Part shown: one piece after another, positions 1 to 64,000 of the stretch
Layout of the letters: each line of letters starts with the position of its first letter
Numbering within the stretch: position 1 is the stretch's first letter
DNA from: Patescibacteria group bacterium
Lineage (GTDB): Bacteria > Patescibacteriota > Minisyncoccia > Minisyncoccales > RBG-13-36-15
Length of the DNA stretch: 64,000 nucleotides
Reading direction: 5' to 3'
NCBI GenBank assembly: GCA_018609195.1
Contig: JAHCSE010000001.1
Coordinates: 9,559 to 73,558 of the forward strand
Notes under the pieces: generated by a model
Seen by the model: the letters and a program-made list of their open reading frames with translations, nothing else
What the model was told of the DNA's origin: nothing
Database searches by the model: none
Made by a program: the position numbers and the translations under genes

Positions 1-310
1 CTCTAAAAACTAAAGCCAATTGGCAAGAAAGTAAGACCTCTTCTAAAACTCGCTCTTTCCAGCTGTAAAATTTTCTATTTTGATAAGCAATTTTCTTTAG
101 GAAAAATCTCCCTCCTTCACCCTTTCTTAGAATAACGATAGCTACCGGGAAATTCGGTTCCTTCCCAGAAGAGGAATCGCATCCAACAATGATATCATAA
201 AATTTTTCTGGATGCTGCATCATATAACCAATTAACTCTCCCATAACTTCCTTTACACTCAGTTTTCCCTTCGTGGGATTGTAAAAATAACCTTGTTGAA
301 ATCTTTCCAT
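1..310 (-). CDS. Hypothetical protein, partial. N-terminus at 310; C-terminus runs off the window edge.
   Basis: Minus-strand ORF from ATG at 308-310 (MERFQQGYFYNPTKG...GCDSSSGKEPNFPVAIVILRKGEGG...), open to position 1; not in ORF track because truncated. Confidence 0.4.
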   Translation of the reverse strand, partial: MERFQQGYFYNPTKGKLSVKEVMGELIGYMMQHPEKFYDIIVGCDSSSGKEPNFPVAIVILRKGEGGRFFLKKIAYQNRKFYSWKERVLEEVLLSCQLALVFR

Positions 311-343
311 GTTACTAAATAATAGCAAGAAGCTTTAAGGAAG

Positions 344-1105
344 TCAACTTCTACTAACTGCTTTTACTAATATAACAAATTCTCTGGGATCTAATGAGGC
401 TCCCCCAACTAATAAGCCTTGAAAATTTGCCTCAAAAATGTAGGAGGCGGCGTTCTTGCCATTCACGCTTCCTCCGTAGAGAATTTTTATGGTTTTAGCT
501 AATTTTTTGTCATAGATTTTGGAAATAACTTTTTTAATAACATCGAGAGATTTTTTAGCTTCCCTTGGTGAACAAGCTTTTCCTGTTCCTATTGCCCAAA
601 CAGGTTCATAAGCGATTGCTAATTTTGAGTTTTGAATGTTGAATGCTGAAATTTTTGATAGAGCTTTTTTTAATTGATTTTTTAATATTGTTTGTGTTTT
701 GCCCTGTCCTCTCTCTTTTCGAGTTTCACCAATACATAAAATTGGGCTTAATTTTCTCTTGAGAGTCACTTTCAATTTTTTATTTATCATTTCATCAGTT
801 TCCTTTAAATATCTTCTCCGTTCAGAATGACCAATAATAACATATTTACAACCTGAATCTTTTAGCATTTTAGGAGAAATTTCTCCTGTAAAAGCTCCCT
901 TTTCTTCCCAGAATACATCTTGTGCGCCTAAATGGGGTTTGTAGTTTGTAGTTTGCAGTTGGGATAAATAAAGAAATGGTGGACAGATAACCACTTCTAC
1001 ATTTTTAACATTTTTTATCCCTTTCTTAAGTGAATTAAAAAGCTGCTTAGCTTCAGTCAAAGATTGAGGGTTCATTTTCCAATTTGCGACAATGAGTGGT
1101 TTCAT
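344..1105 (-). CDS. tpiA: Triosephosphate isomerase
   Basis: 253 aa; N-terminus MKPLIVANWKMN, IGHSERR and YEPVWAIGTG TIM signatures. Confidence 0.9.
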   Translation of the reverse strand: MKPLIVANWKMNPQSLTEAKQLFNSLKKGIKNVKNVEVVICPPFLYLSQLQTTNYKPHLGAQDVFWEEKGAFTGEISPKMLKDSGCKYVIIGHSERRRYLKETDEMINKKLKVTLKRKLSPILCIGETRKERGQGKTQTILKNQLKKALSKISAFNIQNSKLAIAYEPVWAIGTGKACSPREAKKSLDVIKKVISKIYDKKLAKTIKILYGGSVNGKNAASYIFEANFQGLLVGGASLDPREFVILVKAVSRS

Positions 1106-2208
1106 TGTTTCCTTAAATATTCAGCTGCTTTTTCCGGCTCAATAGTCGAAATTTCTATCCCTGTTCCCAGTTCAAAACCGGCCCAGACCCCAGTTTTAGG
1201 TAATACTTCAAAATGCCAGTGATAGTGATCATAATTTTTGCCATCGCAGGGAGCAGTATGTAAGAAAAAATTATAGGCAGGGTCATTTAAACCCTTAAAG
1301 ACTCTTTTGAGAGTCTGTTGAAGAGCTTCCGCCAAAGCCCATTTTTGCTCCTCATTTACTCGTTCAAAATAGGCGTGATGTTTGAGGGGGAAAATTCTGG
1401 TCTCAAAAGCCACTCTGGAAGCAAAAGGACACAATACCACAAAATCTTTATTTTTAAAGATAATCCTTCTGCCGTCTTTGAGATCCCAGTCAATCATTAC
1501 GCAATGGACGCACTTTTTATTTTCTTCAAAAAAGCGTTCAGATCCTTGAAGACTGGATTGAATATCAGGATCGGTTAAGGGCATGGCAATAATTTGAGAA
1601 TGGGGGTGGAAAACTGATGCTCCAGCTTCTGCTCCCTGATTATGGAAAATGGAAACGTAATTAACAAATTTCTCATTCATTAAATTCAAATATCTCTCTT
1701 GATAGGCATCTATTACCTCTTTAATTTGCTCTATTGAAAATTGAGCAATCTGTTTTACATGATCTCGGGTGATAACTACCTCATGAAAACCCATAGCATC
1801 CATTAACTGATAAGGACCTTCGGTTCTTTCATTTAAACTGGTATCTCTGGCAAAAGCTGGAAATTTATTAGGAATAACAATAGTTGTCCAGTTTTTAGGG
1901 ATGTCTAGGGGCCCGTCTTTAGCAGGAGGGCGGAGGGTGGGTTGGAGACCAAAGGGTACTTTTTTGCCTTCAGTGAAAATCAAAGTTGGTTTTTCTTGAG
2001 TTTCCAAATGACAAAAAGGGCAGGTCTTTTTTGGGGCGATAACAACTTTCCTTTTTTCTCTTTTAAAGGTCTCTGGCCGCTTAGCTCTGGCTGTAGCAAT
2101 AGTTATCCAGTCTTTAGAAACAAGGTCAAAACGAAGTTCGGAGGGACAAACTCCTGGGGGGCAAACCTTTAATTCTTTTTCGATCATTTTGATATGTTTT
2201 TTAGCCAT
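1102..2208 (-). CDS. Galactose-1-phosphate uridylyltransferase-like (GalT/HIT superfamily) nucleotidyltransferase
   Basis: 368 aa; CPFC zinc site near N-terminus, HPHSQ (HxHxQ) active-site motif, second half-domain HYHWHFE. Confidence 0.7.
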   Translation of the reverse strand: MAKKHIKMIEKELKVCPPGVCPSELRFDLVSKDWITIATARAKRPETFKREKRKVVIAPKKTCPFCHLETQEKPTLIFTEGKKVPFGLQPTLRPPAKDGPLDIPKNWTTIVIPNKFPAFARDTSLNERTEGPYQLMDAMGFHEVVITRDHVKQIAQFSIEQIKEVIDAYQERYLNLMNEKFVNYVSIFHNQGAEAGASVFHPHSQIIAMPLTDPDIQSSLQGSERFFEENKKCVHCVMIDWDLKDGRRIIFKNKDFVVLCPFASRVAFETRIFPLKHHAYFERVNEEQKWALAEALQQTLKRVFKGLNDPAYNFFLHTAPCDGKNYDHYHWHFEVLPKTGVWAGFELGTGIEISTIEPEKAAEYLRKQ

Positions 2209-2932
2209 ATTTTTTCGTGATCACATTCCATCTTATTTGGAAAACCTCAAAAAGCATCTTTATCATTCCTTTCAGTTTTACCTTGCTTTCAGGATCATTA
2301 ATCCACTTTACCGGGATCTCTTTTACTTTATAACCTAATGTCTTAGCTATTACTAAAATTTCAACATCAAAAGCCCAGCGATTAATTTTACATTTTGGTA
2401 AAATATCATCTACCGCCTTTTGTGTAAATCCTTTAAAACCACATTGAGTATCCCAAATCCCCCACAAGCCAGAAACTACCTGAACAATTAAATTAAAAAT
2501 ATCCCCCAATCTCCTTCTTATGAAAGATTGAGGAACAGCAATGACAGCTCCCTTGATATCTCTCGACCCAATAACAACTTCAAAACCCTTTTCAAGCTCT
2601 GGCCACATTTTCTCAACTTGATCAATAGAAGTAGCATTATCAGCATCAGTAAACAATCTGTACTCCCCTTTTGCCTCTAACATTCCTTGCCTTACCACAA
2701 AACCTTTCCCATTATTTTCTTTATTATCAATCAATCTCAGATTTTTTATTCGACTTTGTAAATTTTTTACAACTTCGGCAGTCTTATCTTTTGAGCCATC
2801 ATTAACCACAACTATCTCAGAATCATAATTTTGCTTTCTTAAATACTTATCAATCTCAGTCAAAGTTTTTGGCAAACGCCTTTCTTCATTATAAACAGGA
2901 ATGATAACGGATAAATAAGTTCTATTTGGCAT
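2201..2932 (-). CDS. Family 2 glycosyltransferase (dolichyl/polyprenyl-phosphate sugar transferase-like)
   Basis: 243 aa; LSVIIPVYNEE...VVNDGSKD...TDADN GT-A fold motifs. Confidence 0.8.
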   Translation of the reverse strand: MPNRTYLSVIIPVYNEERRLPKTLTEIDKYLRKQNYDSEIVVVNDGSKDKTAEVVKNLQSRIKNLRLIDNKENNGKGFVVRQGMLEAKGEYRLFTDADNATSIDQVEKMWPELEKGFEVVIGSRDIKGAVIAVPQSFIRRRLGDIFNLIVQVVSGLWGIWDTQCGFKGFTQKAVDDILPKCKINRWAFDVEILVIAKTLGYKVKEIPVKWINDPESKVKLKGMIKMLFEVFQIRWNVITKKYG

Positions 2933-2960
2933 TAGATTATTTTAGCACAAAAATTTTTAG

Positions 2961-2998
2961 AAACAAAAACGGGGCGTTCAGCTAGCTGACACCCCTTT
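2961..2998. terminator. GC hairpin terminator (bidirectional), paralogous to 3345..3385
   Basis: AAAAACGGGGCGTTCAGCTAGCTGACACCCCTTTT. Confidence 0.55.
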
Positions 2999-3018
2999 TA
3001 AGATAGGTATTTTGTGAA

Positions 3019-3246
3019 TTAGAAGGTGATGAGATAGATCTGATCCCCTCTCGGTGTTTTACAGGATTTCACTTCACGGTACTTATCGGCGAAGAATACT
3101 CGAATCCACTTTATTGCTTGGAGTGCATCATCATCAGGATTGCCTTTATTTGGCTCAGCGCTCATTGAAAGCGTTACATTGCCAGGTCTATCATGCTGGA
3201 CTACTTGAACTCGGAGCTGAACTGTCTTGTCGAACAAAACTGTCAT
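3019..3246 (-). CDS. Hypothetical 75-aa protein in a GC-rich island
   Basis: Strong SD (AAAGGAGGT, 7 nt before ATG); higher GC than surroundings; flanked by two similar GGGGCG-stem hairpins. Confidence 0.45.
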   Translation of the reverse strand: MTVLFDKTVQLRVQVVQHDRPGNVTLSMSAEPNKGNPDDDALQAIKWIRVFFADKYREVKSCKTPRGDQIYLITF

Positions 3247-3290
3247 TCCCAGAACCTCCTTTTCTCCTCTGCCAAATGATCAGGACTTAT

Positions 3291-3340
3291 GGAATTTTGT
3301 GCTGATTGTAATATAATCTATTGTTATAATTCTGTCAATA
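3291..3340. repeat. Diverged copy of the map 3'-end region (direct repeat partner of 3680..3735)
   Basis: ggaattttgtgct........tataatctatt...ataattctgtcaata vs ggaaatttgtgct........tataatctatt...ccaaatttgtcaata (about 75% identical). Confidence 0.6.
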
Positions 3341-3344
3341 AAAA

Positions 3345-3385
3345 AATGGGGCGCTCAGCCACTCGAGCGCCCCTTTCGGATGTGA
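3345..3385. terminator. GC hairpin terminator (bidirectional)
   Basis: AAAAAAATGGGGCGCTCAGCCACTCGAGCGCCCCTTT. Confidence 0.55.
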
Positions 3386-3421
3386 ACCCATTTTAGGCCT
3401 GGGTGAAGGATGAGAGATTTC

Positions 3422-3655
3422 TTATCTTCTTTTCCCGAACTCTAACTCTTTTGTTATAACAGCTATCGCTTCCTCCCTGTTTTTAGCAAATCTTATCGTC
3501 TGACCGGAGACCCAGGCAGTCCATGGGCGCTGGCGCCAAGAGTAATGCGTTATACCAGTAAAAAATTCCCTCGGGAAGTTTTGCATTTGTTCCTTAGTAG
3601 GGTCTTCAATGATTTTTATCGTCCTCCCAGCCACTATTATCTCTCCTGGCTGCAT
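3422..3655 (-). CDS. Hypothetical 77-aa protein (inserted between map and its displaced 3' end copy)
   Basis: SD-like GGAAAGGGAGAG upstream; sits between 50-nt direct repeats that both resemble the map 3' end. Confidence 0.45.
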   Translation of the reverse strand: MQPGEIIVAGRTIKIIEDPTKEQMQNFPREFFTGITHYSWRQRPWTAWVSGQTIRFAKNREEAIAVITKELEFGKRR

Positions 3656-3679
3656 TTCTCTCCCTTTCCTATCTATAAA

Positions 3680-3735
3680 ATGCAGGGCGTGGAAATTTGT
3701 GCTAACTTCCCTATAATCTATTATTCCAAATTTGT
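3680..3735. repeat. Direct repeat partner; includes the genuine map stop codon and last codons
   Basis: See 3291..3340. Confidence 0.6.
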
Positions 3736-4470
3736 CAATACTCGGCTGCCATTTTTTGTTACCGCAATTGTTTGTTCAAAATGGGCTGAAAGAGAACCAT
3801 CTTGAGTTTCATAGCCAAACCCATCTTTTGTTTTTTTAAGTTTCCAATCCCCTATTGTTACCATAGGTTCAATGCAAATTACCATACCTTCTTTTAGCTC
3901 AATTCCTTTATGTCTTTTCCCATAGTTTAAAATTTTTGGGTCCTCATGTAATTCTTTGCCAATTCCGTGGCCACAGAGTTCTCTTACTACATTGTATCCT
4001 TGAGATTCCACATATCTTTGAATGGTATTTGAGATATCCCCTATGGTATTTCCTGGCCTTACTTTTTTAATTCCTCTTTTTAAAGCCTTTTTTGTTACTC
4101 TTATTAATCGTAATGTTTCCGGATTAACTTTTCCTACTGGTAAGGTCACCGCCATATCATTGTGAAAACCCTTATATAAAATCCCCAAATCCAAAGTTAA
4201 AACATCTCCTTCTTTCAAAACTCGATTAGAAGGAACAGAATGGACAATCTCTTCGTTGATTGAACTACAGAGACAGGTTGGAAAACCTTCATATCCTTTG
4301 AAAGAACATTTCCCCCCATATTTTAAAATCAGGCTCTCTGCGAGCCTGTTCAGTTCTTTAGTCGTTATTCCCGGTCTTACTTTCCCTATCAATTCTTTCA
4401 TTATCTTGCCAAGAATTTTTCCACCTTCTGTCATGATTTGAATTTCTTCTGAGGATTTAATCGTTATCAT
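3721..4470 (-). CDS. map: Methionine aminopeptidase type I
   Basis: 249 aa; typical MetAP metal-binding residues (D..D..H..E..E context: GHGIGKELHEDP, ICIEPM). Confidence 0.9.
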   Translation of the reverse strand: MITIKSSEEIQIMTEGGKILGKIMKELIGKVRPGITTKELNRLAESLILKYGGKCSFKGYEGFPTCLCSSINEEIVHSVPSNRVLKEGDVLTLDLGILYKGFHNDMAVTLPVGKVNPETLRLIRVTKKALKRGIKKVRPGNTIGDISNTIQRYVESQGYNVVRELCGHGIGKELHEDPKILNYGKRHKGIELKEGMVICIEPMVTIGDWKLKKTKDGFGYETQDGSLSAHFEQTIAVTKNGSRVLTNLE

Positions 4471-5159
4471 TTTAAAGCCTTTAAAATATCTTGAAAAACT
4501 GCCTCCACCGATTGTTCGCCATTAACTTCTTTTATTTGTAATCCGTGTTTTTTGAAATAATCTATCAAAGGAAGTGTTCTTTCTTGATATTCTTTTAATC
4601 TAACTTTAATCACTTCTCTGGTATCATCCTTACGAATTATTAATCTTGAACCATCTAAGGGACATTTTCTCAATTTGGCGGTTTCTTGTGTATACAAAAT
4701 CGGATGGCGCATTAACTTACAGATTCTTCTTCTTGTGCCTCTCCAGATAGATTGTTCTGGGCTTAATGTGATAAGAATTATTTTTATATTTGAGGCCTTA
4801 TATAATTTTTTTAGAAAAGGGGTAACTTCTTTCCCTTCGTATAGAGTCCGAGGAGAGCCGGCTATCGACAGTCCCTTCCCCACCTTTGCTAGTTCTTTAA
4901 TCTTATTTTTTATCCAAAAAACAATTAAAGGAGGACTCATTAGTTTTCCCCTCTCTCGCATTTTTTTTTCTTCAATTAAAAAATATTTCTTTCCTTTAAC
5001 AATAATAAAATCGTCTTTTTTAATATTTTTTAAATTAGCGTCGATAATCCTACTTGTCTCCAAGTAATACAAATTCAATTTCTCAGCTAATAACTCAGCT
5101 TGGGTCCCTTTCCCAGATCCCGGCGGCCCTAATAATATAATCACTTGTTTATTACTCAT
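4467..5159 (-). CDS. adk: Adenylate kinase (long form with Cys4 LID)
   Basis: 230 aa; GPPGSGKGTQ P-loop; LID region with RRICKLMRHP...CPLDGSRL zinc-type motif; conserved position secY-adk-map. Confidence 0.85.
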   Translation of the reverse strand: MSNKQVIILLGPPGSGKGTQAELLAEKLNLYYLETSRIIDANLKNIKKDDFIIVKGKKYFLIEEKKMRERGKLMSPPLIVFWIKNKIKELAKVGKGLSIAGSPRTLYEGKEVTPFLKKLYKASNIKIILITLSPEQSIWRGTRRRICKLMRHPILYTQETAKLRKCPLDGSRLIIRKDDTREVIKVRLKEYQERTLPLIDYFKKHGLQIKEVNGEQSVEAVFQDILKALK

Positions 5160-5178
5160 TACTTTCTTTTTGAGAACA

Positions 5179-6465
5179 TTAAAAAGTTTCGTATTCTCGC
5201 ATTTGAAGTTGGGCTCTGACTTGACGCATAGTCTCTAAAACCACTGAAACCACAATAAGCAAGGCTGTCCCCCCCACCAGAAACTGGAAAAGCACCACCC
5301 CAGTTATACCTTGAACAATAATGGGTAAAACGGCAATTGTCCCTAAAAATAAAGCCCCAATTAATAAGATTCGATTTAAAACATAATATAAAAAGTTGGC
5401 GGTTGAAGGTCCTGGCCTGATGCCTGGGATAAATCCTCCCATTTTTTGCAAATTAGAGGAAATGGCTTTGGGGTCAAAGGTGACAGCTGTATAAAAATAG
5501 GTAAAAAGGCCGACTAAAAGAAAATAGAGAATTCCGTAACTCCAAGGGTTTCTGGCAGGGTCCACAATACTTCCTATGGTTTGAGCTATATTTGAAATCA
5601 TACCTTCCCCACCCGCTAAAAAACTGGCAATCATTCCTGGGAAAAGTAAGATAGATAAGGCAAAAATGATTGGAATAACACCAGCTGGATTGATATTTAA
5701 GGGTAAATAGGTGGAAACACCACCGTACATTCGCATACCCCTGACTCTTTTTGCATAAGAAACCGGAATATTTCTTCTGGCCTCATTTACTAAAACCACT
5801 CCGGCAATAATAGCTAAGGCCCCAGCAAAAAAGAGCAAATAGGCGGGAATCCTTGAAGGATCATAAGTAATAATCAGTTGGCGGATATTATTTGGAAGAG
5901 CAGAAACAATCCCAGCAAAAATTAAAAGGGAAATACCATTGCCAATCCCTTTTTCTGAGATTAACTCCCCGAGCCACATTAAAAAAACAGCTCCAGCAGC
6001 GACAGTCAAAAGAGAAGTTAAAAGAGAGATTGGAGAAAGAGTCCCAATAATATTTTGACGCTGAAGTAAAATGAGAAGCCCGTACCCTTGAAGAGTAGCG
6101 AAAGGAACAGTTAAAAGGCGCCCATATTGATTAAATTTTTGGCGCCCCGTCTCCCCCTCCTCTTTATAAAGCTTCTCTAGCTGAGGAAAAATCATTGTGA
6201 GCAACTGCAAAATAATAACTGAAGTAATATAAGGCCCCAATCCCAGCATGATAATGGAAAGGTTATCAAGGGCACCGCCGGTAAAAATATTTAATAATCC
6301 CAAAAGTTGATTGGCCTCAAAAAATTCCCTCATTCTTGCGAGATCAATTCCTGGAATAGGAATATTAGCCATTATTCGAAAAATGACAAAAATTCCCAAG
6401 ATAAACAAGATTTTGTTGCGGAGATCACGGATCTTAAATATTTGGATGATTTTTTGATACCACAT
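5179..6465 (-). CDS. secY: Preprotein translocase subunit SecY
   Basis: 428 aa, 10-TM profile, conserved operon position after rplO. Confidence 0.9.
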   Translation of the reverse strand: MWYQKIIQIFKIRDLRNKILFILGIFVIFRIMANIPIPGIDLARMREFFEANQLLGLLNIFTGGALDNLSIIMLGLGPYITSVIILQLLTMIFPQLEKLYKEEGETGRQKFNQYGRLLTVPFATLQGYGLLILLQRQNIIGTLSPISLLTSLLTVAAGAVFLMWLGELISEKGIGNGISLLIFAGIVSALPNNIRQLIITYDPSRIPAYLLFFAGALAIIAGVVLVNEARRNIPVSYAKRVRGMRMYGGVSTYLPLNINPAGVIPIIFALSILLFPGMIASFLAGGEGMISNIAQTIGSIVDPARNPWSYGILYFLLVGLFTYFYTAVTFDPKAISSNLQKMGGFIPGIRPGPSTANFLYYVLNRILLIGALFLGTIAVLPIIVQGITGVVLFQFLVGGTALLIVVSVVLETMRQVRAQLQMREYETF

Positions 6466-6468
6466 GTT

Positions 6469-6900
6469 TTATTTTATTACGCCTCCTGCTTTCTCAATTT
6501 TCTCTTGAGCTTGCTTTGAAACCTGACATTCTTCAATTGATAACTTTTTTGTCAGTTTCCCTTTTCCTAGAATTTTAACCTGGGGCAATCTTCCTTTTAT
6601 TTTACGAAATATTCTTTTCTCATGCAAGACTTTAGGAGTAATTGTATCTCCCTCTTTAAATTTTTTTTCTAAAATTTCAACATTAATTACAGTTGGTTTT
6701 AATTGAAAACTCTTAAATCTATATCCTCTCAATTTTGGATACCTTTTTATCAATTCTCGAATAATGGGCTTTAATCTTCTGCCTGCTCTCGATTTTTGAC
6801 CTTTCATTCCCTTACCAGAATAAGTTCCGCGTTTACCCCCTCGGCCAACGCGCTTTTTTCTCTTTCTTTTATAATTTGGTTTTAGCTGATGAAGTTGCAT
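6469..6900 (-). CDS. rplO: 50S ribosomal protein L15
   Basis: 143 aa; KRVGRGGKRGTYSGKGMKGQKSR signature. Confidence 0.9.
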   Translation of the reverse strand: MQLHQLKPNYKRKRKKRVGRGGKRGTYSGKGMKGQKSRAGRRLKPIIRELIKRYPKLRGYRFKSFQLKPTVINVEILEKKFKEGDTITPKVLHEKRIFRKIKGRLPQVKILGKGKLTKKLSIEECQVSKQAQEKIEKAGGVIK

Positions 6901-6904
6901 AAAT

Positions 6905-6975
6905 AATGGCTAAATGGCTCAATGGTTAAATGGTTATTTTTAACATAGCCATGTAGCCATTTAACCATGTAACCA
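6905..6975. repeat. Inverted array of an 8-mer (4x ATGGYTAA, 6-nt spacer, 4x TTARCCAT) filling the rpsE-rplO spacer
   Basis: atggctaaatggctcaatggttaaatggttat ttttaa catagccatgtagccatttaaccatgtaaccat. Confidence 0.7.
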
Positions 6976-7449
6976 TTATCTCGGTGCTTTTAACTGTTTT
7001 AACGCCTCGATGGTCGCTCTCGCATTATTCAACTTATTGCTTGTCCTTCCCAGAATCTTTGATGAAACATTTTTTATTCCAGCTAAAGTACAAATCACTC
7101 TTACTGTTCCTCCTGCTACCAGTCCCCTTCCTCTTCTTTGAGGTTTCAATAAAACTTTAGCTGGCCCAAATTTAGCATAAACTTCATGGGGAATAGTATC
7201 TTCAACAATGGGAATGGTAATTAAATTTTTCTTAGCTAATCTGGTAGCTTTTTCAATGGCTTGAGCAACATTAAGGCCTTTCGCCACTGCCACCCCAATT
7301 TTCCCTTCTTTATTACCAGTCACCACCACTGCCCGAAAGCTAAAACGCCGACCACCGGCTGTCACCCGAGTCACTCGAGCCAAATCTAAAAGCTTTGATT
7401 CAAATTCTTCCTTTTTTTCTTCTGCAATTATTTCTACCATATAGAACAA
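6976..7449 (-). CDS. rpsE: 30S ribosomal protein S5
   Basis: 157 aa; dsRBD plus S5 C-terminal domain (GRRFSFRAVVVTGN, KGLNVAQAIEKA). Confidence 0.9.
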   Translation of the reverse strand: MFYMVEIIAEEKKEEFESKLLDLARVTRVTAGGRRFSFRAVVVTGNKEGKIGVAVAKGLNVAQAIEKATRLAKKNLITIPIVEDTIPHEVYAKFGPAKVLLKPQRRGRGLVAGGTVRVICTLAGIKNVSSKILGRTSNKLNNARATIEALKQLKAPR

Positions 7450-7860
7450 TTAAAATTTTAATCCTCCTTCTCTTGCTCCTTCGGCTAGCGCTTTTACTCT
7501 TCCGTGGTATTTGTAACCTCCTCTATCAAAAACTACTTTTTCAATTTTCTTTTTTAAAGCTTTTTCCGCAATTAATTTCCCGACCTTATAAGCTACGGCA
7601 ACTTTTCTCGTCAATTGCTTTTGGGTCTTTTTTATTTCAGTTTTTTGCCTGCCCCGCATCGAATTTTTGCTGGTGCGAGGTTTTTGAATCTCTTGGTCGC
7701 TGGAAGCTGCAAGAGTCTTGCCATTTTCATCATCGATTAATTGAGCATACATATGCTTTGCTGATCTAAATACACAAAGCCGAGGCCTCTGAGCGATGCC
7801 ATAGATCTTGGCTCGTACTCGTCTGTGGCGTCTAAATTTTTTTTGTTGCTTTTCTCGCAT
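7450..7860 (-). CDS. rplR: 50S ribosomal protein L18 (start chosen at internal Met; ORF extends to 7956)
   Basis: [28 protein letters not shown] core; the 168-aa ORF is long for L18, MREKQQ start gives 136 aa. Confidence 0.8.
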
Positions 7861-7956
7861 AAGATTTATAGCTGGTATTTTGTAGCTGGTAGTTCGGGAT
7901 ATTCGAATTTTTTCAAAATCTTCCCAAACTACAAACTGCCAACTACTAACTGCCAA

Positions 7957-8544
7957 TTAAGCTTCAGTTGCCGCCTTCTTTCCTGCCTTTCTTCGAATAA
8001 CTTCCCCAAAATATCTAATTCCTTTCCCTTTATATGGTTCAGGGGGCTTAACCTTTCTTATTTTAGCTGCAATCTGCCCCACCAACTCTTTATCAATTCC
8101 TGAAACAGAAATTACATTCTTTTCTACTGAAAATTTTATTCCCTCTGGAGCTTTTATTTTTACAGGATGAGTAAATCCAACTCGCAAAACTAAATCTTCT
8201 CCCTCAATTAAAGCTCGATAGCCCAAACCCTCTATTTCTAATTTTTTTTCGTAACCCGTAGTCAATCCCTCAATGGAGTTAGCTAAAAGACTCCTAGTTA
8301 AGCCCCAAAGAGCTTTAGTTCGCTTGGTTTCTATTCGGGGAGAAACCACTAAAATTTTTCCCGAGGGGCGAGCTTGAGGCGGGAGGGTGATCGAAGGAGT
8401 AGCGTCCTTCAATTCAATTTTAATTTCAGGCGGAAGCTCTTTCGAAAGCTCGCCCTTTGGACCTTTAATCGTCACTTTCTCCCCTTCAATTTTGACTTCA
8501 ACCCCTTGAGGTATTTCAATTGGTTTTTTGCCTACACGACTCAT
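7957..8544 (-). CDS. rplF: 50S ribosomal protein L6
   Basis: 195 aa; MSRVGKKPIEIPQGVEV... Confidence 0.9.
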   Translation of the reverse strand: MSRVGKKPIEIPQGVEVKIEGEKVTIKGPKGELSKELPPEIKIELKDATPSITLPPQARPSGKILVVSPRIETKRTKALWGLTRSLLANSIEGLTTGYEKKLEIEGLGYRALIEGEDLVLRVGFTHPVKIKAPEGIKFSVEKNVISVSGIDKELVGQIAAKIRKVKPPEPYKGKGIRYFGEVIRRKAGKKAATEA

Positions 8545-8548
8545 AAAT

Positions 8549-8938
8549 TTACCAAATTTCGCAAATAACTTCTCCTCCTATTTTCTGCTTCCTTGCTTCT
8601 TTATTAGTCATTAACCCTTTTGAAGTTGAGATAATTGCTATTCCATAACCTCCTCTTACTAGTTTTAACTCTTTTGTACTCTTGTAAATTCTCTGACCAG
8701 GTTTTGAAATCCTTTTGAGACTAGAGATAGAGGGTACCTTTCCTTCATACTTTAAAGTAATTTCAATAATTTTATTTATATTTTTTCCTTTCTTCTCCAC
8801 TTTTTCTAAAAAACCTTGATGTTCTAAAATTTTAGCAATTTCATATTTCAAATTAGAAAAAGGCACATTTACCTTCGGATGCGAAACAGCTTTCGCATTA
8901 CGTATTCGGTTAAGAAGATCAGTTATTGGATCTGTCAT
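8549..8938 (-). CDS. rpsH: 30S ribosomal protein S8
   Basis: 129 aa; MTDPITDLLNRIRNA N-terminus. Confidence 0.9.
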   Translation of the reverse strand: MTDPITDLLNRIRNAKAVSHPKVNVPFSNLKYEIAKILEHQGFLEKVEKKGKNINKIIEITLKYEGKVPSISSLKRISKPGQRIYKSTKELKLVRGGYGIAIISTSKGLMTNKEARKQKIGGEVICEIW

Positions 8939-9005
8939 AATTCATATTAACATTTAAACGTTTAAGTATTTTAACATTTTATTTGTTTGTATGTCTAAAT
9001 AAAAG

Positions 9006-9191
9006 CTACCAGCTGCTTTTCTTAACTCCTGGTATCTCTCCTCTATTTGCCATTTCCCGAAAACAAATCCGGCACAAACCGAATTTTCTCATATATCCTC
9101 TTTTTCTCCCACATCTAAAACATCTGCGAACAATTCGAGTCGAAAACTTTGGTTTCTTTAAAGATTTTGCAATCTGTGCTTTAGTAGCCAT
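9006..9191 (-). CDS. rpsZ: 30S ribosomal protein S14 type Z (zinc-binding)
   Basis: 61 aa; [23 protein letters not shown]. Confidence 0.9.
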
Positions 9192-9199
9192 GTTTTGTT

Positions 9200-9757
9200 C
9201 TATGTTTTAATTGGGAATCCCAGCGACTTTAACAACTCTATTCCCTCCTCTTTGTTTTTAGCTGTCGTAACCACAGTTATTTCCAAACCGAAATTTAATT
9301 TTGTTTTTTCTGGGGATATTTCCGGAAAGGCAATATGTTCTCGAATACCTATAGTTAAATTTCCTTTTTTATCAACAGAATTTGAATTAATCCCCCGGAA
9401 ATCTCGGGATCTAGGTAGGACAATATTAATTAATCTTTCTAAAAAATCATACATTATTTTTCTTCTCAGGGTGGCTTTCGCTCCTATTGGCTGGTCTTTT
9501 CTAATTCTAAAACCAGAGATTGGCTTTTTAGCCTTACTCAAAATAGGCTTTTGTCCGCAAATTAAAGCTAAATCATTCAAAATACTGTCTGCAATTTTCT
9601 TTTGCTCCTCTGATGTTTTACCAGCTATAAATTTACCAAAGCCAGTATTGACTATCACTTTCTTAATGTTAGGAACAGCCATAGGATTTTTGTAGCCAAA
9701 CCTCTCTTTCATAGCCGGTATCACCTCTTTTTGATACTTTTCTTTTAAACTAAGCAT
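9200..9757 (-). CDS. rplE: 50S ribosomal protein L5
   Basis: 185 aa; conserved position and sequence. Confidence 0.9.
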
Positions 9758-9769
9758 AAAGTAAAATTA

Positions 9770-10075
9770 TTACACTTCTTGACCACATTTTTTACAGATC
9801 CTATACTTTTTACCCTCAGTCACCTTATATCCAACTCGAGTAGCCTTCTCACACTTTGAACAAATTAGTTTAACACTGGAGACATGAATGGAAGCTGGAA
9901 ACTCTATAACTTGGCCTTTTTCTCCAGATTTGCGAGCTCTGCGATGTTTTTTTCTTACATTAATCCCCTCAACCACAATCCTTTCTTCTTTAGGAAGAGC
10001 CTTCAAAATCTTGCCCCGTCTCCCTCGGTCTTTCCCCGAAATTATTAAAGCTATGTAACCTTTTTTTATTTTCAT
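9770..10075 (-). CDS. rplX: 50S ribosomal protein L24 with C-terminal Cys4 zinc-ribbon
   Basis: KOW motif GKDRGRRGKI; C-terminus CSKC...17...CKKC. Confidence 0.85.
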   Translation of the reverse strand: MKIKKGYIALIISGKDRGRRGKILKALPKEERIVVEGINVRKKHRRARKSGEKGQVIEFPASIHVSSVKLICSKCEKATRVGYKVTEGKKYRICKKCGQEV

Positions 10076-10076
10076 A

Positions 10077-10445
10077 TCAAACGAGTTCCTCTGCTAAAGC
10101 TGCTATTTTTTCAAATCCTTTCTCTCTTAATTCATAAGGCACAGGACCGAAAATTCTTCCTCCCTTAGGCTCTTTCTTTGTCTCTAAAATAACTGCTGCA
10201 TTATCATCAAAACGCACATAGGTCCCATCTTTTCTCCGGTAGGGTTTTCTTTGACGAATAATTACTGCTCTGACTATCTCGTGGGTTTTCACTGATCTTC
10301 TCGGTTCTGCCTTTTTAACTGTGGCCACAATCACATTTCCAATTTGAGCATATCTTCTTCTTGTTCCTCCCAACACTCGAAAACACTGAATAACTTTTGC
10401 TCCAGTATTATCGGCTACTTTTAACATTGTTCTTGGCTGAATCAT
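10077..10445 (-). CDS. rplN: 50S ribosomal protein L14
   Basis: 122 aa; MIQPRTMLKVADNTGAK. Confidence 0.9.
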   Translation of the reverse strand: MIQPRTMLKVADNTGAKVIQCFRVLGGTRRRYAQIGNVIVATVKKAEPRRSVKTHEIVRAVIIRQRKPYRRKDGTYVRFDDNAAVILETKKEPKGGRIFGPVPYELREKGFEKIAALAEELV

Positions 10446-10541
10446 AAGCGCTTCGCTAAAATAAAATATTAAATATAAAAGGTAAAATATTTTTTTAACT
10501 TTTGATTTGTGTTTTTTATTTTTGCTTTTTTATCTTTTATT

Positions 10542-10775
10542 TTAGGCTTTGCCGATTACTCGCCATCTCTTCTCTTTACTTATTGGCCGACATTCTTCAA
10601 TAACAACTTTATCTCCCATATTATATTCTTCCTTTTCATCGTGGACTTTATATTTTTTATGGACTTTATATCGCTTTTTATATTTTGGATGTTGTATAAT
10701 CTCTTCAATTTCAACCACTATTGTTTTCTGCATTTTATTAGAAATAACTTTTCCAATTAATTGACGCTTAGGCAT
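10542..10775 (-). CDS. rpsQ: 30S ribosomal protein S17
   Basis: 77 aa; RQLIGKVISNKMQKTIVVEIE. Confidence 0.9.
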   Translation of the reverse strand: MPKRQLIGKVISNKMQKTIVVEIEEIIQHPKYKKRYKVHKKYKVHDEKEEYNMGDKVVIEECRPISKEKRWRVIGKA

Positions 10776-10787
10776 AAAAATTGTTGG

Positions 10788-10967
10788 CTAACTTTTTAAC
10801 ACCGTTAATATTCTCGCAATACCTTTTCTTATTTTTCTTAGCTCTCTAACATTTTTTATTTTCTTTGAAGATAGGTCAAATCGAAGTTGACGTAACTTTT
10901 CTCGGTTATTTTGGAGTAACCTTTGAAGTTCAGGTGTTGATTTTCCTTTTAACTCTTTAGCTTTCAT
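10788..10967 (-). CDS. rpmC: 50S ribosomal protein L29
   Basis: Hand-translated 59-aa ORF MKAKELKGKSTPELQRLLQNNREKLRQLRFDLSSKKIKNVRELRKIRKGIARILTVLKS; below the 60-aa ORF-track cutoff; expected position between rplP and rpsQ. Confidence 0.75.
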   Translation of the reverse strand: MKAKELKGKSTPELQRLLQNNREKLRQLRFDLSSKKIKNVRELRKIRKGIARILTVLKS

Positions 10968-10993
10968 ATTTTAAGTACAGCTTTCTTAATTAT

Positions 10994-11410
10994 TTATTTA
11001 CGGAAGACAAATTTTGTTTTGATTGGTAATTTATTCCCCGCTCTCCTCAAGGCTTCCTTCGCCTGTTCCATTTTTATCCCTTCTAACTCAAAAATAATCC
11101 GGCCTGGTTTTATTGGAAAGACATAATGATCAACTGATCCTTTCCCCCCACCCATTGGAACTTCTGTCCCTTTCATAGTCACTGGTTTCTGAGGAAAAAT
11201 TCTAATCCAAAGCTTCCCCCCTTTTTTCAAATATCTAATAATCGCTCTCCTCGCTGCCTCAATTTGCCTGGAACTAATCCATCTACTCTCAAGGCTTTTT
11301 AAACCAAAGCTACCGAGGACAAGCTCCGTTCCTCGGGTCTCAATCCCTTTCGATCTCCCCTTTTGCCATTTCCTATGTTTAACTTTTTTTGGGTAAAGCA
11401 TATTATTCAA
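10994..11410 (-). CDS. rplP: 50S ribosomal protein L16
   Basis: 138 aa; [14 protein letters not shown]. Confidence 0.9.
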
Positions 11411-12047
11411 ATTTTTCTCCCTTATAAATCCAGACCTTCACCCCTATTACTCCATACGCACAAAAGGCTTCGGCAGTTGCATAATCAATATCCGCTCTTA
11501 AGGTCTGACGGGGAAGCCTTCCTTTTTTCTGCCATTCCTTTCTCGCAATCTCTCTCCCGCCCAATCTGCCCGAAACCTCTACCCTCGCCCCTTGGACTTG
11601 TTTTGAAGCCATGATTCTATCCAAGGCCTGTCTTAATACTCTTCTATAGAAGATTCTCTTTTCTATCTGCTGAGCCATCCATTGGCTAACCAATTGAGCA
11701 TGGGCCCAGGGGTCTCTAATCTCTCGAATTTCAACTTTAACCTCCCTTTTTTTATCTGCAGTTAAAATCTTTTTCGCTAAATCTTTTCTTAGTTTCTCAA
11801 TTCCTTCTCCCCCTCGACCAATAATTAAACCGGGTCGGGATGTCGTTATGATAATATTTAATTTCCCAGCAGATCTTTCAATTTCAATTTTCTCCAGGCC
11901 CATCTGGCTTAATCTTTTTTTTAAAAATTCTCTAATTCGGAAATCTTCCTCTAAAAATTTAGAGAAATCTTTTTTAGTTAGCCACCTCGAACCCCAATCG
12001 GCTGTCTCTTTTATTCTAAAAATTTTGGGATGAACTTTATGAGCCAT
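11403..12047 (-). CDS. rpsC: 30S ribosomal protein S3
   Basis: 214 aa; KH domain plus S3-C. Confidence 0.9.
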
Positions 12048-12049
12048 TT

Positions 12050-12541
12050 TTAGAAGGCTTTCCGCCTAAAGACCCGTTTAACCTCCCTTTCTACTTTCGG
12101 TCTGGGTAAGACTATCTCTGGCCTTAATTTAGGTTTCTCTTTTTTGAGAATTTTAATCTTTTCCACTTTTTCTACCTTTTTTGCTTCCTTAACTTTTTTA
12201 GGTTTTTTCGTAACCTCCTCTAATATCAAAGTGATGTGGGAAGTCTTTTTTTGAATTTCTGAAACCTGTCCCCGGGCTCGGGGCATCCATCTTTTTAGTT
12301 TTGGTCCCTCGTCAACTGTGATTTTTGAAATATAAAAATTGTCCTCAGTTAATTGGAGAGTATTTTTAGCATTGGAGATCGCTTGCTTTAAAAGCTTAAG
12401 TAAAGGAAGAGCTGCTCTTTTGGTAGTAAAATTTAAAATAGTTTGGGCTTCTAAAACTGACTTTCCCCTAACTAAATCAGTAACTAATCTCACTTTCCGG
12501 GGAGCAATTCGTAAATATCTTAACTTAGCTGTAACTGGCAT
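12050..12541 (-). CDS. rplV: 50S ribosomal protein L22 with Lys-rich C-terminal extension
   Basis: 163 aa; LRIAPRKVRLVTDLVRGK. Confidence 0.85.
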   Translation of the reverse strand: MPVTAKLRYLRIAPRKVRLVTDLVRGKSVLEAQTILNFTTKRAALPLLKLLKQAISNAKNTLQLTEDNFYISKITVDEGPKLKRWMPRARGQVSEIQKKTSHITLILEEVTKKPKKVKEAKKVEKVEKIKILKKEKPKLRPEIVLPRPKVEREVKRVFRRKAF

Positions 12542-12576
12542 AAAATAATAAACAAGATTGGTTATTCTTTTTCCTT

Positions 12577-12888
12577 TTATTTTAGTTTCTCTGTCTCTTT
12601 TGCTCTAGTTTTTTCCTCTAATTCTCTTTGCATCCTACCACCATGTCTAAAAAACTTCGTGGTTGGGGCAAATTCTCCCAATTTATGACCAACTATCTCT
12701 TCAGTTATAGTAACTGGAATATGTTCTTTGCCATTATGAACGCCGAAAGTAAAGCCGACCATTTCCGGAGTGATGGTACAGCTTCTTGACCAAGTCTTAA
12801 TAATTTCTTTCGTACCAGGTTTTAGATTTTTAATTTTTTTTAATAATTTTTGGTCAACAAAAGGACCTTTCTTTAATGAACGTGCCAT
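12577..12888 (-). CDS. rpsS: 30S ribosomal protein S19
   Basis: 103 aa; [12 protein letters not shown]...[10 protein letters not shown]. Confidence 0.9.
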
Positions 12889-12889
12889 A

Positions 12890-13684
12890 TTATTTCTTTT
12901 TTCTTCTTTGAATTATGTATTTATCTGTCCATCTTTTTTTTCTGGTCCTCACCCCTCGAGCTGGTTTTCCCCAAGGAGTTTTTGGATGTTTCAAGCCAAT
13001 GGGAGCCTTCCCCTCCCCTCCCCCATGGGGATGATCAGGAGGAATCATGGCTGTTCCCCGAACAGTAGGTCTCCTTCCTTTTAATCTTGTTCTTCCTGCT
13101 TTGCTAATTATCTCGTAAATTTTTTCAGGGTGAGAGACCATTCCAATTGAAGCGAAACATCGATTGGAAATTTTTCTAATTTCTCTAGAAGGCATCTCCA
13201 AATGAGTAAATTGATCTTCTTGGGCCAAAACCCGAGCTCCGGTTCCAGCCCCCCTGACCAGTTTTCCTCCCCTGCCTGGCTCAATTTCAATATTATAGAT
13301 CATGGTGCCTAAGGGAATATTTTTTAATTTCATTCGATTTCCAGCAGATATTGGGGCTTTCTCTGAAATCTGAACCTCATCTTTAATTTTTAAGTTTTGG
13401 GGAGCTAAAATATATCTCCTCTCTCCATCCTCATATTCCAGAAGAGCTAAAAACCCAGATCTGTAAGGATCGTATTCAAGAGATATGACTTTAGCTTTCT
13501 TTCCCATTTTTTCCTGGCCAAAATCAACAATTCGATAGAGCCTTTTTACCCCTCCCCCTCGGTGCCGCACCGTAATCCTGCCACTTGATCCTCTGCCGGC
13601 CGCACTCTTTAAGTGCAGGAGTAATCTTTTTTCGGGCTCTTTTTTAGATAATATTTTAATTGATGTTGATTTATCTCTTTTCAT
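12890..13684 (-). CDS. rplB: 50S ribosomal protein L2
   Basis: 264 aa; [23 protein letters not shown]. Confidence 0.9.
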
Positions 13685-13696
13685 AAAAATTAAGTT

Positions 13697-14113
13697 TTAT
13701 CTTGGCAACACTTCAATTTTTTGTCCCTCTTTTATTTTGACTATTGCTTTTTTATATCCTTTTCTCCAGCCAGTTATTCTCCCTAATCTTCTCCTTTTTT
13801 GAGGAATCTTTATAATTTTAACATCTACGACCTTCACTCCATAAAGACCTTCAATTACCCTTTTAATCTCAATCTTATTAGATCTGGAATAAACTTTAAA
13901 AACGTATTGATTTTTTTTAGTCAAATCGGTAGCTTTCTCTGTGATATGGAGGGATTTTAATATTCGATAGGCATGAAGGGGAATTCCCTTTCTCTCAATT
14001 CTTTTTTCTTCTGGAGGAATTTCAGGTTCTCTCACTTCCTTCACCTTCTTTTCTGGAATTTCTCTTTTCTCTTTTTTAATTTTTTTCTTTCGAAAACGGT
14101 CTAAAATTCCCAT
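13697..14113 (-). CDS. rplW: 50S ribosomal protein L23 with N-terminal extension
   Basis: 138 aa; YVFKVYSRSNKIEIKRVIEGLYGVKV. Confidence 0.85.
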   Translation of the reverse strand: MGILDRFRKKKIKKEKREIPEKKVKEVREPEIPPEEKRIERKGIPLHAYRILKSLHITEKATDLTKKNQYVFKVYSRSNKIEIKRVIEGLYGVKVVDVKIIKIPQKRRRLGRITGWRKGYKKAIVKIKEGQKIEVLPR

Positions 14114-14132
14114 ATTGTTATTACAGAGCGAA

Positions 14133-14276
14133 GTCGCTCGCCCTCCTCCAGCCTTTGGCTGGCGGTCGCCTTCGGCGACCTTCGGGCTCGCTCTTTAGAA
14201 ACCCTCGGTTTCTAACACTCGCTTCGCTTGCTGTTTTCCTACACGGGAGAACCTATGGTTCTCCCGACCCCTCTCC
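14133..14276 (+). repeat. GC-rich structured element family A, copy A1 (overlaps the rplD 3' end)
   Basis: GTCGCTCGCCCTCCTCCAG..hairpin GGTCGCC-TTC-GGCGACC..TAGAAACC-CTC-GGTTTCTA..CTGTTTTCCTACACGGGAGAACC-TATG-GGTTCTCCCGACCCCTC. Confidence 0.8.
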
Positions 14277-14923
14277 ATTTTGGGCAGCAAATTGGGTTTC
14301 AGGAATGTCTCTTTTATTATATTTATTGATTCTTTAGGTATTAATAAATATTTGAAAGAAAGTAAGTCCAAGGGATTTAAATCTTTAGTCTGGGTAGTTT
14401 CTACTTTAGGAATATTTTTTGAGGCTCTAATGACAGCTTCCTCTTTTGTAGGAAGAGCAATCAAACAAGATGCTTTTTTTATTGGTAGATTATTTAAAAT
14501 CTCAACAATCAATTTTGTCTTTGGTTTATCTAATTTTAAAGAATCCAAAAGAACTATTAAATTTTCTTTAGCTTTCGTTGATAATACCATAAACAAAGCT
14601 TTTCTTCTCATTTTTTTAGGAATTTTTTGCTTAAAAACTCTCGTTTTTCTTGGTCCAAAAGTGATTCCTCCTCCTCGCCAGATTGGAGAACGAATAGAGC
14701 CTGCCCTCGCTCTCCCTGTTCCTTTTTGCCGCCAGGGTTTTCTTCCTCCACCCCGAACCTCAGCTCTAATTTTGGTATGAGCGATAGGAATCCTTCTATT
14801 TGCCATCTGGCTCACCACTACCTGATGTACTAAATCAGGATTGATTTTCACATCAAAAATTTCTTTTGGTAATGAAGTTTTCCCAACTTCTTTTCCTTCT
14901 TGATTGTAAGTCTTAATAAACAT
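14195..14923 (-). CDS. rplD: 50S ribosomal protein L4; the last ~27 codons are encoded by repeat element A1
   Basis: 242 aa vs ~205 typical; C-terminal MERGRENHRFSRVGKQQAKRVLETEGF is read from the GC-rich element. Confidence 0.85.
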   Translation of the reverse strand: MFIKTYNQEGKEVGKTSLPKEIFDVKINPDLVHQVVVSQMANRRIPIAHTKIRAEVRGGGRKPWRQKGTGRARAGSIRSPIWRGGGITFGPRKTRVFKQKIPKKMRRKALFMVLSTKAKENLIVLLDSLKLDKPKTKLIVEILNNLPIKKASCLIALPTKEEAVIRASKNIPKVETTQTKDLNPLDLLSFKYLLIPKESINIIKETFLKPNLLPKMERGRENHRFSRVGKQQAKRVLETEGF

Positions 14924-14932
14924 AAGTTAATA

Positions 14933-15078
14933 GCGAGGGTAAGTTTTTCAAAGAGCATCTCGGAGGCATCGCTGGCATGGTGTCCGAGCGCAACGAGGAA
15001 CAGCGACGCCGAGAGTTGAACAAAATTTTCCTCGCTGGGGAAAATTATTGTGTCTCTTTGAGGAAGCTTTGCCCGAAC
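14933..15078 (+). repeat. GC-rich structured element family B, copy B1 (rplC-rplD spacer)
   Basis: About 92% identical to 20289..20435; nested inverted repeats CTCGGAGGCRTCGCTG / CAGCGACGCCGAGAG and TCAAAGAG / CTCTTTGA. Confidence 0.8.
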
Positions 15079-15080
15079 GC

Positions 15081-15674
15081 TTATCCTCTAATTTCAAGCA
15101 GTGTTCCTTTTGCTCCTGGTACTGCTCCCTTCACTGCTAATAAATTATTTTCTGCATCAACTTTCACAACTTTTAAATTTTTCACTGTAACTCTTTCAAA
15201 GCCCATTCTGCCTGGCATTTTTTTTCCTTTAATCACTCTCTCTGGGAATGAAGAACCAACAGATCCCGGAGTTCTGGCTTCATGCTTTACTCCGTGAGAA
15301 GCTCCTCTTCCAGCAAATCCCCATCTTTTGACTACTCCGGCAAATCCTTTTCCTTTTGAGATACCAGAAATTTTCACTTTTTCTCCTTCCTCAAAAATTG
15401 AAACATCAATCTTTTGCCCTTCTTTAAAATCCTTTGCTTTATTTTTAAATTCTCTTAGAAATCTGAAAGGTTTTTTCCTCAGTGGTTTTTTAATCCGCTT
15501 TTTTTTCTCTATTTTTTTAAAACCGAGTTGAATAGCTTCGTACCTATCTTTTTCTTCGGTCTTCACTTGCGTGACAAAACAGGGGCCAGCCTCGATTACT
15601 GTTACTGACAAGACATTACCTTTTTCATCAAATATCTGGGACATTCCTAATTTTTGACCAAGAATAAACTTCAT
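15081..15674 (-). CDS. rplC: 50S ribosomal protein L3
   Basis: 197 aa; MKFILGQKLGMSQIFDEKGNVLSVTVIEAGPC. Confidence 0.9.
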   Translation of the reverse strand: MKFILGQKLGMSQIFDEKGNVLSVTVIEAGPCFVTQVKTEEKDRYEAIQLGFKKIEKKKRIKKPLRKKPFRFLREFKNKAKDFKEGQKIDVSIFEEGEKVKISGISKGKGFAGVVKRWGFAGRGASHGVKHEARTPGSVGSSFPERVIKGKKMPGRMGFERVTVKNLKVVKVDAENNLLAVKGAVPGAKGTLLEIRG

Positions 15675-15678
15675 ACTT

Positions 15679-15745
15679 TCCTACGAATTACTCTATCGCT
15701 AAGCGACTCCCCGGAGGGTTGATATTTGCGAATATACGAATAATA
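15679..15745 (-). promoter_or_regulatory. TTCGTA-repeat leader/promoter motif upstream of rplC
   Basis: Minus-strand TATTCGTATATTCGCA...GTAATTCGTAGGAAAGT-ATG. Confidence 0.45.
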
Positions 15746-15871
15746 ATTTTCCAACAAAATACCGGGCACTAACCCGGTACTTTATTTTGTAGGTTAGTTA
15801 ATTTTATAATTTTATAAATTTTTGAAATAATTATTTCTTATCATAATGAGATAAAAAATATATTCGTAGGT

Positions 15872-15900
15872 ATCTACATTTTTATTTCGATATCACCTCC
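15872..15900. repeat. 29-nt near-exact duplicate of the rpsJ 3' end (direct repeat flanking element A2)
   Basis: atctacatttttatttcgatatcacctcc vs atctacatttttatttcgatgtcaactcc at 16007..16035. Confidence 0.8.
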
Positions 15901-15996
15901 GTCGCTCCGCTCCTTAGAAACCCGCGGTTTCTAACGCTCGCTTCACTCGCTGTTTTCCTACACGGGGAGACACCCAGTCTCCCCGACCCCTTCTGT
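15901..15996 (+). repeat. GC-rich structured element family A, copy A2 (short form, immediately after the rpsJ stop)
   Basis: GTCGCTCCGCTCC..TAGAAACC-CGC-GGTTTCTA..CTGTTTTCCTACACGGGGAGAC-ACCCA-GTCTCCCCGACCCCTTC. Confidence 0.8.
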
Positions 15997-16009
15997 GCGG
16001 AGTTGCCAT

Positions 16010-16354
16010 CTACATTTTTATTTCGATGTCAACTCCGGCTGGTAAATTTAAATTCATCAGAGAATCGATCACTTTTGAGCTAGGATTTAAAATATCAATG
16101 AGTCTTTTGTGAATTCTCGTTTCAAACTGTTCTCGGGCATCTTTGTGGATAAAAGAAGATCTATTGACGGTGTATTTGTGAATTTCAGTTGGTAAGGGGA
16201 CAGGTCCCGAGACCTCCGCCCCATATCTTAAAACAGTCTCCACAATCTGCCGAGCACTGCTATCTATAACTTTGTGGTCATAGGCTTTAAGCCTTATCCT
16301 AATCCTTGGCTTAACTTCTTCCTCAATTTCTTTTGATTTTTCCTTAACTTTCAT
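16010..16354 (-). CDS. rpsJ: 30S ribosomal protein S10
   Basis: 114 aa; [14 protein letters not shown]... Confidence 0.9.
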
Positions 16355-16458
16355 CTTAAAAAGGACAAAAAATTTTTAGGTTTTAGCGTTTAGGATCTAG
16401 GTCTATTAAGTGATATTAAATTTAAAAAAACTCGACGCTAAAACCTAGGCGCTAGACC

Positions 16459-17658
16459 CTATTTCACTATCTTCGTCACCACTCCTGCCCCCACTGTCTT
16501 TCCTCCCTCTCTGATGGCAAATCTTTGTTTTTCTTCCAAGGCGATAGGAAAAATTAATTTGATCTTCAAATTAACCGTATCCCCTGGCATAACCATTTCT
16601 GTACCTTCTAGTAAAGTTACCTCTCCTGTAACATCGGTGGTCCGGAAATAAAATTGGGGTTTATAACCAGAAAAGAAAGGAGTATGCCTTCCCCCTTCTT
16701 CTTTCGTTAGCACATAGACTTCTCCTTCAAAATCAGTATGGGGGGTAATTGAACCCGGTTTAGCTAGAACCTGACCTCTTTCCACTTCTTCTTTTTTTAA
16801 TCCCCTTACTAAGATTCCAACATTATCTCCTGCTCTTCCTTCGTCAAGTATTTTGTTAAACATTTCAATACTCACAACCACAGTTTTAATAGTAGGTCGC
16901 AAACCAACCAGTTCAACTTCTTCATTAGGGTGAACTATTCCCCGTTCGATTCTGCCCGTAGCCACCGTTCCTCTCCCTGCAATAGAGAAAACATCTTCAA
17001 TAGCCATCAAAACGGGTTTATCAATTTCTCTCACTGGTTCTGGAATAAAATCATCTAAGGCTTTAACCAAATCCAAAATTGGTTTAGCTTTTTCATCATC
17101 AGGGGAACTGGCCTCCAAGGCTTTCAAAGCCGATCCTCTAATTATTGGAGTTTTATCTCCTGGGAAACCATATTTTTTCAAAAGCTCCCTGAGTTCTGAC
17201 TCCACTAAGTTAATCATCTCTTGATCTTCTACGAGATCGCATTTATTCAAGAAAATAACAATTGAAGGCAGACCAACCTGTCTTGCTAATAAAATGTGTT
17301 CTCTAGTCTGGGGCATGGGGCCATCAGGAGCAGAAACTACTAGAATTGCTCCATCCATTTGAGCAGCTCCCGTAATCATGTTTTTGATGTAATCTGCATG
17401 GCCTGGACAATCAATATGAGCGTAGTGTCTTTTCTCGGTCTCGTATTCAACGTGAGTAATATTGATAGTCAATCCTCGAGCCCTTTCTTCGGGAGCTGAA
17501 TCAATTTCCTCCACTGTCTTTTTTGAGGTCCGCAATCCTTTTAACCCCAAGATTTTCAAAATAGCGGCAGTCAGCGTAGTCTTTCCATGATCGACATGGC
17601 CAATTGTCCCTACGTTGAGATGGGGTTTTACCCTTTCAAATTTTTCTTTCTCTGCCAT
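16459..17658 (-). CDS. tuf: Elongation factor Tu
   Basis: 399 aa; [22 protein letters not shown]. Confidence 0.95.
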
Positions 17659-17847
17659 TTTGTAAGAGCTTCTAGGTTCTCGCTTCTAGGTTTTAGAAAT
17701 TTACTAATTATCTATAAGCTGAAAGCTAAAAGCTGATCTTATATTATTATCTTAGTAAACCCTGAAAAATAGTCAAGCTAGTTTACTAACTAATTTCCTT
17801 TGTATCAAAAATTCCTAACGGGGTCAATAGATTGGTTGTGGATTATC

Positions 17848-17925
17848 CTATTTCCTCTTTCCCTCAATGATCTCCTGAGTAATATTCTGAGGTACTTCTC
17901 CGTAATGGTCGAATTCCATCGTAAA
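17848..17925 (-). pseudogene. Diverged in-frame duplicate of the last ~25 codons of fusA, downstream of element A3
   Basis: Encodes ...[25 protein letters not shown] vs the genuine fusA end [25 protein letters not shown]; nucleotide identity is low at synonymous sites. Confidence 0.7.
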
Positions 17926-18097
17926 GTCGCTCCGCTCCTCCAGTCTTCGGCTGGCGCTCCCCGCCAACATCTTCGAAGTTGTGGCGGGTCGCTTCGCTCC
18001 GCTCCCCAGACACCTCTCGGTTTCTGGCGGTCGTCGCTTCGCTCCTCCCTGTTTTCCTACACGGGAAAACACCCAGTTTTCCCGACCCCTTTCTGCT
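17926..18097 (+). repeat. GC-rich structured element family A, copy A3 (between the fusA stop and its duplicated 3' end)
   Basis: GTCGCTCCGCTCCTCCAG..long hairpin CCCGCCAACATCTTCGAAGTTGTGGCGGG..CTGTTTTCCTACACGGGAAAAC-ACCCA-GTTTTCCCGACCCCTTTCTG. Confidence 0.8.
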
Positions 18098-18120
18098 TCA
18101 CTATGGAGTTTTATCTAAAA

Positions 18121-20256
18121 TTATCTCCGTTTGCCTTCTATAATTTCTTGTGCGATGTTCCCTGGCACTTCACCGTAGTGATCAAACTCCATAGTAAACG
18201 TTCCTCGGCCTTCGGTCATCGATCGCAAAGCTGTGGCATAACCAAACATCTCAGCCAGAGGAACTTTAGCTGAAATTATTTTCAAATTTAACCTATCTTT
18301 TGTTTCTTCAATCTTCCCCCTCCTCGCTCCTAAATCCCCAATAGTATCTCCAAAAAATTCAGAAGGAATAATTACTTCTAATCTCATTATCGGTTCAAGT
18401 AAAATAGGTTTTGCTCTTTTGGCGGCCGTTTGCAAAGCAGCAGATGCAGCTATCTTGAAAGCAAATTCTGAGGAATCAACCTCATGATAGGAACCATCAT
18501 AAAGAGTCACTTCGATGTCAACCATAGGATAGCCTGCAGTTATCCCTTTTTCCATAGCTTCCTTCACTCCTTTTTTCACAGCGGGGATAAATTCTTTTGG
18601 GATGATTCCTCCTTTAATCTCGTCGATAAATTCAAATCCCTCTCCTCGTGTTTTGGGCCGAATTTTCAAGAAAACATGACCATATTGGCCTCTGCCGCCT
18701 GATTGTCTAATATATTTTCCTTCAGCTGAAGTTTCCTCTTTTATTGTTTCTTTATAGGCAACCTGAGGTCTTCCGGATGAAGCTTCCACCTTAAATTCTC
18801 TTCTCATTCGATCATTAATTATCTCTAAATGGAGCTCCCCCATTCCTGAGATAATAGTTTCTCCCGTTTCTAAATCACTTTTAATTTTAAAAGTGGGGTC
18901 TTCCTCAGCCAATCTTTTCAAAGCTAAACTCATTTTCTCTTGGTCGGCCTTCGTTTTCGGTTCAATTCGAATGGAAATGACAGGTTCTGGAAAGGTAATT
19001 TTTTCTAAGACAATGGGGTTATCAGGGTCACAAAGAGTATGACCAGTACTAGTTTTTTTTAATCCAACCGTAGCCCCAATATCTCCAGCGAAAAACTCTT
19101 GTACTTCCTCACGATCTGCCGCATGCATCCTTAAAATTCTCCCAATTCTCTCTTTCTCGCCCGTAGTTGCATTTAATACATAAGAACCTCTTTTTAAGCT
19201 ACCTGCATAAACTCGGAAATAATTTAAAGTTCCAACATAAGGATCAGCAGCAGATTTAAAAACCAAAGCGGAAAATGATTCTGAATCTAAAACTTTTCTT
19301 TCAATTTCCTGACCATTTCGAGGATCAACTCCTCTCACCGGAGGTAAATCCAAGGGGCTAGGCAAAAAATTCACAATTCCATCTAAGAGAGGCTGAATTC
19401 CTTTATTTCTCAAAGCTGATCCACAAAATACCGGGATGAGTTTGTAGGAAATTGTGGCTTTTCTCAATACTTCTCTCAATTCATTGATTGAAATTTCCTT
19501 TTTGGCTAAGTATTTCTCTAAAAGTTTCTCATCTTCAGCTGCAATTTTCTCCACTAATTTTTCTCGCCACTCTTTAGCGATCTTGCGCAAATTTTCAGGT
19601 ATCTCTTCTTCAACAACATTCTGGCCAAAGTCACCTTCAAATTTTAAGGCTCGCATTGTAAAGAGATCAATCACTCCTTCAAAATTTTCCTCGCTACCAA
19701 TTGGTAATTGAAGAACCACCGCCTGGGGAGATAATTTTTCCCAAATTGATTGCAAGCTCTTTTCAAAAGAAGCTCCTGTCCTATCCATTTTATTGATAAA
19801 GCAAATTCTGGGAACAGAAAATCTATCTGCTTGATGCCATACCGTCTCAGATTGAGGTTCTACTCCTGCTACTCCATCGAAAATCACTACCGCCCCATCC
19901 AAAACTCGCAAAGATCTTTGTACTTCCGCTGTAAAATCAATATGGCCAGGAGTATCAATAATGTTTATTCGATACTCATCTTTTTTGCTTTTTTCTTTGG
20001 ATTGACCGGGGGCGGTGTGTGGGTGATAGGTGGATGGAGTCCAAAAACAAGTAGTGGCTGCAGCTGTAATAGTAATTCCCCTTTCTTTTTCTTGAATCAT
20101 CCAATCCATTATTGCCTCCCCTTCATGAACTTCTCCAATTTTATGAGAAATTCCAGTATAGAAAAGCACCCGCTCAGTAACGGTTGTTTTCCCAGCATCG
20201 ATATGAGCAATAATACCAATATTGCGAGTTCGTTCTATTGGATACAAACGAGGCAT
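18121..20256 (-). CDS. fusA: Elongation factor G
   Basis: 711 aa; AHIDAGKTT, full EF-G domain set. Confidence 0.95.
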
Positions 20257-20288
20257 AATTTGTAGAAGCGGATTTACGCGGATCTAAA

Positions 20289-20435
20289 GCGAGGGTAAGC
20301 TTCTCAAAGAGCATCTCGGAGGCGTCGCTGGCAAGGTGTCCGAGTAAAGCGAGGAACAGCGACGCCGAGAGTTGAACAAAATTTTCCTCGCTGGGAAAAA
20401 TTATTGTGTCTCTTTGAGGGGGCTTTGCCCGAGCG
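20289..20435 (+). repeat. GC-rich structured element family B, copy B2 (fusA 5' side)
   Basis: Near-identical to B1 (14933..15078). Confidence 0.8.
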
Positions 20436-20452
20436 AATCACCAAGCCAAATG

Positions 20453-20612
20453 GTCGCTCGCCCTCCTCCAGCGCAGAGCGCTGGCGGACGCCTTTGGCGT
20501 CCTTCGGGCTCACTCCCCAGACACCTCTCGGTTTCTGGCGCTCCTTCGCTTTCGCTCAGTCACTGTTTTCCTATACGGGGAAACACCCAGTTTCCCCGAC
20601 CCCTTTCTGCCA
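20453..20612 (+). repeat. GC-rich structured element family A, copy A4 (abuts the rpsG stop)
   Basis: GTCGCTCGCCCTCCTCCAG..GGACGCC-TTT-GGCGTCC (compensatory vs A1)..CTGTTTTCCTATACGGGGAAAC-ACCCA-GTTTCCCCGACCCCTTTCTG. Confidence 0.8.
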
Positions 20613-20619
20613 CTTTGCG

Positions 20620-21087
20620 TTACCACGCAAAGTGGGCAAAAGCTCTATTCGCCTCTGCCATCCTGTGAGTATTTTCTTTCTTTTTCACTGCCCAGCCAGT
20701 GTTATTTGCGGCTTCTATCATTTCTTCAGCCAATTTCTCTCTCATTGGTTTTCCTTTTCTTGATTTGGCAGCTTGGATAATCCAACGCATAGCTAAAGTT
20801 AGCCTTCTTTCCCCTTTCACTTCTCTCGGAACCTGATAGGTAGCACCTCCAATTCTTTTCGCTTTAACCTCAAGTAAGGGGGAGGCATTTTTCAGAGCCT
20901 GATCAAAAACTTCCAAGGGGTCTTTTTTCGTTTTTCCTTTAATTATATCAAAGGCCTGATAAACAATTCTTCTCGCCAGCATCTTTTTCCCTCGCCGCAT
21001 TACCTGATTGATAAACTTTGATACAATGATGTTATTGTAAACCGGGTCAGATGTAATTTCCCTTTTTTCTTTTTTCTTCCTCCTCAT
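20620..21087 (-). CDS. rpsG: 30S ribosomal protein S7
   Basis: 155 aa; ends AFAHFAW. Confidence 0.9.
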
Positions 21088-21090
21088 AAA

Positions 21091-21501
21091 TTATTTTTCT
21101 TTTTTTGTTCCATACCTTGATCTTCTTTGTTTTCTCTCCTCCACTCCTCCCGCATCTAAAACCCCCCTGACCACATAATATCTTACTCCTGGTAAATCCT
21201 TCACTCTTCCTCCCCGAAGTAAAACTATTGAGTGCTCTTGCAAATTATGGCCTTCCCCAGGTATGTAAGCTGTAACCTCCATACCATTGGTCAATCTTAC
21301 TCTCGCTACTTTTCTTAAGGCAGAATTTGGTTTCCTGGGAGTAACGGTAAATACTTTTAGACAAACTCCTCTTTTGAAAGGAGAAGGATAAAATTTTGGT
21401 CTATTTTTTAATACATTAAAGCTAAATTCCAAAGCTGGCCTCTTTCCAGGTTTTTTAATTCTCTTTCTCCCTTTTTTGATTAGTTGATGAATAGTTGGCA
21501 T
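21091..21501 (-). CDS. rpsL: 30S ribosomal protein S12
   Basis: 136 aa; [16 protein letters not shown]. Confidence 0.9.
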
Positions 21502-21504
21502 AAA

Positions 21505-21545
21505 CCCTACGAATTACGAATCAGTACGAATATACGAATAAATTT
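21505..21545 (-). promoter_or_regulatory. TTCGTA-repeat leader/promoter motif upstream of rpsL
   Basis: Minus-strand TATTCGTATATTCGTACTGATTCGTAATTCGTAGGGTTT-ATG. Confidence 0.45.
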
Positions 21546-21549
21546 CCCC

Positions 21550-21575
21550 GACCCCTTCCGACGTGGGCTGCTATT
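21550..21575 (+). repeat. Fragment of element A 3' tail (TTTCCCCGACCCCTTCC)
   Basis: Matches the terminal arm and tail of copies A1-A4. Confidence 0.5.
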
Positions 21576-21671
21576 TCTGTTTCGCAGACAATAGTAACAT
21601 TATCCTCTCAAAAATAATTAAGCGGCTGACCGCTTACATTTGAGATTATCAAATATTTTAATTTAAGTCAA

Positions 21672-22370
21672 TTAAATTCCAATAATAAACTTGAAAACTG
21701 CAAATATTAATGAAAATAAAGGTATTACGCCAGAGATTACCAGAAAAAGAAAAAATATCAAAATAAACATTCCATATGTTTCTAAATAAAATTTAATATG
21801 TTCTAAACGATAAGGTAAAATACTATAAAGAACTTTTGAACCATCTAAAGGTGGAATGGGAATTAAATTAAAGATAGCTAAAAGAACATTTAAAAAGACA
21901 ATGAAGCTAAAAATAAGAAAAACTGGAGCGAGGGGAGAAGCCTGAAGCAAGGAAGGTAAATCTTCTGTTCTCGCAGAAAAGAAAGCAAAAATTAAACTTG
22001 TTTTCAACTCTTGAGAAAGAGGCAAAATCCGGCTCAAAACCCCAAAAAGCATCGCTAACAAAAGGTTGGCAGCAGGTCCTGCTAGGGCAATTTTAGCTGG
22101 TCCCCATTTCTGATCTCTCAAGTTATAAGGATTGAAAGGAACAGGTTTTGCATAGCCAAAAAGGATTGGGCTTCGAAACAAAATTAAGAGTAAGGGTAAA
22201 AAAATGGAACCGAAAGGATCTAAATGCTTTATTGGATTTAAAGTAAGCCTGCCTGCGTATTTTGCCGTAGGATCACCCAAAAAATAAGCCGCTTGCCCAT
22301 GGGAAACTTCATGAATAACAACTGAAAAAAGTAAAACAATTAAAGAGAAGAGCAATAAGATAATTTCCAT
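21672..22370 (-). CDS. M50-family (site-2 protease / SpoIVFB-like) zinc metalloprotease
   Basis: 232 aa polytopic; HEVSHG (HExxH) in TM1. Confidence 0.7.
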   Translation of the reverse strand: MEIILLLFSLIVLLFSVVIHEVSHGQAAYFLGDPTAKYAGRLTLNPIKHLDPFGSIFLPLLLILFRSPILFGYAKPVPFNPYNLRDQKWGPAKIALAGPAANLLLAMLFGVLSRILPLSQELKTSLIFAFFSARTEDLPSLLQASPLAPVFLIFSFIVFLNVLLAIFNLIPIPPLDGSKVLYSILPYRLEHIKFYLETYGMFILIFFLFLVISGVIPLFSLIFAVFKFIIGI

Positions 22371-22434
22371 ATTATTTCATTTTAGCAAATTAAAAGTTAC
22401 TTGTAAAAACTGGAAACTCTGTTAAGTTTAATAT

Positions 22435-22623
22435 ATGTCTAAAAAATGCTCAATCTGTAGCAAGGGCTCCATGTTGGTTTGGCGAAGAGTTAAACTCCGG
22501 GGAAAATATAATCCAACTATAAAAAGAAGGCAATACCCTAATTTACAATGGGCAAAGTTGCCTTCTGGAAAAAGAGTTTTAGCTTGTACAAAATGTATTA
22601 AGGCGATGGGGAAAAGAAAATAA
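22435..22623 (+). CDS. rpmB: 50S ribosomal protein L28 (Cys4 form)
   Basis: 62 aa; MSKKCSICSKG...KRRQYPNLQ...ACTKC. Confidence 0.8.
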   Translation: MSKKCSICSKGSMLVWRRVKLRGKYNPTIKRRQYPNLQWAKLPSGKRVLACTKCIKAMGKRK

Positions 22624-22697
22624 AAAATAATTAGCATATAAACACCCTATCTATTTTTTATCTTTTATATTTTATATTTGATTTTGAGCGAAGCGAA

Positions 22698-22770
22698 CGG
22701 GGCATAGTGTAATGGTTAACATTTGCGCATGGGGTGCGTAAGATTCTGGGTTCGAATCCCAGTGCCCCGA
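22698..22770 (+). tRNA. tRNA-Pro (anticodon GGG)
   Basis: Hand-folded cloverleaf: acceptor CGGGGCA/TGCCCCG, D-stem GTGT/ACAT, anticodon stem TGCGC/GCGTA, loop ATGGGGT (U33, GGG, G37), T-arm CTGGG-TTCGAAT-CCCAG, discriminator A; 73 nt, CCA not encoded. Confidence 0.8.
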
Positions 22771-22845
22771 CTAAAAGCAATTTCTCTCAATCCTAAGGAA
22801 AACATCTCTGAGAGATGAAAAAATTGAGGAACATGGTTTACAAAT

Positions 22846-23895
22846 ATGAGTAATAAATTTATTGTATCCTTAACTTTTATCATCTTTCTGGTTATTGTCG
22901 GAGGCCTTTTGTGGTTAGCCATTCAAAGTGACAATGCCGTTAGTGCCTTGCTTTCTTTTACCGCTGGGCTTTCCATGATATTTTTGCCCTGCACCTTGCC
23001 GTTAGCTTTTGTTATTATTCCTATTGCTGCCAAAGAACAAAAGCAGGGTCGAGCCCTGGGTATTGCGGTAGCTTTCGGTTTGGGGCTTTCGGTGACTCTG
23101 GCGCTTTATGGAATTGTCACAGCTTTCTTAGGTGATTACTTTGGACTTGATCAATTCACAAGAGTAATGTTTGTTGTAGCTGGAGCAATGGCTCTCATTT
23201 TTGCCTTGACCGAACTTAAGCTTTTGCAAATCCCACTTCCGATATTTACGCATCGTATTCCTAATTGGATTACGGGAGGATACGGCAAAACTTTTCTTTT
23301 AGGGATGTTTTTAGGAAATGCAGGAATTGGGTGTCCCAATCCTGCTTTTTATGTACTCTTAACCTACATCGCCTCTACAGGTTCATTGGTAACGGGAGGC
23401 TGGTTGGGCTTGGTTCACGGCCTCGGTCGAGCCACGCCTCTTATATTCCTCGTTCTTTTGACAATACTGGGAATCAAAAGTATCCAGTGGATGGGTAAAG
23501 CATCAGCAAAAATTCATATTTTAACTGGCGTAGGGTTAGTTCTTGCCGGAGCATTTATCCTTACCTATGGTCTTTTTGGTATGCACTGGTGGGAAGATTC
23601 TATATTTCATGCTTCATGGAATAGATCTGTATATAACATAGCTCCGAATCTTGCCGAACAACCCGGCCATCCTGTTGCCGAAGGAGTATGGGAGGCGCCG
23701 TCATGGGTAGGATGGTGGTCGCTAATCATATTCATGCTGATTCCTTTCATTTGGTATAAGCTCAGACACGGGGTGAAAAATAAAGTGTTTTGGATTGTGA
23801 GTGCATTCTTGATTCTTCTGGGGCTTTCTGCATCAGCTGGACTTATAGAGGTTGAGCATGGGCACGGAATTGAAGTTGAACAGGAACAACTTTAA
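22846..23895 (+). CDS. CcdA/DsbD-family transmembrane thiol-disulfide protein with C-terminal extension
   Basis: 349 aa; LPCTLP in TM1 and GIGCPNP in TM4. Confidence 0.6.
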   Translation: MSNKFIVSLTFIIFLVIVGGLLWLAIQSDNAVSALLSFTAGLSMIFLPCTLPLAFVIIPIAAKEQKQGRALGIAVAFGLGLSVTLALYGIVTAFLGDYFGLDQFTRVMFVVAGAMALIFALTELKLLQIPLPIFTHRIPNWITGGYGKTFLLGMFLGNAGIGCPNPAFYVLLTYIASTGSLVTGGWLGLVHGLGRATPLIFLVLLTILGIKSIQWMGKASAKIHILTGVGLVLAGAFILTYGLFGMHWWEDSIFHASWNRSVYNIAPNLAEQPGHPVAEGVWEAPSWVGWWSLIIFMLIPFIWYKLRHGVKNKVFWIVSAFLILLGLSASAGLIEVEHGHGIEVEQEQL

Positions 23896-23960
23896 TTATA
23901 GGCGTTACGATACAATAATTTTTTTTCAAAATAAGTTTGTACAAAATTTAGTAAATGCAA

Positions 23961-23992
23961 CAAAAAAGCGCCACAATGTGGTGCCTTTTTGA
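23961..23992 (+). terminator. Rho-independent terminator after the CcdA-like gene
   Basis: aaaaaGCGCCACAatgTGTGGTGCctttttg. Confidence 0.55.
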
Positions 23993-23994
23993 AG

Positions 23995-24135
23995 CCCTGC
24001 CTTCTTTCTAGAGAATCTTCCGGTAAATCATTTCTAGTGGGTGTCCGCACCCTGAGCCCACGGGCTCAAGAAATGTAGGACTCCCGAGAAAGAACTTTTG
24101 TTCCAGAATCTGGCTAGAAAAAACGAACAGGGCTA
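23995..24135. ncRNA. GC-rich structured segment in a convergent spacer (candidate small RNA, family unknown)
   Basis: GCCCTG...CAGGGC closing helix; internal hairpins GGGTG-TCCG-CACCC and TGAGCCC-ACG-GGCTCA; ~50% GC in an AT-rich spacer. Confidence 0.25.
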
Positions 24136-24251
24136 ATTTTATTGTAGCAGTTTAAGAAACTCAGTCAAGGTTTAAAATTTTACATATTTCTTCAGGATAT
24201 CCACAGTTTATTAACTATTTCCAAAAATTTTATTAGCTTTCTAAAGTATTT

Positions 24252-25325
24252 TCAGAAATGTAAAACATCTACCATTTGTTTAATTAAAGAAAGAACCACT
24301 GCCGGAGGCAATAAACTGTAAGAAGGAACTCCTTTATCATCAGGAAAAACCCAGGGTTTTTCAATTATTTCCACCTTTTTATCTTCCTCTATCCACTTAT
24401 AGTTATATTCGGGAGTAATTTCATAATCATCTACATATTCTTTTACCCTCTCTACAGGAACTGAATTTCTCAGAAGAATCCTGGGAATTCCATAAAGAGC
24501 GAAGGCTTGTTTAATCAACCGTTCATCCATTGTAAAACGCCTCTTTATTGGCTCTATTCCTCGCTCATCTCCTTCTTTTGCGACCATTTTTATTTCCTGA
24601 CAAGTGGGATTATCACAAATAAAGAAAAACTTTTTGCTCAGTTCATCGTATCTAACTTCTTTCGCTGGATGAAGCCTTAAATTTCTGGGGGTTTGACAGT
24701 TAGGACACACTACTCGAAATTTCATTCTCTCGTCAATTACTTTTCCAGGAACATCAATCAAAATAAAGACATCAGGGTCAGATCTGTAACCAATAAGGTC
24801 TCGGAAAAATAAAGAATATGAGATCTGATCCAAATCTCTCGGAAAACCATCTATAAAAAGGGCTTTTCTTTCCATTTTGTCTATCTCTCCTTTCGCTAAG
24901 GCTAAAATAAATTCAGTTGGCAAAAGAGTCTCCGTATTTCTACTCAAGAGTTTTTCAATTGCTTTCTCAATGGGAAGGAAGCCTCGATAATTTGAGGAAA
25001 GCCGGTGTATCAATTCTTCTTTGTTTTTTTGTTCTAAAATTTCTTGGTGCGATTTTCGAACGATATCTCCAATCGAAACGTGACTCACGCGTTCTTTATT
25101 AACAATCTCTGCAAATATCTTTGAGTAAGTTCCTTTGCCAGAATTCTTTTTCCCCAAGAGATAAGCAATGAAAGTATTTTTCTTGAGATACTCTCTTAAT
25201 TTCTTGATTTCCGATCCCGCCTTGAACTCAAAATATTCCTGTATCTCTTTGGGATCAGCTAAATTGAATTTCCGAGTGGGACCTTTAATTTTTGTTTTAA
25301 AAATCGGGAAGTTAATATCCCTCAT
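24252..25325 (-). CDS. Divergent adenylate/NMP-kinase family paralog with zinc LID and N/C extensions
   Basis: 357 aa; GKKNSGKGT P-loop (AK-type GxxGxGKGT), DGFPR NMP-binding motif, CPNC...CDNPTC. Confidence 0.55.
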   Translation of the reverse strand: MRDINFPIFKTKIKGPTRKFNLADPKEIQEYFEFKAGSEIKKLREYLKKNTFIAYLLGKKNSGKGTYSKIFAEIVNKERVSHVSIGDIVRKSHQEILEQKNKEELIHRLSSNYRGFLPIEKAIEKLLSRNTETLLPTEFILALAKGEIDKMERKALFIDGFPRDLDQISYSLFFRDLIGYRSDPDVFILIDVPGKVIDERMKFRVVCPNCQTPRNLRLHPAKEVRYDELSKKFFFICDNPTCQEIKMVAKEGDERGIEPIKRRFTMDERLIKQAFALYGIPRILLRNSVPVERVKEYVDDYEITPEYNYKWIEEDKKVEIIEKPWVFPDDKGVPSYSLLPPAVVLSLIKQMVDVLHF

Positions 25326-25328
25326 AGT

Positions 25329-25362
25329 CCTACGAATTACGAATATTTACGAATATACGAAC
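25329..25362 (-). promoter_or_regulatory. TTCGTA-repeat leader/promoter motif upstream of the kinase paralog
   Basis: Minus-strand GTTCGTATATTCGTAAATATTCGTAATTCGTAGGACT-ATG. Confidence 0.45.
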
Positions 25363-25364
25363 AG

Positions 25365-26219
25365 TTATTTTATTTTTAGATTTGTTCCGTCAGAAATAAT
25401 TTTAATATCTCCGTCTTCATCAGTCCTCAGCACTTTTATACCATGTTTCTTTAAAGTTTCCAAAGTTTCTTGATGGGGATGTCCGTAGCGATTATTCCTG
25501 CCGACCGGGATTACGGCGATCTCAGGAGTAACAGCTTCCAGAAACTCTTCGGCAGTTGAGGTCCTGCTGCCTTGATGAGCTACTTTTAAAATATCAGAAT
25601 CAATGAAAATGTTTTTCTCAACCAATGTTTTCTCCACTGATTTATAGATATCACCAGTCAGCAAAAAAGAATTTTCTCCAAAAACTAATCGAGCGACAAT
25701 TGAAGTATTGTTCGTATTTTTCACCGTTTTTCCTTCTAAATTTTCAGATGGATGTAAAATGTCTAAACGAGCTCTAGATGCCCCTATCCTTTGGCCAGCT
25801 TTGGCAATGAAAATCTGAGCTCCCTCTTTTTGAATTAACTTTTGCCATTCTCGAGCTTCGGACGTATCTTTCACAATTCCCGTCCATAAAATATTTTCCA
25901 CTTTATATCTTTTTAACACCTCCAAAAGCCCAGCAAGATGATCTTTATCAGGATGAGTTAAAATTATAAGATCAATCGTTCTATCGAAAAAAGGTATTTC
26001 CTTTCCCAGTTTTTCCAAAATAGTGGAATCCGGTCCCCCATCAATTAAAATTTGATGCGATTGCGGGGTTTCAATAAAAATAGCATCACCTTGGCCGACA
26101 TCAAAAAAAGTAACCTCAAGGAATCTTGGCTGGCTTAAATCGTAAACAGCAATCCAGGCTAAGATATTAAGGAAAAACAGAATACCTAAAATAATAAAAG
26201 CACTGTTATGCTTTTTCAT
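25365..26219 (-). CDS. Signal-anchored MBL-fold hydrolase resembling the ComEC/Rec2 C-terminal lactamase domain
   Basis: 284 aa; FFDVGQGDAIFIE, ILTHPDKDH, HQGS, RYGHP. Confidence 0.65.
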   Translation of the reverse strand: MKKHNSAFIILGILFFLNILAWIAVYDLSQPRFLEVTFFDVGQGDAIFIETPQSHQILIDGGPDSTILEKLGKEIPFFDRTIDLIILTHPDKDHLAGLLEVLKRYKVENILWTGIVKDTSEAREWQKLIQKEGAQIFIAKAGQRIGASRARLDILHPSENLEGKTVKNTNNTSIVARLVFGENSFLLTGDIYKSVEKTLVEKNIFIDSDILKVAHQGSRTSTAEEFLEAVTPEIAVIPVGRNNRYGHPHQETLETLKKHGIKVLRTDEDGDIKIISDGTNLKIK

Positions 26220-26294
26220 TGATTTTATTATAACGAACTATGTTCGATATATCACGCTGCGCGTGCTATAGGTTAGTTTATTGTGATTGAAAAC

Positions 26295-26317
26295 AAAAAA
26301 CCGCCTTCTTGGCGATT
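26295..26317 (-). terminator. Conserved terminator hairpin repeat (copy 1 of 5)
   Basis: Minus strand AAUCGCC-AAGAA-GGCGGUUUUUU. Confidence 0.65.
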
Positions 26318-26338
26318 AGAATGGTATTTTAGTAACTT

Positions 26339-26704
26339 TTATTTTTTATACCTTCGTTCATTAGTTTTATAACCAGTATCTGATGACCAAATAAGAAACA
26401 GCCTCTTTTTAAACCCTCCCTTAATCTTTGTACCCTCTTTCTGGGCATTTTTTATTTGCTGATTTGTAATTCCCTTAAATCTCTTTATTTCCTGAACAAC
26501 ATCTAAAACATCGGCTAACTCTGAAATCAATTTCTTTTTAGTTTTTGCGGCAAGTAAACCGTCTGCTTCTTCCCCTACTTTTTTTATGAGTTCTTTTTCA
26601 AAATCTTTTGCGTTTAATTTTCTTATTTTAAAATCGCCCCCGCTCTTTTTAATCTTTTCTGGTATTTTGTCACGAATTAGCTTATTGTAGCATATCTTTT
26701 TCAT
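26339..26704 (-). CDS. MazG/HisE-like all-alpha NTP pyrophosphohydrolase
   Basis: 121 aa; YNKLIRDKIPE...ELADVLDV. Confidence 0.6.
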   Translation of the reverse strand: MKKICYNKLIRDKIPEKIKKSGGDFKIRKLNAKDFEKELIKKVGEEADGLLAAKTKKKLISELADVLDVVQEIKRFKGITNQQIKNAQKEGTKIKGGFKKRLFLIWSSDTGYKTNERRYKK

Positions 26705-26718
26705 TATTTCATTCTATC

Positions 26719-26742
26719 AAAAAACCGCCTTCTTGGCGATTT
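26719..26742 (-). terminator. Conserved terminator hairpin repeat (copy 2)
   Basis: AAAAACCGCCTTCTTGGCGATTTTTT. Confidence 0.65.
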
Positions 26743-26822
26743 TTTTGTGGCTTCATCTATGAAAAGAAAAAGGCGACACGATAACCTCGGGTCGCCACTA
26801 AAAAAGAACAATTATAGTTTTG

Positions 26823-27479
26823 TTATTCAAGCCTATAATCCATAATATCCAAGAACCAATAACCTTCCATTTTAACTGGCCTGCTTTTCAGTATCCTTAT
26901 TTTCTTCTTAAATAGCGGGCCATCTACTACAAGGGTATGGTATTCGCCGTTCTCACCGCAAGGGTCAATATGTTTATATGCTCTCAAGTCTTTAAGAAAT
27001 TCCATATCCAGTCTTCTTCCAATCCACTCTTCACCAAGAAGACTTGCTTGGGTGCTTACTATTATTGCCTCAAATCCCGAATCTATGAATTCTAAAAGAA
27101 TTTCTTCTGGATTGCGACCCCAGAGAGGTTCAACCAACCGAAGACCGAGTTCTCCGCAAATCTTCTCTGCCCACTCTAAACAGTGCTGGAGGTGAATATC
27201 ACCAAAGACCATTCCCGATACTCCTCCTGGAAGCAATCTCCGCACGGCTTCCTTAAATTCTTGTTCGTATCCATCGGGCGTAGTCTCTACTTGCAAAATG
27301 GGAATACCCATTACTTGGGCTTGTGTTTGGATAAGCCCGGCTTCTATGCCGTGGAATCGGACACGCTTGAATTCTCTGGAAATAGTGTTGAAGAGATACG
27401 AAATATCATATCCTTCACGCTTTGCCTTATAGACGGCAAGGCAACTATCTTTGCCGCCGCTCCAAGAGGAAATATACAT
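26823..27479 (-). CDS. PP-loop ATPase of the Dph6 / MJ0570 (diphthine-ammonia ligase-like, DUF71) family
   Basis: 218 aa; SWSGGKDS PP-loop, EYHT. Confidence 0.65.
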   Translation of the reverse strand: MYISSWSGGKDSCLAVYKAKREGYDISYLFNTISREFKRVRFHGIEAGLIQTQAQVMGIPILQVETTPDGYEQEFKEAVRRLLPGGVSGMVFGDIHLQHCLEWAEKICGELGLRLVEPLWGRNPEEILLEFIDSGFEAIIVSTQASLLGEEWIGRRLDMEFLKDLRAYKHIDPCGENGEYHTLVVDGPLFKKKIRILKSRPVKMEGYWFLDIMDYRLE

Positions 27480-27725
27480 TTTTCTCTTCCCTCCTTAACT
27501 GCAGATGTATTTTAAGTTAATTTAGATATTTGTAAAGAGTTAGGTTATATAGATTTTCACAAAAACAATCATTCAATAAAGAGTGGCGTTTTATTTTTTT
27601 AGGCTCCCAGACGGCGACTCAAACCCTTAAACCCTCACCTCCAACTCAAATTTAAGCCAATTATTGGACCATTGTCTATGGTCTCTCAGATTACGAACGG
27701 TGGTCTACTAATGGTTATTAAGGAT

Positions 27726-27747
27726 AAAAACCGCCTTCTTGGCGATT
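27726..27747 (-). terminator. Conserved terminator hairpin repeat (copy 3)
   Basis: AAAAACCGCCTTCTTGGCGATT. Confidence 0.65.
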
Positions 27748-27841
27748 AAGTTGGCTCCCCAGTCTAAATCTTATTATAATTTTGGAGGATTGGGAATATG
27801 TGCAACATCTAAGAAATCGGGTAAGTGGTCTGACTCCCAAC

Positions 27842-28087
27842 TCATACCTGTAGAAAAACCCCAAAGAACTGAAGGCCAAATCCAATAGTAAAAAGGATAA
27901 AGCCAACTTTTCCCAACTTCCTACCTTTTAGGTGTCTCTTTTGCTTGTAATTACCTTTGTGATCCATATCTACGATAAGATCATCATCGACATTCTCATG
28001 TGCTCGCAAATAAGGATATAGCATCACTAACGATGCCGCTGTATTAAATAAGAGTCCTACCAAAATTAAAATGATAGAAAGGTCCAC
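27842..28087 (-). CDS. Small membrane protein (2 TM)
   Basis: 81 aa; hydrophobic profile only. Confidence 0.35.
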   Translation of the reverse strand: MDLSIILILVGLLFNTAASLVMLYPYLRAHENVDDDLIVDMDHKGNYKQKRHLKGRKLGKVGFILFTIGFGLQFFGVFLQV

Positions 28088-28092
28088 AAATT

Positions 28093-28917
28093 TTATTCTT
28101 TAACCCGTGGAATTAAATCTTTTAACGACTGCTCATCCATTGGCCCAGCAAACTCAACAAGAATGTTATCTACTTCCTTATAACTCTCCGGGTCTTTTAA
28201 CTCCATGTAAGTCATTTTCAAAGCAATTAAAGTGGTCACCATAGCATTTTTTAGAGCCTCCATATTTCTCAAGGTATAATGTGCACCGCCATACCTATTC
28301 CAATCAAAATCTTCATTGAAAACATCTACACTATCCAAAAGTGCGGCGTAAGAACAATGTGTATACTTAGAAAAACCTCTATATACATCTGTGGCCATGC
28401 TGTAAGGTGACAAACCATGCTCTTCCACAGATTTAATGGATCCCTTCTTAATAAATTCATCTGACAACCGGCGAGCTACTCTATTCGTAATTATTTCACC
28501 CTCAAACCATTTTTTAAGATGCGTCTGTTCTTTGTCTAAATGAAATGTGTGAATTAGATCTAAATTTTCGTTGATTGATCGAGTCAACTCCATTATCTCA
28601 AAGTTATATCCTCTCCTAGCTAAAAGAAAAATTGCCTCCCATGTCTGAAGTACCTTCCCATATATTAAGTAAACAGCGCACAGAGTGGTTTGTTCTGATA
28701 TCTCCGGTATTAGACTTTTTAATTTTCTAACTTTCTCCTCTATCTGAAAGTGAATAGACTCCAATCCTTTTAACTTTTCTTGAATGTCCTGCAAATCTTT
28801 TCCTTGTTGTTGTTGAGGATAAGATGGATTCTGCTCAAAATATTTCCTCCCTCTGTGCGCCCTCATCTTAGCAACACGATCTTGAATAAGCTGCTTTATT
28901 TTTTCATCGAGACTCAT
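28093..28917 (-). CDS. Hypothetical protein (start chosen at internal MSLDEK; ORF extends to 29025)
   Basis: Coding-like composition; no recognised family; upstream ORF part overlaps a terminator repeat. Confidence 0.45.
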   Translation of the reverse strand: MSLDEKIKQLIQDRVAKMRAHRGRKYFEQNPSYPQQQQGKDLQDIQEKLKGLESIHFQIEEKVRKLKSLIPEISEQTTLCAVYLIYGKVLQTWEAIFLLARRGYNFEIMELTRSINENLDLIHTFHLDKEQTHLKKWFEGEIITNRVARRLSDEFIKKGSIKSVEEHGLSPYSMATDVYRGFSKYTHCSYAALLDSVDVFNEDFDWNRYGGAHYTLRNMEALKNAMVTTLIALKMTYMELKDPESYKEVDNILVEFAGPMDEQSLKDLIPRVKE

Positions 28918-28933
28918 ATATATAATTCTAACA

Positions 28934-28956
28934 AAAAAACCGCCTTTTTGGCAATT
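28934..28956 (-). terminator. Conserved terminator hairpin repeat (copy 4)
   Basis: AAAAAACCGCCTTTTTGGCAATT. Confidence 0.6.
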
Positions 28957-29071
28957 TGTGCAGCTGAAAACATCAGACCAAAATTTGATGCCCTTGAGCT
29001 GTTTCAATAAAAATAGAAAACCCAAAACCCTTTTAAGGCCTTGGGCTAAATAGTTTATAGTCTAAGGTTAT

Positions 29072-29224
29072 TTACTTTCCCAAAATTCTATACATTTTGG
29101 TGCCACATTTCGGGCAGGTTCCAGTCAAAGCTCTTCTCGTTGTTCCTCCCTTTCCCTTCATAGATACTTCTTTCTCATCTTGTATTTCTCTTTTGGCTTT
29201 ACATTTTACGCAATAAGCTTCCAT
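29072..29224 (-). CDS. Small Cys4 zinc-ribbon protein (50 aa)
   Basis: Hand-translated MEAYCVKCKAKREIQDEKEVSMKGKGGTTRRALTGTCPKCGTKMYRILGK; below the ORF-track cutoff. Confidence 0.4.
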   Translation of the reverse strand: MEAYCVKCKAKREIQDEKEVSMKGKGGTTRRALTGTCPKCGTKMYRILGK

Positions 29225-29264
29225 AATTTTTTTATAGGTTGTAGTTTTAAGTTTTTAGATTTGA

Positions 29265-29277
29265 TCGACCTTTTCCC
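29265..29277 (-). promoter_or_regulatory. AAAGGTCGA motif (site 1), ~45 nt upstream of the zinc-ribbon ORF
   Basis: + strand gatCGACCTTTTCC followed by imperfect CCCC...GGGG hairpin. Confidence 0.45.
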
Positions 29278-29391
29278 TTTTTGTTCGTGGATTCCTTTGC
29301 CCCGTATCATCCGCCCAGGGCGGATTGGTGTGGGGTACTTATCCACAGGTTTATTTTAGCTTAATTTAAGCTAAAGATATAGTCAAGCCCC

Positions 29392-30630
29392 TTAAACTAT
29401 CTGAACAGAGGAATTTTTTACTGCCTCTTTAACTAATTTTTCAATATTTAGTTTTTTTTCTGTTTTTAAAATATCCTCTACTCTAGATTTCGTTTCAGGA
29501 TGTTTTGGTAAGAATCGAGAACAGCAATCTTGATGAGGCAAAATGGAAACATCAAAAGTGCCAATTTCTTTGGCTTTTTGTATTATCTCTTCTTTATCTT
29601 GGGAAATTAAAGGCCTGAAAACCGGGAGTTCAATTGTCTCTTCAATTACTTTTATATTCTCCAAAGTCTGGGAAGCAACTTGTCCAATACTTTCTCCGGT
29701 GAAAATTCCCAAAGCCTTTTCTCTTTTTGCTATCTCCTCCGCTATCTTTAACATAAATCTCCGATAGAGAATTACTCTTAATTTTGCTTGAGTTTTCATT
29801 AAAATCTCCTTTTGAATGTCAGCAAAAGGAATTAAATAGAGTTTTGATTTTCCCTGATAATCGCTTAAAATTCTGACTATTTTTATTGCCTTTTCAATAG
29901 AGGCTTTAGAGGCGAAAGGGTAGGCATGGAAATGTAAAAAAATAACTTTTACTCCTCTTTTCATTGCCAAAAAAGAAGCTACTGGTGAATCAATTCCACC
30001 TGAGAGCAGAGAAACTGCCTTTCCACTGGCACTAATTGGTAATCCTCCCTGGCCTCTGATTTTCTCCAAATATAAAAAAGCATAGTTTTCAACGATTTCA
30101 ATAAAGCAAGTTACATCTGGATTTTCCAAATCAACTTTAATTTTCGCTTGCGAGCCTAAGCCTTGGCGAAGGCGGGGTTTTTGAGTCTTTAATTTTTTTA
30201 AAACGTACGCCCCTACCCGCTCGTTGATCTGTGGGGAAGTTAACGAGAATTCTTTTTTTGATCTTTTGGTTGCAATTTTAAAAGTTTTAAATTTTTTATC
30301 CCTTAAAAGCTCAAGGGCCTTCTCTTGTATATTTTTTATTTTTTGAGGACAGCTAACAGCTAAAGCAGAATAGGCGATACCAAAAACCTTCTTGATATTT
30401 TCCTTAATCTCTTTTTCGTTTTCCTTTCCTTTTTTAGTTAATTTCACAATTATTCTCCCAGAAATTCTTTTAACAAATTCAAAAGAAGCGGATCCTAGGC
30501 TCCGCTTAATATTCTCCACTAATTTTTTTTCAAAAAATCTTCTATTCTTTCCTTTCAATCCAATCTCATGATAATGGCAGATAACAAAATCCATCTTGTT
30601 TAGGATAACAAAAAAAATCTCTTGAGCCAA
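29392..30630 (-). CDS. thiI: tRNA 4-thiouridine synthase ThiI
   Basis: 412 aa; THUMP region plus LLSGGIDSPVA PP-loop. Confidence 0.85.
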   Translation of the reverse strand: MAQEIFFVILNKMDFVICHYHEIGLKGKNRRFFEKKLVENIKRSLGSASFEFVKRISGRIIVKLTKKGKENEKEIKENIKKVFGIAYSALAVSCPQKIKNIQEKALELLRDKKFKTFKIATKRSKKEFSLTSPQINERVGAYVLKKLKTQKPRLRQGLGSQAKIKVDLENPDVTCFIEIVENYAFLYLEKIRGQGGLPISASGKAVSLLSGGIDSPVASFLAMKRGVKVIFLHFHAYPFASKASIEKAIKIVRILSDYQGKSKLYLIPFADIQKEILMKTQAKLRVILYRRFMLKIAEEIAKREKALGIFTGESIGQVASQTLENIKVIEETIELPVFRPLISQDKEEIIQKAKEIGTFDVSILPHQDCCSRFLPKHPETKSRVEDILKTEKKLNIEKLVKEAVKNSSVQIV

Positions 30631-30662
30631 GAGTTATTTCGTTCTTTTTAATTTAAACTGCC

Positions 30663-30690
30663 CTTTTATAAAAGGGCAGTCTTTGTTACA
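30663..30690. terminator. Palindromic hairpin CTGCCCTTTTATAAAAGGGCAG
   Basis: Perfect 9-bp stem in the thiI-cobO spacer. Confidence 0.5.
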
Positions 30691-30731
30691 TTTATTGGTA
30701 AGCTCTCGATGGTTTTACTTTTTCGTACCAT

Positions 30732-31253
30732 TTAGTATTCAACCCCTATTTTTGCTAAAACCCCTTTTTTAAAAGGGTGTTTTATTTCTTTACATTCAGT
30801 TGCCAAATCAGCAATCTTAATTAACTCTTTGGGGGCACCTCTCCCAGTAAGAATTAAATCTACTTCAGAAGGAGCTTTTTTTAGAATTTCCAAGACTTCT
30901 CTTAATTTAATGAGATTTAAAGAGATGGCAACATTTACTTCATCTAAAATTATCAAGTCAAATTCTCCAGAATGAATCGCATTTTTGGCAATTTTTAAGG
31001 TCTCTCGGGCTGCAAGTTCGTGAACTTCTCGGGGAAGCTTGTCCCCCATTATCCCAACAAAACCTTCTCCGCCTTTTATCAATTGAAATTTTGGTTCTAG
31101 GCTTTGGATGGTCTTTTCCTCGCCAGTTGGCCATTTTTTACTTTTAATGAACTGAATCATCAAAACTCGCTTTCCCTGGCCAACTGCCCGAATTCCCTGG
31201 CCAATGGCAGCTGTCGTTTTCCCTTTTCCATTCCCAGTAAAAACAAAAATCAT
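30732..31253 (-). CDS. cobO: Cob(I)alamin adenosyltransferase (CobO/BtuR family)
   Basis: 173 aa; MIFVFTGNGKGKTTAAIGQ. Confidence 0.8.
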   Translation of the reverse strand: MIFVFTGNGKGKTTAAIGQGIRAVGQGKRVLMIQFIKSKKWPTGEEKTIQSLEPKFQLIKGGEGFVGIMGDKLPREVHELAARETLKIAKNAIHSGEFDLIILDEVNVAISLNLIKLREVLEILKKAPSEVDLILTGRGAPKELIKIADLATECKEIKHPFKKGVLAKIGVEY

Positions 31254-33553
31254 GTTTGAGGTATTTGAGCAGGTACACTCCCTTCTTCAGAGTCAAACTC
31301 ACACACACCTCCTACACAGGCTAACTCTTTGAAACCTGTGGTTTCATCTTCTTTCTCATAAACGATAATCTGGGCAAAGTCAACTTTTGGTAGTTTCTCT
31401 ACCAGTTCTTGATATTTTTCCTCATCGATTTCCTCGTAGGGAGCAAGTCGATAGACATGTTCTGCGCGTGGAATAAAAGAGAGCCCTCCTAAAATATTCC
31501 AGTTATCATAAAGCCAGTATGTAGCTTGAATCCACTCGTTCTCACCTACAGAAACGGTAACTGAGGGATTATGCTCGGTGAAATTTTCCTTCACCATCTT
31601 CCAGTGTCTAAGTTGATCGAGTGCTGTTAAATCATTTCGGAAAACAGCTCTCTCGGGAGATTTTACTGGAAACTCAAGCACAAAGGTCGTGGCCGAGTCC
31701 TCGAGCTGTCCAACTTCAGGATGATATGGAAATTTTTGTTCTTTCAACATTTGGAAAAGAGGGTCATTTGCCGATATACGAACTCGTCTAATATAAAAGG
31801 GAGAGTGTCGAGGGTGCATACCAGAGGCAGCATCCACAAGTTGAGATAATGTACCTGAAGGTTTGACACAGGTGATGCAGGTTGATTCCGAAATCCCAAA
31901 TTTCTTGGCATATTCACGATTGATTTCGAGCGATCTTTCCCGAAGTTTCCTGAGGGTTTCGGCTGATCTAGCTGCAGGACAATCCCACTGACCGGTTATC
32001 GAAATTCCTAAAAGCCTTTCCTCCTCGCAGTTTTGCTTCCATTCTTTTGAAAGATAAGAAAAATTGGTGAGAGTAGATTGATAGGTACCGAGCAAGGTGG
32101 CGATTTCGATCTTTTTCAGAAGAGATTCTTCAGTATCCTCGGGTCTGGCCACTACCTCGGTTAAATTGCAAAATTGTTTGGATCTTAATATAATTTCTCC
32201 GCATGGATTTGTGCCGGCAGTGGCCCAATATTTTTTAAATGTCTTCCAGCGCCTCTCTGGTAATTGATGTTTTAATCCTCCTCTATTAAAAATGCCTCTC
32301 TCGCCAGTTCCACTTTTAGCGAGCGCTAACCATTCTTCAAGAAACTGGATTGCGCTGGGTTTCTCATTATAAACCGCGGAGTTGTTGGCCATCGATCTCT
32401 GAGGATCAGTAACATAAAACTGGCCAGCTTTAGCTCCCCTCATATCTTCATCGTCGAGATCAGAAAGGGATATTAAAGCAGATCTTCGCACTCCACCCAT
32501 CACTACAATTTCCCCAATTTTGCAGATAATGTCATGAACATCAAGATTGGAGAGGCGTTTTCCTTGACGACTCAAAACTTTAGAGCGAACAAAATCTAAA
32601 AGTGATTTAAGTGCCCCAGGGCCTGAACTTCGACCTCCCATGGTCTTTAACTTTGATCCTGCTGGCCGAATCTTGGAGTAATCAAATATAATATCTTTAC
32701 CATTATACCAGGCTTTAAGTCCGATAGTTAACGCATCTCCCCATCCCTCTTTGCTGTCTAAAATTACATGGGCAGGTAATACTTGACCGGTCTGGCGTTT
32801 CACAATTGGTAGCTGCTGGACCGTTTGACTCTCCACTGAGAAGCCAACTCCTGTACCGCACATTAAAAGATATATAATTTCAGCAAAATCACGAAACTCG
32901 CTTGGTGCAATAAAAGAACAGTTATACACTGAGACATTGGAAGCCCTCGCTGCTTTCCCGGCAGCCCATAAAAGTCTCATCGATGGCATCACTTGATGAT
33001 TTAGGATTGCCTCTTTTATTTCCTGGTATTCGTTATCTCTTAACTTCTTGCCAAGATTCTCTCTCATGAAATCCACATAGCGATTGACCGTCTCAATCCA
33101 GGTTTCTCTCCTTCCCTCCTCTTCAATCCAGCGAGAATAAGTACGATAATAAATAAACTCAGCCAGCTCATTCCTGAAATATTTCCTACTCTTTCGCACA
33201 AGACCCTGCACCCGCTCGGGAATTAACTTCTTTTTTTCCCGAACTTCAGCTCTTGCTTGCCGATAGAGAATGTAAGCTTTTGCTGTCTTTGGAAAATCTC
33301 TCAGAATCAGAGTTTCTTCTACTAAGTCTTGAGTCCCCTCCACTTGAGGAATGTGAGGAGGAGGATAACGCTTCTCGAGTTTTTTCACTACCCTGTCTGA
33401 AATTCGAAGAGGATCTCGCGAAAGATTCCCTTCCCCAGCAGCTTGCATTGCTTTGGAGATTGCATTGGTAATTCGATTTTGGTCAAACGGAACAATATTG
33501 CCTTCTCTTTTTCGAATTTCTTTAATTTTATTTTTCAATTTTGGAAGCTGCAT
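31250..33553 (-). CDS. nrdJ: Class II (adenosylcobalamin-dependent) ribonucleotide reductase
   Basis: 767 aa; NPCGEI active-site loop, N-terminal ATP-cone-like region. Confidence 0.9.
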   Translation of the reverse strand: MQLPKLKNKIKEIRKREGNIVPFDQNRITNAISKAMQAAGEGNLSRDPLRISDRVVKKLEKRYPPPHIPQVEGTQDLVEETLILRDFPKTAKAYILYRQARAEVREKKKLIPERVQGLVRKSRKYFRNELAEFIYYRTYSRWIEEEGRRETWIETVNRYVDFMRENLGKKLRDNEYQEIKEAILNHQVMPSMRLLWAAGKAARASNVSVYNCSFIAPSEFRDFAEIIYLLMCGTGVGFSVESQTVQQLPIVKRQTGQVLPAHVILDSKEGWGDALTIGLKAWYNGKDIIFDYSKIRPAGSKLKTMGGRSSGPGALKSLLDFVRSKVLSRQGKRLSNLDVHDIICKIGEIVVMGGVRRSALISLSDLDDEDMRGAKAGQFYVTDPQRSMANNSAVYNEKPSAIQFLEEWLALAKSGTGERGIFNRGGLKHQLPERRWKTFKKYWATAGTNPCGEIILRSKQFCNLTEVVARPEDTEESLLKKIEIATLLGTYQSTLTNFSYLSKEWKQNCEEERLLGISITGQWDCPAARSAETLRKLRERSLEINREYAKKFGISESTCITCVKPSGTLSQLVDAASGMHPRHSPFYIRRVRISANDPLFQMLKEQKFPYHPEVGQLEDSATTFVLEFPVKSPERAVFRNDLTALDQLRHWKMVKENFTEHNPSVTVSVGENEWIQATYWLYDNWNILGGLSFIPRAEHVYRLAPYEEIDEEKYQELVEKLPKVDFAQIIVYEKEDETTGFKELACVGGVCEFDSEEGSVPAQIPQT

Positions 33554-34122
33554 TATTTTATTGTACCAAATTTTGTTTTGGGCAACAAAATGGCTCTCTT
33601 TAATAGATAGTATATGAGTCTTTTATTCAAAACGAACTCGTAAACTCCGAAAAACAAGGTGACATAGAAAAGATTTCCTAAAATTGTATTTTTAAAAAAT
33701 AGTAAAGCCATGTAATAAGAAAGAAGCAATCCAGAAAGATCCTCTGGATACCAAGGGGTAAAAGCCCAGACAGCAAAATTAGTGATGAGATAAAACAATA
33801 GCGCTGCAAATAAAGAACTACTCAATATCATTCCCGGGCCTTTGTGTTTCCTCAACCAAAGGCCTATTAGACCGATTATACCAAAGCTCCCATATACTGC
33901 AATCATTAATTTTAAGCTATAAAACCCGATAAAATAATCACTTATCAACATGGCGAGAAGAGGCGCAACCAAGAAATACTTTTTTCTAAGATAAACACCG
34001 CCAAACAAAGAAATAGCTGCAATGGGAGCAAAATTAGGGGGGTGGGGCAAAAGCCTTAGACTCACTCCGATGATAATTAAGACCAATACACCTAAAATTT
34101 CTAAAATTTTTTCTTTTTTCAT
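33553..34122 (-). CDS. Polytopic membrane protein, possibly ECF-type substrate (B12) capture component
   Basis: 189 aa, 5-6 TM; context next to nrdJ and DUF4430. Confidence 0.4.
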   Translation of the reverse strand: MKKEKILEILGVLVLIIIGVSLRLLPHPPNFAPIAAISLFGGVYLRKKYFLVAPLLAMLISDYFIGFYSLKLMIAVYGSFGIIGLIGLWLRKHKGPGMILSSSLFAALLFYLITNFAVWAFTPWYPEDLSGLLLSYYMALLFFKNTILGNLFYVTLFFGVYEFVLNKRLIYYLLKRAILLPKTKFGTIK

Positions 34123-34805
34123 TTATTTTTTAGGGATACTTTTTGTATATTCATATACATTAGCGAATCTTTTGCATGCTTCGAATAAACATTTATATGA
34201 ATGCTTTTCTTAAATGGTGGCCCATCTACAACCATGGTATGATACTCCCCTTGTTCCCCACAAATATCAAGCCCCGTTTCGGCATTTATTGCCCGCAACC
34301 GCTCTAAAGAATCCTTCTTAAGTTCCATTCCAAGCAAATTATCATCCGTAAACCAAGGTTTCTTTATACAAGTAAAAATTAATTTAAATCTGTATGAAAG
34401 AAGTCGATTAAGAAGTTCTAATCTATCACGTCCCCACAGTGGAGTTAGGACACCAATACCTGAATATTTACTGCATTCTCTTACCCAATTAGGGTGGCCA
34501 TCAACTTCTGCAATATCGCCAGTTATTAATGTAGCTATTCCGTGTTTTTCTTTTAAAGAATGAATAGCTTTTTCATAGCTTTCTTTGAATGGCTCATTAA
34601 CCTCCAATGCATAATGTGGAATACCCAAAGCTTCTGCTTGATATTTCATAAAACTAAGAGGATGAGCAAGAAATTCTGGTTCACTGGGAATGAACGTAAC
34701 TAGACTTATAACTCTATATCCCAACAACTTTGCTTCATAAAGAGCCAAAGAAGAATCTTTCCCACCAGTCCACGATACGGCTGCGTTCCTCATCACTTTA
34801 TTCAT
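34119..34805 (-). CDS. Second Dph6/MJ0570-family PP-loop ATPase paralog
   Basis: 228 aa; SWTGGKDS, EYHT. Confidence 0.65.
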   Translation of the reverse strand: MNKVMRNAAVSWTGGKDSSLALYEAKLLGYRVISLVTFIPSEPEFLAHPLSFMKYQAEALGIPHYALEVNEPFKESYEKAIHSLKEKHGIATLITGDIAEVDGHPNWVRECSKYSGIGVLTPLWGRDRLELLNRLLSYRFKLIFTCIKKPWFTDDNLLGMELKKDSLERLRAINAETGLDICGEQGEYHTMVVDGPPFKKSIHINVYSKHAKDSLMYMNIQKVSLKNK

Positions 34806-34829
34806 AATTTAATAATTCCCAATTTTATA

Positions 34830-35297
34830 TCATTCAAATTGAGATTGAAAAAATTTCCATTCTACGATATCTCCATCTTCTAACTGAAACTGGCTTGCTC
34901 CAACTTGCGCGTATTCATTGTTGACCCAATACTGCCAGTATTTATTATCTTTACCATTTTCTTTATCACCAATTTGTTTAATAAAGGAGCCAAATTCTGG
35001 GTGCAAATCATAATCTAACGCAAAAGGATTTTCTGTATCACTTGAGCAAATCTCTAATAAATCAAGTACAGTTCTTTTTTCTTTTAGTTTCTGATTATTG
35101 CAAGTGATAATTTTCCCATCTGAAAAATCAAGCATCAAAGAAACACTAATTTCTTCTTTTGGTTGAACAGATTTCTCAAAATCTTGAACTGGAGGAGGCG
35201 CAATCTCTCCTTGAAAAATAAAAGAGCCTGCTGTTAAACCTAAAGCAAAACCAGCTCCGAAAATGATGATAGTTTTCATTCCATTAAACATCTTCAT
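34830..35297 (-). CDS. DUF4430-like (transcobalamin-like) secreted B12-binding protein
   Basis: 155 aa; signal/TM then ...YWQYWVNNEYAQVGASQFQLEDGDIVEWKF. Confidence 0.55.
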   Translation of the reverse strand: MKMFNGMKTIIIFGAGFALGLTAGSFIFQGEIAPPPVQDFEKSVQPKEEISVSLMLDFSDGKIITCNNQKLKEKRTVLDLLEICSSDTENPFALDYDLHPEFGSFIKQIGDKENGKDNKYWQYWVNNEYAQVGASQFQLEDGDIVEWKFFQSQFE

Positions 35298-35308
35298 AGA
35301 AATAAAAA

Positions 35309-35605
35309 TTAAAATCGAGGAATTAAACTCATAATTCCTTTCGAACCAACTAAAACGGCAGCAATCAGGAAAAGGAAGTTAGGAAGAACTACCCAAAAAC
35401 TTAAGAGAAGCAATCCTCCTCCCGTAATATCCATCAGGCCTCCGATATCTAAGGGAAAAAGAAAACCTTTTATCAATAAATAGCCCCCGAAAATAATTAA
35501 AATGAGTAGAGAAACATCCACTTGAAAGGCTCTTGATAATAATAAGCCTGCACTCGCGATGTCCATTAATCCCAAGGAGAACATAAAAGAAATTAAAAAT
35601 CCCAC
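35309..35605 (-). CDS. Small membrane protein (first gene after the candidate riboswitch)
   Basis: 98 aa, 3 TM. Confidence 0.4.
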   Translation of the reverse strand: MGFLISFMFSLGLMDIASAGLLLSRAFQVDVSLLILIIFGGYLLIKGFLFPLDIGGLMDITGGGLLLLSFWVVLPNFLFLIAAVLVGSKGIMSLIPRF

Positions 35606-35679
35606 CTCGAGTGGGATGGAAACTCCCCAAGCTTAGTCGCTTGGGTTGGCCTTTCCCTTTGCTCGAAGGTAGAGGTTAA

Positions 35680-35830
35680 AAAAATGTGTCCTCCTCCGTT
35701 AAAACTTTGGAGGACATGGATGGCATTCTGACTTTCACAGTTACGGCATAGTCCCGGATTTCCTGCCCGCATCGCTATACGAAGTATTGCAGGCGGGTCA
35801 CCGGAGTTCCCCATCCGTTTTCAAAGTCCG
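35680..35830 (-). ncRNA. Candidate cobalamin riboswitch in the 5' leader of the B12-uptake/nrdJ gene string
   Basis: Minus-strand GGGGAACTCCGGTGACCCGCC ... GGAAATCCGGGACTATGCCGTAACTGTGA resembles GGGAAnnnGGTGa / AAnTCC / CCGCnACnGTnA cores; GC-rich and structured. Confidence 0.4.
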
Positions 35831-35915
35831 TTAATAAATAATATCAGCTTGCACGAAGTAGTGTCAAGAGAAAATCTGGGGATAACTGATTTAATTTGGA
35901 GAGATTTCTTAAAAT

Positions 35916-36494
35916 CTAAATTTTACCTACTAATTTTAATCCGGGTTTTAAGGTTCTCTTTCCAGGTTCCCAACTGGCTGGGCAAACCAATCCTTTGTGT
36001 TCTCTGACAAATTTAGCTGCCTGCAATTTTCGTAAGATTTCTTTGACCGATCTGCCAATGCTATTGTTGTGCATTTCAAAAGCTTTAAGCTGACCATCAG
36101 GATCAATAATGAAAGTTCCTCGTAAAGAAAGACCTTCTTTTTCAATGTAGGTACCAAATTCTTGGCAAAGCTTTCCCGTTGGATCAGCTACCATCGGGAA
36201 TTTAATCTTTTTAATCGAAGGAGAATTATCATGCCAGGCCTTATGTACAAAAGCCGTATCGGTGCTCACACTTAAGATCTCTGCTCCCAATTTCTTAAAT
36301 TCAGAATAATATTTCGCAGCTTCTTCTAATTCTGTTGGGCAAACAAACGTAAAATCAGCAGGATAAAATAGCAATATAATCCATTTTCCCTTGTAATCAG
36401 AAAGTTTAATTTTTTTTATTTTTCCACTATGAAAAGCTTCCAACTCAACATCAGGTACTTTTTGATCAATTTTAACCATAGTTTTGTTAAACAA
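35916..36494 (-). CDS. Peroxiredoxin (AhpC/TSA, typical 2-Cys)
   Basis: 192 aa; FTFVCPTE. Confidence 0.9.
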   Translation of the reverse strand: MFNKTMVKIDQKVPDVELEAFHSGKIKKIKLSDYKGKWIILLFYPADFTFVCPTELEEAAKYYSEFKKLGAEILSVSTDTAFVHKAWHDNSPSIKKIKFPMVADPTGKLCQEFGTYIEKEGLSLRGTFIIDPDGQLKAFEMHNNSIGRSVKEILRKLQAAKFVREHKGLVCPASWEPGKRTLKPGLKLVGKI

Positions 36495-36508
36495 TTTTAA
36501 TTTTTATT

Positions 36509-36520
36509 GCGACCTTTTAC
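36509..36520 (-). promoter_or_regulatory. AAAGGTCGC motif (site 2), ~30 nt upstream of the peroxiredoxin
   Basis: gCGACCTTTTAC then hairpin CCCCGTTAGAAAT...ATTTCTAACGGGG (36521..36589). Confidence 0.45.
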
Positions 36521-36588
36521 CCCGTTAGAAATTTGTTCTTTCTACACTTTCTCCATTGTATTTGGTATTTCTAACGGGGTTTACTTTA

Positions 36589-36957
36589 TTAAATAAATAT
36601 TATTTTCCCTAAAACTAAATTTTTATTCACTTGACCAAAATTTTTACTCGATTCTGACCAGGAAACAGTGCCTTCTACAAAATAAAAATTATTTTTTATT
36701 TCTTTCACTTTTTTCACAAATATTTCTTTTCGGTTTTTTGGGTTTTGAAAAACAATAAAATCAGAAACTTTGGGTTTCAACAAATTAGTGGCCAAATACC
36801 TTTTCTCCGGAACTAAATTTGGCCAAGCTGATTCCCCTTCAACTTTTACCAGAAAAATCAATCCCAAAATTTTAGTAAAGTTTATCAGTGATTTCTTTAT
36901 AGGATTTAAATCTCTCTGGGACATTTTTAACCTCATAGAAGATTTTCGCAATTTCAT
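36589..36957 (-). CDS. sodX: SodX-like S26-family peptidase (NiSOD maturation protease); true start probably internal (M8/M12)
   Basis: GESAWPNL resembles the S26 GxSMxP box; immediately downstream of and overlapping sodN. Confidence 0.6.
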   Translation of the reverse strand: MKLRKSSMRLKMSQRDLNPIKKSLINFTKILGLIFLVKVEGESAWPNLVPEKRYLATNLLKPKVSDFIVFQNPKNRKEIFVKKVKEIKNNFYFVEGTVSWSESSKNFGQVNKNLVLGKIIFI

Positions 36958-37345
36958 CTACTGCATCTAATAATTTCTTGGCAGCTGTTTCATTTACTTC
37001 CTGTTTATTTTGAGAGCAAAGTTTTACTGCCTTCCAGAAAAGTTCATGAAGATTAGGAAACTTCTCGAGATGTTCTTCTTTGAAGAAATCAGACCACAAA
37101 ATCTCAAGTTCCTTTTTGCAAAGCTCTGCATGGTCTTCCTTATTTTTGATTCTTCTTGCCACGCTATTGAAATACTGCAAAAGAGAGTCTTTGTCCATAA
37201 TATCTCTTGGTAATTCCAATTCCTTCAATTGTTGAATCATCCTGGCAACGGTTTTCGCAGCAATTTTGGCAGGAGTAGGTTCATAAATTGCACAAGGAAT
37301 ATCACAATGCGCTTGAGCTATAATTTTTGGAAAAAAATTCATCAT
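36872..37345 (-). CDS. sodN: Nickel superoxide dismutase (start at MMNFF; ORF extends to 37435)
   Basis: Propeptide ...IIAQA then Ni-hook HCDIPCAIYEP; ILWSDFFK..HLEKFPNLHEL matches NiSOD core. Confidence 0.85.
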   Translation of the reverse strand: MMNFFPKIIAQAHCDIPCAIYEPTPAKIAAKTVARMIQQLKELELPRDIMDKDSLLQYFNSVARRIKNKEDHAELCKKELEILWSDFFKEEHLEKFPNLHELFWKAVKLCSQNKQEVNETAAKKLLDAVDEIAKIFYEVKNVPERFKSYKEITDKLY

Positions 37346-37375
37346 AATCTTCGATCTATTTAAAGGAAAACTGAC

Positions 37376-37387
37376 CTCGACCTTTCC
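37376..37387 (-). promoter_or_regulatory. AAAGGTCGAG motif (site 3), ~32 nt upstream of sodN
   Basis: CTCGACCTTTCC then hairpin CCCCCCACCACTT...AAGTGGTGGGGGG (37388..37455). Confidence 0.45.
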
Positions 37388-37498
37388 CCCCACCACTTCT
37401 GCACTCGCTTTATGATACTTGTGCCAAAGGCACAAGTAGAAAAGTGGTGGGGGGTTTATCTAAGATTTTTATCATTTTGAATAAAAAAATCAAGTTTT

Positions 37499-38530
37499 TC
37501 AAAAAATCTCTGCGAAAAGTTTATTTGAAAAATAAATAACTTGCCAGAAATCTTTAGAAAATAAATCTTTTAAAGATGGTCTTTCTGGAGAAACGTGGCC
37601 GTACTTTTCAGATATTACTACCGTCTTTTTGCCAGAGTAAATTTCAGAAAGAAAAAGAGAATGAGGAAAAGGAATTAATTGATCCTTTTTTCCATGGAGA
37701 ATAAAGAGAGAGGCTTTAACTTCTGGAACCACGGTTTTTGGCGAGAGCGATTCGAGAATTTCATTGGTATAAGGTGGCAAGTCTCGAAAAAGTTTTTCTA
37801 ACTCTTCTCTCTGTTTGCTTTCCATAATTTTTTCAATAATTATTTTTCCTTCCAGAGTTTTTTCTTCTTCAAAAAATCTTTGAAGATTTTTTTCCACTAC
37901 CTCTTTAATTCTCAATGAAGGATCCCAAGAATTTACCTTTTCTTGATAAACAAAACTTTCAGAAAGCACCTCTTGAATAAGTTGCTTTGCATCAAAGTAT
38001 CCACCACTCCATAAAATGTATTTAACTTTCTCTTGAATCTCAGGATCTGCAGCTGCCAAGAAAGCAAGAGAGGAACCTACGGAAAGACCAAAAAAACCAA
38101 TTGTGCTAGAATCAATATAAGGTTTCTTTTCAAGGAATTGAAAGGCCTCTACAAGATTTTTTATTTCTTTTTTATCAATCAAGGAATCTTTTAAAGCTGA
38201 CGAGTCAACAGTGATAACCACTACTCCATTTTGTACCAATCCTTGAAAAAGTTTTTGTAAATTTTTCTCCTCAGCTCCTTGAGGATGAATACCAAGAGAA
38301 ATAACAACCCCCGGGTGCCTATTGTCATCAGCTGGACGGAAAATATAAAAGGTGGAGTCTTTATCTTTGGGGTAAATTTCTTGAATTACATCTTCTGAAA
38401 GTTCGGTTGCCTCTATTGGTAAAATAGAGAAGAGGAAGCTCAATGTTTTGAATGTCATTCCCAAGGGAGTAGCAACGAAAAGAAAGGTAATTACTGCCAA
38501 AAAAATAAATATTACAATAAAGAGCCTCAT
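37499..38530 (-). CDS. Secreted alpha/beta-hydrolase (dienelactone hydrolase-like)
   Basis: 343 aa; signal/TM; GLSVGS nucleophile elbow. Confidence 0.6.
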   Translation of the reverse strand: MRLFIVIFIFLAVITFLFVATPLGMTFKTLSFLFSILPIEATELSEDVIQEIYPKDKDSTFYIFRPADDNRHPGVVISLGIHPQGAEEKNLQKLFQGLVQNGVVVITVDSSALKDSLIDKKEIKNLVEAFQFLEKKPYIDSSTIGFFGLSVGSSLAFLAAADPEIQEKVKYILWSGGYFDAKQLIQEVLSESFVYQEKVNSWDPSLRIKEVVEKNLQRFFEEEKTLEGKIIIEKIMESKQREELEKLFRDLPPYTNEILESLSPKTVVPEVKASLFILHGKKDQLIPFPHSLFLSEIYSGKKTVVISEKYGHVSPERPSLKDLFSKDFWQVIYFSNKLFAEIF

Positions 38531-38555
38531 TGATTATTCTTAAGTAAATACAAAT

Positions 38556-39476
38556 ATGCCTTGGCTTATTTTTGCAATTTTAGCTTATTTCTTTTTTGCT
38601 ATCAGCGTTTTTATTGATCGATTTTTAATGAAAGGTCCCCTGAAAAGTCCTTTCGCCTACGCCTTTTACGCAGGAGTGTTGACGAGTAGCGCAGTCTTTT
38701 TGCTTTTTTTGGATCTCGTATTTGATTTTTTTGAACCAGTATCTGTCACAACAATCACTCTTGGGCTTCTGGCTGGTTTTTTCGCAGTATGGACCTTATT
38801 GGTCTGGTTTACTTTGGTGTTAAAAGAAGAGGTATCGAGAGCAAGCCCAACGGTAGGGGCAATTCAGCCTATTTTTATAGTTGGAATTTCTTTATTATTC
38901 TTTCTCAAACAGGCCCTCCCTTCTCTTAATGAACTTTCTGCCTTTGTATTATTTTTGATAGGAAGTGTGATAATAATGCAAAAACCTGGAGAATTTCCTT
39001 TATTAAAAAATCACACAGCTCTTTTTATCTTGAGTGCTTTTTATTTTGCCTTTAGCTGGGTGATGCTAAAAACTATTTTTTTGTTAACTAATTTTTGGAC
39101 TGCTCTCTTTCTTTTGGGCGCGGGGGCTGTAATTGGAACAGCAGCCTTGCTTGTATTTCCAGAAACTCGCTCAGATTTAGCTAAAAAAGGTTTGCCAATT
39201 CAAAAAAGGGTTTTTCTCCCTTTTCTGATTGGTAGGGTCACCGGGGCATTGGGAGCAATTTTCCAATTGGTTGCTATCCGTTTTGCAACAATCACCCAGC
39301 TCCCTCTCATTGGAGCATTAACAGGAATTCAGTTTCTCTTTCTTTATGTAATTCTTTTCTTTTTTATCGGTCGATTCCCTCAAATGGAAGAACAAATGAC
39401 AGGTAAAGCCTTTTTCCAAAAACTCGGAGGAGTGGCAATTATTGGCCTTGGATTCTTAGCTTTAACTTTTGGATAA
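38556..39476 (+). CDS. Polytopic membrane protein (about 10 TM; DMT/EamA-like?)
   Basis: 306 aa, hydrophobicity only. Confidence 0.5.
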   Translation: MPWLIFAILAYFFFAISVFIDRFLMKGPLKSPFAYAFYAGVLTSSAVFLLFLDLVFDFFEPVSVTTITLGLLAGFFAVWTLLVWFTLVLKEEVSRASPTVGAIQPIFIVGISLLFFLKQALPSLNELSAFVLFLIGSVIIMQKPGEFPLLKNHTALFILSAFYFAFSWVMLKTIFLLTNFWTALFLLGAGAVIGTAALLVFPETRSDLAKKGLPIQKRVFLPFLIGRVTGALGAIFQLVAIRFATITQLPLIGALTGIQFLFLYVILFFFIGRFPQMEEQMTGKAFFQKLGGVAIIGLGFLALTFG

Positions 39477-39499
39477 TTATTTATGGTGAGCTTGTCGAA

Positions 39500-40279
39500 C
39501 TACTGAACGGTTAATTCTCCTTTCATGCCGTTTGCCCGGTGGCCAGGAACTGAGCAGAAAAAGGTATAAGTTCCGGAGGCTGAAGCAGTAAATTCAATCG
39601 TATCTGTCTTGCCAGAACCAATAGTTTTTGTTCCTACTCCTAATTCAGTAATTTTAAAATTGTGGATAATACTGCCATCGTTCCTGAAAGTTATTTTCAG
39701 TTGATCCCCAGCTGAAACAGTGATGGAAGCTGGGCTAAGACTAAATTCAGTACCACTGACGGTAATCTCTCTCACTATCGATGCTGGAGCAATACTCTTT
39801 GTAACCGTCATTGACTTTACCACAATCTTATCATCAACTTTCACTGGTACATCATCTCCTGGAAACTCATAGATGTCATCTCCATCATCAATATGGATCA
39901 TGGCAAAAAGGAAATTCTCTCCTTCTTGAAGCTCACTTACCACAACAGAAATGTTATTGTAGGTTCCAGATTCAACGAAATCAGAATTCCCAAGAACTTT
40001 CCCTGGTTTTCCATCTTCTGAAAGGTGAATCACAACATAGCCTGGGTCTTTAAAGCTTACCTCTTGGATAGTCACTTGATCTTCTGTAACCTGCTGATCC
40101 TGAACAGTAATCGCAGCCTGGGTTACTGGTGGTAGGAGTACTGTAGGTAGTGCTTCTGGTGGCTGATATCCTCCTTTCAATAGAAAATAGCCACCAATAA
40201 TAACCACCAAAATAATCACTATCACCCCTATCCACTTACACCCGCACATCTTCTCTGATTTACAAATTAGACATTTCAT
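39500..40279 (-). CDS. Membrane-anchored cupredoxin (plastocyanin/azurin-type blue copper protein)
   Basis: C-terminal FFCSVPGHRANGMKG (Cys-x2-His-x4-Met); paralog of 59724..60359. Confidence 0.7.
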   Translation of the reverse strand: MKCLICKSEKMCGCKWIGVIVIILVVIIGGYFLLKGGYQPPEALPTVLLPPVTQAAITVQDQQVTEDQVTIQEVSFKDPGYVVIHLSEDGKPGKVLGNSDFVESGTYNNISVVVSELQEGENFLFAMIHIDDGDDIYEFPGDDVPVKVDDKIVVKSMTVTKSIAPASIVREITVSGTEFSLSPASITVSAGDQLKITFRNDGSIIHNFKITELGVGTKTIGSGKTDTIEFTASASGTYTFFCSVPGHRANGMKGELTVQ

Positions 40280-40310
40280 AATTTTTTATCTTTAATTTTT
40301 TATTTTAAAG

Positions 40311-40322
40311 CTCGACCTTTTA
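40311..40322 (-). promoter_or_regulatory. AAAGGTCGAG motif (site 4), ~37 nt upstream of the cupredoxin
   Basis: CTCGACCTTTTAC. Confidence 0.45.
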
Positions 40323-40377
40323 CATCCTAATTATATTCTAACAAAAATTAAATAATTTCAAATATCCCTGGCCTTTT

Positions 40378-40842
40378 TTATTTTTCCTCAATTCTTTTTA
40401 TTTTTTTAATTCGCCTTTTATGGCGAGGTAATTGGCTAAATTTTGTTTTTAAAAATTTCTTCACAATCTCTCTTGCTTTTTTCTCTCTGATTTCCCAACC
40501 ATCAAGGCATAAAATATTAATGTCATCTTCCTCTCTTAGTTTTTTTGCCTGTAAAGGGGTAAAAGCTTGAGCTGCCCTAATACCTTTGATTTTGTTTGCT
40601 ACAATACATACTCCAGCTCCAGAACCACAAATTAAAATTCCTTTATCTTTTGTTTTAGCCACTTTTTTGGCAACGGGAATTGCAAAGTCTGGGTAGTCAT
40701 CTTTTGGATCAAATTTTGTGTTTCCCAAATCTCTATAATCAATACCTAATTTTTTGAGGTATTTTTTTATTACCTTTTTTAGCTTAAAACCATTATGGTC
40801 AGCTCCCAGAAGAATTTTCATCTCGTTAAAAATTTCTTTCAT
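40378..40842 (-). CDS. rpiB: Ribose-5-phosphate isomerase B
   Basis: 154 aa; ILLGADHNGF...ICGSGAGV. Confidence 0.85.
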   Translation of the reverse strand: MKEIFNEMKILLGADHNGFKLKKVIKKYLKKLGIDYRDLGNTKFDPKDDYPDFAIPVAKKVAKTKDKGILICGSGAGVCIVANKIKGIRAAQAFTPLQAKKLREEDDINILCLDGWEIREKKAREIVKKFLKTKFSQLPRHKRRIKKIKRIEEK

Positions 40843-40858
40843 GTTTTTATTGAACCAA

Positions 40859-41692
40859 TTAACCTATGCACAGCTCTCTCGCTTCCTTCTGAAGTTTTTT
40901 GACAGCCCTTGGCTGAAGGCCAATTATTTGAACTAAATCGTATAATGAATATTTTAATATATCTTTAGCTAACATCAGTTTCTTTTCAGCTAATCTCTGT
41001 CTGGCGTATTTCGTAAGCGAAGGTAAAATCGTAATCGGGTAAAGTCCCTTCTTCTCAATTAAATACTCCAAGCTTTCATCTCTCGGATAGTGCCAACCAA
41101 TGATTTTCAAACCGACACAGCGAGCATAGCCAATTGCCTCACTCGTGCATCTGGTATTCGTTACCAACCAAGCTTGATGAAAATGCTGCCCTTTTTCTCT
41201 GATTTTTTCCCAAGCCTTTTTTATATCTAAAAATCTGGCAAAAGTATACAAAGCTACTTTTATATCAGAACGGCTCCCCCGGCTATTGTGATATTTGCAC
41301 TCAACCATAAAATGCTTTTTTCCTTTCTGGGCAATGACATCAATTTCATGACGAACACAATATCCCCTCACTATTCTTCCTATTTTTGTATTATAACCAT
41401 ATCCTCTTAAAATTTCTGAAACGTATTTTTCAAAAAGAAAACCAGCTGGCCCCAATTTCATAATCGCTCTTTTTAGATTATATCGAGCAGCTAATATGGG
41501 ATTTTCTCTTCTCAGGCATTGCGTAACTTGACTCAAAATCTTTCCCGAACTATCGCCGGGGACAATAGTTCTGGCCACCTCCTGACAAACTTCTTGAGCC
41601 AGTTTTGGCTGAACGCCAACCCGTTTGAGGGAGCTATAGATTTTCTCTTTGCTGAATTTTTCTTTCTCACCTGAAGCTTTGATTATATCCAT
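40859..41692 (-). CDS. ATP-cone domain fused to a PD-(D/E)xK (Mrr-like) restriction-endonuclease domain
   Basis: N-terminal IIKASGEKEKFSKEKIYSSLKRVG (ATP-cone); then HEIDVIA...MVECKYH nuclease motifs. Confidence 0.6.
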   Translation of the reverse strand: MDIIKASGEKEKFSKEKIYSSLKRVGVQPKLAQEVCQEVARTIVPGDSSGKILSQVTQCLRRENPILAARYNLKRAIMKLGPAGFLFEKYVSEILRGYGYNTKIGRIVRGYCVRHEIDVIAQKGKKHFMVECKYHNSRGSRSDIKVALYTFARFLDIKKAWEKIREKGQHFHQAWLVTNTRCTSEAIGYARCVGLKIIGWHYPRDESLEYLIEKKGLYPITILPSLTKYARQRLAEKKLMLAKDILKYSLYDLVQIIGLQPRAVKKLQKEARELCIG

Positions 41693-42405
41693 TATTTATT
41701 TCGGATAGGTGTCTTTTTAATAATAGCAAAAGCCTCTTCTGCTGAATCAACAAGATGAAAAATTTGCAGATCCTTTCTCCTCACTGCTTTTTGTTTTTTG
41801 AAAACCTCGTTTTCAATCCAATGAAATAATGGCTGCCAATACTCTTTGCCAACAGCAACAACAGAAACTTGCTGAGGTAATTTTCTCGTTTGGATTAAAG
41901 TCACCATTTCAAAAAATTCATCCAAAGTACCAAAACCACCAGGAAAAAAGACATAGCCGCAACAAGCAGAAGAAAGCATTACTTTCCGAGTAAAAAAATA
42001 GTGAAAACCAATTGGGCTTTTGACATATTCGTTCATGCTCTGGCCTTCGGGAAGTTGGATGTTAATGCCAACCGATTCTCCCCCGACTTCAAAGGCTCCC
42101 CGATTGGCAGCTTCCATGATTCCGGGCCCCCCGCCAGTCATTACCGCATAACCTGCTTTAGCCAATAATTGAGCTAATTTTCTGGCTTCTTGATAATAAG
42201 GATTTTTGGGAGAAAAGCGAGTTGAGCCAAAAATAGCTACTGATTTTTTAAAATCTGCGATAAACTGAAAACCCTCCACAAATTCAGCCATTATTCTAAA
42301 AATTCTCCACTGGAAGGTCTTTCTAAAATCCTCTTTTACTGGAGGGAGTTCACTTTCTGGCAGACAAATTATTTTTTTTAATTTTGGAACTTTTGATTTT
42401 TTCAT
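41692..42405 (-). CDS. LOG-family (TIGR00730) nucleotide 5'-monophosphate nucleosidase-like protein
   Basis: 237 aa; VAIFGSTR...MTGGGPGIMEAANRGA...PGGFGTLDE. Confidence 0.8.
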   Translation of the reverse strand: MKKSKVPKLKKIICLPESELPPVKEDFRKTFQWRIFRIMAEFVEGFQFIADFKKSVAIFGSTRFSPKNPYYQEARKLAQLLAKAGYAVMTGGGPGIMEAANRGAFEVGGESVGINIQLPEGQSMNEYVKSPIGFHYFFTRKVMLSSACCGYVFFPGGFGTLDEFFEMVTLIQTRKLPQQVSVVAVGKEYWQPLFHWIENEVFKKQKAVRRKDLQIFHLVDSAEEAFAIIKKTPIRNK

Positions 42406-42416
42406 TATTCGTAGGA

Positions 42417-43328
42417 TTATCTCTTCACTTTATGGTGGCCGAATTGTTCTCTGAGAGCGGAAAGGATTTTTCCAGTATAGTTTGGTTTCTTCTGGCTTGA
42501 GACGCGGAATTGAAAAGAATCTTCAATCACTTTCACTTTAATTTTCCATTTTTTAGCTACTTTCACCGTCCACTCCCCTTCCCCGGTATGAGAAACCTTA
42601 CCTGAAACATCTTGAAGATTCTCACCATGTTTTTCAAAGGCTTTTTTTAACCAATCCATTAAGCGAGATTGAATGACGCTGCCGTAATTATAAACATCAG
42701 CCACTCTTTTTAAATCAAGTTTAAAAGGAGCGCTTCGTATCAAATTAAAACCTTCTGCAATTGATTGCATCATTCCATACTCAATCCCGTTGTGAACCAT
42801 TTTCACAAAGTGGCCAGCTCCCACTCCCTCAAAAAATTGAAAACCATTTTTCGTTGCCAAATCTCTAAAAAGGGGTTTTAACTTTTCAAAGTTTCTTTTC
42901 TTCCCTCCAATCATTAAGCAAGCGCCTTTCCGAGCTCCCTCTGGACCTCCTGATACCCCCACATCGAAAAACTCAATTCCTTTCTTAGCAAGTTTTTTTG
43001 ATCTTTTTATTGAATCTAAATAAAAAGAATTGCCTCCATCAATCACTATATCTCCTTTTTTTAAAAAATATATTAAGCCGCCCTTCCTAAATAAAACCTC
43101 ATCTACTGGTTTTCCAGCGGGTATCATTAACCAAATCAATCTTGGAGGAGAAAGTCTTTTTATTAAATCTTCTGGAGAATCAACAGAAATTGCTCTTTTC
43201 TTTGACAATTCTTTTTTCGGTCTAGGATTTTTATCGTAAACAATAACTTTCCAATTTCTTCCCAGTAATCTCAAAGCCATATTTTTCCCCATTTTCCCTA
43301 AACCGATAAGACCTATTTCTTTTTTCAT
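42417..43328 (-). CDS. 6-phosphogluconate dehydrogenase (decarboxylating), short YqeC/Gnd-like form
   Basis: 303 aa; IGLIGLGKMGKNMALRL Rossmann N-terminus. Confidence 0.8.
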   Translation of the reverse strand: MKKEIGLIGLGKMGKNMALRLLGRNWKVIVYDKNPRPKKELSKKRAISVDSPEDLIKRLSPPRLIWLMIPAGKPVDEVLFRKGGLIYFLKKGDIVIDGGNSFYLDSIKRSKKLAKKGIEFFDVGVSGGPEGARKGACLMIGGKKRNFEKLKPLFRDLATKNGFQFFEGVGAGHFVKMVHNGIEYGMMQSIAEGFNLIRSAPFKLDLKRVADVYNYGSVIQSRLMDWLKKAFEKHGENLQDVSGKVSHTGEGEWTVKVAKKWKIKVKVIEDSFQFRVSSQKKPNYTGKILSALREQFGHHKVKR

Positions 43329-43348
43329 ATTTTTTTAATTCTCAAATT

Positions 43349-44602
43349 TTATTTTCGTAAAATTTTCCTGGTCTCTTTTTTATACAATTCAACTCCTGGT
43401 TGGTCAAAGGCATTCACGCGCATCAACTTTGCCAAAAAGATAATTTCTATCATTTTCATTTGAAAGAGCGCTCCCAGACTTCTTTCATCCAATTCTGGCA
43501 AAATTGTCTCGGTAAAAGGGAGTTTTTTCTTGATATAGGCCTTTTTCACTCCCTCAAAAATTGCCAAAGTGAGTTCCCAGATTTTCTTTCCTTCGCTCCC
43601 CGGAAAAAGGAAATCAAGATCTCTATTTGGAGGAATCTGAAAGTCATGATTTAAATTTTTAACAAAAACAAAATTGATTAATTTATCCCTTGGCCCATCA
43701 AAATAAAGTTGAGCTAAAGAGTGAAAGTCAGTAGTGCCAACCGTAACAGTTGGAGTAATACCCTTTTTATCTTTGCCTAAACTTTCTGCCATTAATTGAC
43801 AATACCATCTCCCAAAGAATTCCAAATCCGGGGGAAAGACAAAATTACTATAAATGTTTTTCCCTTCCTTGTAGTGATAAAAAATGATTAAAGCTGAAGC
43901 TAAGGCTGGGTTTTTTAAAGGATTTGCTATCAAACAAATTTTATTTACCTCCTTAGCTCCCGCAAGCAACTCTTTTGGGTCAACCCCTGCCAAGGCTAAG
44001 GGAAAAATGCCAACATTACTCAAAACAGAATATCTCCCAGAAACCTCTTTCGGAATGGAAAGTATGGAGTAATTTCTTTTTTTCGCAAAATCCCAAAGAA
44101 TTGATCCTTCATTAGTGATGACAAAGATTTTAGGTTGATATCTTTTCAGAACTCTCAAAAGAACAAAAAAATTGGCAATGGTCTCAAAAGTCTTGCCTGT
44201 TTTACTCACCAGACAAACTGCAATCTCATCTCTTTTAAGAGGAGCTAATTTCAATTTTGAAATAAGTTCAGAAAAAGAAAGAGGGTTAAGAGTGTCAAGG
44301 AAAAAAATTTCAACTAAATCTGCTTTCTTTCTTTTCAGTGCTTTATAGACTGCCTCCGTCCCCAAACTCGATCCTCCAATTCCTACTACAATAATCAACT
44401 TGAGATTTTTTGGAATTTTTTTTAAAAAAATTGGCTTTTCAGTAGGTAACAATAAAAAACTTTCTGGAAATTTATAATTCTTTTCTTTTAAAATATTTTT
44501 AATCTTTTTCAGATAATTACTAATTTCTCCTTTTTTGTGAAAAAAAGTCAAAGGTACTTGGCTAATTTTTTGGAAGTTAAATTGGAACATGGGTCTCATC
44601 AT
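43349..44602 (-). CDS. pgi: Glucose-6-phosphate isomerase
   Basis: 417 aa; GGRYSVLSNVG, SIS domains. Confidence 0.8.
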   Translation of the reverse strand: MMRPMFQFNFQKISQVPLTFFHKKGEISNYLKKIKNILKEKNYKFPESFLLLPTEKPIFLKKIPKNLKLIIVVGIGGSSLGTEAVYKALKRKKADLVEIFFLDTLNPLSFSELISKLKLAPLKRDEIAVCLVSKTGKTFETIANFFVLLRVLKRYQPKIFVITNEGSILWDFAKKRNYSILSIPKEVSGRYSVLSNVGIFPLALAGVDPKELLAGAKEVNKICLIANPLKNPALASALIIFYHYKEGKNIYSNFVFPPDLEFFGRWYCQLMAESLGKDKKGITPTVTVGTTDFHSLAQLYFDGPRDKLINFVFVKNLNHDFQIPPNRDLDFLFPGSEGKKIWELTLAIFEGVKKAYIKKKLPFTETILPELDERSLGALFQMKMIEIIFLAKLMRVNAFDQPGVELYKKETRKILRK

Positions 44603-46030
44603 TTAAAATTTGCTTTTCGGCCCCTCAGATCCTGGTTTATACATTTTCAAAGGGGAAAGATTTTTTTGCCAACCTTTTAAAATTTGATCAATAAATCGCC
44701 AGCTATTCAGAGTCTCTCCGGTACTGACAAACAAAGTCTGATCACCCAAAAAAGAATCAATTAAAAGTTTTTCATAGGCTTCTAAAAGTTTTGCTTTGGG
44801 ATAGGCTTCTTGATAAATAAAGTGGAAAGTTTTTTTCTCAATTTCCATTTTTGGTCCTGGCTTTTTGACATTAAAACAATAGGATATGCCTTCTTTAGGT
44901 TGAATTTGAAAACATAAAGTATTTTTATAATGTTCTAACTCAGCTGGTGGACAAAAAAGACAAGGAGTGGTTTGTCTAAAAGTGATTAAAATCTCAGCTA
45001 CGTCCTGGTTTAATTTTTTACCACTTTCTAAATAAATAGGGACTCCCTCCCACCTTGGATGATGTAAAAAAGTCTTGATTTTAAAATAAGTCTCTCTCCG
45101 GGAATGGGGTTTAACTCCTGGGATTTCCAAATAGCCCTGGTATTGCCCTCTTACCGTATTCATTTTAATATCTTTTTTCGTCATTTTGGGGAGATATTTC
45201 AAAATCTCCGCTTTTTTTTCTCTAATCTCTTGGGGAGCTAAGTTAGGAGGAGCATCCATTGTGATTAAAGCCAGCATTTGTAAAAGGTGGTTTTGGCCAA
45301 CATCTCGTAAAGCCCCGAGGGGATCATAGAATAATCCTCTCTTTTCCACACCTTCTTTCTCCAAAAGCCTTATTTCAATTTTTTCAATAAAATCTTTGTT
45401 CCAGAGATTCTCAAAAACTGAGTTGGCAAAACGGAAAACTAATAAATTGGAAATCGTCTCTTTGGCTAAATAATGGTCAATTCGGAAAACCTGAATTTCT
45501 TTAAATAATTTGCCTAAAAGTTGATCCAACTTCTGAGCTCTCTCTAAATCTTGGCCAAAAGGCTTTTCCACCAAAACTCGAGTCCACCCTTCCTCAGGAC
45601 TACAAGGTTGCGTCAAACCGGATTTAGCTAAATTTTTAAAAATTATTTCATAATAATTTGGCGGGACAGCCAAATAAAATAATTTATTGGCACAAGTTCG
45701 AAATTTTCCATCAATGTGGCCTAATTTTTTACCTAGTGCAAAATAGCTTTCCATATTTTCAAAAAGCCCTGGTTGGTAGGAGAATTTTTTCAAAAGATCC
45801 TCAACCTTTGGGCTTTTTTTTAATAAATTTTTTCTTAACCAACCTTGATATTCTTTTTCTGTAAAATTTTCTTTTGCAAAACCAATAACTTGAAACATCT
45901 TTGGCAGAAAACCAGTTTGAGACAAATGCAAAATGCTTGGGAGTAATTTCCTTTCCATCAAATCTCCAGTGGCTCCAAAAATTATTAAAATCGTTGGGAA
46001 ATTTTCTAATTTCCTTTCAAGATTTTTCAT
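44603..46030 (-). CDS. zwf: Glucose-6-phosphate 1-dehydrogenase
   Basis: 475 aa; FGATGDL, RIDHYLAKE. Confidence 0.9.
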   Translation of the reverse strand: MKNLERKLENFPTILIIFGATGDLMERKLLPSILHLSQTGFLPKMFQVIGFAKENFTEKEYQGWLRKNLLKKSPKVEDLLKKFSYQPGLFENMESYFALGKKLGHIDGKFRTCANKLFYLAVPPNYYEIIFKNLAKSGLTQPCSPEEGWTRVLVEKPFGQDLERAQKLDQLLGKLFKEIQVFRIDHYLAKETISNLLVFRFANSVFENLWNKDFIEKIEIRLLEKEGVEKRGLFYDPLGALRDVGQNHLLQMLALITMDAPPNLAPQEIREKKAEILKYLPKMTKKDIKMNTVRGQYQGYLEIPGVKPHSRRETYFKIKTFLHHPRWEGVPIYLESGKKLNQDVAEILITFRQTTPCLFCPPAELEHYKNTLCFQIQPKEGISYCFNVKKPGPKMEIEKKTFHFIYQEAYPKAKLLEAYEKLLIDSFLGDQTLFVSTGETLNSWRFIDQILKGWQKNLSPLKMYKPGSEGPKSKF

Positions 46031-46304
46031 AGATACTTAAGTTCTTTTACGTATGTGAGCCAGGGTTTTATCTCCACTGTCACCTGCTTTCCAGCGAATT
46101 CGTTTCGCTTCATATCTTCTAAAATCTCAGTATTTATCTCGCATTCTTTGCATTCACTCTTTATTGTAATGCCGAATTTACTTCCTGCCCAGCACCAGAG
46201 CGAAGCTCGGTGCTGGGCTAGTCCCGCACCGAAACAAAGTTTCTGGTGCGGGGCCCAGAGATACATTGTAATTTTTACTGATTTCATATTCTAATCCGGA
46301 GTTT

Positions 46305-47420
46305 TTACCCAAAAGTAAATGTAAAGACCTGAAGTCCTGGTGAGTGAATTATTATTTCTAACGTGTGCCATCCGTACTCCTTCCCCGTATCTACAAGATT
46401 ATAGAGTTTTGATTCTTTGACCTTCGCGAATGACTTCCCCTCTTTAAAAAACGAGTCAGCCCCTTTGTTTTGCTCGGTAAGATATTCTCCATCGAGCTTT
46501 ACTTCAAGCGTAATCTCTGAATTTTCTCGATTTTCGAGCACTACATTTACCTTATTGGCCTTGTAGCGAAGGATGAGTTTTCCTTTCTCATCCACAAATT
46601 CTGCAAATTCAGGGTTAATACTCCAAGTGCCCACAAAATAAAAGCGGTTTCGCGCGATGCGCTCAGGTTCTACAAATGTATGTGGTTCATTCGGGCGAAC
46701 ATTTTTATCTTTATTACCAAGATTATTTATGCGCAAATACCCGAGATATATTTCCGGAGTCCCAATTTTTCGGAACTCAACACCAAGAGGTGCTTCTTTG
46801 ATTTCTGAAATTTTGTCAATCGAGAGAAATCCAGCTTCCAAAAGAAGCTGTTGAATTGCTCGTTCGGTTTCTGCATAACGGCCCTCTCCGAAATGATGGT
46901 AACGAATATTTCCATTAACGTCTATCAAATATTCAGCCGGCCAGTATTGGTTTTGAAAGGCATTCCAGGTTTTGTGATCGTTGTCCAAGGCAACGGGATA
47001 TTCCAGATTATATTTGCGAACTTCTTGTAAAACATTTTCCTTCTTTTTTTCAAAATCAAATTCCGGAGAATGAACGCTTAAAAGAACAAAGCCGCTATCT
47101 TTATATTTTCGATGCCACTCCGAAAGATGCGGAAAGGTACGGATGCAGTTAATGCAGGTGTAGGTCCAAAAATCGACCAAAACTACTTTGCCTCTTAGTT
47201 CCTCGAGGGTCAATGGCTCGGAATTAATCCAATCTTCAATACCTACCAACTCAGGTGCCTTTCTTTCAATGGGCAATTTTTGTAATTGCGGAATGGGCAT
47301 GATTCCTTTGAAAGTAATAAGACCTTTTTTATTTAGATATGAAATAGTACCCGCGATCAAAAGAAGCGCTAAAAGAAATAAAAAAATATACCTCATTGAA
47401 GTAATTTGCTTTGCAAACAA
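46305..47420 (-). CDS. Secreted thioredoxin-fold (TlpA/redoxin-like) protein with a large C-terminal domain
   Basis: 371 aa; VVLVDFWTYTCINCIRTFPHL. Confidence 0.6.
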   Translation of the reverse strand: MFAKQITSMRYIFLFLLALLLIAGTISYLNKKGLITFKGIMPIPQLQKLPIERKAPELVGIEDWINSEPLTLEELRGKVVLVDFWTYTCINCIRTFPHLSEWHRKYKDSGFVLLSVHSPEFDFEKKKENVLQEVRKYNLEYPVALDNDHKTWNAFQNQYWPAEYLIDVNGNIRYHHFGEGRYAETERAIQQLLLEAGFLSIDKISEIKEAPLGVEFRKIGTPEIYLGYLRINNLGNKDKNVRPNEPHTFVEPERIARNRFYFVGTWSINPEFAEFVDEKGKLILRYKANKVNVVLENRENSEITLEVKLDGEYLTEQNKGADSFFKEGKSFAKVKESKLYNLVDTGKEYGWHTLEIIIHSPGLQVFTFTFG

Positions 47421-47429
47421 ATGTGCTTT

Positions 47430-48185
47430 TTAGTTTTCTTGAACCCAATTAAGTTTTGCTATATGCGGAATCCACCCCTCTTTATCGACAGGCATATAGA
47501 TAGCTTCATACGTTTGCCCTGGCTTCAATCTCGGTTTTGGCTTAGGTTCATGATAATAGTAGGGCACCTCCACATCTATATCCGGAAAGCGCCACTTCTG
47601 TAAAAGTGAATAAATACCAGTTACCATTTTCTTGCCATCATTAATCAATAAAAATGATATCCAATAGGGATGCCCCTGCTCTTTTGGCCACGAAAATTCT
47701 GGTTCTTTTTGTTTTGAAATTGAGAGAACATCATTCTTTTGAATTGACGGTAGGGTATCAATTTTACCAAGAACAGTATTAGAGGCGATAATTTTCCTCC
47801 CTTTTCGAGCTCTTATTATGTAATGTGCACGGTCCTTATAATTATCGGTTACAAAGGCATAAAGGGAACCCTCAAACATTGGGAGTAATTTCGCATTAAT
47901 CTTCTTAAACGAATTGTAATTCTTGCAATCTTGATCCTTGCTTAACCTGCATTCCCATAACTCAAAATCTCTCGCTTTCACTGCTGGCCGAAATAGAATA
48001 GTGGTTGGTTCTGATTCACCCTTTTTTAACAAATCTACCTTCCCGCCGTATACACAGGCAAGAATAAATTTTGAACCAAAAAGAATCTTCGCCCGATGCG
48101 CCAAAACAGATTTATACGAAATCCATGCCGCTAACTTAATAAAAGTGCGACCTAAGATATTTTTTGTATCAAAAAGGAAAAACAT
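47430..48185 (-). CDS. Hypothetical protein
   Basis: 251 aa, no recognised motif. Confidence 0.45.
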   Translation of the reverse strand: MFFLFDTKNILGRTFIKLAAWISYKSVLAHRAKILFGSKFILACVYGGKVDLLKKGESEPTTILFRPAVKARDFELWECRLSKDQDCKNYNSFKKINAKLLPMFEGSLYAFVTDNYKDRAHYIIRARKGRKIIASNTVLGKIDTLPSIQKNDVLSISKQKEPEFSWPKEQGHPYWISFLLINDGKKMVTGIYSLLQKWRFPDIDVEVPYYYHEPKPKPRLKPGQTYEAIYMPVDKEGWIPHIAKLNWVQEN

Positions 48186-48202
48186 TAATACGGATCCTTC
48201 TA

Positions 48203-48979
48203 TTACAAATAATCAAGTATCCGCTCGTAGTCTATAAATTGCAAAGCTCTAAACCCCCAGGAAATTAAGAGCACCATCTTATTAGTAAGAAGCAGGATAC
48301 CAAGGAGGATAAGGAATGCGCCTCCGATAATTTCTACCCAGTGTAAATATCGAGTTATTTTTGTAATCGCAGAGGATACTGCTCCAATACCAGCGGCAAT
48401 AAGTAAAAAAGGGATAGCTAACCCCATAGAGAAAACGAAAAGGAGAAAGCCGCCCTGAAAGGCGGTAGAAGAAGTCGAAGCAAGAAAGAGAATTGCACCA
48501 AGAATTGGTCCCACACATGGTGTCCAGCCAGTGGCAAAAGCTGAACCAAGTAGAGCTGAACTCAATGGATTTCCGCGTCTGACTTGAAAAGGGAGTCTTA
48601 CCTTTCGTTCTTTGCTGAGGAATGAGGTAAGAAAAGGAATCCTGAAAATTCCTAACATAGAGAGACCGAAAAGTATGACAAATACGCCGGCAATACGCGT
48701 GAGCCAAATGCGATAAGCGCCAAAGGCTTGCCCTGCAAGACCTGCTAACGTTCCGAAGAGAACAAAAATAACCGTGACTCCCGCCATAAAAAATAGGCCG
48801 TTCAAAAAAATCTTCCTGCGGGCACTTCTTGCTTTTGTAGGATCTCTGAGTTCTTCAGCAGAGGTTCCACTGATAAAACCTAAATAAGCCGGTATAAGAG
48901 GAAGAGTGCAAGGGGCTAAGAACGTAATAATGCCGGCAATAAAAGCCGGGATAATGAGGGCAATTACTTCAGGGGTCAT
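48203..48979 (-). CDS. ccdA: Cytochrome c-type biogenesis / disulfide electron-transfer protein CcdA
   Basis: 258 aa; LAPCTLPLIPAY, TPCVGPIL. Confidence 0.8.
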   Translation of the reverse strand: MTPEVIALIIPAFIAGIITFLAPCTLPLIPAYLGFISGTSAEELRDPTKARSARRKIFLNGLFFMAGVTVIFVLFGTLAGLAGQAFGAYRIWLTRIAGVFVILFGLSMLGIFRIPFLTSFLSKERKVRLPFQVRRGNPLSSALLGSAFATGWTPCVGPILGAILFLASTSSTAFQGGFLLFVFSMGLAIPFLLIAAGIGAVSSAITKITRYLHWVEIIGGAFLILLGILLLTNKMVLLISWGFRALQFIDYERILDYL

Positions 48980-49506
48980 AATGCAAAAAGTTGTTGTACC
49001 TTAGATTTCATCTCATCAAAGGTCATGGGGCCCCGCTTATGGAAGAGGATATTTCCTTCTCCATCAACAAAAATTGTCTCTGGCATAGAAAATCCTCCGA
49101 TTGAGCGATAAAAAGAATCTTTGGGATCGAGGAGGAAAATAAGGGTATCTGTCACACCGAGATCATCTGTATAGCTCTTGGTTAGCTCAAGAGATTCAGC
49201 TCGGTCAATTGGAATAATGGTGATTTTATCTCCAAATTCCTGTTGGAGTTTTGCAAAATCCCCCAGTTCCTTAACGCAGAATGGACACCACACTGCCCAG
49301 GAATTTACAATAATGGATTTGCCTTGGAAATCGGAAAGAGCCACTGTGTTGCCACTATAGTCTTTCAAACTGAAATTGGGCGCTGGCTCAGGTTTTGGGG
49401 GCGTAAGAGTTTGAGTATCCTGTTTCTGACCCCCGCCCGAAACTATAAAAAAGATGATAATGGAGGCAAGAATAATAATTCCCACCACTACAAAGATTTT
49501 ATTCAT
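48976..49506 (-). CDS. TlpA/ResA-like thiol-disulfide oxidoreductase
   Basis: 176 aa; signal anchor; SWAVWCPFC. Confidence 0.75.
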   Translation of the reverse strand: MNKIFVVVGIIILASIIIFFIVSGGGQKQDTQTLTPPKPEPAPNFSLKDYSGNTVALSDFQGKSIIVNSWAVWCPFCVKELGDFAKLQQEFGDKITIIPIDRAESLELTKSYTDDLGVTDTLIFLLDPKDSFYRSIGGFSMPETIFVDGEGNILFHKRGPMTFDEMKSKVQQLFAL

Positions 49507-49562
49507 AATAAATGCTAAAGCGAACCCACGGATGTATCACATTGCCGTGGGTTTGCTAAGAA

Positions 49563-49721
49563 TTATGCACATCCACCGCAGCCCCCTTTTTCTTTATGAG
49601 TATGTCCGCACTTCGAACATTTTTCCTGACGCTCCGCTCCACAGCAGGTCCCAGGGCTTTCAGTAGACTCTGAACCACAGCCGGGACAAATATGTGTTTT
49701 TTCGGTTGTTTCTTCTGCCAT
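49563..49721 (-). CDS. Small Cys-rich metallothionein-like protein (52 aa)
   Basis: Hand-translated MAEETTEKTHICPGCGSESTESPGTCCGAERQEKCSKCGHTHKEKGGCGGCA; not in ORF track. Confidence 0.45.
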   Translation of the reverse strand: MAEETTEKTHICPGCGSESTESPGTCCGAERQEKCSKCGHTHKEKGGCGGCA

Positions 49722-49758
49722 ATTTTATATTTTTTGAAAATTTAATTTTACAATTTTT

Positions 49759-49769
49759 TCGACCTTTTC
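49759..49769 (-). promoter_or_regulatory. AAAGGTCGA motif (site 5), ~40 nt upstream of the metallothionein-like ORF
   Basis: TCGACCTTTTC. Confidence 0.45.
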
Positions 49770-49778
49770 TTGGTTGTA

Positions 49779-50834
49779 TTATTTATACAATTCGGTATCT
49801 GGATAAGCTGCCACCCACGAAAACCAAAAAGCAGAAAAGGGATTGATGCGCTCCTCGCTGCCATCTGGCAATATCTTAAACATCCTGATCACATCAAGTT
49901 CTTTATCAGGCCGCAAGATAATAGTGGTATCTTGAAAAACATCCTCTACAGTGCCTTTTTCTTTTACTGCATCAATGTGGTATGCCTTAGCTTCTCCATT
50001 GATAACAATCCCGAATACAAAAGCATCATTAGGAAGTCGGGTATCAGTAGGTTTGGCAAGGGATAATGCCAAGTTTGTAGTTGAAAAATAATCGCCATAA
50101 GGCTTTGAGCCATAAAAGCGAAGAGCTCCCGTATCTTTGGAAAGAATTTCGCCATCAGGATGTAATTTTTTCCAGTTGCCGTAGCGCATCTGGTCTGAGG
50201 GCAATACTTTGAGTTTTGTTCCTGTCATTTCTCCTACAGCGGCTTCTCCCAAAATTTGCGGCCACAGGCTATCTGTCTTCCTATCATACATCACCAAGTT
50301 TGCCTTCCAGAGTTTTCCTGAGGTTCCAAACTCAACTCTCTCCCCTTTTACCAGAGGATCAAATATATACCCAGTGAGACAGAGAGGACAATAAGTAACA
50401 AGAACGCGTTCTCCCTCCACAATATCATTGACGATTTCATGCCAGACAGTAATCTGATAGGGATAAAAACGGTGAGTGTTTCCTCTCGAAAAAGCAATAC
50501 CTGGCTCTTCATCACTTAACCACTGATTTGCCTCTGTAATAGAAATAAACTTTGGATTATCAATAGAGGGAATGCCGTCTTTGGGCGGACCTCCACTAAT
50601 AATTTCTTCCAAAGGTATACTATGTTTAACTCCATCCGTCACCATAATTTCTTTTTCGGTTACCACAATTTCTTTTTCTCCTTCTTTGGTGATAATTTCC
50701 TCTTCTATGAGAACTTTTTCCTCTCGTGTTTCTCCTTTCGGCAGTTCAAACCTTTCTTTTCCAAATCTTTGGAAAATTAAAAAACCTACTCCTAAAAGAA
50801 TTAAAACTAAAATAGCAATATTAATAATCTTCAT
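49779..50834 (-). CDS. Signal-anchored hypothetical protein (DUF3179-like?)
   Basis: 351 aa; VTYCPLCLTGYIFD. Confidence 0.5.
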   Translation of the reverse strand: MKIINIAILVLILLGVGFLIFQRFGKERFELPKGETREEKVLIEEEIITKEGEKEIVVTEKEIMVTDGVKHSIPLEEIISGGPPKDGIPSIDNPKFISITEANQWLSDEEPGIAFSRGNTHRFYPYQITVWHEIVNDIVEGERVLVTYCPLCLTGYIFDPLVKGERVEFGTSGKLWKANLVMYDRKTDSLWPQILGEAAVGEMTGTKLKVLPSDQMRYGNWKKLHPDGEILSKDTGALRFYGSKPYGDYFSTTNLALSLAKPTDTRLPNDAFVFGIVINGEAKAYHIDAVKEKGTVEDVFQDTTIILRPDKELDVIRMFKILPDGSEERINPFSAFWFSWVAAYPDTELYK

Positions 50835-50844
50835 TGGAATCTTT

Positions 50845-51099
50845 TTACTTTTTAGCCCACTGTTTTACCCTTTCGTAATCAACTTCGCCACAAATGAAAT
50901 CTTCGTTTGCAGTGTTGAAGAAAAATGGTACTCCCATACACCTCCCCTCCGCATATTCTCTCATTTTTTGAGCACTGTCTTTATTATGCCACACTTCGTA
51001 TTTTTCAACTTTTACCCCTTCTTCTTTCTCTAATCTCTCTATCAAAGGGTGCATATTCATACAATGAGGGCATTCTTCCCCGTAAAATTCCAAAAGCAT
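50845..51099 (-). CDS. Glutaredoxin/thioredoxin-like small protein
   Basis: 84 aa; FYGEECPHC. Confidence 0.65.
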   Translation of the reverse strand: MLLEFYGEECPHCMNMHPLIERLEKEEGVKVEKYEVWHNKDSAQKMREYAEGRCMGVPFFFNTANEDFICGEVDYERVKQWAKK

Positions 51100-51188
51100 G
51101 AGGTTAAAAAATCTGAAAGGCGCCTTAAAAACGAACCAGTCGCTCAGCTCCTTGTAATGCTTCGTATTAAAAGGCGTCTCAGGCTATT

Positions 51189-51338
51189 TTAAGCTGCGCA
51201 ACACTCTTTGGCGTACTTACCCGAACCACATCCACAAACCTTTTCTCTTGATGCACCACAACACGTTCCTCCTTCTTCACCCTCGGGAGGTGTACTGCCA
51301 CAGCTTTGGCATTTGTACTGGTCTTTTTCTTCAGCCAT
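51189..51338 (-). CDS. Small Cys-rich metallothionein-like protein (49 aa), paralog of 49563..49721
   Basis: Hand-translated MAEEKDQYKCQSCGSTPPEGEEGGTCCGASREKVCGCGSGKYAKECCAA. Confidence 0.45.
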   Translation of the reverse strand: MAEEKDQYKCQSCGSTPPEGEEGGTCCGASREKVCGCGSGKYAKECCAA

Positions 51339-51372
51339 AAATTGCTAAAAATTTAACGGTATTTTTGTTTTT

Positions 51373-51383
51373 TCGACCTTTCC
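51373..51383 (-). promoter_or_regulatory. AAAGGTCGA motif (site 6), ~37 nt upstream of the second metallothionein-like ORF
   Basis: TCGACCTTTCC then 90-nt hairpin CCCCGTAGAG...CTACGGGG. Confidence 0.45.
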
Positions 51384-51465
51384 CCGTAGAGAAATTTTGA
51401 CATCCGCCTTTGGCGGAAATAGTGTTTTGTTTAACAAAACACCAGTCAAAATTCTTCTACGGGGT

Positions 51466-51780
51466 TTATTTTAATAATCCTTTAATTTTTTCAGCAAGGG
51501 AGTAGCAAGCCATTCTCCCAATCTTCACCCTTCTTACCAAACCTGCTCTCTCAAGTAAACTCAATTGATGGGAAACAGCGCTTATACTAATATGTAAAAT
51601 TTGTGAAAAGTCAGTAGGACACAATTTTTTATAGTGTTTGAGCAAAAAAATAATTTTAAGGCGGGTGGGGTCAGAACAAAGATAATAAAAACTGCTTTTT
51701 TCTTTAATTTTTTGAGAAAGTTTTGCTAATTCTCTCTGGGAATTTTTGATTTCTCTTCCCTTAAGAAGCATTAATTGCAT
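51466..51780 (-). CDS. ArsR/SmtB-family metalloregulator
   Basis: 104 aa; DPTRLKIIFLL...ISAVSHQLSLLERAGLV wHTH. Confidence 0.8.
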   Translation of the reverse strand: MQLMLLKGREIKNSQRELAKLSQKIKEKSSFYYLCSDPTRLKIIFLLKHYKKLCPTDFSQILHISISAVSHQLSLLERAGLVRRVKIGRMACYSLAEKIKGLLK

Positions 51781-51941
51781 ATTTGCTCAACTATTTAAAT
51801 ATTATCTGGATAAAAAAACTTGTCAAGTGGTAGGTTGTGGAAAACTCAACCTTAAGAAATAAAAAGCCACTTTAAAACTTGGGGGTTTAAACTTTTGAAT
51901 CAACATGTTTTTGTCTTATTACTCTTTTTCCTTAAGATTAA

Positions 51942-52799
51942 CTACGGCAGAATTTGAAGTAGCCGTTCGCTTAACGTGATTACAATATTAAAGGCACCCA
52001 TAAGGATGAGGAAAAAGCCTCCTAATAACCTGATAGGTTTCATTTGCCTAACCAATGTTTGTGTCAAGGATTCTCTCGCAAATCCAGCTATAACTGAAAG
52101 TGATATCATGAGCAAAGCCATAACAGTACTTGCAAGTATAAAGACAGTTAAAGCAGAGGATAACCCGCCGCCACTCAAGGCAAAAAGAGAAAGTCCACCA
52201 ACTAAGGGAGCTACACAACCTATCCCAGCTAAAGTATATCCAAATCCAAACATAAAAAATTTACCAAACATTCCGCGGCCTCTTTTCGATATTTCAGTGC
52301 CAAGATGTTCCACTTTTCCTAAACTGACGAATACTTTATTGGTTACCAATGCCAACCCAAGTCCTATCAACAAAACACCAATGATTCGTCTAAACCATAG
52401 CAGTGCCGTTGTTCCTGGTTTAATAAAATTAATAAATGTTTCTCCCAAAAGTCCGATGACAATTCCGAAAAGAATCATAAACGCTAAAAGACCTAATGCA
52501 GCATAGAATCCATTACGAATCAGTTTTCCTCGAGAAAGTACTCGCCCTCCCCCACTCACCACCTCTGTTTGATAAACCAAATAAGATGGGAGGATCGGTA
52601 AAACACACGGATTAAAGAAAGCCGCTATCCCGACACCTAAGCCAGCGACAATAAGCGTAACCAAGGATATATCCGATGGTTTCATAAAACTTTTTGTAGC
52701 CGAAAAGAGGTAAAATCCGATAACTGCTATAACAATAAAAAACACTGCTAAGCCGATGTAAAGTAGAACAGGATGAGTTTTTGTCTGAGTATTATTCAT
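51942..52799 (-). CDS. CcdA/DsbD-family membrane protein (paralog)
   Basis: 285 aa; FNPCVLPILPSY, GIGCVAPLVGG. Confidence 0.75.
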   Translation of the reverse strand: MNNTQTKTHPVLLYIGLAVFFIVIAVIGFYLFSATKSFMKPSDISLVTLIVAGLGVGIAAFFNPCVLPILPSYLVYQTEVVSGGGRVLSRGKLIRNGFYAALGLLAFMILFGIVIGLLGETFINFIKPGTTALLWFRRIIGVLLIGLGLALVTNKVFVSLGKVEHLGTEISKRGRGMFGKFFMFGFGYTLAGIGCVAPLVGGLSLFALSGGGLSSALTVFILASTVMALLMISLSVIAGFARESLTQTLVRQMKPIRLLGGFFLILMGAFNIVITLSERLLQILP

Positions 52800-52844
52800 A
52801 GGTACTATTTGAAGTTATAAGCTATTAGTTAATCATTTTAGAAC

Positions 52845-52855
52845 TCGACCTTTGA
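52845..52855 (-). promoter_or_regulatory. AAAGGTCGAG motif (site 7), ~45 nt upstream of CcdA 51942..52799
   Basis: CTCGACCTTTG. Confidence 0.4.
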
Positions 52856-52896
52856 TTTCTTTTTCTTTAACTAATGCCCTCGTGGTTATAATAGGT

Positions 52897-53064
52897 TTAT
52901 TGATGCCTGTCCTGTAGGACGTGCTTATTAATTTCGAGATTGCAGCTTTTGTGTTCTCTGCACCAAGCCTCACATTTCTCTGCCCACTCTTCATCTTCAT
53001 ACTTATATCCACATTCCTCGCATTGATATAATTCTTTGTTTTCTTGTTCTATTTTCTTAACCAT
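52897..53064 (-). CDS. Small Cys-rich protein (55 aa), paralog of 57515..57700
   Basis: Hand-translated MVKKIEQENKELYQCEECGYKYEDEEWAEKCEAWCREHKSCNLEINKHVLQDRHQ. Confidence 0.5.
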   Translation of the reverse strand: MVKKIEQENKELYQCEECGYKYEDEEWAEKCEAWCREHKSCNLEINKHVLQDRHQ

Positions 53065-53332
53065 TTTGGGGAGATAATTCTTTTAATTTTTCTACTAACT
53101 TATTTTTATCAAGCCCTCCAACTGCAAAAAGCTCTCCATTAACGACAATACCAGGCGAAACCATAATACCGTATTCCTGAACCATTTTCTGGCCTTGTTC
53201 AGAAAACATATCAATGTATTCAATTTCCGCATCTGGAAATTGGGGTTTAATTTCTTCTTCTAAAGTTTTCTTTGCCGTGGCACAGTGACTACACCCTGGT
53301 GTTGAAAGTTCTTGAATTTTTATCTTATTCAT
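53057..53332 (-). CDS. Thioredoxin/glutaredoxin-like protein
   Basis: 91 aa; STPGCSHCATAK. Confidence 0.65.
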   Translation of the reverse strand: MNKIKIQELSTPGCSHCATAKKTLEEEIKPQFPDAEIEYIDMFSEQGQKMVQEYGIMVSPGIVVNGELFAVGGLDKNKLVEKLKELSPQNG

Positions 53333-53882
53333 ATTCTCTTAAGGCTTGGAAAGAATTATCTAATATATTATTGACCTTATCCCAATATCCTTGACTGATA
53401 GCATCATTCAACTCCTCTTCAATAAATACTTCGAGAGAGACTCCTCGTTCTGCAAGTCCTTGAGCGAGTATGCTTAATTTGAATTCAATTTCTTGAGGAA
53501 TTTCTGTTACTTGCCCCCGAGAAGTAGTGCCGGTATATGCCTGGTCAGCAAGGATACGAGCAGAATATGCTTGAAAAATTGAAGCATCTATAATTTGTTC
53601 TTTCGTAATGCTCGTAGAATCATATATTACCCAACCAGAATCAGTTCTCGGGTCAGCATCTGCTTGCACAACTCCTGGTATGCCCAATAAGGAATTTACC
53701 ACACTTGAACGACATCCCAGACAAAACATATTGTTAATCTCCAAATCCACCTTCCGAAGGTTTGCTTGGACAACATCTCCTCCAAGAGAAGTATCCTTAC
53801 TGCTGCCACCGAATAGAAACACTCCTCCGATAATTGCCCCCACAATAATTATTGACAATGGTATGAGAAGACTCTTATTCAT
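53325..53882 (-). CDS. Secreted heavy-metal-associated (HMA)-like domain protein
   Basis: 185 aa; signal anchor; NMFCLGCRSSV resembles GMxCxxC. Confidence 0.5.
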   Translation of the reverse strand: MNKSLLIPLSIIIVGAIIGGVFLFGGSSKDTSLGGDVVQANLRKVDLEINNMFCLGCRSSVVNSLLGIPGVVQADADPRTDSGWVIYDSTSITKEQIIDASIFQAYSARILADQAYTGTTSRGQVTEIPQEIEFKLSILAQGLAERGVSLEVFIEEELNDAISQGYWDKVNNILDNSFQALREYE

Positions 53883-53905
53883 AGAGGTTTAATAATAGTG
53901 TAAGT

Positions 53906-54200
53906 CTACTACATCCCCCAAATAAAAAATATAGTAAACATCCACATGCTTGTTAAAACTAATATTCCGCCTGCAACCTTTTTCATTGTTTCTGTTTTTC
54001 CAATCATTGTTTTGAAAAAAGTGTGCTTACCCTGTCCGATAAATACGGTAACTGCAATAAGAAATAGGGCTTGAAATTTAAAAACCCGCAGCTCGTTCCA
54101 TGACTTCAGCCACTTGTTCTTTTGTAATGTTTTTTGCTATTTTGATTACACTTTCGCAGCAGGTGCAATCTTTTATATGGATTATAGTTAGCGTTGTCAT
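53906..54200 (-). pseudogene. Gene remnant: ~170-nt duplicate of the 3' end of the CcdA-like gene 55387..56214, plus a 40-codon HMA-like ORF
   Basis: 53906..54075 about 93% identical to 55387..55560 with a 26-nt deletion; upstream ORF MTTLTIIHIKDCTCCESVIKIAK... Confidence 0.55.
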
Positions 54201-54235
54201 AATATGTGTTTAATTAGTTATTATTTTTCTATACA

Positions 54236-55357
54236 TTACCTTACTGAAGTATATTCTCCGAGCAGACCTTTTTTCGATAATACTATCTGCCATTGCTGGG
54301 CTTTTCGAGCCCGGAAGGATCCTGCAGCCGAGAGAAGATAGTATTTCCACATTCGATAAAATCTATCCCCATATTTAGTGCGCAATTCATTCCAGTGCGA
54401 ATTAAAGTTGTCCCACCAGTGCATAAGAGTCGTATCGTAGTGAGTACCAAAGCTATGCCAGTCCTCAAGAACAAACAGCCCTTCCGCTGCCTTTGCGATC
54501 TGTTTGTATGACGGAAGCATTGTATTCGGAAAAATATATTTCAAATACCACGGATCCAATCCAATTGAGGACGTACTAACACCTCCTGCGTCTAAGAGAA
54601 AAAGTCCATCATCGCTAAGCATGGAGTGAACCTTTTCCATGTAGAGTCGGTAATTTTTGTATCCGACATGCTCAAACATCCCTAACGAAACAATATGGTC
54701 AAACGTTCCATCAATATCACGATAATCCTGTAGACGAGTTTCTGTCGGCAAATCACCGCGCTGTGCGTTCGCATAGTCCGCCTGCTCTTTCGACACCGTA
54801 ATCCCTACACATTGAGCCCCGTAGCGCTCAGCAGCAAAGTTGATAAAGCTGCCCCACCCTGAGCCAATATCGAGAATTCGATCGCCTTTTTGTATTCCAA
54901 GTTTCCTGCACGTAAGGTCGAGTTTTAATTCCTGTGCCTCGTCAAGTGTTTGCGCATTCTTCCAGTACCCACATGTGTAGGTCAGTCGTTTGTCGAGCAT
55001 TGCCTTAAATAAGTCATTGCCAATGTCATAGTGATCTTCTCCAACCTGAAACGCGCGCAAACGCGGCATGTTGATGAGCTTTGCCTTGAGATAATTCCAT
55101 ACCAATACTGGATTTATGCGTGCCTGTTTTTCAAGTCTCGAGCGAAGAACTTTGTTAAAAAATTCATCAAGCTCTTTCACGTCCCACCAGCCGTCCATAT
55201 ACGACTCACCAAGCCCGAGAGAGCCCTGGCTTAGGACACGACCGTAGAATTTCTCGTTGTGCACTTGAATATCCCATGGTCGATCGCCATTGATTGTAAT
55301 ACCTGCCTCCGAAGCTAATTGTTCAATAACTACTTTAGGTGTAAACGGCATATTCAA
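54236..55357 (-). CDS. Cyclopropane-fatty-acyl-phospholipid synthase family SAM methyltransferase
   Basis: 373 aa; ILDIGSGWGSF SAM motif; noticeably higher GC than neighbours. Confidence 0.85.
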   Translation of the reverse strand: MNMPFTPKVVIEQLASEAGITINGDRPWDIQVHNEKFYGRVLSQGSLGLGESYMDGWWDVKELDEFFNKVLRSRLEKQARINPVLVWNYLKAKLINMPRLRAFQVGEDHYDIGNDLFKAMLDKRLTYTCGYWKNAQTLDEAQELKLDLTCRKLGIQKGDRILDIGSGWGSFINFAAERYGAQCVGITVSKEQADYANAQRGDLPTETRLQDYRDIDGTFDHIVSLGMFEHVGYKNYRLYMEKVHSMLSDDGLFLLDAGGVSTSSIGLDPWYLKYIFPNTMLPSYKQIAKAAEGLFVLEDWHSFGTHYDTTLMHWWDNFNSHWNELRTKYGDRFYRMWKYYLLSAAGSFRARKAQQWQIVLSKKGLLGEYTSVR

Positions 55358-55386
55358 TTATTTTTCTACAAACGTTAGAAAGATTA

Positions 55387-56214
55387 CTACATTCCCCATA
55401 TAAAGAATATAGCAAACATCCACATACTTGTTAAGACTAATATTCCGCCTGCGACCTTTTTCATTGTTTCTGTTTTTCCAATCATTGTTTTGAAAAACGT
55501 GTGCTTTCCCTGCCCGATAAATACGGTAACTGCAATAAGAAATAATGCTTGAGCAAGACTAAAAATCAGAAAGCTTGAAATACTGACTAAAAATTCTCCA
55601 CCCACAAGAGGGAAGAATACCAATGGTAAAAAGATGGGCAAGAAACACATCAATCCTCCAGCCCCATATACAATGCCAAAGCCAAAAAGATTAACGCTTT
55701 GTGAACGCCCACGACTCATTTTATTAACTTTATCTCTGAAGGAAGAAAGAAAATTAATATTGATAGATTTGCCACGCAAAAAAGCAATGCCGATAAACAA
55801 AATGAGAATTGCAACGGCAAATTTCAATTGGCTAGCATAGGAAGCCAGAAATGTCCCGATAGTCGCAAAAAGTAAACCAAGGACAATAAAGAAGCTGAAT
55901 ACACCGAGTGAGGCAATAATGCCAAGCTTGATACTTCTTTTAATTGGCGAGTGTTTTTCTTCTCCCTCGTCCATTCCAAGATAAAAAGACATATAAGCCG
56001 GAAGCACTCCTAAGGAACAGGGTCCAAAATTCACAATAAGCCCGGCAATGAAAGCAAAGCCCAAAATACCAAGCGTGCTAAAGGCAGCAAGATTGCTTGT
56101 CTGGGGAATAATAATCCCATACAGAACTTTCCAGCCAAAGATACTGGCAACCACAAAAATAGTAAGTGCTGCCAATATCCAAATGCTATAAGTTACTATT
56201 TTTGACTTAATCAT
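55387..56214 (-). CDS. CcdA/DsbD-family membrane protein (start at internal MIKSK; ORF extends to 56286)
   Basis: NFGPCSLGVLPAY, GGLMCFLPIF. Confidence 0.7.
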   Translation of the reverse strand: MIKSKIVTYSIWILAALTIFVVASIFGWKVLYGIIIPQTSNLAAFSTLGILGFAFIAGLIVNFGPCSLGVLPAYMSFYLGMDEGEEKHSPIKRSIKLGIIASLGVFSFFIVLGLLFATIGTFLASYASQLKFAVAILILFIGIAFLRGKSININFLSSFRDKVNKMSRGRSQSVNLFGFGIVYGAGGLMCFLPIFLPLVFFPLVGGEFLVSISSFLIFSLAQALFLIAVTVFIGQGKHTFFKTMIGKTETMKKVAGGILVLTSMWMFAIFFIWGM

Positions 56215-56218
56215 AAAA

Positions 56219-57076
56219 TTAAGGAAAAAGAATTTTTGTAAATGGAGTGATGAAAACAGAAGAAAGAATAAGGAAAATTCCGACAATAAGAAGTAGAACG
56301 CCGCTTACTCTTTTGATAGCAACGGTTGATTGGCGAAGACTTTGGAGTAAAGTTTCTTTGGAAAAAGCAATGAGCAGTGATACAACAATCATCAGAAGTG
56401 CCATTACTAATGAATAAACCACAAAAGCCAGAAACGCATCTGAGAAGCCACCTTGAGATAGTGCAAATACAATGAGCCCACCCATGATTGGGCCTCCACA
56501 ACCGATACCAAGTAGTGGATAGCCAAAACCATAGCCATAGAGTTTTCCAAATCCCGCTTGTTTTTCTTCCGGCAATGATTTCGGATGCCATAAATGCCCT
56601 AATCTCCCAAAAGGATTCCCTCTCCCTGTGGCGTGGCTAAAACCAAGATACAGAAGAAACACTCCTACAATGCCACGCAGCCATCTTACTGGTATGCTTG
56701 GGTTTTCTCCTGCAAGCCCTAATGATTTCCCAAAACCAGCTCCTAAAATACCAATGCCAATACCGAGTAAAAGATTAAAGGTGATAAGACCTAATGCTGC
56801 TGCTAATCCAGAGAGGAGTAGTTTCGTTGCTGACTTTTTACTTTCACCTTCTTTTGTTGTGTAGTATTGAGCAAAGTAGGCAGGAAGCAATGGAAAAGCA
56901 CAAGGGTTAAAGAAACTTGCCACTCCTGCAACTACCGCAACAAATAGTAACCCAAAAGCAGCACCTCCCTTCATTATGTTGATAACAAACCAGATAAATA
57001 ACCCATACCCGCCTGCTACCAAAACAAAAATAATAAAAAAAAGAAAAATGAGCTTGCTCCAATCTTTTAACGACAT
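56219..57076 (-). CDS. CcdA/DsbD-family membrane protein (paralog of 51942..52799)
   Basis: 285 aa; FNPCAFPLLPAY, GIGCGGPIMGG. Confidence 0.75.
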   Translation of the reverse strand: MSLKDWSKLIFLFFIIFVLVAGGYGLFIWFVINIMKGGAAFGLLFVAVVAGVASFFNPCAFPLLPAYFAQYYTTKEGESKKSATKLLLSGLAAALGLITFNLLLGIGIGILGAGFGKSLGLAGENPSIPVRWLRGIVGVFLLYLGFSHATGRGNPFGRLGHLWHPKSLPEEKQAGFGKLYGYGFGYPLLGIGCGGPIMGGLIVFALSQGGFSDAFLAFVVYSLVMALLMIVVSLLIAFSKETLLQSLRQSTVAIKRVSGVLLLIVGIFLILSSVFITPFTKILFP

Positions 57077-57369
57077 AGCTTTTTGCAGAATTTGTTAATA
57101 TGCTTATCCATTAACCCAAGAAGCGGCTTTGTTGTTTCTTTGTTTAGAGTATAAATGCGTTCTTTTCCATTTCTTTCCATGCTTACAAAACCACATTTTT
57201 GAAGCCGTCCTAAGTGATGCGAGACAAGACTTTGCTCATAGCCAAGTTTCTTGGCAATAGCAGTTACATTTAGCTTTCCTTTTCGAAGCAAATGGATAAT
57301 ATCCCACCTTGTTTTATTCCCCAGGGTTTCAAAAAAGATTTTATATGGTTCGCGAATAATTCTCTTCAT
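57067..57369 (-). CDS. ArsR/SmtB-family regulator
   Basis: 100 aa; wHTH IAKKLGYEQSLVSHHLGRLQKCGFV. Confidence 0.8.
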   Translation of the reverse strand: MKRIIREPYKIFFETLGNKTRWDIIHLLRKGKLNVTAIAKKLGYEQSLVSHHLGRLQKCGFVSMERNGKERIYTLNKETTKPLLGLMDKHINKFCKKLCR

Positions 57370-57453
57370 AGTATGAATTATATTTCATATGAAACTTATG
57401 TCAAGTGTATTTTTCCACAAGAGTTCTCATTGTTTTGTTTTGTATAGAGATAT

Positions 57454-57476
57454 AAAAAACCGCCTTCTCGACGATT
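57454..57476 (-). terminator. Conserved terminator hairpin repeat (copy 5)
   Basis: AAAAAACCGCCTTCTCGACGATT. Confidence 0.55.
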
Positions 57477-57514
57477 GATTAAGATTTCAGCCTACCCTGT
57501 TGCTCCCTATTTCT

Positions 57515-57700
57515 TTAGCTCTCTGACTTCTCAAGGAAAGCAGGTTCTTTCACAGCGTGCTCGGTAATCTCAAGGTTACAGCTTTTGTGTTCCAAGCACC
57601 AAGCCTCGCATTTCTCTGCCCACTCTTTTTCTCTATAAGTAAAACCGCACTCTCTGCACTGGTAATACGTTTTATTGTTTTGAGTAATAACTTTTGGCAT
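57515..57700 (-). CDS. Small Cys-rich protein (61 aa)
   Basis: YYQCRECGFTYREKEWAEKCEAWCLEHKSCNLEI; paralog of 52897..53064. Confidence 0.5.
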   Translation of the reverse strand: MPKVITQNNKTYYQCRECGFTYREKEWAEKCEAWCLEHKSCNLEITEHAVKEPAFLEKSES

Positions 57701-57729
57701 AAATCACTTATATAAAAAGCAAAAGTAAA

Positions 57730-58107
57730 TTATTCATTACTTCTTCTCCAAAATCTAAAATTTTCTGGCCAGGCACTAATCGCTAAAGCCAAGGCTGCAG
57801 TAAATAATCCAATATCGCGAACTGTAATTGTATTAATACCAGAGACTGTAAGAACGGTGACTAAGTGCAAAGCTCCAAGAAGTGCTGCTAACCAAGTGAA
57901 GTAATCTATTAAAAGCAAAGCACCAATAATAATATCAAAAAGGGCTGTTCCAATCATTACTCCTTTTAAGGAGATTGGTAAAAGATTAGCTGCCCAGGGT
58001 TGCACGTAGCCTCCCCACCCTACTGGGTCCCGTAAAATGAGAATGCCAATCCACAAGAAAGTAATGGCCATTCCCACTCGTAATATGTGAAATGCACTTG
58101 ATTTCAT
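57730..58107 (-). CDS. DoxX-family membrane protein
   Basis: 125 aa, 4 TM. Confidence 0.55.
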   Translation of the reverse strand: MKSSAFHILRVGMAITFLWIGILILRDPVGWGGYVQPWAANLLPISLKGVMIGTALFDIIIGALLLIDYFTWLAALLGALHLVTVLTVSGINTITVRDIGLFTAALALAISAWPENFRFWRRSNE

Positions 58108-58175
58108 AAATAATACTAGATTTTAAAGAATATGAACTTTATCTTCGATAAAGACCGTATAATTTTCGTTTCGCT

Positions 58176-58589
58176 TCAAATTATAAGCTCGCTAATTAAT
58201 ACAATAAGTCCCATAGCAAAAACGGTAAAGGCAGACAGTACACACCAAAAACACCAAGCTTTGATAACCCGCCATTGAAGATAGGTCAAAATGATTGATA
58301 TAACTACTCCAGCTCCAATAAGAATCTTTACCAACATATCCCAAAAGATCAGTGGTTCAACCCCAATTATCAAAAAAGCAGTGAAAAGGGAAATTAAAAC
58401 ATAAAATGTAAATCCCAAAACTTCATTATGAATACCAATAATTTTATTGTACTTACTTCCCAAGACTTCATAGCACTCCTCGCCGAAAATACAGACAGGT
58501 TCCTCTTTTGCTATTCTTTTACGAATTAAATAAACTGTCTCTGAAATACCTATGGCGGCGAGTGTGAAAAGAAGGGCATGTGGAGTCAT
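58176..58589 (-). CDS. Vitamin K epoxide reductase (VKOR)-family membrane oxidoreductase
   Basis: 137 aa; loop Cys pair CIFGEEC and TM active site CFWC. Confidence 0.7.
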   Translation of the reverse strand: MTPHALLFTLAAIGISETVYLIRKRIAKEEPVCIFGEECYEVLGSKYNKIIGIHNEVLGFTFYVLISLFTAFLIIGVEPLIFWDMLVKILIGAGVVISIILTYLQWRVIKAWCFWCVLSAFTVFAMGLIVLISELII

Positions 58590-58594
58590 GGTTG

Positions 58595-58810
58595 TTATTT
58601 TCGCTCTTGATCACGGTGGATGAGCGTCCCTACACCAAAGGCAATGGAAACAAGTAATAATGTTATTGCGTCATTGTAAAAATCTCCTTGAGACAATCCA
58701 AGAAAAGTGCCATACGTTCTCACAATCCAAGCGCCAAAGAGCGATAATATGCCTAAAATTCCAGAAATCATGGCAACGTGGTGTAAAATTGGTGACCATT
58801 TCATATTCAT
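58595..58810 (-). CDS. Small membrane protein
   Basis: 71 aa, 2 TM. Confidence 0.35.
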   Translation of the reverse strand: MNMKWSPILHHVAMISGILGILSLFGAWIVRTYGTFLGLSQGDFYNDAITLLLVSIAFGVGTLIHRDQERK

Positions 58811-58917
58811 AGAATGTATCTAATAAATTTACGTTTAGGCCTGCCTGCCCCGTAGGGAAGCGAAGCTTCTCCTTCGGGGCTTAATCTTACAGGCCATTTA
58901 TTGTTCAATAGGGTCTC

Positions 58918-59703
58918 CTATTTTTCATTTCCCTCGTTCTTGTTCTCTTCTGGTAATTTTTTGCCAAATCTTTCAAAGGCTCTAAGAATTTCCAAAGGCA
59001 CAGCAAAAATAATCGTATTTGATTTATCAGAGCTTATATCATTGATTGATTGAAGAGTTCTTAAATGAAGGGCTCCCTTAGCCTCAGATAGAGTCCGGGC
59101 AGCTTTTGCCAGATTACCGGAGGCAATTACTTCTCCTGCGGCCTTAATAATTATTGCTCTTTTTTCCCTTTCTGCTTCAGCTTGCTTTCCAATTACCCTC
59201 TTCATTCCTTCTGGTAAAGTTATATCTTTTAATTCCACATTGAGAACTTTAATTCCCCAAGGATCGGTAGCCTTATCTATAATGCTTCTTATGTTTTCTG
59301 AAACCCTGTCTCTTTGAGAAAGGAGGCCATCTAAATCTACTTGACCTACGGCATTTCGCATTGTTGTTTGGGCTAACTGAGAAATGGCAAAGAAAAAATC
59401 CTCTACTTCCAAAACTGCCTTATCAGCTTCTTGGACTTTATAATAGATAACAGCATTAACCCTAACTGAGATATTATCCTTGGTAATTGCCTCCTGATCT
59501 GGTACATCTACCGCCTTTACTCTTAAATCTATTTTTCGATAAAACTGAACAATAGGCAAAACTATTCTCCAGCCAGGTTCCATCAAACCGATATACTTAC
59601 CCAGCATAAACTTAACTCCCTTTTGATACTGATTAATCTGCTTAATGGAGGTTAAAATAATCAAGACAATTATTGCTAAAATTACCCAACCTATATTTGG
59701 CAT
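58918..59703 (-). CDS. SPFH/band-7 (stomatin/prohibitin-like) protein
   Basis: 261 aa; N-terminal TM then SPFH core. Confidence 0.8.
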   Translation of the reverse strand: MPNIGWVILAIIVLIILTSIKQINQYQKGVKFMLGKYIGLMEPGWRIVLPIVQFYRKIDLRVKAVDVPDQEAITKDNISVRVNAVIYYKVQEADKAVLEVEDFFFAISQLAQTTMRNAVGQVDLDGLLSQRDRVSENIRSIIDKATDPWGIKVLNVELKDITLPEGMKRVIGKQAEAEREKRAIIIKAAGEVIASGNLAKAARTLSEAKGALHLRTLQSINDISSDKSNTIIFAVPLEILRAFERFGKKLPEENKNEGNEK

Positions 59704-59723
59704 ATTTTTTTGAAGTTAATTAA

Positions 59724-60359
59724 TTATTCGACCTTTAAGGAACCCAGCATTCCATTGGCGCGGTGACCAGGGATAGCACAATAATACTCAAAGGTACCTA
59801 GCTTATCGGGTATGAAAGAGACAGTTTTCGATCCAGTACCATAGTAACCACCAGATAGTGAGTAGTTAACTCCTAGTTCATCGATAGTAAAAGTATGGGT
59901 GCCAGAGATGGAAAAGTTAATCTTAAGTTCTTGTCCTTTTTGAACCGTTGCTGAATTTGGAATAAACGCAAAGTTGCGTGCCGTCATTGAAATCTCTTTA
60001 GTTGGAAGTGGCTCAGGAGTAGGTTCAGGTTCAGGGGTTGGCTCAGGCTCTGGAGTAGGTTCTTGCATAGGTTCAGGTTCAGACTCTGGTTCTGGGGTTG
60101 GTTCGGGTGTAATCATCTGTTCTTCTGTCAGTGCTGGAGCGATTGCCTCTTCTTCATCTGGGAGAGACACCTCCTCGGGTGGACTAGGAATTTGTTCTCC
60201 TGGGGCGACTTTTTCTGGTGCTAGAGGCCCGGTTGGAGTTGGAGTTGGGGCTTGATAACCTCCTTTTAAAATAAAATATCCACCCACAATGACTGCAAAC
60301 GCCACCGCTGCAATAATAATACCCCACGTTACTTTATCCATATATTCCCTACCTTTCAA
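59724..60359 (-). CDS. Membrane-anchored cupredoxin with a Pro/Glu/Thr-rich repeat linker
   Basis: YYCAIPGHRANGMLG copper site; linker (PEPT/PEPE) repeats. Confidence 0.7.
   Translation of the reverse strand: MKGREYMDKVTWGIIIAAVAFAVIVGGYFILKGGYQAPTPTPTGPLAPEKVAPGEQIPSPPEEVSLPDEEEAIAPALTEEQMITPEPTPEPESEPEPMQEPTPEPEPTPEPEPTPEPLPTKEISMTARNFAFIPNSATVQKGQELKINFSISGTHTFTIDELGVNYSLSGGYYGTGSKTVSFIPDKLGTFEYYCAIPGHRANGMLGSLKVE
59728..59739 (-). promoter_or_regulatory. AAAGGTCGAA motif (site 8), ~27 nt upstream of the SPFH gene
   Basis: TTCGACCTTTAA. Confidence 0.4.
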
Positions 60360-60891
60360 TAAATTCTTTTATTTTATCTTCATCAAAACCATCTAAAATT
60401 TCTCTTTTGTTAAGCTTGGTTAAGATAATTTTCCCATCATAATTATTGGGAGCTAAATAAACATTGTCTGGGTATTGTTTTACTAAAGCTGTGATCTTTT
60501 CTATTAAACCTAATTTACACTTAAACTTATCACAGTTGTATTGAATGATAACTCCTGGTTTGCCTCTGCCATCGGCATGCTCTAACATGTGTTTTTGGAT
60601 GACTTCTGGTATAGGTTGCGAAAGAATGTGAGCTGGGGGTATTGCTTCTGAATGATTAAGGAGTGTCGTTGGAGGTAAATCAGGACTGCTGGTTAAAAAC
60701 CATCCTAAACCAAAAATTCCTCCTCCTATCACCAAGACAATTAAGCTTAAATTTAGTGTCTTTTTAAATCGCAGTCTCCGTCTTCCCCCCTCTTGTTCTT
60801 TTTGTCTAAGTTTTCTTTTGAGAAGTCGACGCTCTTTTTTTGTCAGTTGTTGATCCTCAACGAGAACCTTGTTTTTCTCTAATTCCTCCAT
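60349..60891 (-). CDS. Membrane-anchored hypothetical protein (DUF3105-like?)
   Basis: 180 aa; HMLEHADGRGKPGVIIQY. Confidence 0.45.
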   Translation of the reverse strand: MEELEKNKVLVEDQQLTKKERRLLKRKLRQKEQEGGRRRLRFKKTLNLSLIVLVIGGGIFGLGWFLTSSPDLPPTTLLNHSEAIPPAHILSQPIPEVIQKHMLEHADGRGKPGVIIQYNCDKFKCKLGLIEKITALVKQYPDNVYLAPNNYDGKIILTKLNKREILDGFDEDKIKEFIER

Positions 60892-60917
60892 TTTCCTTTA
60901 AGTAAAACCGGATCCTT

Positions 60918-61613
60918 TTATTTCAGATCAGCCAATGCCTGATCTACTGCGGCCTTGAAGGTTGAGTAAGGAACTGCTCCAGGAATGGATCGCCCATTTA
61001 CAAAACTTCCCGGAGTCCCTCTTACTCCTGTCTTTATCCCCTCTTGATAATCAGCGGCTACCTTATCTTTGTATTTTCTGGAAGAAAAACAACTATTAAA
61101 CTGATCTATATTAAGCCCGAGATTTCCTGCTAATTCTTGATAAAGTGCTTTTCCCAATCTGGATTGATTTTCAAATGCGCCATCTACAAACTGCCAAAAT
61201 CCATCATTTCCCGTTTGTTCCCAGACGCACTCGGATGCTTCAGCTGCAGGGGTTGCCTGAGGATGAATTTGGTCTAAAGGAAAGTGCTTGTACACCCAAC
61301 GGACTTGACCGGAATACTCTGCCAAAATCTGCTTCAGAGTGGGATGAAGTCTATCGCAAAATGGACACTCAAGATCAGAATATTCAACAATAGTTACGGG
61401 GGCCTCAAAATCTCCTCGGATATGATCTTTCTCGGAAATAGTAAGCGTTCCTCCTGGACTTCCTTTTTGAGACTCTGTTTGAGAAATATCAGCCTGCGAT
61501 TTTTGAGTTAATCCAGTGGATTGTTGAGGGCTTTTTGTATAAATCAAAGCTCCAACAATCAGTAAAGCACCTACAATTATTGAGACTGGTAAATATAATT
61601 TTTCTCCTCTCAT
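60918..61613 (-). CDS. DsbA-family thiol:disulfide oxidoreductase
   Basis: 231 aa; signal anchor; SDLECPFCDRLH. Confidence 0.75.
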   Translation of the reverse strand: MRGEKLYLPVSIIVGALLIVGALIYTKSPQQSTGLTQKSQADISQTESQKGSPGGTLTISEKDHIRGDFEAPVTIVEYSDLECPFCDRLHPTLKQILAEYSGQVRWVYKHFPLDQIHPQATPAAEASECVWEQTGNDGFWQFVDGAFENQSRLGKALYQELAGNLGLNIDQFNSCFSSRKYKDKVAADYQEGIKTGVRGTPGSFVNGRSIPGAVPYSTFKAAVDQALADLK

Positions 61614-61637
61614 AGATTTATTTGAATAAAGTATAAT

Positions 61638-61649
61638 CCGACCTTTTCC
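61638..61649 (-). promoter_or_regulatory. AAAGGTCGG motif (site 9), ~27 nt upstream of dsbA-like gene, adjacent to hairpin
   Basis: CCGACCTTTTCC then CCCCCACCACTTTT...AAAAGTGGTGGGGG (61650..61715). Confidence 0.45.
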
Positions 61650-61730
61650 CCCACCACTTTTTGATTCGCTTCGCGAATGAGTCCATGAATATATCCAAAA
61701 GTGGTGGGGGATTTTTATCTCATATCAACT

Positions 61731-62225
61731 TTACCAAGTATTTTTAATCTTGGCAAGCCCGCCTAAGTTTTTTTTCAAAAAATTTGGGTGGGCAAGGATT
61801 TTTGAAATAGCCTCCCTTGGTCTAATTTTATCTGTATTTATAGAAAGATCAGGTTTTAAAGGTTTTTCCATTTCTCGGTTTAAAATGTGAATAACTTTAT
61901 CTGGAAGGCTTGGCTTCCTTTCTTTATTTCTTTTGAGACAAGTTTCTAAAGAGCAATAAAGATAAATAGTTAAAGCTTTCTTTGAATTTACTAATTTGTA
62001 CACCATATTTTGCCACTTTCTTTTATAAAAAGTGGCATCAATTAAAAGAAAATCTACCTTGTTTTTATTCTCCTTAACAATTTTCCCAATTTTTTCGTAG
62101 ATTCTGCCTGAAATTTTATCAGAGGAGAAAAGCTTTACAGTCCCGAGCTTTTGGAGTTTTCTGGCCAAAAGCCGAGCAATAGTCGATTTTCCCACGCCGG
62201 GAATTCCAGAAAAAATTATAATCAT
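61731..62225 (-). CDS. Small P-loop NTPase/kinase (AAA_33/KTI12-like)
   Basis: 164 aa; IIFSGIPGVGKST. Confidence 0.55.
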   Translation of the reverse strand: MIIIFSGIPGVGKSTIARLLARKLQKLGTVKLFSSDKISGRIYEKIGKIVKENKNKVDFLLIDATFYKRKWQNMVYKLVNSKKALTIYLYCSLETCLKRNKERKPSLPDKVIHILNREMEKPLKPDLSINTDKIRPREAISKILAHPNFLKKNLGGLAKIKNTW

Positions 62226-62337
62226 AATATTTTAAATCTGCCAAAATCATTCATATCTTAGGGCATCGGCTGGTTTAAATCTGGCTGCTCGGATTTATTT
62301 ATACAAAGTCTGCTCCTCTACGATGCGAAACTAGAGG

Positions 62338-62664
62338 CTATTTTAATTCTCCTTTTATCCAATTGATATAATCTTTGTTCATGCCTTTAATTTCAATAAA
62401 CCCAATAAAGGGAAGCTTGTCTGAATGAAGTCTTTTTACTTCCTTTGCCACCAAATTATATTTCTCTTTGAAGGTTTCAATAATTAAAGTGGCCCCTTTC
62501 GCTTTCTCAATCTTTCCACTTTTTGGGGGCCAATAGTAAACAGCCAAGTGCCGGGGAATGATATCAAAACAAACTGAGGACCTCTTTTTTAATATTTTCT
62601 CCCCTATGAATTTTGCTTCTTTTATACTATTGCAATTGACTAAAATCCAAATTACTTGAGTCAT
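62338..62664 (-). CDS. cutA: Divalent-cation tolerance protein CutA (start at internal Met; ORF extends to 62775)
   Basis: SVCFDIIP...AVYYWPPKSGKIEKAKGATLIIET...LHSDKLPFIGFIEIKG...YINWIKGE. Confidence 0.7.
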   Translation of the reverse strand: MTQVIWILVNCNSIKEAKFIGEKILKKRSSVCFDIIPRHLAVYYWPPKSGKIEKAKGATLIIETFKEKYNLVAKEVKRLHSDKLPFIGFIEIKGMNKDYINWIKGELK

Positions 62665-62668
62665 AAAA

Positions 62669-63346
62669 TTAACGTGATGTAAACCAACGATTGGCAGCAG
62701 GAGGATAGATTTTTGTGAGAGGGTGAGATTTACAATCGTGCGATCTCGCAGGACAAATTTTTCTTCCATAGTCAATCATCCGATAGGTAAAATCGGACCA
62801 TTCTTTTTTTGGTAAAATTCTCATGAGATCTTTTTCGATCTTATCTGGATTTTTTGAGTCGGTTAAATCAAATTTTAAGGAAAGGCGCCTTACATGTGTA
62901 TCAACAGCTATCCCCTCTACTATTCCGTAAACATTACCTAAGACAATGTTTGCAGTCTTTCTGCCAATTCCAGGAAGCTGAGTTAATTCCTCCATACTTT
63001 TTGGAATCTTTCCTTTGTACTTTTCTTTAATAATTTTGGCAGTTGAAAGTATATTTTTTGCTTTCGTTTTATAAAGTCCTATTTCTCTGATATCTGCTTC
63101 AAATTCTTTCAAATTAGCTTTTGCATAATTATCAAGAGTTTTGTATTTTTGAAAAAGACTTTTCGTAACCTCATTAACTTTTTTATCAGTCGTTTGGGCA
63201 GACAAAACTACAGTTACCAGCAGCGCCCAATTGTTTTTATAATGTAAAGCAATTTTTGTTTTAGGAAATAATCTTTTTAACTCTTTCACAATTTTTAAAA
63301 TTCTTTCTTTTCTCTCTTGAAATTTTTTATCCTCTTTAGCGTTCAT
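62669..63346 (-). CDS. nth: Endonuclease III (Nth) with degenerate Fe-S motif
   Basis: 225 aa; HhH-GPD LPGIGRKTA; only CPARSHDC retained at C-terminus. Confidence 0.8.
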   Translation of the reverse strand: MNAKEDKKFQERKERILKIVKELKRLFPKTKIALHYKNNWALLVTVVLSAQTTDKKVNEVTKSLFQKYKTLDNYAKANLKEFEADIREIGLYKTKAKNILSTAKIIKEKYKGKIPKSMEELTQLPGIGRKTANIVLGNVYGIVEGIAVDTHVRRLSLKFDLTDSKNPDKIEKDLMRILPKKEWSDFTYRMIDYGRKICPARSHDCKSHPLTKIYPPAANRWFTSR

Positions 63347-63386
63347 TCTCTTTTATTGTATTGGAATTTTAATTCCGATACAACAC

Positions 63387-63510
63387 AGGAGGGGTCGGGA
63401 GGATTGGGTATCCTCCCGTATAGGAAAACAGGCTTTCAGGTGAGCGAAGCGAAGACTGAAAACGTTAGAAACCGTGGGTGTCTAAAGAACATGGTGCCGA
63501 GCGTTAGCGA
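63387..63510 (-). repeat. GC-rich structured element family A, copy A5 in inverted orientation
   Basis: Reverse complement reads ...GGTTTCTAACG..CGCTTCGCTCAC..CTGTTTTCCTATACGGGAGGATACCCAATCCTCCCGACCCCTCCTG. Confidence 0.75.
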
Positions 63511-63544
63511 GGTCTATGTTCTTATACCGCATTTTATTCACAAA

Positions 63545-63575
63545 CAAAAAAGACCCGAAACGGGTCTTTGAAATA
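63545..63575 (-). terminator. Rho-independent terminator (minus strand)
   Basis: AGACCCG-UUUC-GGGUCUUUUUUGUUUG on minus strand. Confidence 0.6.
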
Positions 63576-63583
63576 CTGGCCAA

Positions 63584-63877
63584 TTACTTGTAGAGAGAAT
63601 CAATTGCATCACTTTCCCCTGTCCAATACTCTTTATACCAAGTTTGGAATAAAATTGGGAATTGCTCGGCAAAAATTTCGGCGATTTTCATAGCATACCG
63701 GCGGTGTTCCTCTTGGGCATGCCAATCACAGCGCAGGTTGAGAAAGTTAAAGAGCTCTATTCCATCGCTGTTGCGCAAAACTTGAACATAAAAACAGTAA
63801 GGAAGGAATCGTTCAGCGTACTTTGGAGGTATCCCCTTTAGTAAAAATTCTCCATAGCGGTTTCTCCGCTCTTCCAC
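63584..63877 (-). CDS. Hypothetical protein
   Basis: 97-aa ORF; no motif recognised. Confidence 0.4.
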   Translation of the reverse strand: MEERRNRYGEFLLKGIPPKYAERFLPYCFYVQVLRNSDGIELFNFLNLRCDWHAQEEHRRYAMKIAEIFAEQFPILFQTWYKEYWTGESDAIDSLYK

Positions 63878-64000
63878 ATATTCGTTAAAAGCTTGGGTTA
63901 ACGCGGTGTTCTCTCTCTGATTAAATTGTTCGAAGACATATCTCGATCCTTTGGTCTGTGCTCTCCATTGTTGGGGAATATAAAAGTGGTCAGTAATTTC

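Follow-up and report, generated by a model that had tools for sequence, protein, structure and literature searches.

What is understood of ATP-cones comes almost entirely from their role as the on/off switch of RNRs and of the repressor NrdR. In RNRs (NrdA, NrdD and NrdJ, as well as NrdB of Leeuwenhoekiella), the cone (Pfam family PF03477) is an N-terminal allosteric domain of a reductase, and in NrdR, the nucleotide-loaded cone controls, through oligomerisation, a Zn-ribbon that binds NrdR boxes. We know of no nuclease that has been shown to be regulated by a cone, and none is found in the searchable literature; a search combining the ATP-cone with nuclease, restriction endonuclease, Mrr or anti-phage returned no paper on the architecture described here. 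Sensors of nucleotide ligands are joined to PD-(D/E)xK nucleases in Can2, Card1 and Cdn1, where an N-terminal CARF domain binds cyclic oligoadenylate and the genes belong to type III CRISPR loci. In XPF and Mus81, the nuclease is followed by a helix-hairpin-helix (HhH) DNA-binding tail. A further relevant protein is AF1548 of Archaeoglobus fulgidus (PDB 1Y88), which represents the nuclease half of the family discussed here and was solved in 2004. Its D...ExK residues have been predicted to be catalytic and the protein to be a restriction endonuclease (Yooseph et al. 2007, GOS paper, PMC1821046, the one publication that a literature search for AF1548 retrieved). As a structural-genomics structure of unassigned function, AF1548 provides no mechanism to transfer from it.

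The window, that is, the whole stretch of 64,000 nucleotides that was analysed, contains one ORF (hereafter T) in which a cone is joined to such a nuclease. It occupies exactly the coordinates given in the initial annotation, lies on the minus strand, starts with ATG and encodes 277 amino acids plus the stop. The domain order is ATP-cone, PD-(D/E)xK nuclease and AF1548_C, the third domain having been overlooked initially. T is a three-domain enzyme that belongs to the AF1548-like family over its full length; no NCBIfam model matches it. The features of the locus are as follows.

40859..41692, minus strand: whole ORF T (ORF list; 2813 homologues; AlphaFold model with pLDDT 89 and pTM 0.85)
41453..41692, minus strand: ATP-cone, residues 1-80 (Pfam PF03477, Foldseek, conservation in 106 sequences)
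41429..41455, minus strand: junction L80-G81-P82-x-G84-F-x-F87-E88 (conservation in 106 sequences)
41078..41437, minus strand: PD-(D/E)xK nuclease domain, residues about 86-205 (Mrr_cat, 1y88 sequence match, Foldseek)
41339..41347, minus strand: E116-I-D118 (GAA ATT GAT), predicted catalytic Asp strand (codons read in the DNA; 106/106)
41294..41302, minus strand: E131-C132-K133 (GAG TGC AAA), (D/E)xK motif (codons read in the DNA)
40871..41041, minus strand: AF1548-like C-terminal domain, residues 218-274 (PF22357; 1y88 match)
41692..42405, minus strand: LOG/TIGR00730-family gene (Lysine_decarbox, LDcluster4), upstream of T
40378..40842, minus strand: rpiB (ribose-5-phosphate isomerase B), downstream of T
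42417..46030, minus strand: pentose-phosphate genes (6PGD-like, PGI, G6PD), upstream of T on the same strand

The Pfam family Mrr_cat (PF04471) matches T residues 86-192 with 23.8 bits against a cut-off of 21. The nuclease part of the model (helix 87-97, strands 101-109, 114-123 and 126-133, helix 141-164, strand 173-178) superposes on 1Y88, with the core order alpha-beta-beta-beta-alpha-beta-alpha-beta. The residues E88, E116, D118, E131 and K133 are invariant in all 106 aligned family members from bacteria and archaea, and C132 is kept in 97 of them. The motifs named in the initial annotation, HEIDVIA and MVECKYH, are correct: the DNA encodes H115-E116-I-D118 and M129-V-E131-C-K133, and the D/E/K residues are present throughout the alignment. 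E88 probably provides the first acidic side chain in the active site and, judging by the alignment, the catalytic set E88/E116/D118/E131/K133 of T is intact. Together, the Mrr_cat score, the fold and the invariant catalytic residues bear out the assignment of T as a PD-(D/E)xK nuclease. At the junction between the cone and the nuclease, G81, P82, G84, F87 and E88 are likewise invariant (106/106), and the L80-E88 segment is also kept in short, apparently ‘cone-less’ relatives. The family has three near-invariant cysteines, C112, C132 and C192.

The assignment to the Mrr or type IV group is not supported. Other PD-(D/E)xK models of Pfam (DUF234, PDDEXK_11, Card1_endonuc) match T as well, mostly more weakly and below their cut-offs, and because several such families match, ‘Mrr-like’ says little beyond the general fold. 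T shares with the Mrr and type IV enzymes a PD-(D/E)xK domain that is just above the Mrr_cat threshold, but lacks their winged-helix Mrr_N domain, a modification reader for which Pfam gave no match in T (the N-terminus is the ATP-cone), and lacks a defence context. The only solved relative of T that is detected by sequence is AF1548, which matches residues 90-274 with E=6.7e-37 by sequence and E=5e-53 by profile and is matched by the model in Foldseek with E=7e-15 and a TM of 0.80 on the target. The two proteins have in common the nuclease core, the C-terminal helical domain and the same D...ExK residues, whereas the deposited AF1548 chain, at 199 amino acids, is without an ATP-cone. The C-terminal domain of T (AF1548-like_C, PF22357, residues 218-274, 37.6 bits against 23.9) consists of four short helices in a helix-hairpin-helix-like arrangement, and this region of the relatives weakly matches HHH_5, RuvA_C and HHH_XRCC3_RpoA.

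The ATP-cone family PF03477 is aligned with T residues 1-47 over profile positions 1-50 of 88, at 24.9 bits (E=3e-5), just below the gathering score of 25.8. This weak score gains support at the family level, given that 21 of the 21 aligned relatives match the profile at E<=0.01 (best E=5e-9) and that the fold superposes on NrdR cones; a precomputed PF03477 match is also present in most of the top 120 homologues. The cone fold is a hairpin lid over a four-helix bundle of ~80-90 residues, and the T model has strands 2-4 and 10-12 in a beta-hairpin lid (residues 2-12) followed by helices 15-24, 29-42, 49-63 and 65-78, with a pLDDT of 84-95 across the region. Foldseek aligns T residues 2-78 with NrdR ATP-cones at an rmsd of 1.6-2.4 A across 79-80 columns, and RNR cones are matched by the N-terminus as well. 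The sequence similarity to the NrdR cone is marginal (E about 1 for the profile against PDB, hhalign probability 55%). Searches of PDB with T residues 1-82, as a single sequence and as a profile, returned designed helical repeats and a non-significant NrdR match (E about 1.2), so that the membership in the cone family rests on the family-level Pfam matches, hhalign and the predicted fold.

In the hhalign alignment, which has the above probability of 55% and leaves the discriminating tyrosine (NrdR Y131, for which Y71 in the last cone helix of T is a candidate) without an assigned partner, I3, K5, E11, F13, K17 and residue 18 of T fall on V51, K53, E59, F61, K65 and L66 of NrdR. The NrdR residues at these positions cover the adenine (bioRxiv 10.1101/2025.03.28.645925). 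Among the 106 family members, K5 is conserved in 104, K17 in 101, F13 (as F or Y) in 103, Y71 in 100 and E11 in 61. The adenine-nucleotide contact residues of the NrdR cone are thus conserved in the T family, and the initial proposal of an N-terminal ATP-cone is borne out by these residues, the family-level Pfam matches and the AlphaFold/Foldseek fold, with T's own score remaining sub-gathering. The residue after K5 is Ala in T, where many cones have Arg, so that a Lys-Arg pair is replaced by Lys-Ala; E. coli NrdR has Ser at the position following the lid Lys and retains nucleotide binding. T resembles NrdR in the cone fold, in the adenine-contact residues and, putatively, in having a nucleotide-loaded cone that controls a DNA-directed domain through oligomerisation, but differs in that this domain is a nuclease with an HhH-like tail, without a Zn-ribbon. 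With the RNRs, T shares the homologous N-terminal domain, but the effector domain is a nuclease rather than a reductase.

At E<=1e-3, 2813 homologues of T were detected (best non-self E=2e-140), which excludes chance. Thousands of these relatives are full-length and 40-78% identical to T, and they come from Patescibacteria, Bacteroidota, Actinomycetota, Chlamydiota and several archaeal phyla. Among 185,579 species genomes from both domains of life, there are at least 592 matches, with a patchy distribution that resembles horizontal transfer. The RefSeq names are ‘ATP cone domain-containing protein’ or ‘restriction endonuclease’, and some JGI entries are called ‘Holliday junction resolvase’. 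Of the best 150 cluster representatives, about 130 have a length of 265-300 amino acids, with the nuclease starting at residue 86-100, and within these 150 the ATP-cone is the sole N-terminal domain on a T-type nuclease, with no swapped sensors. Several of the short ‘cone-less’ representatives begin inside the last cone helix and, from their sequences, may be truncated gene calls. T in the window is a typical, ordinary member of a widespread, uncharacterised family. The fusion is recurrent, and in ~15 annotated neighbourhoods its neighbours are metabolic or stress-related, with no known defence gene.

In the window, the gene order is G6PD-PGI-6PGD-LOG-T-RpiB, with gaps of -1 to 20 nt. The LOG stop overlaps the ATG of T (TAATG), rpiB starts 16 nt past the T stop and no methyltransferase is found within +/-10 kb of T, in full agreement with the context described in the initial annotation. 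The pentose-phosphate genes upstream of LOG are on the same strand and are separated by 11-20 nt, and hence G6PD-PGI-6PGD-LOG-T-rpiB are probably one transcription unit; a promoter and terminator scan of this operon gave nothing exceeding the shuffled expectation and no convincing internal site. LOG is a family of nucleotide phosphoribohydrolases that release the base plus ribose-5-phosphate. Many redox genes are found around T in Patescibacteria.

The neighbours were counted over 121 loci (119 scanned and two annotated plasmid loci added). LOG is directly upstream of T in four further Patescibacteria-type loci (L002, L090, L092, L095), where T is 57-63% identical and the other neighbours differ; one of these (L095), with RpiB directly downstream of T, is a complete repeat of LOG-T-RpiB. 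RpiB also occurs within 2-6 kb of T in L002, L008 and L098. A universal LOG/rpiB context was considered and rejected: the closest relative on a long contig (71% identical) has the order CsoR-T-unknown-HhH-GPD-NUDIX, without LOG and RpiB. In Bacteroidota and on a Criblamydia plasmid, T is the first gene of a tight operon with a beta-CASP MBL nuclease, a phosphorylase of the archaeal ‘thymidine’/AMP-phosphorylase-like type and ribose-phosphate diphosphokinase (Prs). The beta-CASP gene is present in 24 of the 121 loci, the phosphorylase in 17 and Prs in 11, and these operons are frequently flanked by genes for a P-type ATPase, USP, PPK2, glycogen/starch enzymes, phosphoketolase and acetate kinase. 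Accordingly, two non-homologous sets of nucleotide-cleaving plus ribose-phosphate enzymes accompany T, LOG/RpiB in Patescibacteria and phosphorylase/Prs elsewhere. The trio of MBL, Prs and phosphorylase is part of the core set of proteins that Bradyrhizobium diazoefficiens induces in microoxia (PMC6515984, Table 2). The genes next to T are unrelated ones in Actinomycetota, Hadarchaeota and many Patescibacteria (ABC transporter, CsoR/CopA, DsbA, MsrA, MnmA, IF-2, TGT).

The reading that we tentatively favour, at somewhat less than an even chance, is that T is an adenine-nucleotide-gated DNA endonuclease that serves to turn over or salvage nucleic acids in cells under energy or redox stress. The HhH-like tail would grip duplex DNA and the PD-(D/E)xK site would cut it in a Mg2+-dependent manner. 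ATP or dATP (or the adenylate state) acting on the cone would alter how T oligomerises or how its nuclease domains are oriented across the rigid LGPxGFxFE junction, and this change would start or stop cleavage, in the way that cones act on RNR and NrdR. The role of T would then be housekeeping or stress-related turnover of nucleic acids and nucleotide salvage, with the nuclease products converted to nucleotides that would undergo glycosidic cleavage (by LOG here, by the AMP-phosphorylase-like enzyme in Bacteroidota and Chlamydiota), and with the ribose phosphate passing into pentose-phosphate metabolism (through RpiB here, Prs elsewhere). The LOG-T-RpiB and T-beta-CASP-phosphorylase-Prs operons and the microoxia-induced trio count in favour of turnover or salvage. 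Against it count the non-universal neighbourhoods, including that of the closest long-contig relative, and the fact that an endonuclease alone yields no mononucleotides; the cone score under the Pfam threshold and the Ala after K5 do so too. A more far-reaching version is doubtful. It would make T the first ATP-cone-gated nuclease and the energy- or dATP-sensing entry valve of an undescribed pathway from nucleic acid to pentose phosphate plus ATP, used in starvation or hypoxia. The route in Bacteroidota and Chlamydiota would consist of T, the beta-CASP nuclease, the AMP-phosphorylase-like enzyme and the Prs-like enzyme, beside phosphoketolase, acetate kinase, glycogen enzymes and PPK2, and the route in Patescibacteria would be rebuilt from the non-homologous LOG and RpiB and the pentose-phosphate genes of the window.

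Among the other explanations, it is unlikely that T is a structure-specific nuclease of DNA repair or recombination, similar to Hjc or to XPF/Mus81, in which the cone would tune activity to the dATP/ATP ratio, a measure of dNTP supply, and so match DNA processing to how much repair synthesis the cell can sustain, above all in oxidative stress. The Hjc profile matches 10 of the 21 relatives at E<=0.01 (best E=1.8e-6), and JGI uses the resolvase name for some relatives, but T itself reaches only 13.9 bits against the PF01870 cut-off of 21.1. A restriction-fold nuclease followed by HhH-like helices recalls XPF/Mus81, a resemblance only, as XPF, Mus81, Hef and Hjc show no significant sequence or structure match to T, no XPF, Mus81 or Hjc structure is among the top 50 Foldseek matches and there is no ERCC4 signature. 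The neighbourhoods contribute an HhH-GPD glycosylase with NUDIX (L084), an archaeal Ogg (L043), MsrA (L010), the redox genes around T in Patescibacteria and a class II RNR, near T at three Patescibacteria loci and at distances from 1.1 kb (L091) to 7.3 kb (the window genome, where the RNR carries a cone); repair genes, however, are neighbours at 2-3 loci, and the strongest recurrent operons are metabolic. That the cone survives as a remnant for structure or oligomerisation and no longer senses nucleotides, and that T is an AF1548-type nuclease that is constitutive or otherwise regulated, e.g. by redox or metal via its conserved cysteines, is improbable. The sub-gathering score over half of the profile, the Lys-Ala replacement, cone-less relatives such as AF1548 and the near-invariant cysteines, with redox or copper genes often nearby, would fit such a remnant, and some RNRs are known to have cones that do not function (PMC4390871, footnote 7). 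Yet K5, K17 and F13 are among the best-conserved positions of the family, such conservation of adenine-contact positions is hard to explain without ligand binding, and several of the ‘cone-less’ sequences look like truncated gene calls.

Also quite improbable is a defence effector, i.e. a type IV-like or abortive-infection nuclease that would fire when a phage disturbs the ATP/dATP pools. The initial annotation combined gating of the nuclease by nucleotides with a role in defence or DNA processing; the idea that nucleotides could gate it is supported by the conservation of the adenine-contact residues, a DNA-processing role is plausible, and the defence part is not supported. A nucleotide sensor with a PD-(D/E)xK domain follows the logic of Can2, Card1 and Cdn1, and Foldseek finds their nuclease domains (E=1e-4 to 1e-2), but only the nuclease part of T matches, weakly in Pfam and PADLOC too; T has no CARF domain and no CRISPR genes nearby, its sensor being an ATP-cone among metabolic and stress-related neighbours. 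PADLOC gave weak matches to the ZorD Mrr-like nuclease and to CARF nucleases, and the adjacent LOG partially matches PsyrA (31 bits); for T, no PADLOC match exceeds 17.5 bits (E=1.7e-4), all being sub-threshold and to generic nucleases, and a modification reader such as Mrr_N is missing. The patchy, transfer-like distribution would suit a defence gene, but conservation is unusually high for one (40-49% identity over the full length between Patescibacteria, Bacteroidota and archaea) and the architecture is fixed, with no swapping of sensors. No homologue was found in phage genomes, the 72,556 plasmids yielded 2 full-length matches, both within metabolic operons, and ~15 annotated neighbourhoods contain no methylase or known defence gene. 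We infer that T is not a restriction or defence enzyme. Very improbable, finally, is an NrdR-like transcription factor in which the cone would sense ATP/dATP and the nuclease fold and HhH tail would only bind DNA, regulating nearby operons (RNR, P-type ATPase, stress genes). The combination of a cone with a DNA-binding domain parallels NrdR, T frequently opens its operon or comes second in it, behind ArsR or CsoR, and class II RNR is a neighbour at the three Patescibacteria loci; inactivated PD-(D/E)xK proteins that bind DNA normally lose their catalytic residues, whereas all five are invariant in the T family.

With the cone sensor fused to an intact nuclease, DNA cleavage would join the processes under allosteric control by a cone. 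The recurring operons, LOG-T-RpiB and T-beta-CASP-phosphorylase-Prs, the latter beside energy-reserve and hypoxia genes, provide a testable hypothesis, namely, breakdown of nucleic acids gated by adenylate or dATP. The T family is also present in genera with isolate genomes, Pontibacter, Cyclobacterium and Terrimonas, where genetics is feasible. Such a mechanism would be relevant to nucleotide scavenging in Patescibacteria with their reduced genomes and to the physiology of dormancy.

The protein under study, T, is encoded by an ATG-initiated ORF of 277 codons at the position given in the initial annotation, and the catalytic motifs named there, in HEIDVIA and MVECKYH, are present as codons in the DNA (CAT GAA ATT GAT for H115-E116-I-D118; GAG TGC AAA for E131-C132-K133).

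40859-41692, minus strand: ORF of T, ATG start, 277 codons
41357-41359, minus strand: C112 of T, near-invariant
41297-41299, minus strand: C132 of T, the x of ExK (E-C-K motif), near-invariant
41117-41119, minus strand: C192 of T, near-invariant

This is not a chance ORF because it has 2813 homologues at E<=1e-3, the best 120 of which are nearly all 266–305 aa long and align over the full length with 47–78% identity; in RefSeq, such proteins are named ‘ATP cone domain-containing protein’ or ‘restriction endonuclease’. The Pfam matches comprise ATP-cone (residues 1-47, profile positions 1-50 of 88; 24.9 bits, E=3e-5, gathering score 25.8), Mrr_cat (residues 86-192; 23.8 bits, cut-off 21) and AF1548-like_C (residues 218-274; 37.6 bits, cut-off 23.9), the last of these missing from the domain list of the initial annotation.

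Taken alone, the N-terminus of T is borderline as an ATP-cone, and neither direct sequence nor profile searches of the PDB gave a significant match to it. The assignment is upheld by the relatives of T and by the predicted fold: PF03477 is matched by 21 of the 21 relatives in alignment A1 (best E=5e-9), and in the AlphaFold2 model (pLDDT 89, pTM 0.85), the N-terminus forms a beta-hairpin (residues 2-4 and 10-12) followed by helices 15-24, 29-42, 49-63 and 65-78, so that the first ~80 residues match, in Foldseek, the cones of Escherichia coli NrdR, the repressor of ribonucleotide reductase (RNR) operons, at 1.6–2.4 A, and RNR cones as well. A profile-sequence alignment with NrdR (sequence identical to PDB 9GEX) pairs I3, K5, E11, F13, K17 and I18 of T with V51, K53, E59, F61, K65 and L66, residues that cover or line the adenine (2025 NrdR structure paper, bioRxiv 10.1101/2025.03.28.645925); the residue following K5 is Ala in T, not Arg, and Ser in E. 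coli NrdR. Across the 106-sequence alignment of the T family, which covers bacteria and archaea, K5 is found in 104 sequences, K17 in 101, Phe or Tyr at position 13 in 103 and Y71 in 100 (Phe in the other six), and this degree of conservation argues for a ligand-binding cone. The alignment with NrdR assigned no T counterpart to the Tyr that discriminates between ATP and dATP.

The nuclease and tail (residues 90-274) are similar to AF1548 (PDB 1Y88), a structural-genomics protein, with E-values of 6.7e-37 (sequence), 5e-53 (family profile) and 7e-15 (structure); no other solved protein was matched by sequence. The GOS homologues of AF1548 led to the prediction that it is a nuclease of the restriction fold bearing a D...ExK triad (PMC1821046). 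Judging from the invariance of E88, E116, D118, E131, K133, R153, D156 and N179 in 106 of the 106 family members, T is almost certainly catalytically active. The original label ‘Mrr-like’ is only loosely true: the PD-(D/E)xK core stands, with Mrr_cat just above the cut-off, but type IV Mrr enzymes are defined by the Mrr_N reader domain, which Pfam does not find in T. Weaker PD-(D/E)xK matches in T are DUF234, PDDEXK_11 and Card1_endonuc, and the Hjc and NERD models match its relatives, more weakly than Mrr_cat. The junction L80-G-P-x-G-F-x-F-E88 is invariant too and joins the last cone helix straight to the first nuclease helix, which bears the acidic E88, so that it is a plausible route for allosteric coupling. 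The C-terminal domain is modeled as a bundle of four short helices and shows weak HHH_5, RuvA_C and HHH_XRCC3_RpoA matches in relatives, and thus probably is a non-specific binder of duplex DNA. The three cysteines C112, C132 and C192 are kept in 97–100 of the 106 members and could possibly have a redox or metal role; the position of C182 is occupied by Phe in most of the 106.

One genome per species was scanned, and relatives turned up in at least 592 species. The best 80 of these, all full-length alignments with 40–61% identity, come from Patescibacteria, many Bacteroidota (including Pontibacter, Cyclobacterium and Terrimonas genomes without a MAG label), Actinomycetota, one Deltaproteobacterium and archaea (Hadarchaeota, Woese-, Aenigm-, Alti- and Hydrothermarchaeota). 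When the nuclease and tail (residues 86-277) were searched against 1.84 billion cluster representatives, 886 matched at E<=1e-3, of which 264 reached E<=1e-30. Of the best 150, about 130 bear the cone, as judged from their length of 265–300 aa and similarity beginning at residue 86-100; ~15 shorter ones start within or just past the last cone helix, several of which look like truncated gene calls, and no other N-terminal sensor domain occurs among these 150. Given this spread over bacteria and archaea, the prevalence of the cone and the lack of another sensor there, the fusion appears to be old, fixed and dominant.

T occupies the fifth place in a minus-strand run of the window, G6PD, PGI, 6PGD-like, LOG (TIGR00730 family), T and RpiB (ribose-5-phosphate isomerase B), with intergenic gaps of about 0–20 nt; the LOG stop and the T ATG share 1 nt (TAATG), and 16 nt separate the T stop from rpiB. 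A scan of the run detected no promoters or terminators above the shuffled expectation, and T, LOG and rpiB are probably co-transcribed. The context initially described, LOG and rpiB adjoining T with no methyltransferase nearby, holds: neither a methyltransferase nor a recognisable defence gene lies within +/-10 kb of T. Redox genes flank the run (AhpC/TSA, Ni-SOD, DsbD, cupredoxin), and 7.3 kb from T lie a class II RNR, which carries an ATP-cone of its own, and a CobA-type adenosyltransferase.

31250-35700, minus strand: run of DUF4430, Diphthami_syn_2, DUF6580, class II RNR and CobA/CobO/BtuR adenosyltransferase, preceded by an AdoCbl-II riboswitch
31250-33553, minus strand: class II RNR, 767 aa, N-terminal ATP-cone
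35713-35827, minus strand: AdoCbl-II riboswitch, 39.1 bits (gathering score 36.5)
about 35900-40300 and 46300-47420: dense oxidative-stress/redox gene cluster of this Patescibacteria-like genome
36872-37345: Ni-superoxide dismutase, with a small S26-peptidase-like gene
39500-40279: cupredoxin/DUF7282 protein
22698-22771, plus strand: tRNA-Pro(GGG), the sole tRNA in the 64 kb

B12 riboswitches usually govern B12-independent isozymes or uptake, so that a B12-dependent RNR apparently placed behind one is unusual. The cone, present in only ~7% of class II RNRs (PMC4390871, Table 2), brings the cone-bearing proteins within 10 kb in this genome to at least two. The redox cluster includes several AhpC/TSA peroxiredoxins, with DsbD and thioredoxin-fold proteins farther upstream, and alongside lies the full oxidative branch of the pentose-phosphate pathway (G6PD, 6PGD-like).

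The ORFs around T were clustered in 80 genome loci, and specific neighbours were searched in 119, later 121 with the annotated plasmid loci L120 and L121. LOG is directly upstream of T (<=20 nt or overlapping) in four Patescibacteria-type loci (L002, L090, L092, L095) whose T is 57–63% identical to that of the window; L095 repeats the LOG-T-RpiB arrangement, the remaining neighbours vary, and in L008 and L098, RpiB and LOG lie <=5 kb from T. Among relatives on long contigs, the closest one, at 71% identity, instead shows CsoR, T, a membrane protein, HhH-GPD and NUDIX. About ten Patescibacteria-type loci have CsoR, CopA-type ATPases and cupredoxins in the vicinity of T, and three have class II RNR with CobA; this protein with near-invariant cysteines is often neighboured by redox and copper genes. 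In three Patescibacteria loci (L084, 8822-9514; L087, 5828-6514; L093), the 3' end of T is overlapped by the gene of a conserved ~230-aa membrane protein, which is 78% identical between loci and has no Pfam or PADLOC match.

In Bacteroidota, 18 loci have a PIIA-type cation ATPase directly downstream of T on the same strand, and 11 have a beta-CASP MBL nuclease there; in different phyla, T recurs beside P-type ATPases that belong to two different subfamilies. In the Bacteroidota loci, within 6 kb lie an archaeal-type ‘thymidine’/AMP-phosphorylase-like enzyme (TIGR02645, 598 bits, above cut-off; TIGR03327 AMP phosphorylase, 497 bits, below the cut-off of 535) and ribose-phosphate diphosphokinase (Prs); USP, ArsR, PPK2 and amylase are also frequent neighbours. 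The same overlapping operon is found on two plasmids, one from Pontibacter and one from Criblamydia (Chlamydiota), a tight arrangement conserved between Bacteroidota and this Chlamydiota plasmid.

L120, 1972-6597, and L121, 1137-15202: four-gene operon of T, beta-CASP MBL, AMP-phosphorylase-like enzyme (‘thymidine phosphorylase family’) and ribose-phosphate diphosphokinase

In Criblamydia, one flank of the operon holds P-type ATPase, phosphoketolase and glycogen phosphorylase (GlgP), and the other holds acetate kinase and glucoamylase. The MBL-Prs-phosphorylase trio is among the core proteins that microoxia induces in Bradyrhizobium diazoefficiens (PMC6515984, Table 2). In other phyla, the neighbours are mixed (ABC transporter, MsrA, Ogg, MnmA, IF-2, TGT, glycerate kinase).

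Sequence and model together present T as an intact PD-(D/E)xK nuclease that has an HhH-like tail and is permanently joined to a cone whose adenine-contact residues are conserved. Such a protein would be an adenine-nucleotide-regulated DNA endonuclease in which the cone, by analogy with RNR and NrdR, may govern how the nuclease domains are arranged or which oligomer they form. Its gene neighbours offer the best hint of its role: in different phyla, T is partnered by two enzyme sets that are not homologous, LOG with RpiB, and the AMP-phosphorylase-like enzyme with Prs and a second nuclease, both of which cleave a nucleotide glycosidic bond and handle ribose phosphate. Because of these two sets, and because the Bacteroidota and Chlamydiota operon lies amid energy-reserve and hypoxia genes, we tentatively favour a role in turning over nucleic acids or salvaging nucleotides, with energy or dATP status as the gate; the specific version, cone-gated conversion of nucleic acid to pentose phosphate, is rather doubtful.

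A repair or structure-specific nuclease coupled to the dNTP pool, to which the Hjc matches, the neighbouring glycosylase, NUDIX and RNR genes and the redox surroundings would point, is somewhat unlikely, and a nuclease whose cone is vestigial and which is constitutive or under redox control is more unlikely still. A defence role, one of the options in the initial annotation, or a restriction role has the patchy, HGT-like distribution as its sole compatible feature and is improbable: T has no reader domain and PADLOC matches of <=17.5 bits, its neighbours have no PADLOC defence matches save a partial 31-bit LOG-PsyrA match, homologues occur in 0 of 50,697 phage records, full-length T is found in only 2 of 72,556 plasmids, both times within metabolic operons, and T evolves slowly in sequence across the domains of life, with a fixed architecture. 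An NrdR-like regulator is very improbable, being contradicted by the invariant catalytic residues.

The architecture of T is already catalogued, and the AF1548 structure covers half of it; literature searches yielded no paper in which an ATP-cone nuclease is described or tested, and reviews treat the ATP-cone as an RNR/NrdR device (e.g. PMC4390871). The gene in the window is an ordinary one, and its family is an attractive, tractable target.

Follow-up and report, generated by a model that had tools for sequence, protein, structure and literature searches.

Copper tolerance offers two precedents for the kind of locus described here, ScsB/ScsC and cutA-dipZ. Being relays of thiol-disulfide exchange, CcdA proteins send reducing power outward; they are not the electron-import pores for which the original prediction took them. 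The locus lies in a 64,000-nucleotide stretch of DNA from a tiny Patescibacteria cell that is uncultured (contig JAHCSE010000001.1; hereafter the window), in which all 25 of the 25 open reading frames between 46305 and 61613 are on the minus strand, and in which oxidising DsbA/VKOR, canonical CcdA/TlpA and three unusual CcdA-like proteins are packed into about 16 kb. We lean, modestly, toward seeing this cluster as three co-directional blocks for chromosomal homeostasis of envelope thiols and soft metals. Our main reading, to which we give slightly better than even odds (about 0.55), is that transmembrane thiol relays, derepressed by metal, prevent the metal-binding cysteines of the cell surface from being oxidised beside an oxidising Dsb system.

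Gene content and extent of the cluster

The gene set of the 46.3-61.6 kb region largely matches its first description: four CcdA-type proteins, with a fifth at 22.8 kb, two TlpA-like proteins, two small cytoplasmic thioredoxin/glutaredoxin-like proteins, DsbA, VKOR, an HMA protein, two ArsR repressors, two 8-Cys peptides and two DUF7128 zinc-ribbon paralogs. Profile or structure matches bear out all five predicted CcdA/DsbD paralogs, and family matches do so for the HMA, SPFH and two ArsR proteins. Other assignments have to be moved: only two TlpA/redoxin-like proteins, not the predicted three, are in range, and a peroxiredoxin lies outside it (35916-36494), one of two cupredoxins is in range but the second lies outside at 39500-40279, and the CutA1 homologue (62338..62775, minus strand; CutA1 1.7e-17) is just upstream of the cluster, not within it. 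The unusual gene density holds up, as thiol-redox/metal Pfam families make up 14/28 cluster genes vs 3/66 in the rest of the window (Fisher p = 9e-7), a value computed before the peroxiredoxin was found and the true count became 4/66. A mobile island, by contrast, finds no backing: GC is ordinary, no integrase was found within the window, and the window carries a ribosomal-protein operon. The proposed check for cytochrome c found none in the window. Sub-modules of the cluster recur in other phyla.

The oxidising and canonical reducing blocks

Block I (61.6-57.7 kb) begins with a DsbA-like oxidase (60918..61613, on the minus strand like all cluster genes below; Pfam Thioredoxin_4 4.6e-30, DSBA 8.6e-20) that has CPFC at residues 83-86 and one predicted N-terminal TM as its membrane anchor. 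There follow a 180-aa membrane-anchored, weakly DUF3105-like protein (60349..60891; DUF3105 E 0.017, sub-threshold), whose homologues adjoin CcdA3-like/TlpA genes in L021, L025, L066 and L074; a membrane-anchored cupredoxin with a Pro/Glu-rich linker (59724..60359; Cupredoxin_1 1.3e-6, Copper-bind 6.4e-5); an SPFH/Band-7 protein (58918..59703; Band_7 8e-35); and a VKOR homologue with four TMs (58176..58589; Pfam VKOR 1.9e-21), carrying loop Cys33/Cys39 and CFWC at 113-116, that presumably re-oxidises DsbA. The predicted VKOR and DsbA are thus both present, but 2.3 kb apart. The 4-TM protein at 57730..58107 is a candidate for the predicted DoxX, with a sub-threshold score (22.2 bits vs a cutoff of 23.6); a DoxX-like gene also precedes the L007 mer operon and adjoins a cupredoxin in L078. 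We propose that this set, from DsbA to the DoxX-like protein, would form extracellular disulfides.

Block III (51.1-46.0 kb), with TlpA-CcdA1 and a DipZ-type TlpA-Thioredoxin_10 protein, would be the canonical reducing pathway. It starts with an 84-aa cytoplasmic thioredoxin/glutaredoxin-like protein with CPHC (50845..51099; Thioredoxin 1.8e-5; no TM), followed by a membrane-anchored DUF3179 protein with CPLC (49779..50834; DUF3179 1.8e-80), a candidate and probable client of the TlpA/CcdA1 pathway; the order DUF3179-TlpA-CcdA1 is kept in L008, beside a P1B ATPase and a cupredoxin. The TM-anchored TlpA/redoxin (WCPFC; 48976..49506; Redoxin 5.3e-18) overlaps by 4 nt the canonical CcdA1 (48203..48979; DsbD_TM 77 bits, 1.4e-21; PDB 5VKV E 1.2e-27), which groups with CcdA proteins that Actinobacteria and Roseobacters carry on plasmids. 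Between CcdA1 and a membrane-anchored TlpA with a C-terminal Thioredoxin_10 domain (46305..47420; Thioredoxin_10 1.2e-30, AhpC-TSA 1.6e-13) lies a 251-aa protein (47430..48185) for which Pfam and NCBIfam searches gave no match. CcdA1 and the TlpA-Thioredoxin_10 protein make up a split DipZ-type architecture, a pair that is kept in L022. Directly downstream of the cluster, on the same strand (42417..46287), are an 86-aa 4-Cys ORF and G6PD (G6PD_C 2.3e-89), overlapping by 4 nt, a PGI-like gene (PGI 4.5e-21) and 6-phosphogluconate dehydrogenase (NAD_binding_2 1.1e-46). These pentose-phosphate genes are a likely NADPH source, which G6PD and 6-phosphogluconate dehydrogenase could supply. With an oxidising DsbA/VKOR block and separate CcdA units, the prediction of several pathways instead of one Dsb system stands.

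Divergent CcdA-like proteins, their partners and repressors

All five CcdA copies contain exactly two cysteines, and none loses either on alignment, which had been named as the point on which their assignment could fail: core helix one has P-C and core helix four C-x-x-P in every copy, with the Cys and flanking Pro invariant. The suggested paralog phylogeny, an NJ tree, distributes them over four or five deeply split subfamilies whose partners and neighbours differ. They are deep paralogs, of which CcdA1 and CcdA5 are canonical. CcdA5 (22846..23895, plus strand; DsbD PRK00293 2.6e-12) stands isolated beside tRNA-Pro and carries two additional TMs at its C-terminus, plus a His/Glu-rich tail; a homologue is found near a P1B ATPase in L003. 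CcdA2, CcdA3 and CcdA4 are members of a divergent subfamily that is small: a search of 1.8 billion proteins gave 205 representatives at E<=1e-30. CcdA4 (56219..57076) is a 7-TM putative thiol relay (FFNPC ... GIGCGGP, both Cys conserved; E 1.4e-3), and CcdA3 (55387..56214) scores 25.4 bits against DsbD_TM, just below the gathering score. CcdA2 (51942..52799) gave no match in Pfam and NCBIfam searches; its family profile matches CcdA 5VKV over the full length (E 1.2e-5, both Cys aligned), and 5VKV is the top and only confident Foldseek match of its AF2 model.

These three proteins are encoded in Block II (57.7-51.2 kb) together with cysteine-bearing partners. Two cytoplasmic 5-Cys zinc-ribbon-like proteins, DUF7128b (57515..57700; E 4e-4), followed by a terminator-like hairpin (57476-57458), and DUF7128a (52897..53064; 4.2e-5), are the predicted pair of small Cys paralogs (73% nt identity over 127 nt). 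Relatives of DUF7128a adjoin CcdA4-type genes in L010, L049 and L073, and DUF7128 genes elsewhere have mixed contexts. The HMA protein (MFCLGC; 53325..53882; HMA 6.1e-7) has an extra C-terminal domain and one predicted N-terminal TM, is TM-anchored in L013 and L060 too, and is probably exofacial. A cytoplasmic Thioredoxin_3/glutaredoxin-like protein with CSHC (53057..53332; Thioredoxin_3 6.4e-10; no TM), with the CPHC protein one of the two CxxC glutaredoxin-like proteins correctly predicted, is a candidate electron donor; in L013 and L060, just as here, it shares an operon with CcdA3/CcdA4. In the CcdA3 clade with these two loci HMA and Trx_3 genes always adjoin, and there the CcdA3 and HMA genes are next to each other. 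Here they are parted by a secondary insertion, a cyclopropane-fatty-acid synthase gene (54236..55357; CMAS 2.4e-80) flanked by 173-nt direct repeats (53902-54074, 55380-55552; 92% identity) that duplicate the CcdA3 3' end.

ArsR2 (57067..57369; HTH_5 1.8e-12) carries a Cys59 / Cys95-x3-Cys99 triad, conserved in 20 orthologues at 100%, 95% and 90%, respectively. Its promoter/operator (57374..57404, minus strand) is a 12/12 match, TTGACA-16-TATAAT, with the ATG 7 nt beyond the -10 hexamer, and palindromes TTTCATATGAAA (57394-57383) and TGAAATATAATTCA (57387-57374) cover spacer and -10. The TGAA-N6-TTCA palindrome is kept upstream of ArsR2 orthologues in L035, L039, L040, L049, L050 and L062. ArsR1 (51466..51826 with its own promoter; HTH_5 1.2e-12) has 3 Cys and is 35% identical to ArsR2; its promoter (51826-51798) holds the palindrome TTATCCAGATAA (51802-51813), unique in the window. 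Both predicted metallothionein-like 8-Cys ORFs exist, but only the 49-aa one (51189..51338, from translation), downstream of ArsR1, adjoins an ArsR gene; the other, of 52 aa (49563..49721), is lineage-specific. Similarly, the two supposed repeated modules have parts in common but differ in order (DUF7128b, ArsR2-CcdA4 vs DUF7128a-CcdA2-ArsR1).

A possible role in metal handling

Because related unusual CcdA sit inside mercury-resistance operons, the cluster most likely, as judged from gene context, shields the cell surface from thiol-loving metals. In a Patescibacteria MAG (L007), the product of the gene that closes an ArsR-MerA-TM-TlpA-CcdA operon shares 85% identity with CcdA4, and orthologues elsewhere also lie in ArsR-MerA operons or beside P1B ATPases. 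Among 39 CcdA4-type loci of Patescibacteria and DPANN/other archaea, a Cys3 ArsR2 is nearby in 19, bona fide MerA in 11, small Cys-bearing membrane proteins in 15 and P1B ATPases in 3. All five MerA proteins scored against the TIGR02053 equivalog exceed its cutoff; the C-terminal CC pair is present in 8/8 full-length MerAs and the TCVNVGC active site in 7/8 (N-terminal scan). TlpA is adjacent in 15/33 distant loci, and divergent CcdA are fused to TlpA/redoxin domains (P0202, P0210, P0218, P0223, P0232, P0239) or to HMA, Zn-ribbon (P0168) and MerC-like domains. The metal role suggested originally is thus supported by related loci but not by the window alone, within which MerA, P1B ATPase, a MerC/MerT-like membrane protein and thioredoxin reductase were not found; we therefore infer detoxification here from the relatives.

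For the divergent relays we propose the following mechanism. ArsR2 would sit on its TGAA-N6-TTCA operator over a consensus promoter and quit it when a thiophilic metal binds, one that is Hg(II)-like, with Cu(I)/Cd/Pb as further possibilities, so that CcdA4, CcdA3, CcdA2 and their cysteine partners are switched on. If these act like all characterised CcdA/DsbD proteins, the TM1/TM4 Cys pair would pass reducing equivalents outward from the cytoplasmic Trx_3 and Grx-like donors; topology prediction has the donors on the inner side and HMA, TlpA and DUF3179 on the outer. Through such a relay the HMA-protein CxxC and further cysteines at the surface could stay free thiols, able to bind and buffer metal even with the DsbA/VKOR oxidase close by, and metal-induced mis-oxidation could be repaired, with DUF7128 zinc ribbons and ArsR1-linked 8-Cys peptides as putative cytoplasmic metal-binding accessories. 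The analysis itself shows the gene content, the conserved cysteines, the homologies, the topology prediction, the conservation of promoter and operator, and the statistics on neighbourhoods and fusions; inducer, relay direction, donor-acceptor pairings and physiological role are all inferred.

It is also possible that HMA and zinc-ribbon domains take part in metal hand-off at the inner membrane face instead of accepting electrons, and this fits better for the soluble, signal-less HMA proteins of L014 and L072 and for N-terminal cytoplasmic HMA or zinc-ribbon fusions, which are difficult to reconcile with a role in accepting electrons. No CcdA is known to reduce a non-thioredoxin fold, of which HMA is an example. 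In one sub-clade of CcdA4 the neighbours are IscS, DsrE_2 and TusA genes, a context of sulfur trafficking, not metal handling, and several close CcdA4 orthologues, L004 and L032 included, lack informative neighbours. The Cys-rich peptides are orphans, a further point against the metal reading: the two ORFs are paralogous (46% over 37 aa), and the 52-aa one has a single, near-identical homologue among 5.8 billion proteins.

Parallels come from other metal loci. An actinobacterial mer locus encodes TlpA and a CcdA that matches CcdA3/4/2, not CcdA1/5, with CcdA3 the nearest window protein (E 2e-20). Metal-resistance plasmids provide the broader precedent, some combining ArsR, P-type ATPase, CcdA, TlpA and VKOR, and others CueR, CopA, CcdA, TlpA and SCO.

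Gene content and setting of the cluster

The cluster at 46305-61613 comprises 25 minus-strand ORFs that are transcribed from high to low coordinates. It opens with a membrane-anchored DsbA (CPFC motif), an anchored 180-aa protein with weak likeness to DUF3105, an anchored cupredoxin, an SPFH protein, a 71-aa protein with two TM helices, a VKOR, a DoxX-like protein and DUF7128b, one of two paralogous zinc-ribbon-like proteins with five Cys, whose gene is followed by a terminator-like hairpin. Behind a consensus promoter come the repressor ArsR2 (57067-57369), the CcdA-type proteins CcdA4 (56219-57076) and CcdA3 (55387-56214), a cyclopropane-fatty-acid (CFA) synthase (54236-55357), an anchored HMA protein, a Thioredoxin_3-like protein with a CSHC motif (Trx_3), DUF7128a, CcdA2 (51942-52799) and the second repressor, ArsR1 (51466-51826). 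The remaining genes encode a 49-aa peptide with eight Cys (51189-51338), an 84-aa Trx/Grx-like protein (CPHC), an anchored DUF3179 protein (CPLC), a 52-aa peptide also with eight Cys (49563-49721), an anchored TlpA/redoxin protein, CcdA1 (48203-48979), a 251-aa protein from a family without a name, and an anchored 371-aa protein that joins TlpA and Thioredoxin_10 domains (46305-47420). Topology prediction places DsbA, the cupredoxin, HMA, DUF3179 and both TlpA proteins outside the cell, and Trx_3, the Grx-like protein, DUF7128, the Cys-rich peptides and the ArsR proteins inside it. The 251-aa and 71-aa proteins, and an 86-aa protein just downstream, have no match in Pfam or NCBIfam, and a search with Rfam found no regulatory RNA in the cluster.

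The original prediction singled out this stretch for its density of thiol-disulfide and metal proteins, and the count bears it out: Pfam thiol-redox or metal families occur in 14 of 28 cluster genes versus 3 of 66 elsewhere in the window (Fisher p = 9e-7; a fourth such gene outside the cluster, a peroxiredoxin, was found after this count). About 80% of the itemised list was right. There are two TlpA/redoxin-like proteins in the range, not three, and one cupredoxin, not two; CutA lies outside; the DoxX gene is present with a match under the Pfam cutoff; only one of the two Cys-rich ORFs is really beside an ArsR gene; and the two modules said to repeat one pattern have the same parts in a different gene order.

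Directly downstream on the same strand (40378-46287) lie an 86-aa ORF with four Cys and, overlapping it by 4 nt, G6PD. A PGI-like gene and 6-phosphogluconate dehydrogenase come next, followed by a LOG/SLOG protein, an Mrr_cat/AF1548-like protein and RpiB; on the upstream side stand a small kinase-like gene and CutA. Pentose-phosphate genes that generate NADPH likewise flank a mer-type cluster in a Woesearchaeota locus (L010, 12007-13592; L numbers denote loci in other genomes and plasmids). The second cupredoxin is fused to DUF7282 at 39500-40279, and a peroxiredoxin (AhpC/TSA, 8e-40) and a nickel superoxide dismutase (Sod_Ni, 8e-42) lie within 35916-37435, so that the redox neighbourhood extends beyond the cluster by a few kb. 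An AdoCbl-II (cobalamin) riboswitch (35713-35827, minus strand; 39.1 bits vs a gathering score of 36.5) precedes a run of genes, among them one for a B12-type ribonucleotide reductase (31250-33553). The window has a low GC content of about 37%, carries nearly all of its genes on the minus strand, and is chromosomal, because a ribosomal-protein/SecY/EF-Tu/EF-G region is present at 5-20 kb. By protein identity and homology the window belongs to a Patescibacteria (CPR) genome. We considered a mobile island and rejected it, as we found a chromosome with a ribosomal operon and no GC anomaly, integrase or flanking tRNA.

The CFA synthase gene is flanked by a 173-nt direct repeat of 92% identity (53902-54074 and 55380-55552), which is a copy of the 3' end of the CcdA3 gene. 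Since the genes for CcdA3 and HMA adjoin each other in two relatives (L013 and L060), we regard the synthase as a later insertion, and the ancestral unit looks like ArsR2-CcdA4-CcdA3-HMA-Trx_3-DUF7128-CcdA2.

The features of an oxidising pair are in place. VKOR (1.9e-21) has the loop pair Cys33/Cys39 and the CxxC of Cys113/Cys116, and DsbA (8.6e-20; Thioredoxin_4, 4.6e-30) has its CxxC and an N-terminal TM segment as export signal. VKOR normally hands its electrons to quinone, and no quinone synthesis is known from the host lineage. Cupredoxin, SPFH and DoxX-like genes occupy the DsbA-VKOR neighbourhood (58176-60359). The two 8-Cys peptides both start with MAEE and have in common C-x2-C-G-S, G-T-C-C-G-A and C-x(1-2)-C motifs; because they are paralogous to each other, they are likely to be real genes. 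We tried and rejected them as known metallothioneins, since neither has a Pfam match and the 52-aa peptide has a single, near-identical homologue. They are best termed Cys-rich orphan peptides, apparently with essentially no homologues outside the lineage.

Two kinds of CcdA and the company they keep

The five CcdA-type proteins of the window, four in the cluster and CcdA5 (22846-23895, plus strand), hold exactly two Cys each, aligned as P-C and C-x-x-P, so the conserved pair on which the original prediction depended is there; none of the five, nor any of 17 family members, departs from P23-C24 and C155-x-x-P158 (CcdA1 numbering). CcdA1 matches the DsbD_TM model with 77 bits and the CcdA structure 5VKV at E 1e-27, and CcdA5 matches DsbD (PRK00293) at 2.6e-12. 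CcdA2, CcdA3 and CcdA4, which with their kin we call the divergent subfamily, stay under the Pfam gathering score and match nothing in NCBIfam: CcdA3 reaches 25.4 bits with DsbD_TM (cutoff 27.1), CcdA4 reaches E 1.4e-3, and CcdA2 has no single-sequence match. A profile of the CcdA2/4 family aligns with 5VKV at E 1.2e-5 over 230 columns, full-length and with both Cys in register. Judged by sequence, the family match is clear for CcdA1 and CcdA5 and holds at profile level only for the other three, which are just 24-27% identical to CcdA1 and bear an extra N-terminal TM helix (7-8 helices by hydropathy). The family is marked by a six-helix core of two inverted three-helix repeats. The AF2 model of CcdA2 is moderate (pLDDT 68, pTM 0.62), and Foldseek puts 5VKV on top as the sole match with probability 1.0, yet with a TM-score of just 0.37/0.44, so the fold evidence for CcdA2 is weak. 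Arsenical efflux was considered and set aside: the NCBIfam ArsG model matches canonical CcdA1 only, with 51 bits vs a cutoff of 200, and there are no ars genes in any locus examined.

Paralog phylogeny, as a neighbour-joining tree of 70 sequences, makes the five copies old paralogs of two kinds. The canonical clade joins CcdA1 to CcdA proteins encoded on plasmids of Actinobacteria and Roseobacters and has CcdA5 as its deep sister; CcdA3 has a clade of its own, a TlpA-paired clade takes in actinobacterial mer-linked CcdA, the CcdA2 clade consists of the window copy and one Saccharibacteria sequence, and the CcdA4 clade is the large one. A tblastn search of plasmids with CcdA4 gave no match. Exhaustive search of 1.84 billion representative proteins with the divergent-family profile returned 205 proteins at E<=1e-30 and 1,859 at E<=1e-10; the subfamily is small, and the searchable literature holds no functional study of it, the sole match being an annotation table. 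CcdA5 stands alone on the plus strand directly after tRNA-Pro GGG (22698-23895), the sole tRNA of the window; at its C-terminus it has two further helices, and its tail is rich in His and Glu. Elsewhere, a 750-aa protein with a CcdA5-like domain (L003, 96-2348) has its gene upstream of those for a P1B ATPase and an HMA protein resembling CopZ.

Searched with the family alignment, collections of genomes and metagenomes yielded 72 loci, from Patescibacteria, DPANN archaea (Aenigmarchaeota, Woesearchaeota, Nanoarchaeota, Micrarchaeota), Thermoplasmata, Hadesarchaea and Bipolaricaulota. Within 4 kb of a CcdA4-type gene there is an ArsR2 orthologue in 19 of 39 loci, a small Cys-bearing membrane protein in 15, MerA in 11 and a P1B ATPase in 3. 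The MerAs that adjoin CcdA4-type genes in L007, L008, L010, L011 and L014 score 492-584 bits vs the NCBIfam equivalog cutoff of 454, and phmmer adds three further full-length ones (L047, L051, L055). All eight have a C-terminal Cys-Cys pair, and an N-terminal scan finds the TCVNVGC(V/M)PSK active site in seven. Seven are 467-501 aa long and therefore have no N-terminal HMA domain; the L055 protein has 575 aa.

The nearest relative of window CcdA4, 85% identical and from another Patescibacteria MAG (L007), is encoded at the end of an ArsR-MerA-(Cys membrane protein)-TlpA-CcdA operon. The Woesearchaeota locus L010 reads ArsR-MerA-TlpA-(CxxC membrane protein)-CcdA4-DUF7128, and the Thermoplasmata locus L014 has MerA-Trx, a divergent ArsR and then soluble HMA-CcdA4. 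A Nanoarchaeota locus (L013) has the gene set of the window, as ArsR2-Trx_3-CcdA3-HMA-CcdA4, and L060 has CcdA3-HMA-Trx_3-CcdA4. Domain fusions tell of the same partners: there are six examples of TlpA/redoxin::CcdA-like proteins, and HMA, zinc-ribbon and MerC-like domains are also fused to members of the divergent family. The canonical branch keeps company of its own, with DUF3179-TlpA-CcdA1 adjoining a CopA-type ATPase and a cupredoxin in L008.

Small Pfam-less membrane proteins recur beside MerA and/or CcdA4-type genes (L007 8763-9284; L010 9412-9840; L008 383-925 and 4391-4774; L035 1251-1859; L049 1789-3461; L005 8165-8602; L009 983-1426), and we regard them as candidate new Hg(II)-handling membrane proteins. 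They form several families, with motifs such as GTAACASC, GACPACIP and GICGCLSC. Similarity to MerC is weak throughout the relatives (E 3.5e-3 and 4.8e-5, below threshold), and only one of the Pfam-less proteins has any (the one at E 3.5e-3). The contexts of DUF7128 elsewhere are mixed: of its neighbourhoods on three long contigs, one has DUF7128 with a YgaP-like TM protein and a P1B ATPase, and two are unrelated. In an uncultured bacterium (L078, GCA_030649195.1, 116-6882) a run of zf-CDGSH, cupredoxin, DoxX, an NrdD fragment, LOG and Mrr_cat/AF1548-like genes continues with two proteins of nameless families, DUF7128, a TM protein resembling YgaP and a P1B ATPase that has two HMA domains. Several of these otherwise unrelated neighbours recur in the window: LOG, Mrr_cat, cupredoxin, DoxX and DUF7128.

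The ArsR repressors and their promoters

Both repressors have the HTH_5 winged-helix domain (ArsR1 1.2e-12, ArsR2 1.8e-12), with PDB matches to NmtR, HlyU, SmtB, CzrA and CadC, and they are 35% identical to each other. Among ArsR2 orthologues Cys59 is invariant (20/20), and Cys95 (95%) and Cys99 (90%) are nearly so. Cys59 closes the recognition helix (L-x-x-C-G-F-V) and occupies the position of one CmtR ligand; the triad resembles the alpha-4C site of CmtR without being identical to it and is a putative metal-ligand set. ArsR1 has three Cys at other positions, with a single Cys where ArsR has CVC.

In front of ArsR2 is a perfect TTGACA-16-TATAAT promoter (57404-57377), whose -10 element is overlain by the palindrome TGAAATATAATTCA (57387-57374), a putative operator. 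Its TGAA-N6-TTCA form is like that of SmtB/CzrA operators. The ATG follows the -10 element by 7 nt, so the ArsR2 mRNA is probably leaderless or nearly so, and start codons lie within a few nt of the expected transcription start in ArsR2-CcdA4 modules of both CPR and DPANN. The 12-bp palindrome TTTCATATGAAA is not significant taken alone (three matches at <=1 mismatch vs one expected); the conserved palindrome is TGAA-N6-TTCA, which overlaps it and precedes ArsR2 orthologues in six bacterial loci. In archaeal loci (L005, L009, L012, L047, L052, L054) a TTTAAATA box followed by a ATATGACA-N4-TGTCATAT palindrome stands about 60 nt upstream of the ArsR2 orthologue. With TGAA-N6-TTCA in bacteria and the TTTAAATA box in archaea, the module has domain-appropriate promoters in both, which suggests that it may have passed between domains and had its promoter rebuilt. 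The promoter of ArsR1 itself has a TTATC-N2-GATAA palindrome in its spacer, a single instance that is unique in the window.

What the cluster may do, and the systems it resembles

We consider it somewhat better than an even bet (roughly 55%) that the cluster sets an oxidising DsbA/VKOR system alongside several reducing CcdA relays, the divergent ones being de-repressed by metal and keeping surface Cys reduced. A thiophilic metal would act through ArsR2, and possibly ArsR1, to de-repress the three divergent relays, which would carry reducing equivalents from cytoplasmic thioredoxin-like donors to surface and membrane Cys proteins; the acceptor would be HMA in the window, and TlpA and MerC-like proteins in relatives. 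Acceptor sites would thereby stay reduced and able to bind metal, and metal-induced mis-oxidation would be repaired. The canonical branch of CcdA1, TlpA and the DipZ-type protein probably serves DUF3179 and general clients, and the adjoining oxidative pentose-phosphate genes would supply NADPH. The inducer, the direction of the relay and the pairing of donors with acceptors are all points that we infer. In favour of this reading are the TlpA fusions, the co-operons with Trx_3 and the precedent of the DsbD family in copper tolerance; the adjacent Trx_3 and TlpA genes and the TlpA::CcdA-like fusions are indirect signs that these CcdA types may transfer reducing equivalents.

It is also possible, if doubtful, that CcdA2, CcdA3 and CcdA4 move not electrons but a thiophilic metal ion, either Hg(II) or, less surely, Cu(I). 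An outer acceptor (anchored HMA, TlpA or a MerC-like protein) would give it up by ligand exchange, through the TM1/TM4 Cys pair, to soluble HMA, DUF7128, Trx_3 and the 8-Cys peptides, with MerA next where present, in a functional analogue of MerP-MerT-NmerA. Such a route would leave no partner in the window without a role, not even DUF7128 and the 8-Cys peptides, and it fits the cytoplasmic HMA domains fused to or directly upstream of CcdA4-type genes (in family proteins P0026 and P0182 and loci L014 and L072), the N-terminal zinc-ribbon fusions, and the adjacent short MerAs that lack an HMA domain of their own. CcdA-domain and TrxA-domain proteins, among them the actinobacterial relatives, are listed as annotated 'mercury transporters' in a 2025 review (PMC12195606), and archaeal and ArsR-regulated mer operons have no known transport or binding components, MerT and MerP being absent (PMC3466566). 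Yet direct transfer of metal is without experimental precedent, the TlpA fusions favour classical electron transfer, many loci and the P0204 fusion already hold a MerC-like or other Cys-rich membrane protein as a possible transporter, and import of Hg(II) in a window without MerA would do harm. More tentatively still, one may speculate that CcdA2/3/4-type proteins are the missing membrane translocators of ArsR-regulated systems for Hg and other soft metals in archaea, Patescibacteria and Actinobacteria, with the metal ion, not electrons, passing over the TM1/TM4 Cys pair to cytoplasmic HMA, zinc-ribbon or Cys-rich acceptors, and that the module has been exchanged between DPANN and CPR with its promoter rebuilt in each domain; we think this unlikely.

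The ArsR family also takes in Cys-based sensors of things other than metals, and in one sub-clade the CcdA4 gene follows those for an IscS-like cysteine desulfurase, DsrE_2 and TusA in series (L037 5190-8708, L041 5208-8696), a context that points to sulfur or persulfide trafficking and not to metals. If the ArsRs were BigR/SqrR-type repressors that sense thiols or persulfides, the relays might handle oxidative, polysulfide or persulfide stress or the general isomerisation of secreted proteins, with the metal genes of relatives as incidental co-residents of stress islands, and the Ni-SOD, peroxiredoxin and pentose-phosphate genes near the cluster would agree with this. We find it improbable, since MerA, P1B ATPases and HMA and MerC-like fusions recur in independent lineages and ArsR2 has its invariant Cys at the CmtR-type alpha-4 position together with a C-terminal CxxxC; by our alignment these are not what we take to be the BigR/SqrR positions. 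Redundant copies serving cytochrome c maturation (System II), or the spore and cytochrome-type roles of CcdA, would be the classical reading: CcdA-TlpA is the canonical pair for haem-site reduction in Bacillus, and ResB lies a few kb from CcdA on one actinobacterial plasmid. The window itself, however, has no ResB or CcsBA and no CxxCH apocytochrome, its sole CxxCH ORF (1102-2208) being a cytoplasmic GalT/HIT-family protein, which essentially excludes this role here; Patescibacteria generally lack respiratory cytochromes. Nor is it at all probable that Cys-rich genes were merely juxtaposed by chance in a gene-dense, single-strand genome. Co-orientation means little where nearly all genes lie on one strand, the region is broken up by four or more promoters and one terminator-like site, and the CFA synthase gene sits mid-cluster; but the enrichment is strong, and ArsR2-CcdA4, CcdA3-HMA-Trx_3-CcdA4, DUF3179-TlpA-CcdA1 and CcdA1-TlpA_Trx10 recur across phyla and in both domains, and this conserved synteny largely refutes chance and essentially excludes it for the window.

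Each of the parts belongs to a known superfamily, and reductive Dsb-type modules in metal-resistance loci are already known. What is unusual is the number of CcdA paralogs, five in a roughly 1-Mb-class genome without evident cytochromes, and the small divergent subfamily that standard models miss and that, by gene neighbourhood and domain fusion, is linked to ArsR2, MerA, P1B ATPases, HMA, zinc-ribbon and MerC-like partners across CPR and DPANN. Textbooks describe CcdA and DsbD as conduits of electrons for cytochrome c maturation and the isomerisation of disulfides; if the divergent subfamily supports soft-metal defence, a generic redox relay has been re-purposed. The subfamily is a concrete candidate to fill the transport gap in archaeal and ArsR-regulated mer operons. 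The cluster would also illustrate a way in which ultra-small cells, whose surface proteins are exposed and disulfide-bonded, might keep an oxidising Dsb system and metal stress in balance. Its parts are short and directly testable: an ArsR with a defined putative operator, a two-Cys relay and small partners.

Among known systems, CcdA/DsbD-beta (B. subtilis CcdA-ResA/StoA; 5VKV) is the natural reference. CcdA1 and CcdA5 are ordinary members, and CcdA2/3/4 have retained the P-C and C-x-x-P motifs and, by prediction, the layout of the helices, matching 5VKV by profile and weakly by fold; thioredoxin-like donors and TlpA-like acceptors are encoded alongside. CcdA2/3/4 differ in their control by ArsR and in their HMA, zinc-ribbon and MerC-like partners, with no cytochrome c in sight. 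M. tuberculosis DipZ has the same domain set (CcdA, TlpA, Thioredoxin_10) as CcdA1 and the 371-aa protein, a pair kept in L022, whereas in the window the domains are split over separate genes (48203-48979 and 46305-47420) with that of the 251-aa protein between them. The VKOR-DsbA pair of Actinobacteria and Cyanobacteria is alike in the VKOR loop Cys pair and CxxC and in the CPFC of DsbA, although here the two genes are five genes apart with the cupredoxin between. ArsR2 has the ArsR fold of CmtR, SmtB and CzrA, an invariant Cys at the recognition-helix end and C-terminal cysteines, but its putative ligands are Cys59 and the CxxxC, not Cys57/61/102 as in CmtR; and a Cys-rich peptide follows ArsR1 as SmtA goes with SmtB, though the window peptides have no homology to known metallothioneins.

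In ScsB/ScsC and cutA-dipZ(dsbD), a DsbD-family exporter of reductant works with a periplasmic thioredoxin-like protein in metal tolerance. CutA adjoins the cluster, and metal islands on plasmids are similar in kind (ArsR, a zinc-finger protein, a P-type ATPase, CcdA, TlpA and VKOR in L029; CueR, CopA, CcdA, TlpA and SCO in L030); all of these have canonical DsbD/CcdA and one relay each, whereas the window has five, three of them divergent. The Tn21/Tn501 MerP-MerT(-MerC)-MerA system has the same logic of paired Cys on an outer HMA, a membrane protein and a cytoplasmic acceptor, and relatives' operons add true MerA and weak MerC-like proteins; the membrane component here is instead CcdA-like and the regulator of ArsR type, and the window has neither MerT, MerC nor MerR, just a generic HMA domain (30 bits), nor any MerA homologue among its ORFs (phmmer, and Pfam for the remaining large ORFs). 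The pMAB23 mer operon was discarded as a comparator, as it uses MerT/MerH and not CcdA. ArsR-type mer regulators are known in Streptomyces (PMC3466566). A further parallel to the divergent relays is the mer locus of Pseudarthrobacter plasmid pMK-1. The mercury function of the actinobacterial CcdA + TlpA pair is assigned by annotation, and we found no experiment on it in the searchable literature. The pMK-1 CcdA falls in another clade of the tree, its regulator is of MerR type where the window has ArsR, and merA and merB lie near it where the window has neither; it is paired with TlpA, has, like CcdA2/3/4, no Pfam DsbD_TM match, and matches CcdA3 (2e-20), CcdA4 and CcdA2, not CcdA1 or CcdA5.
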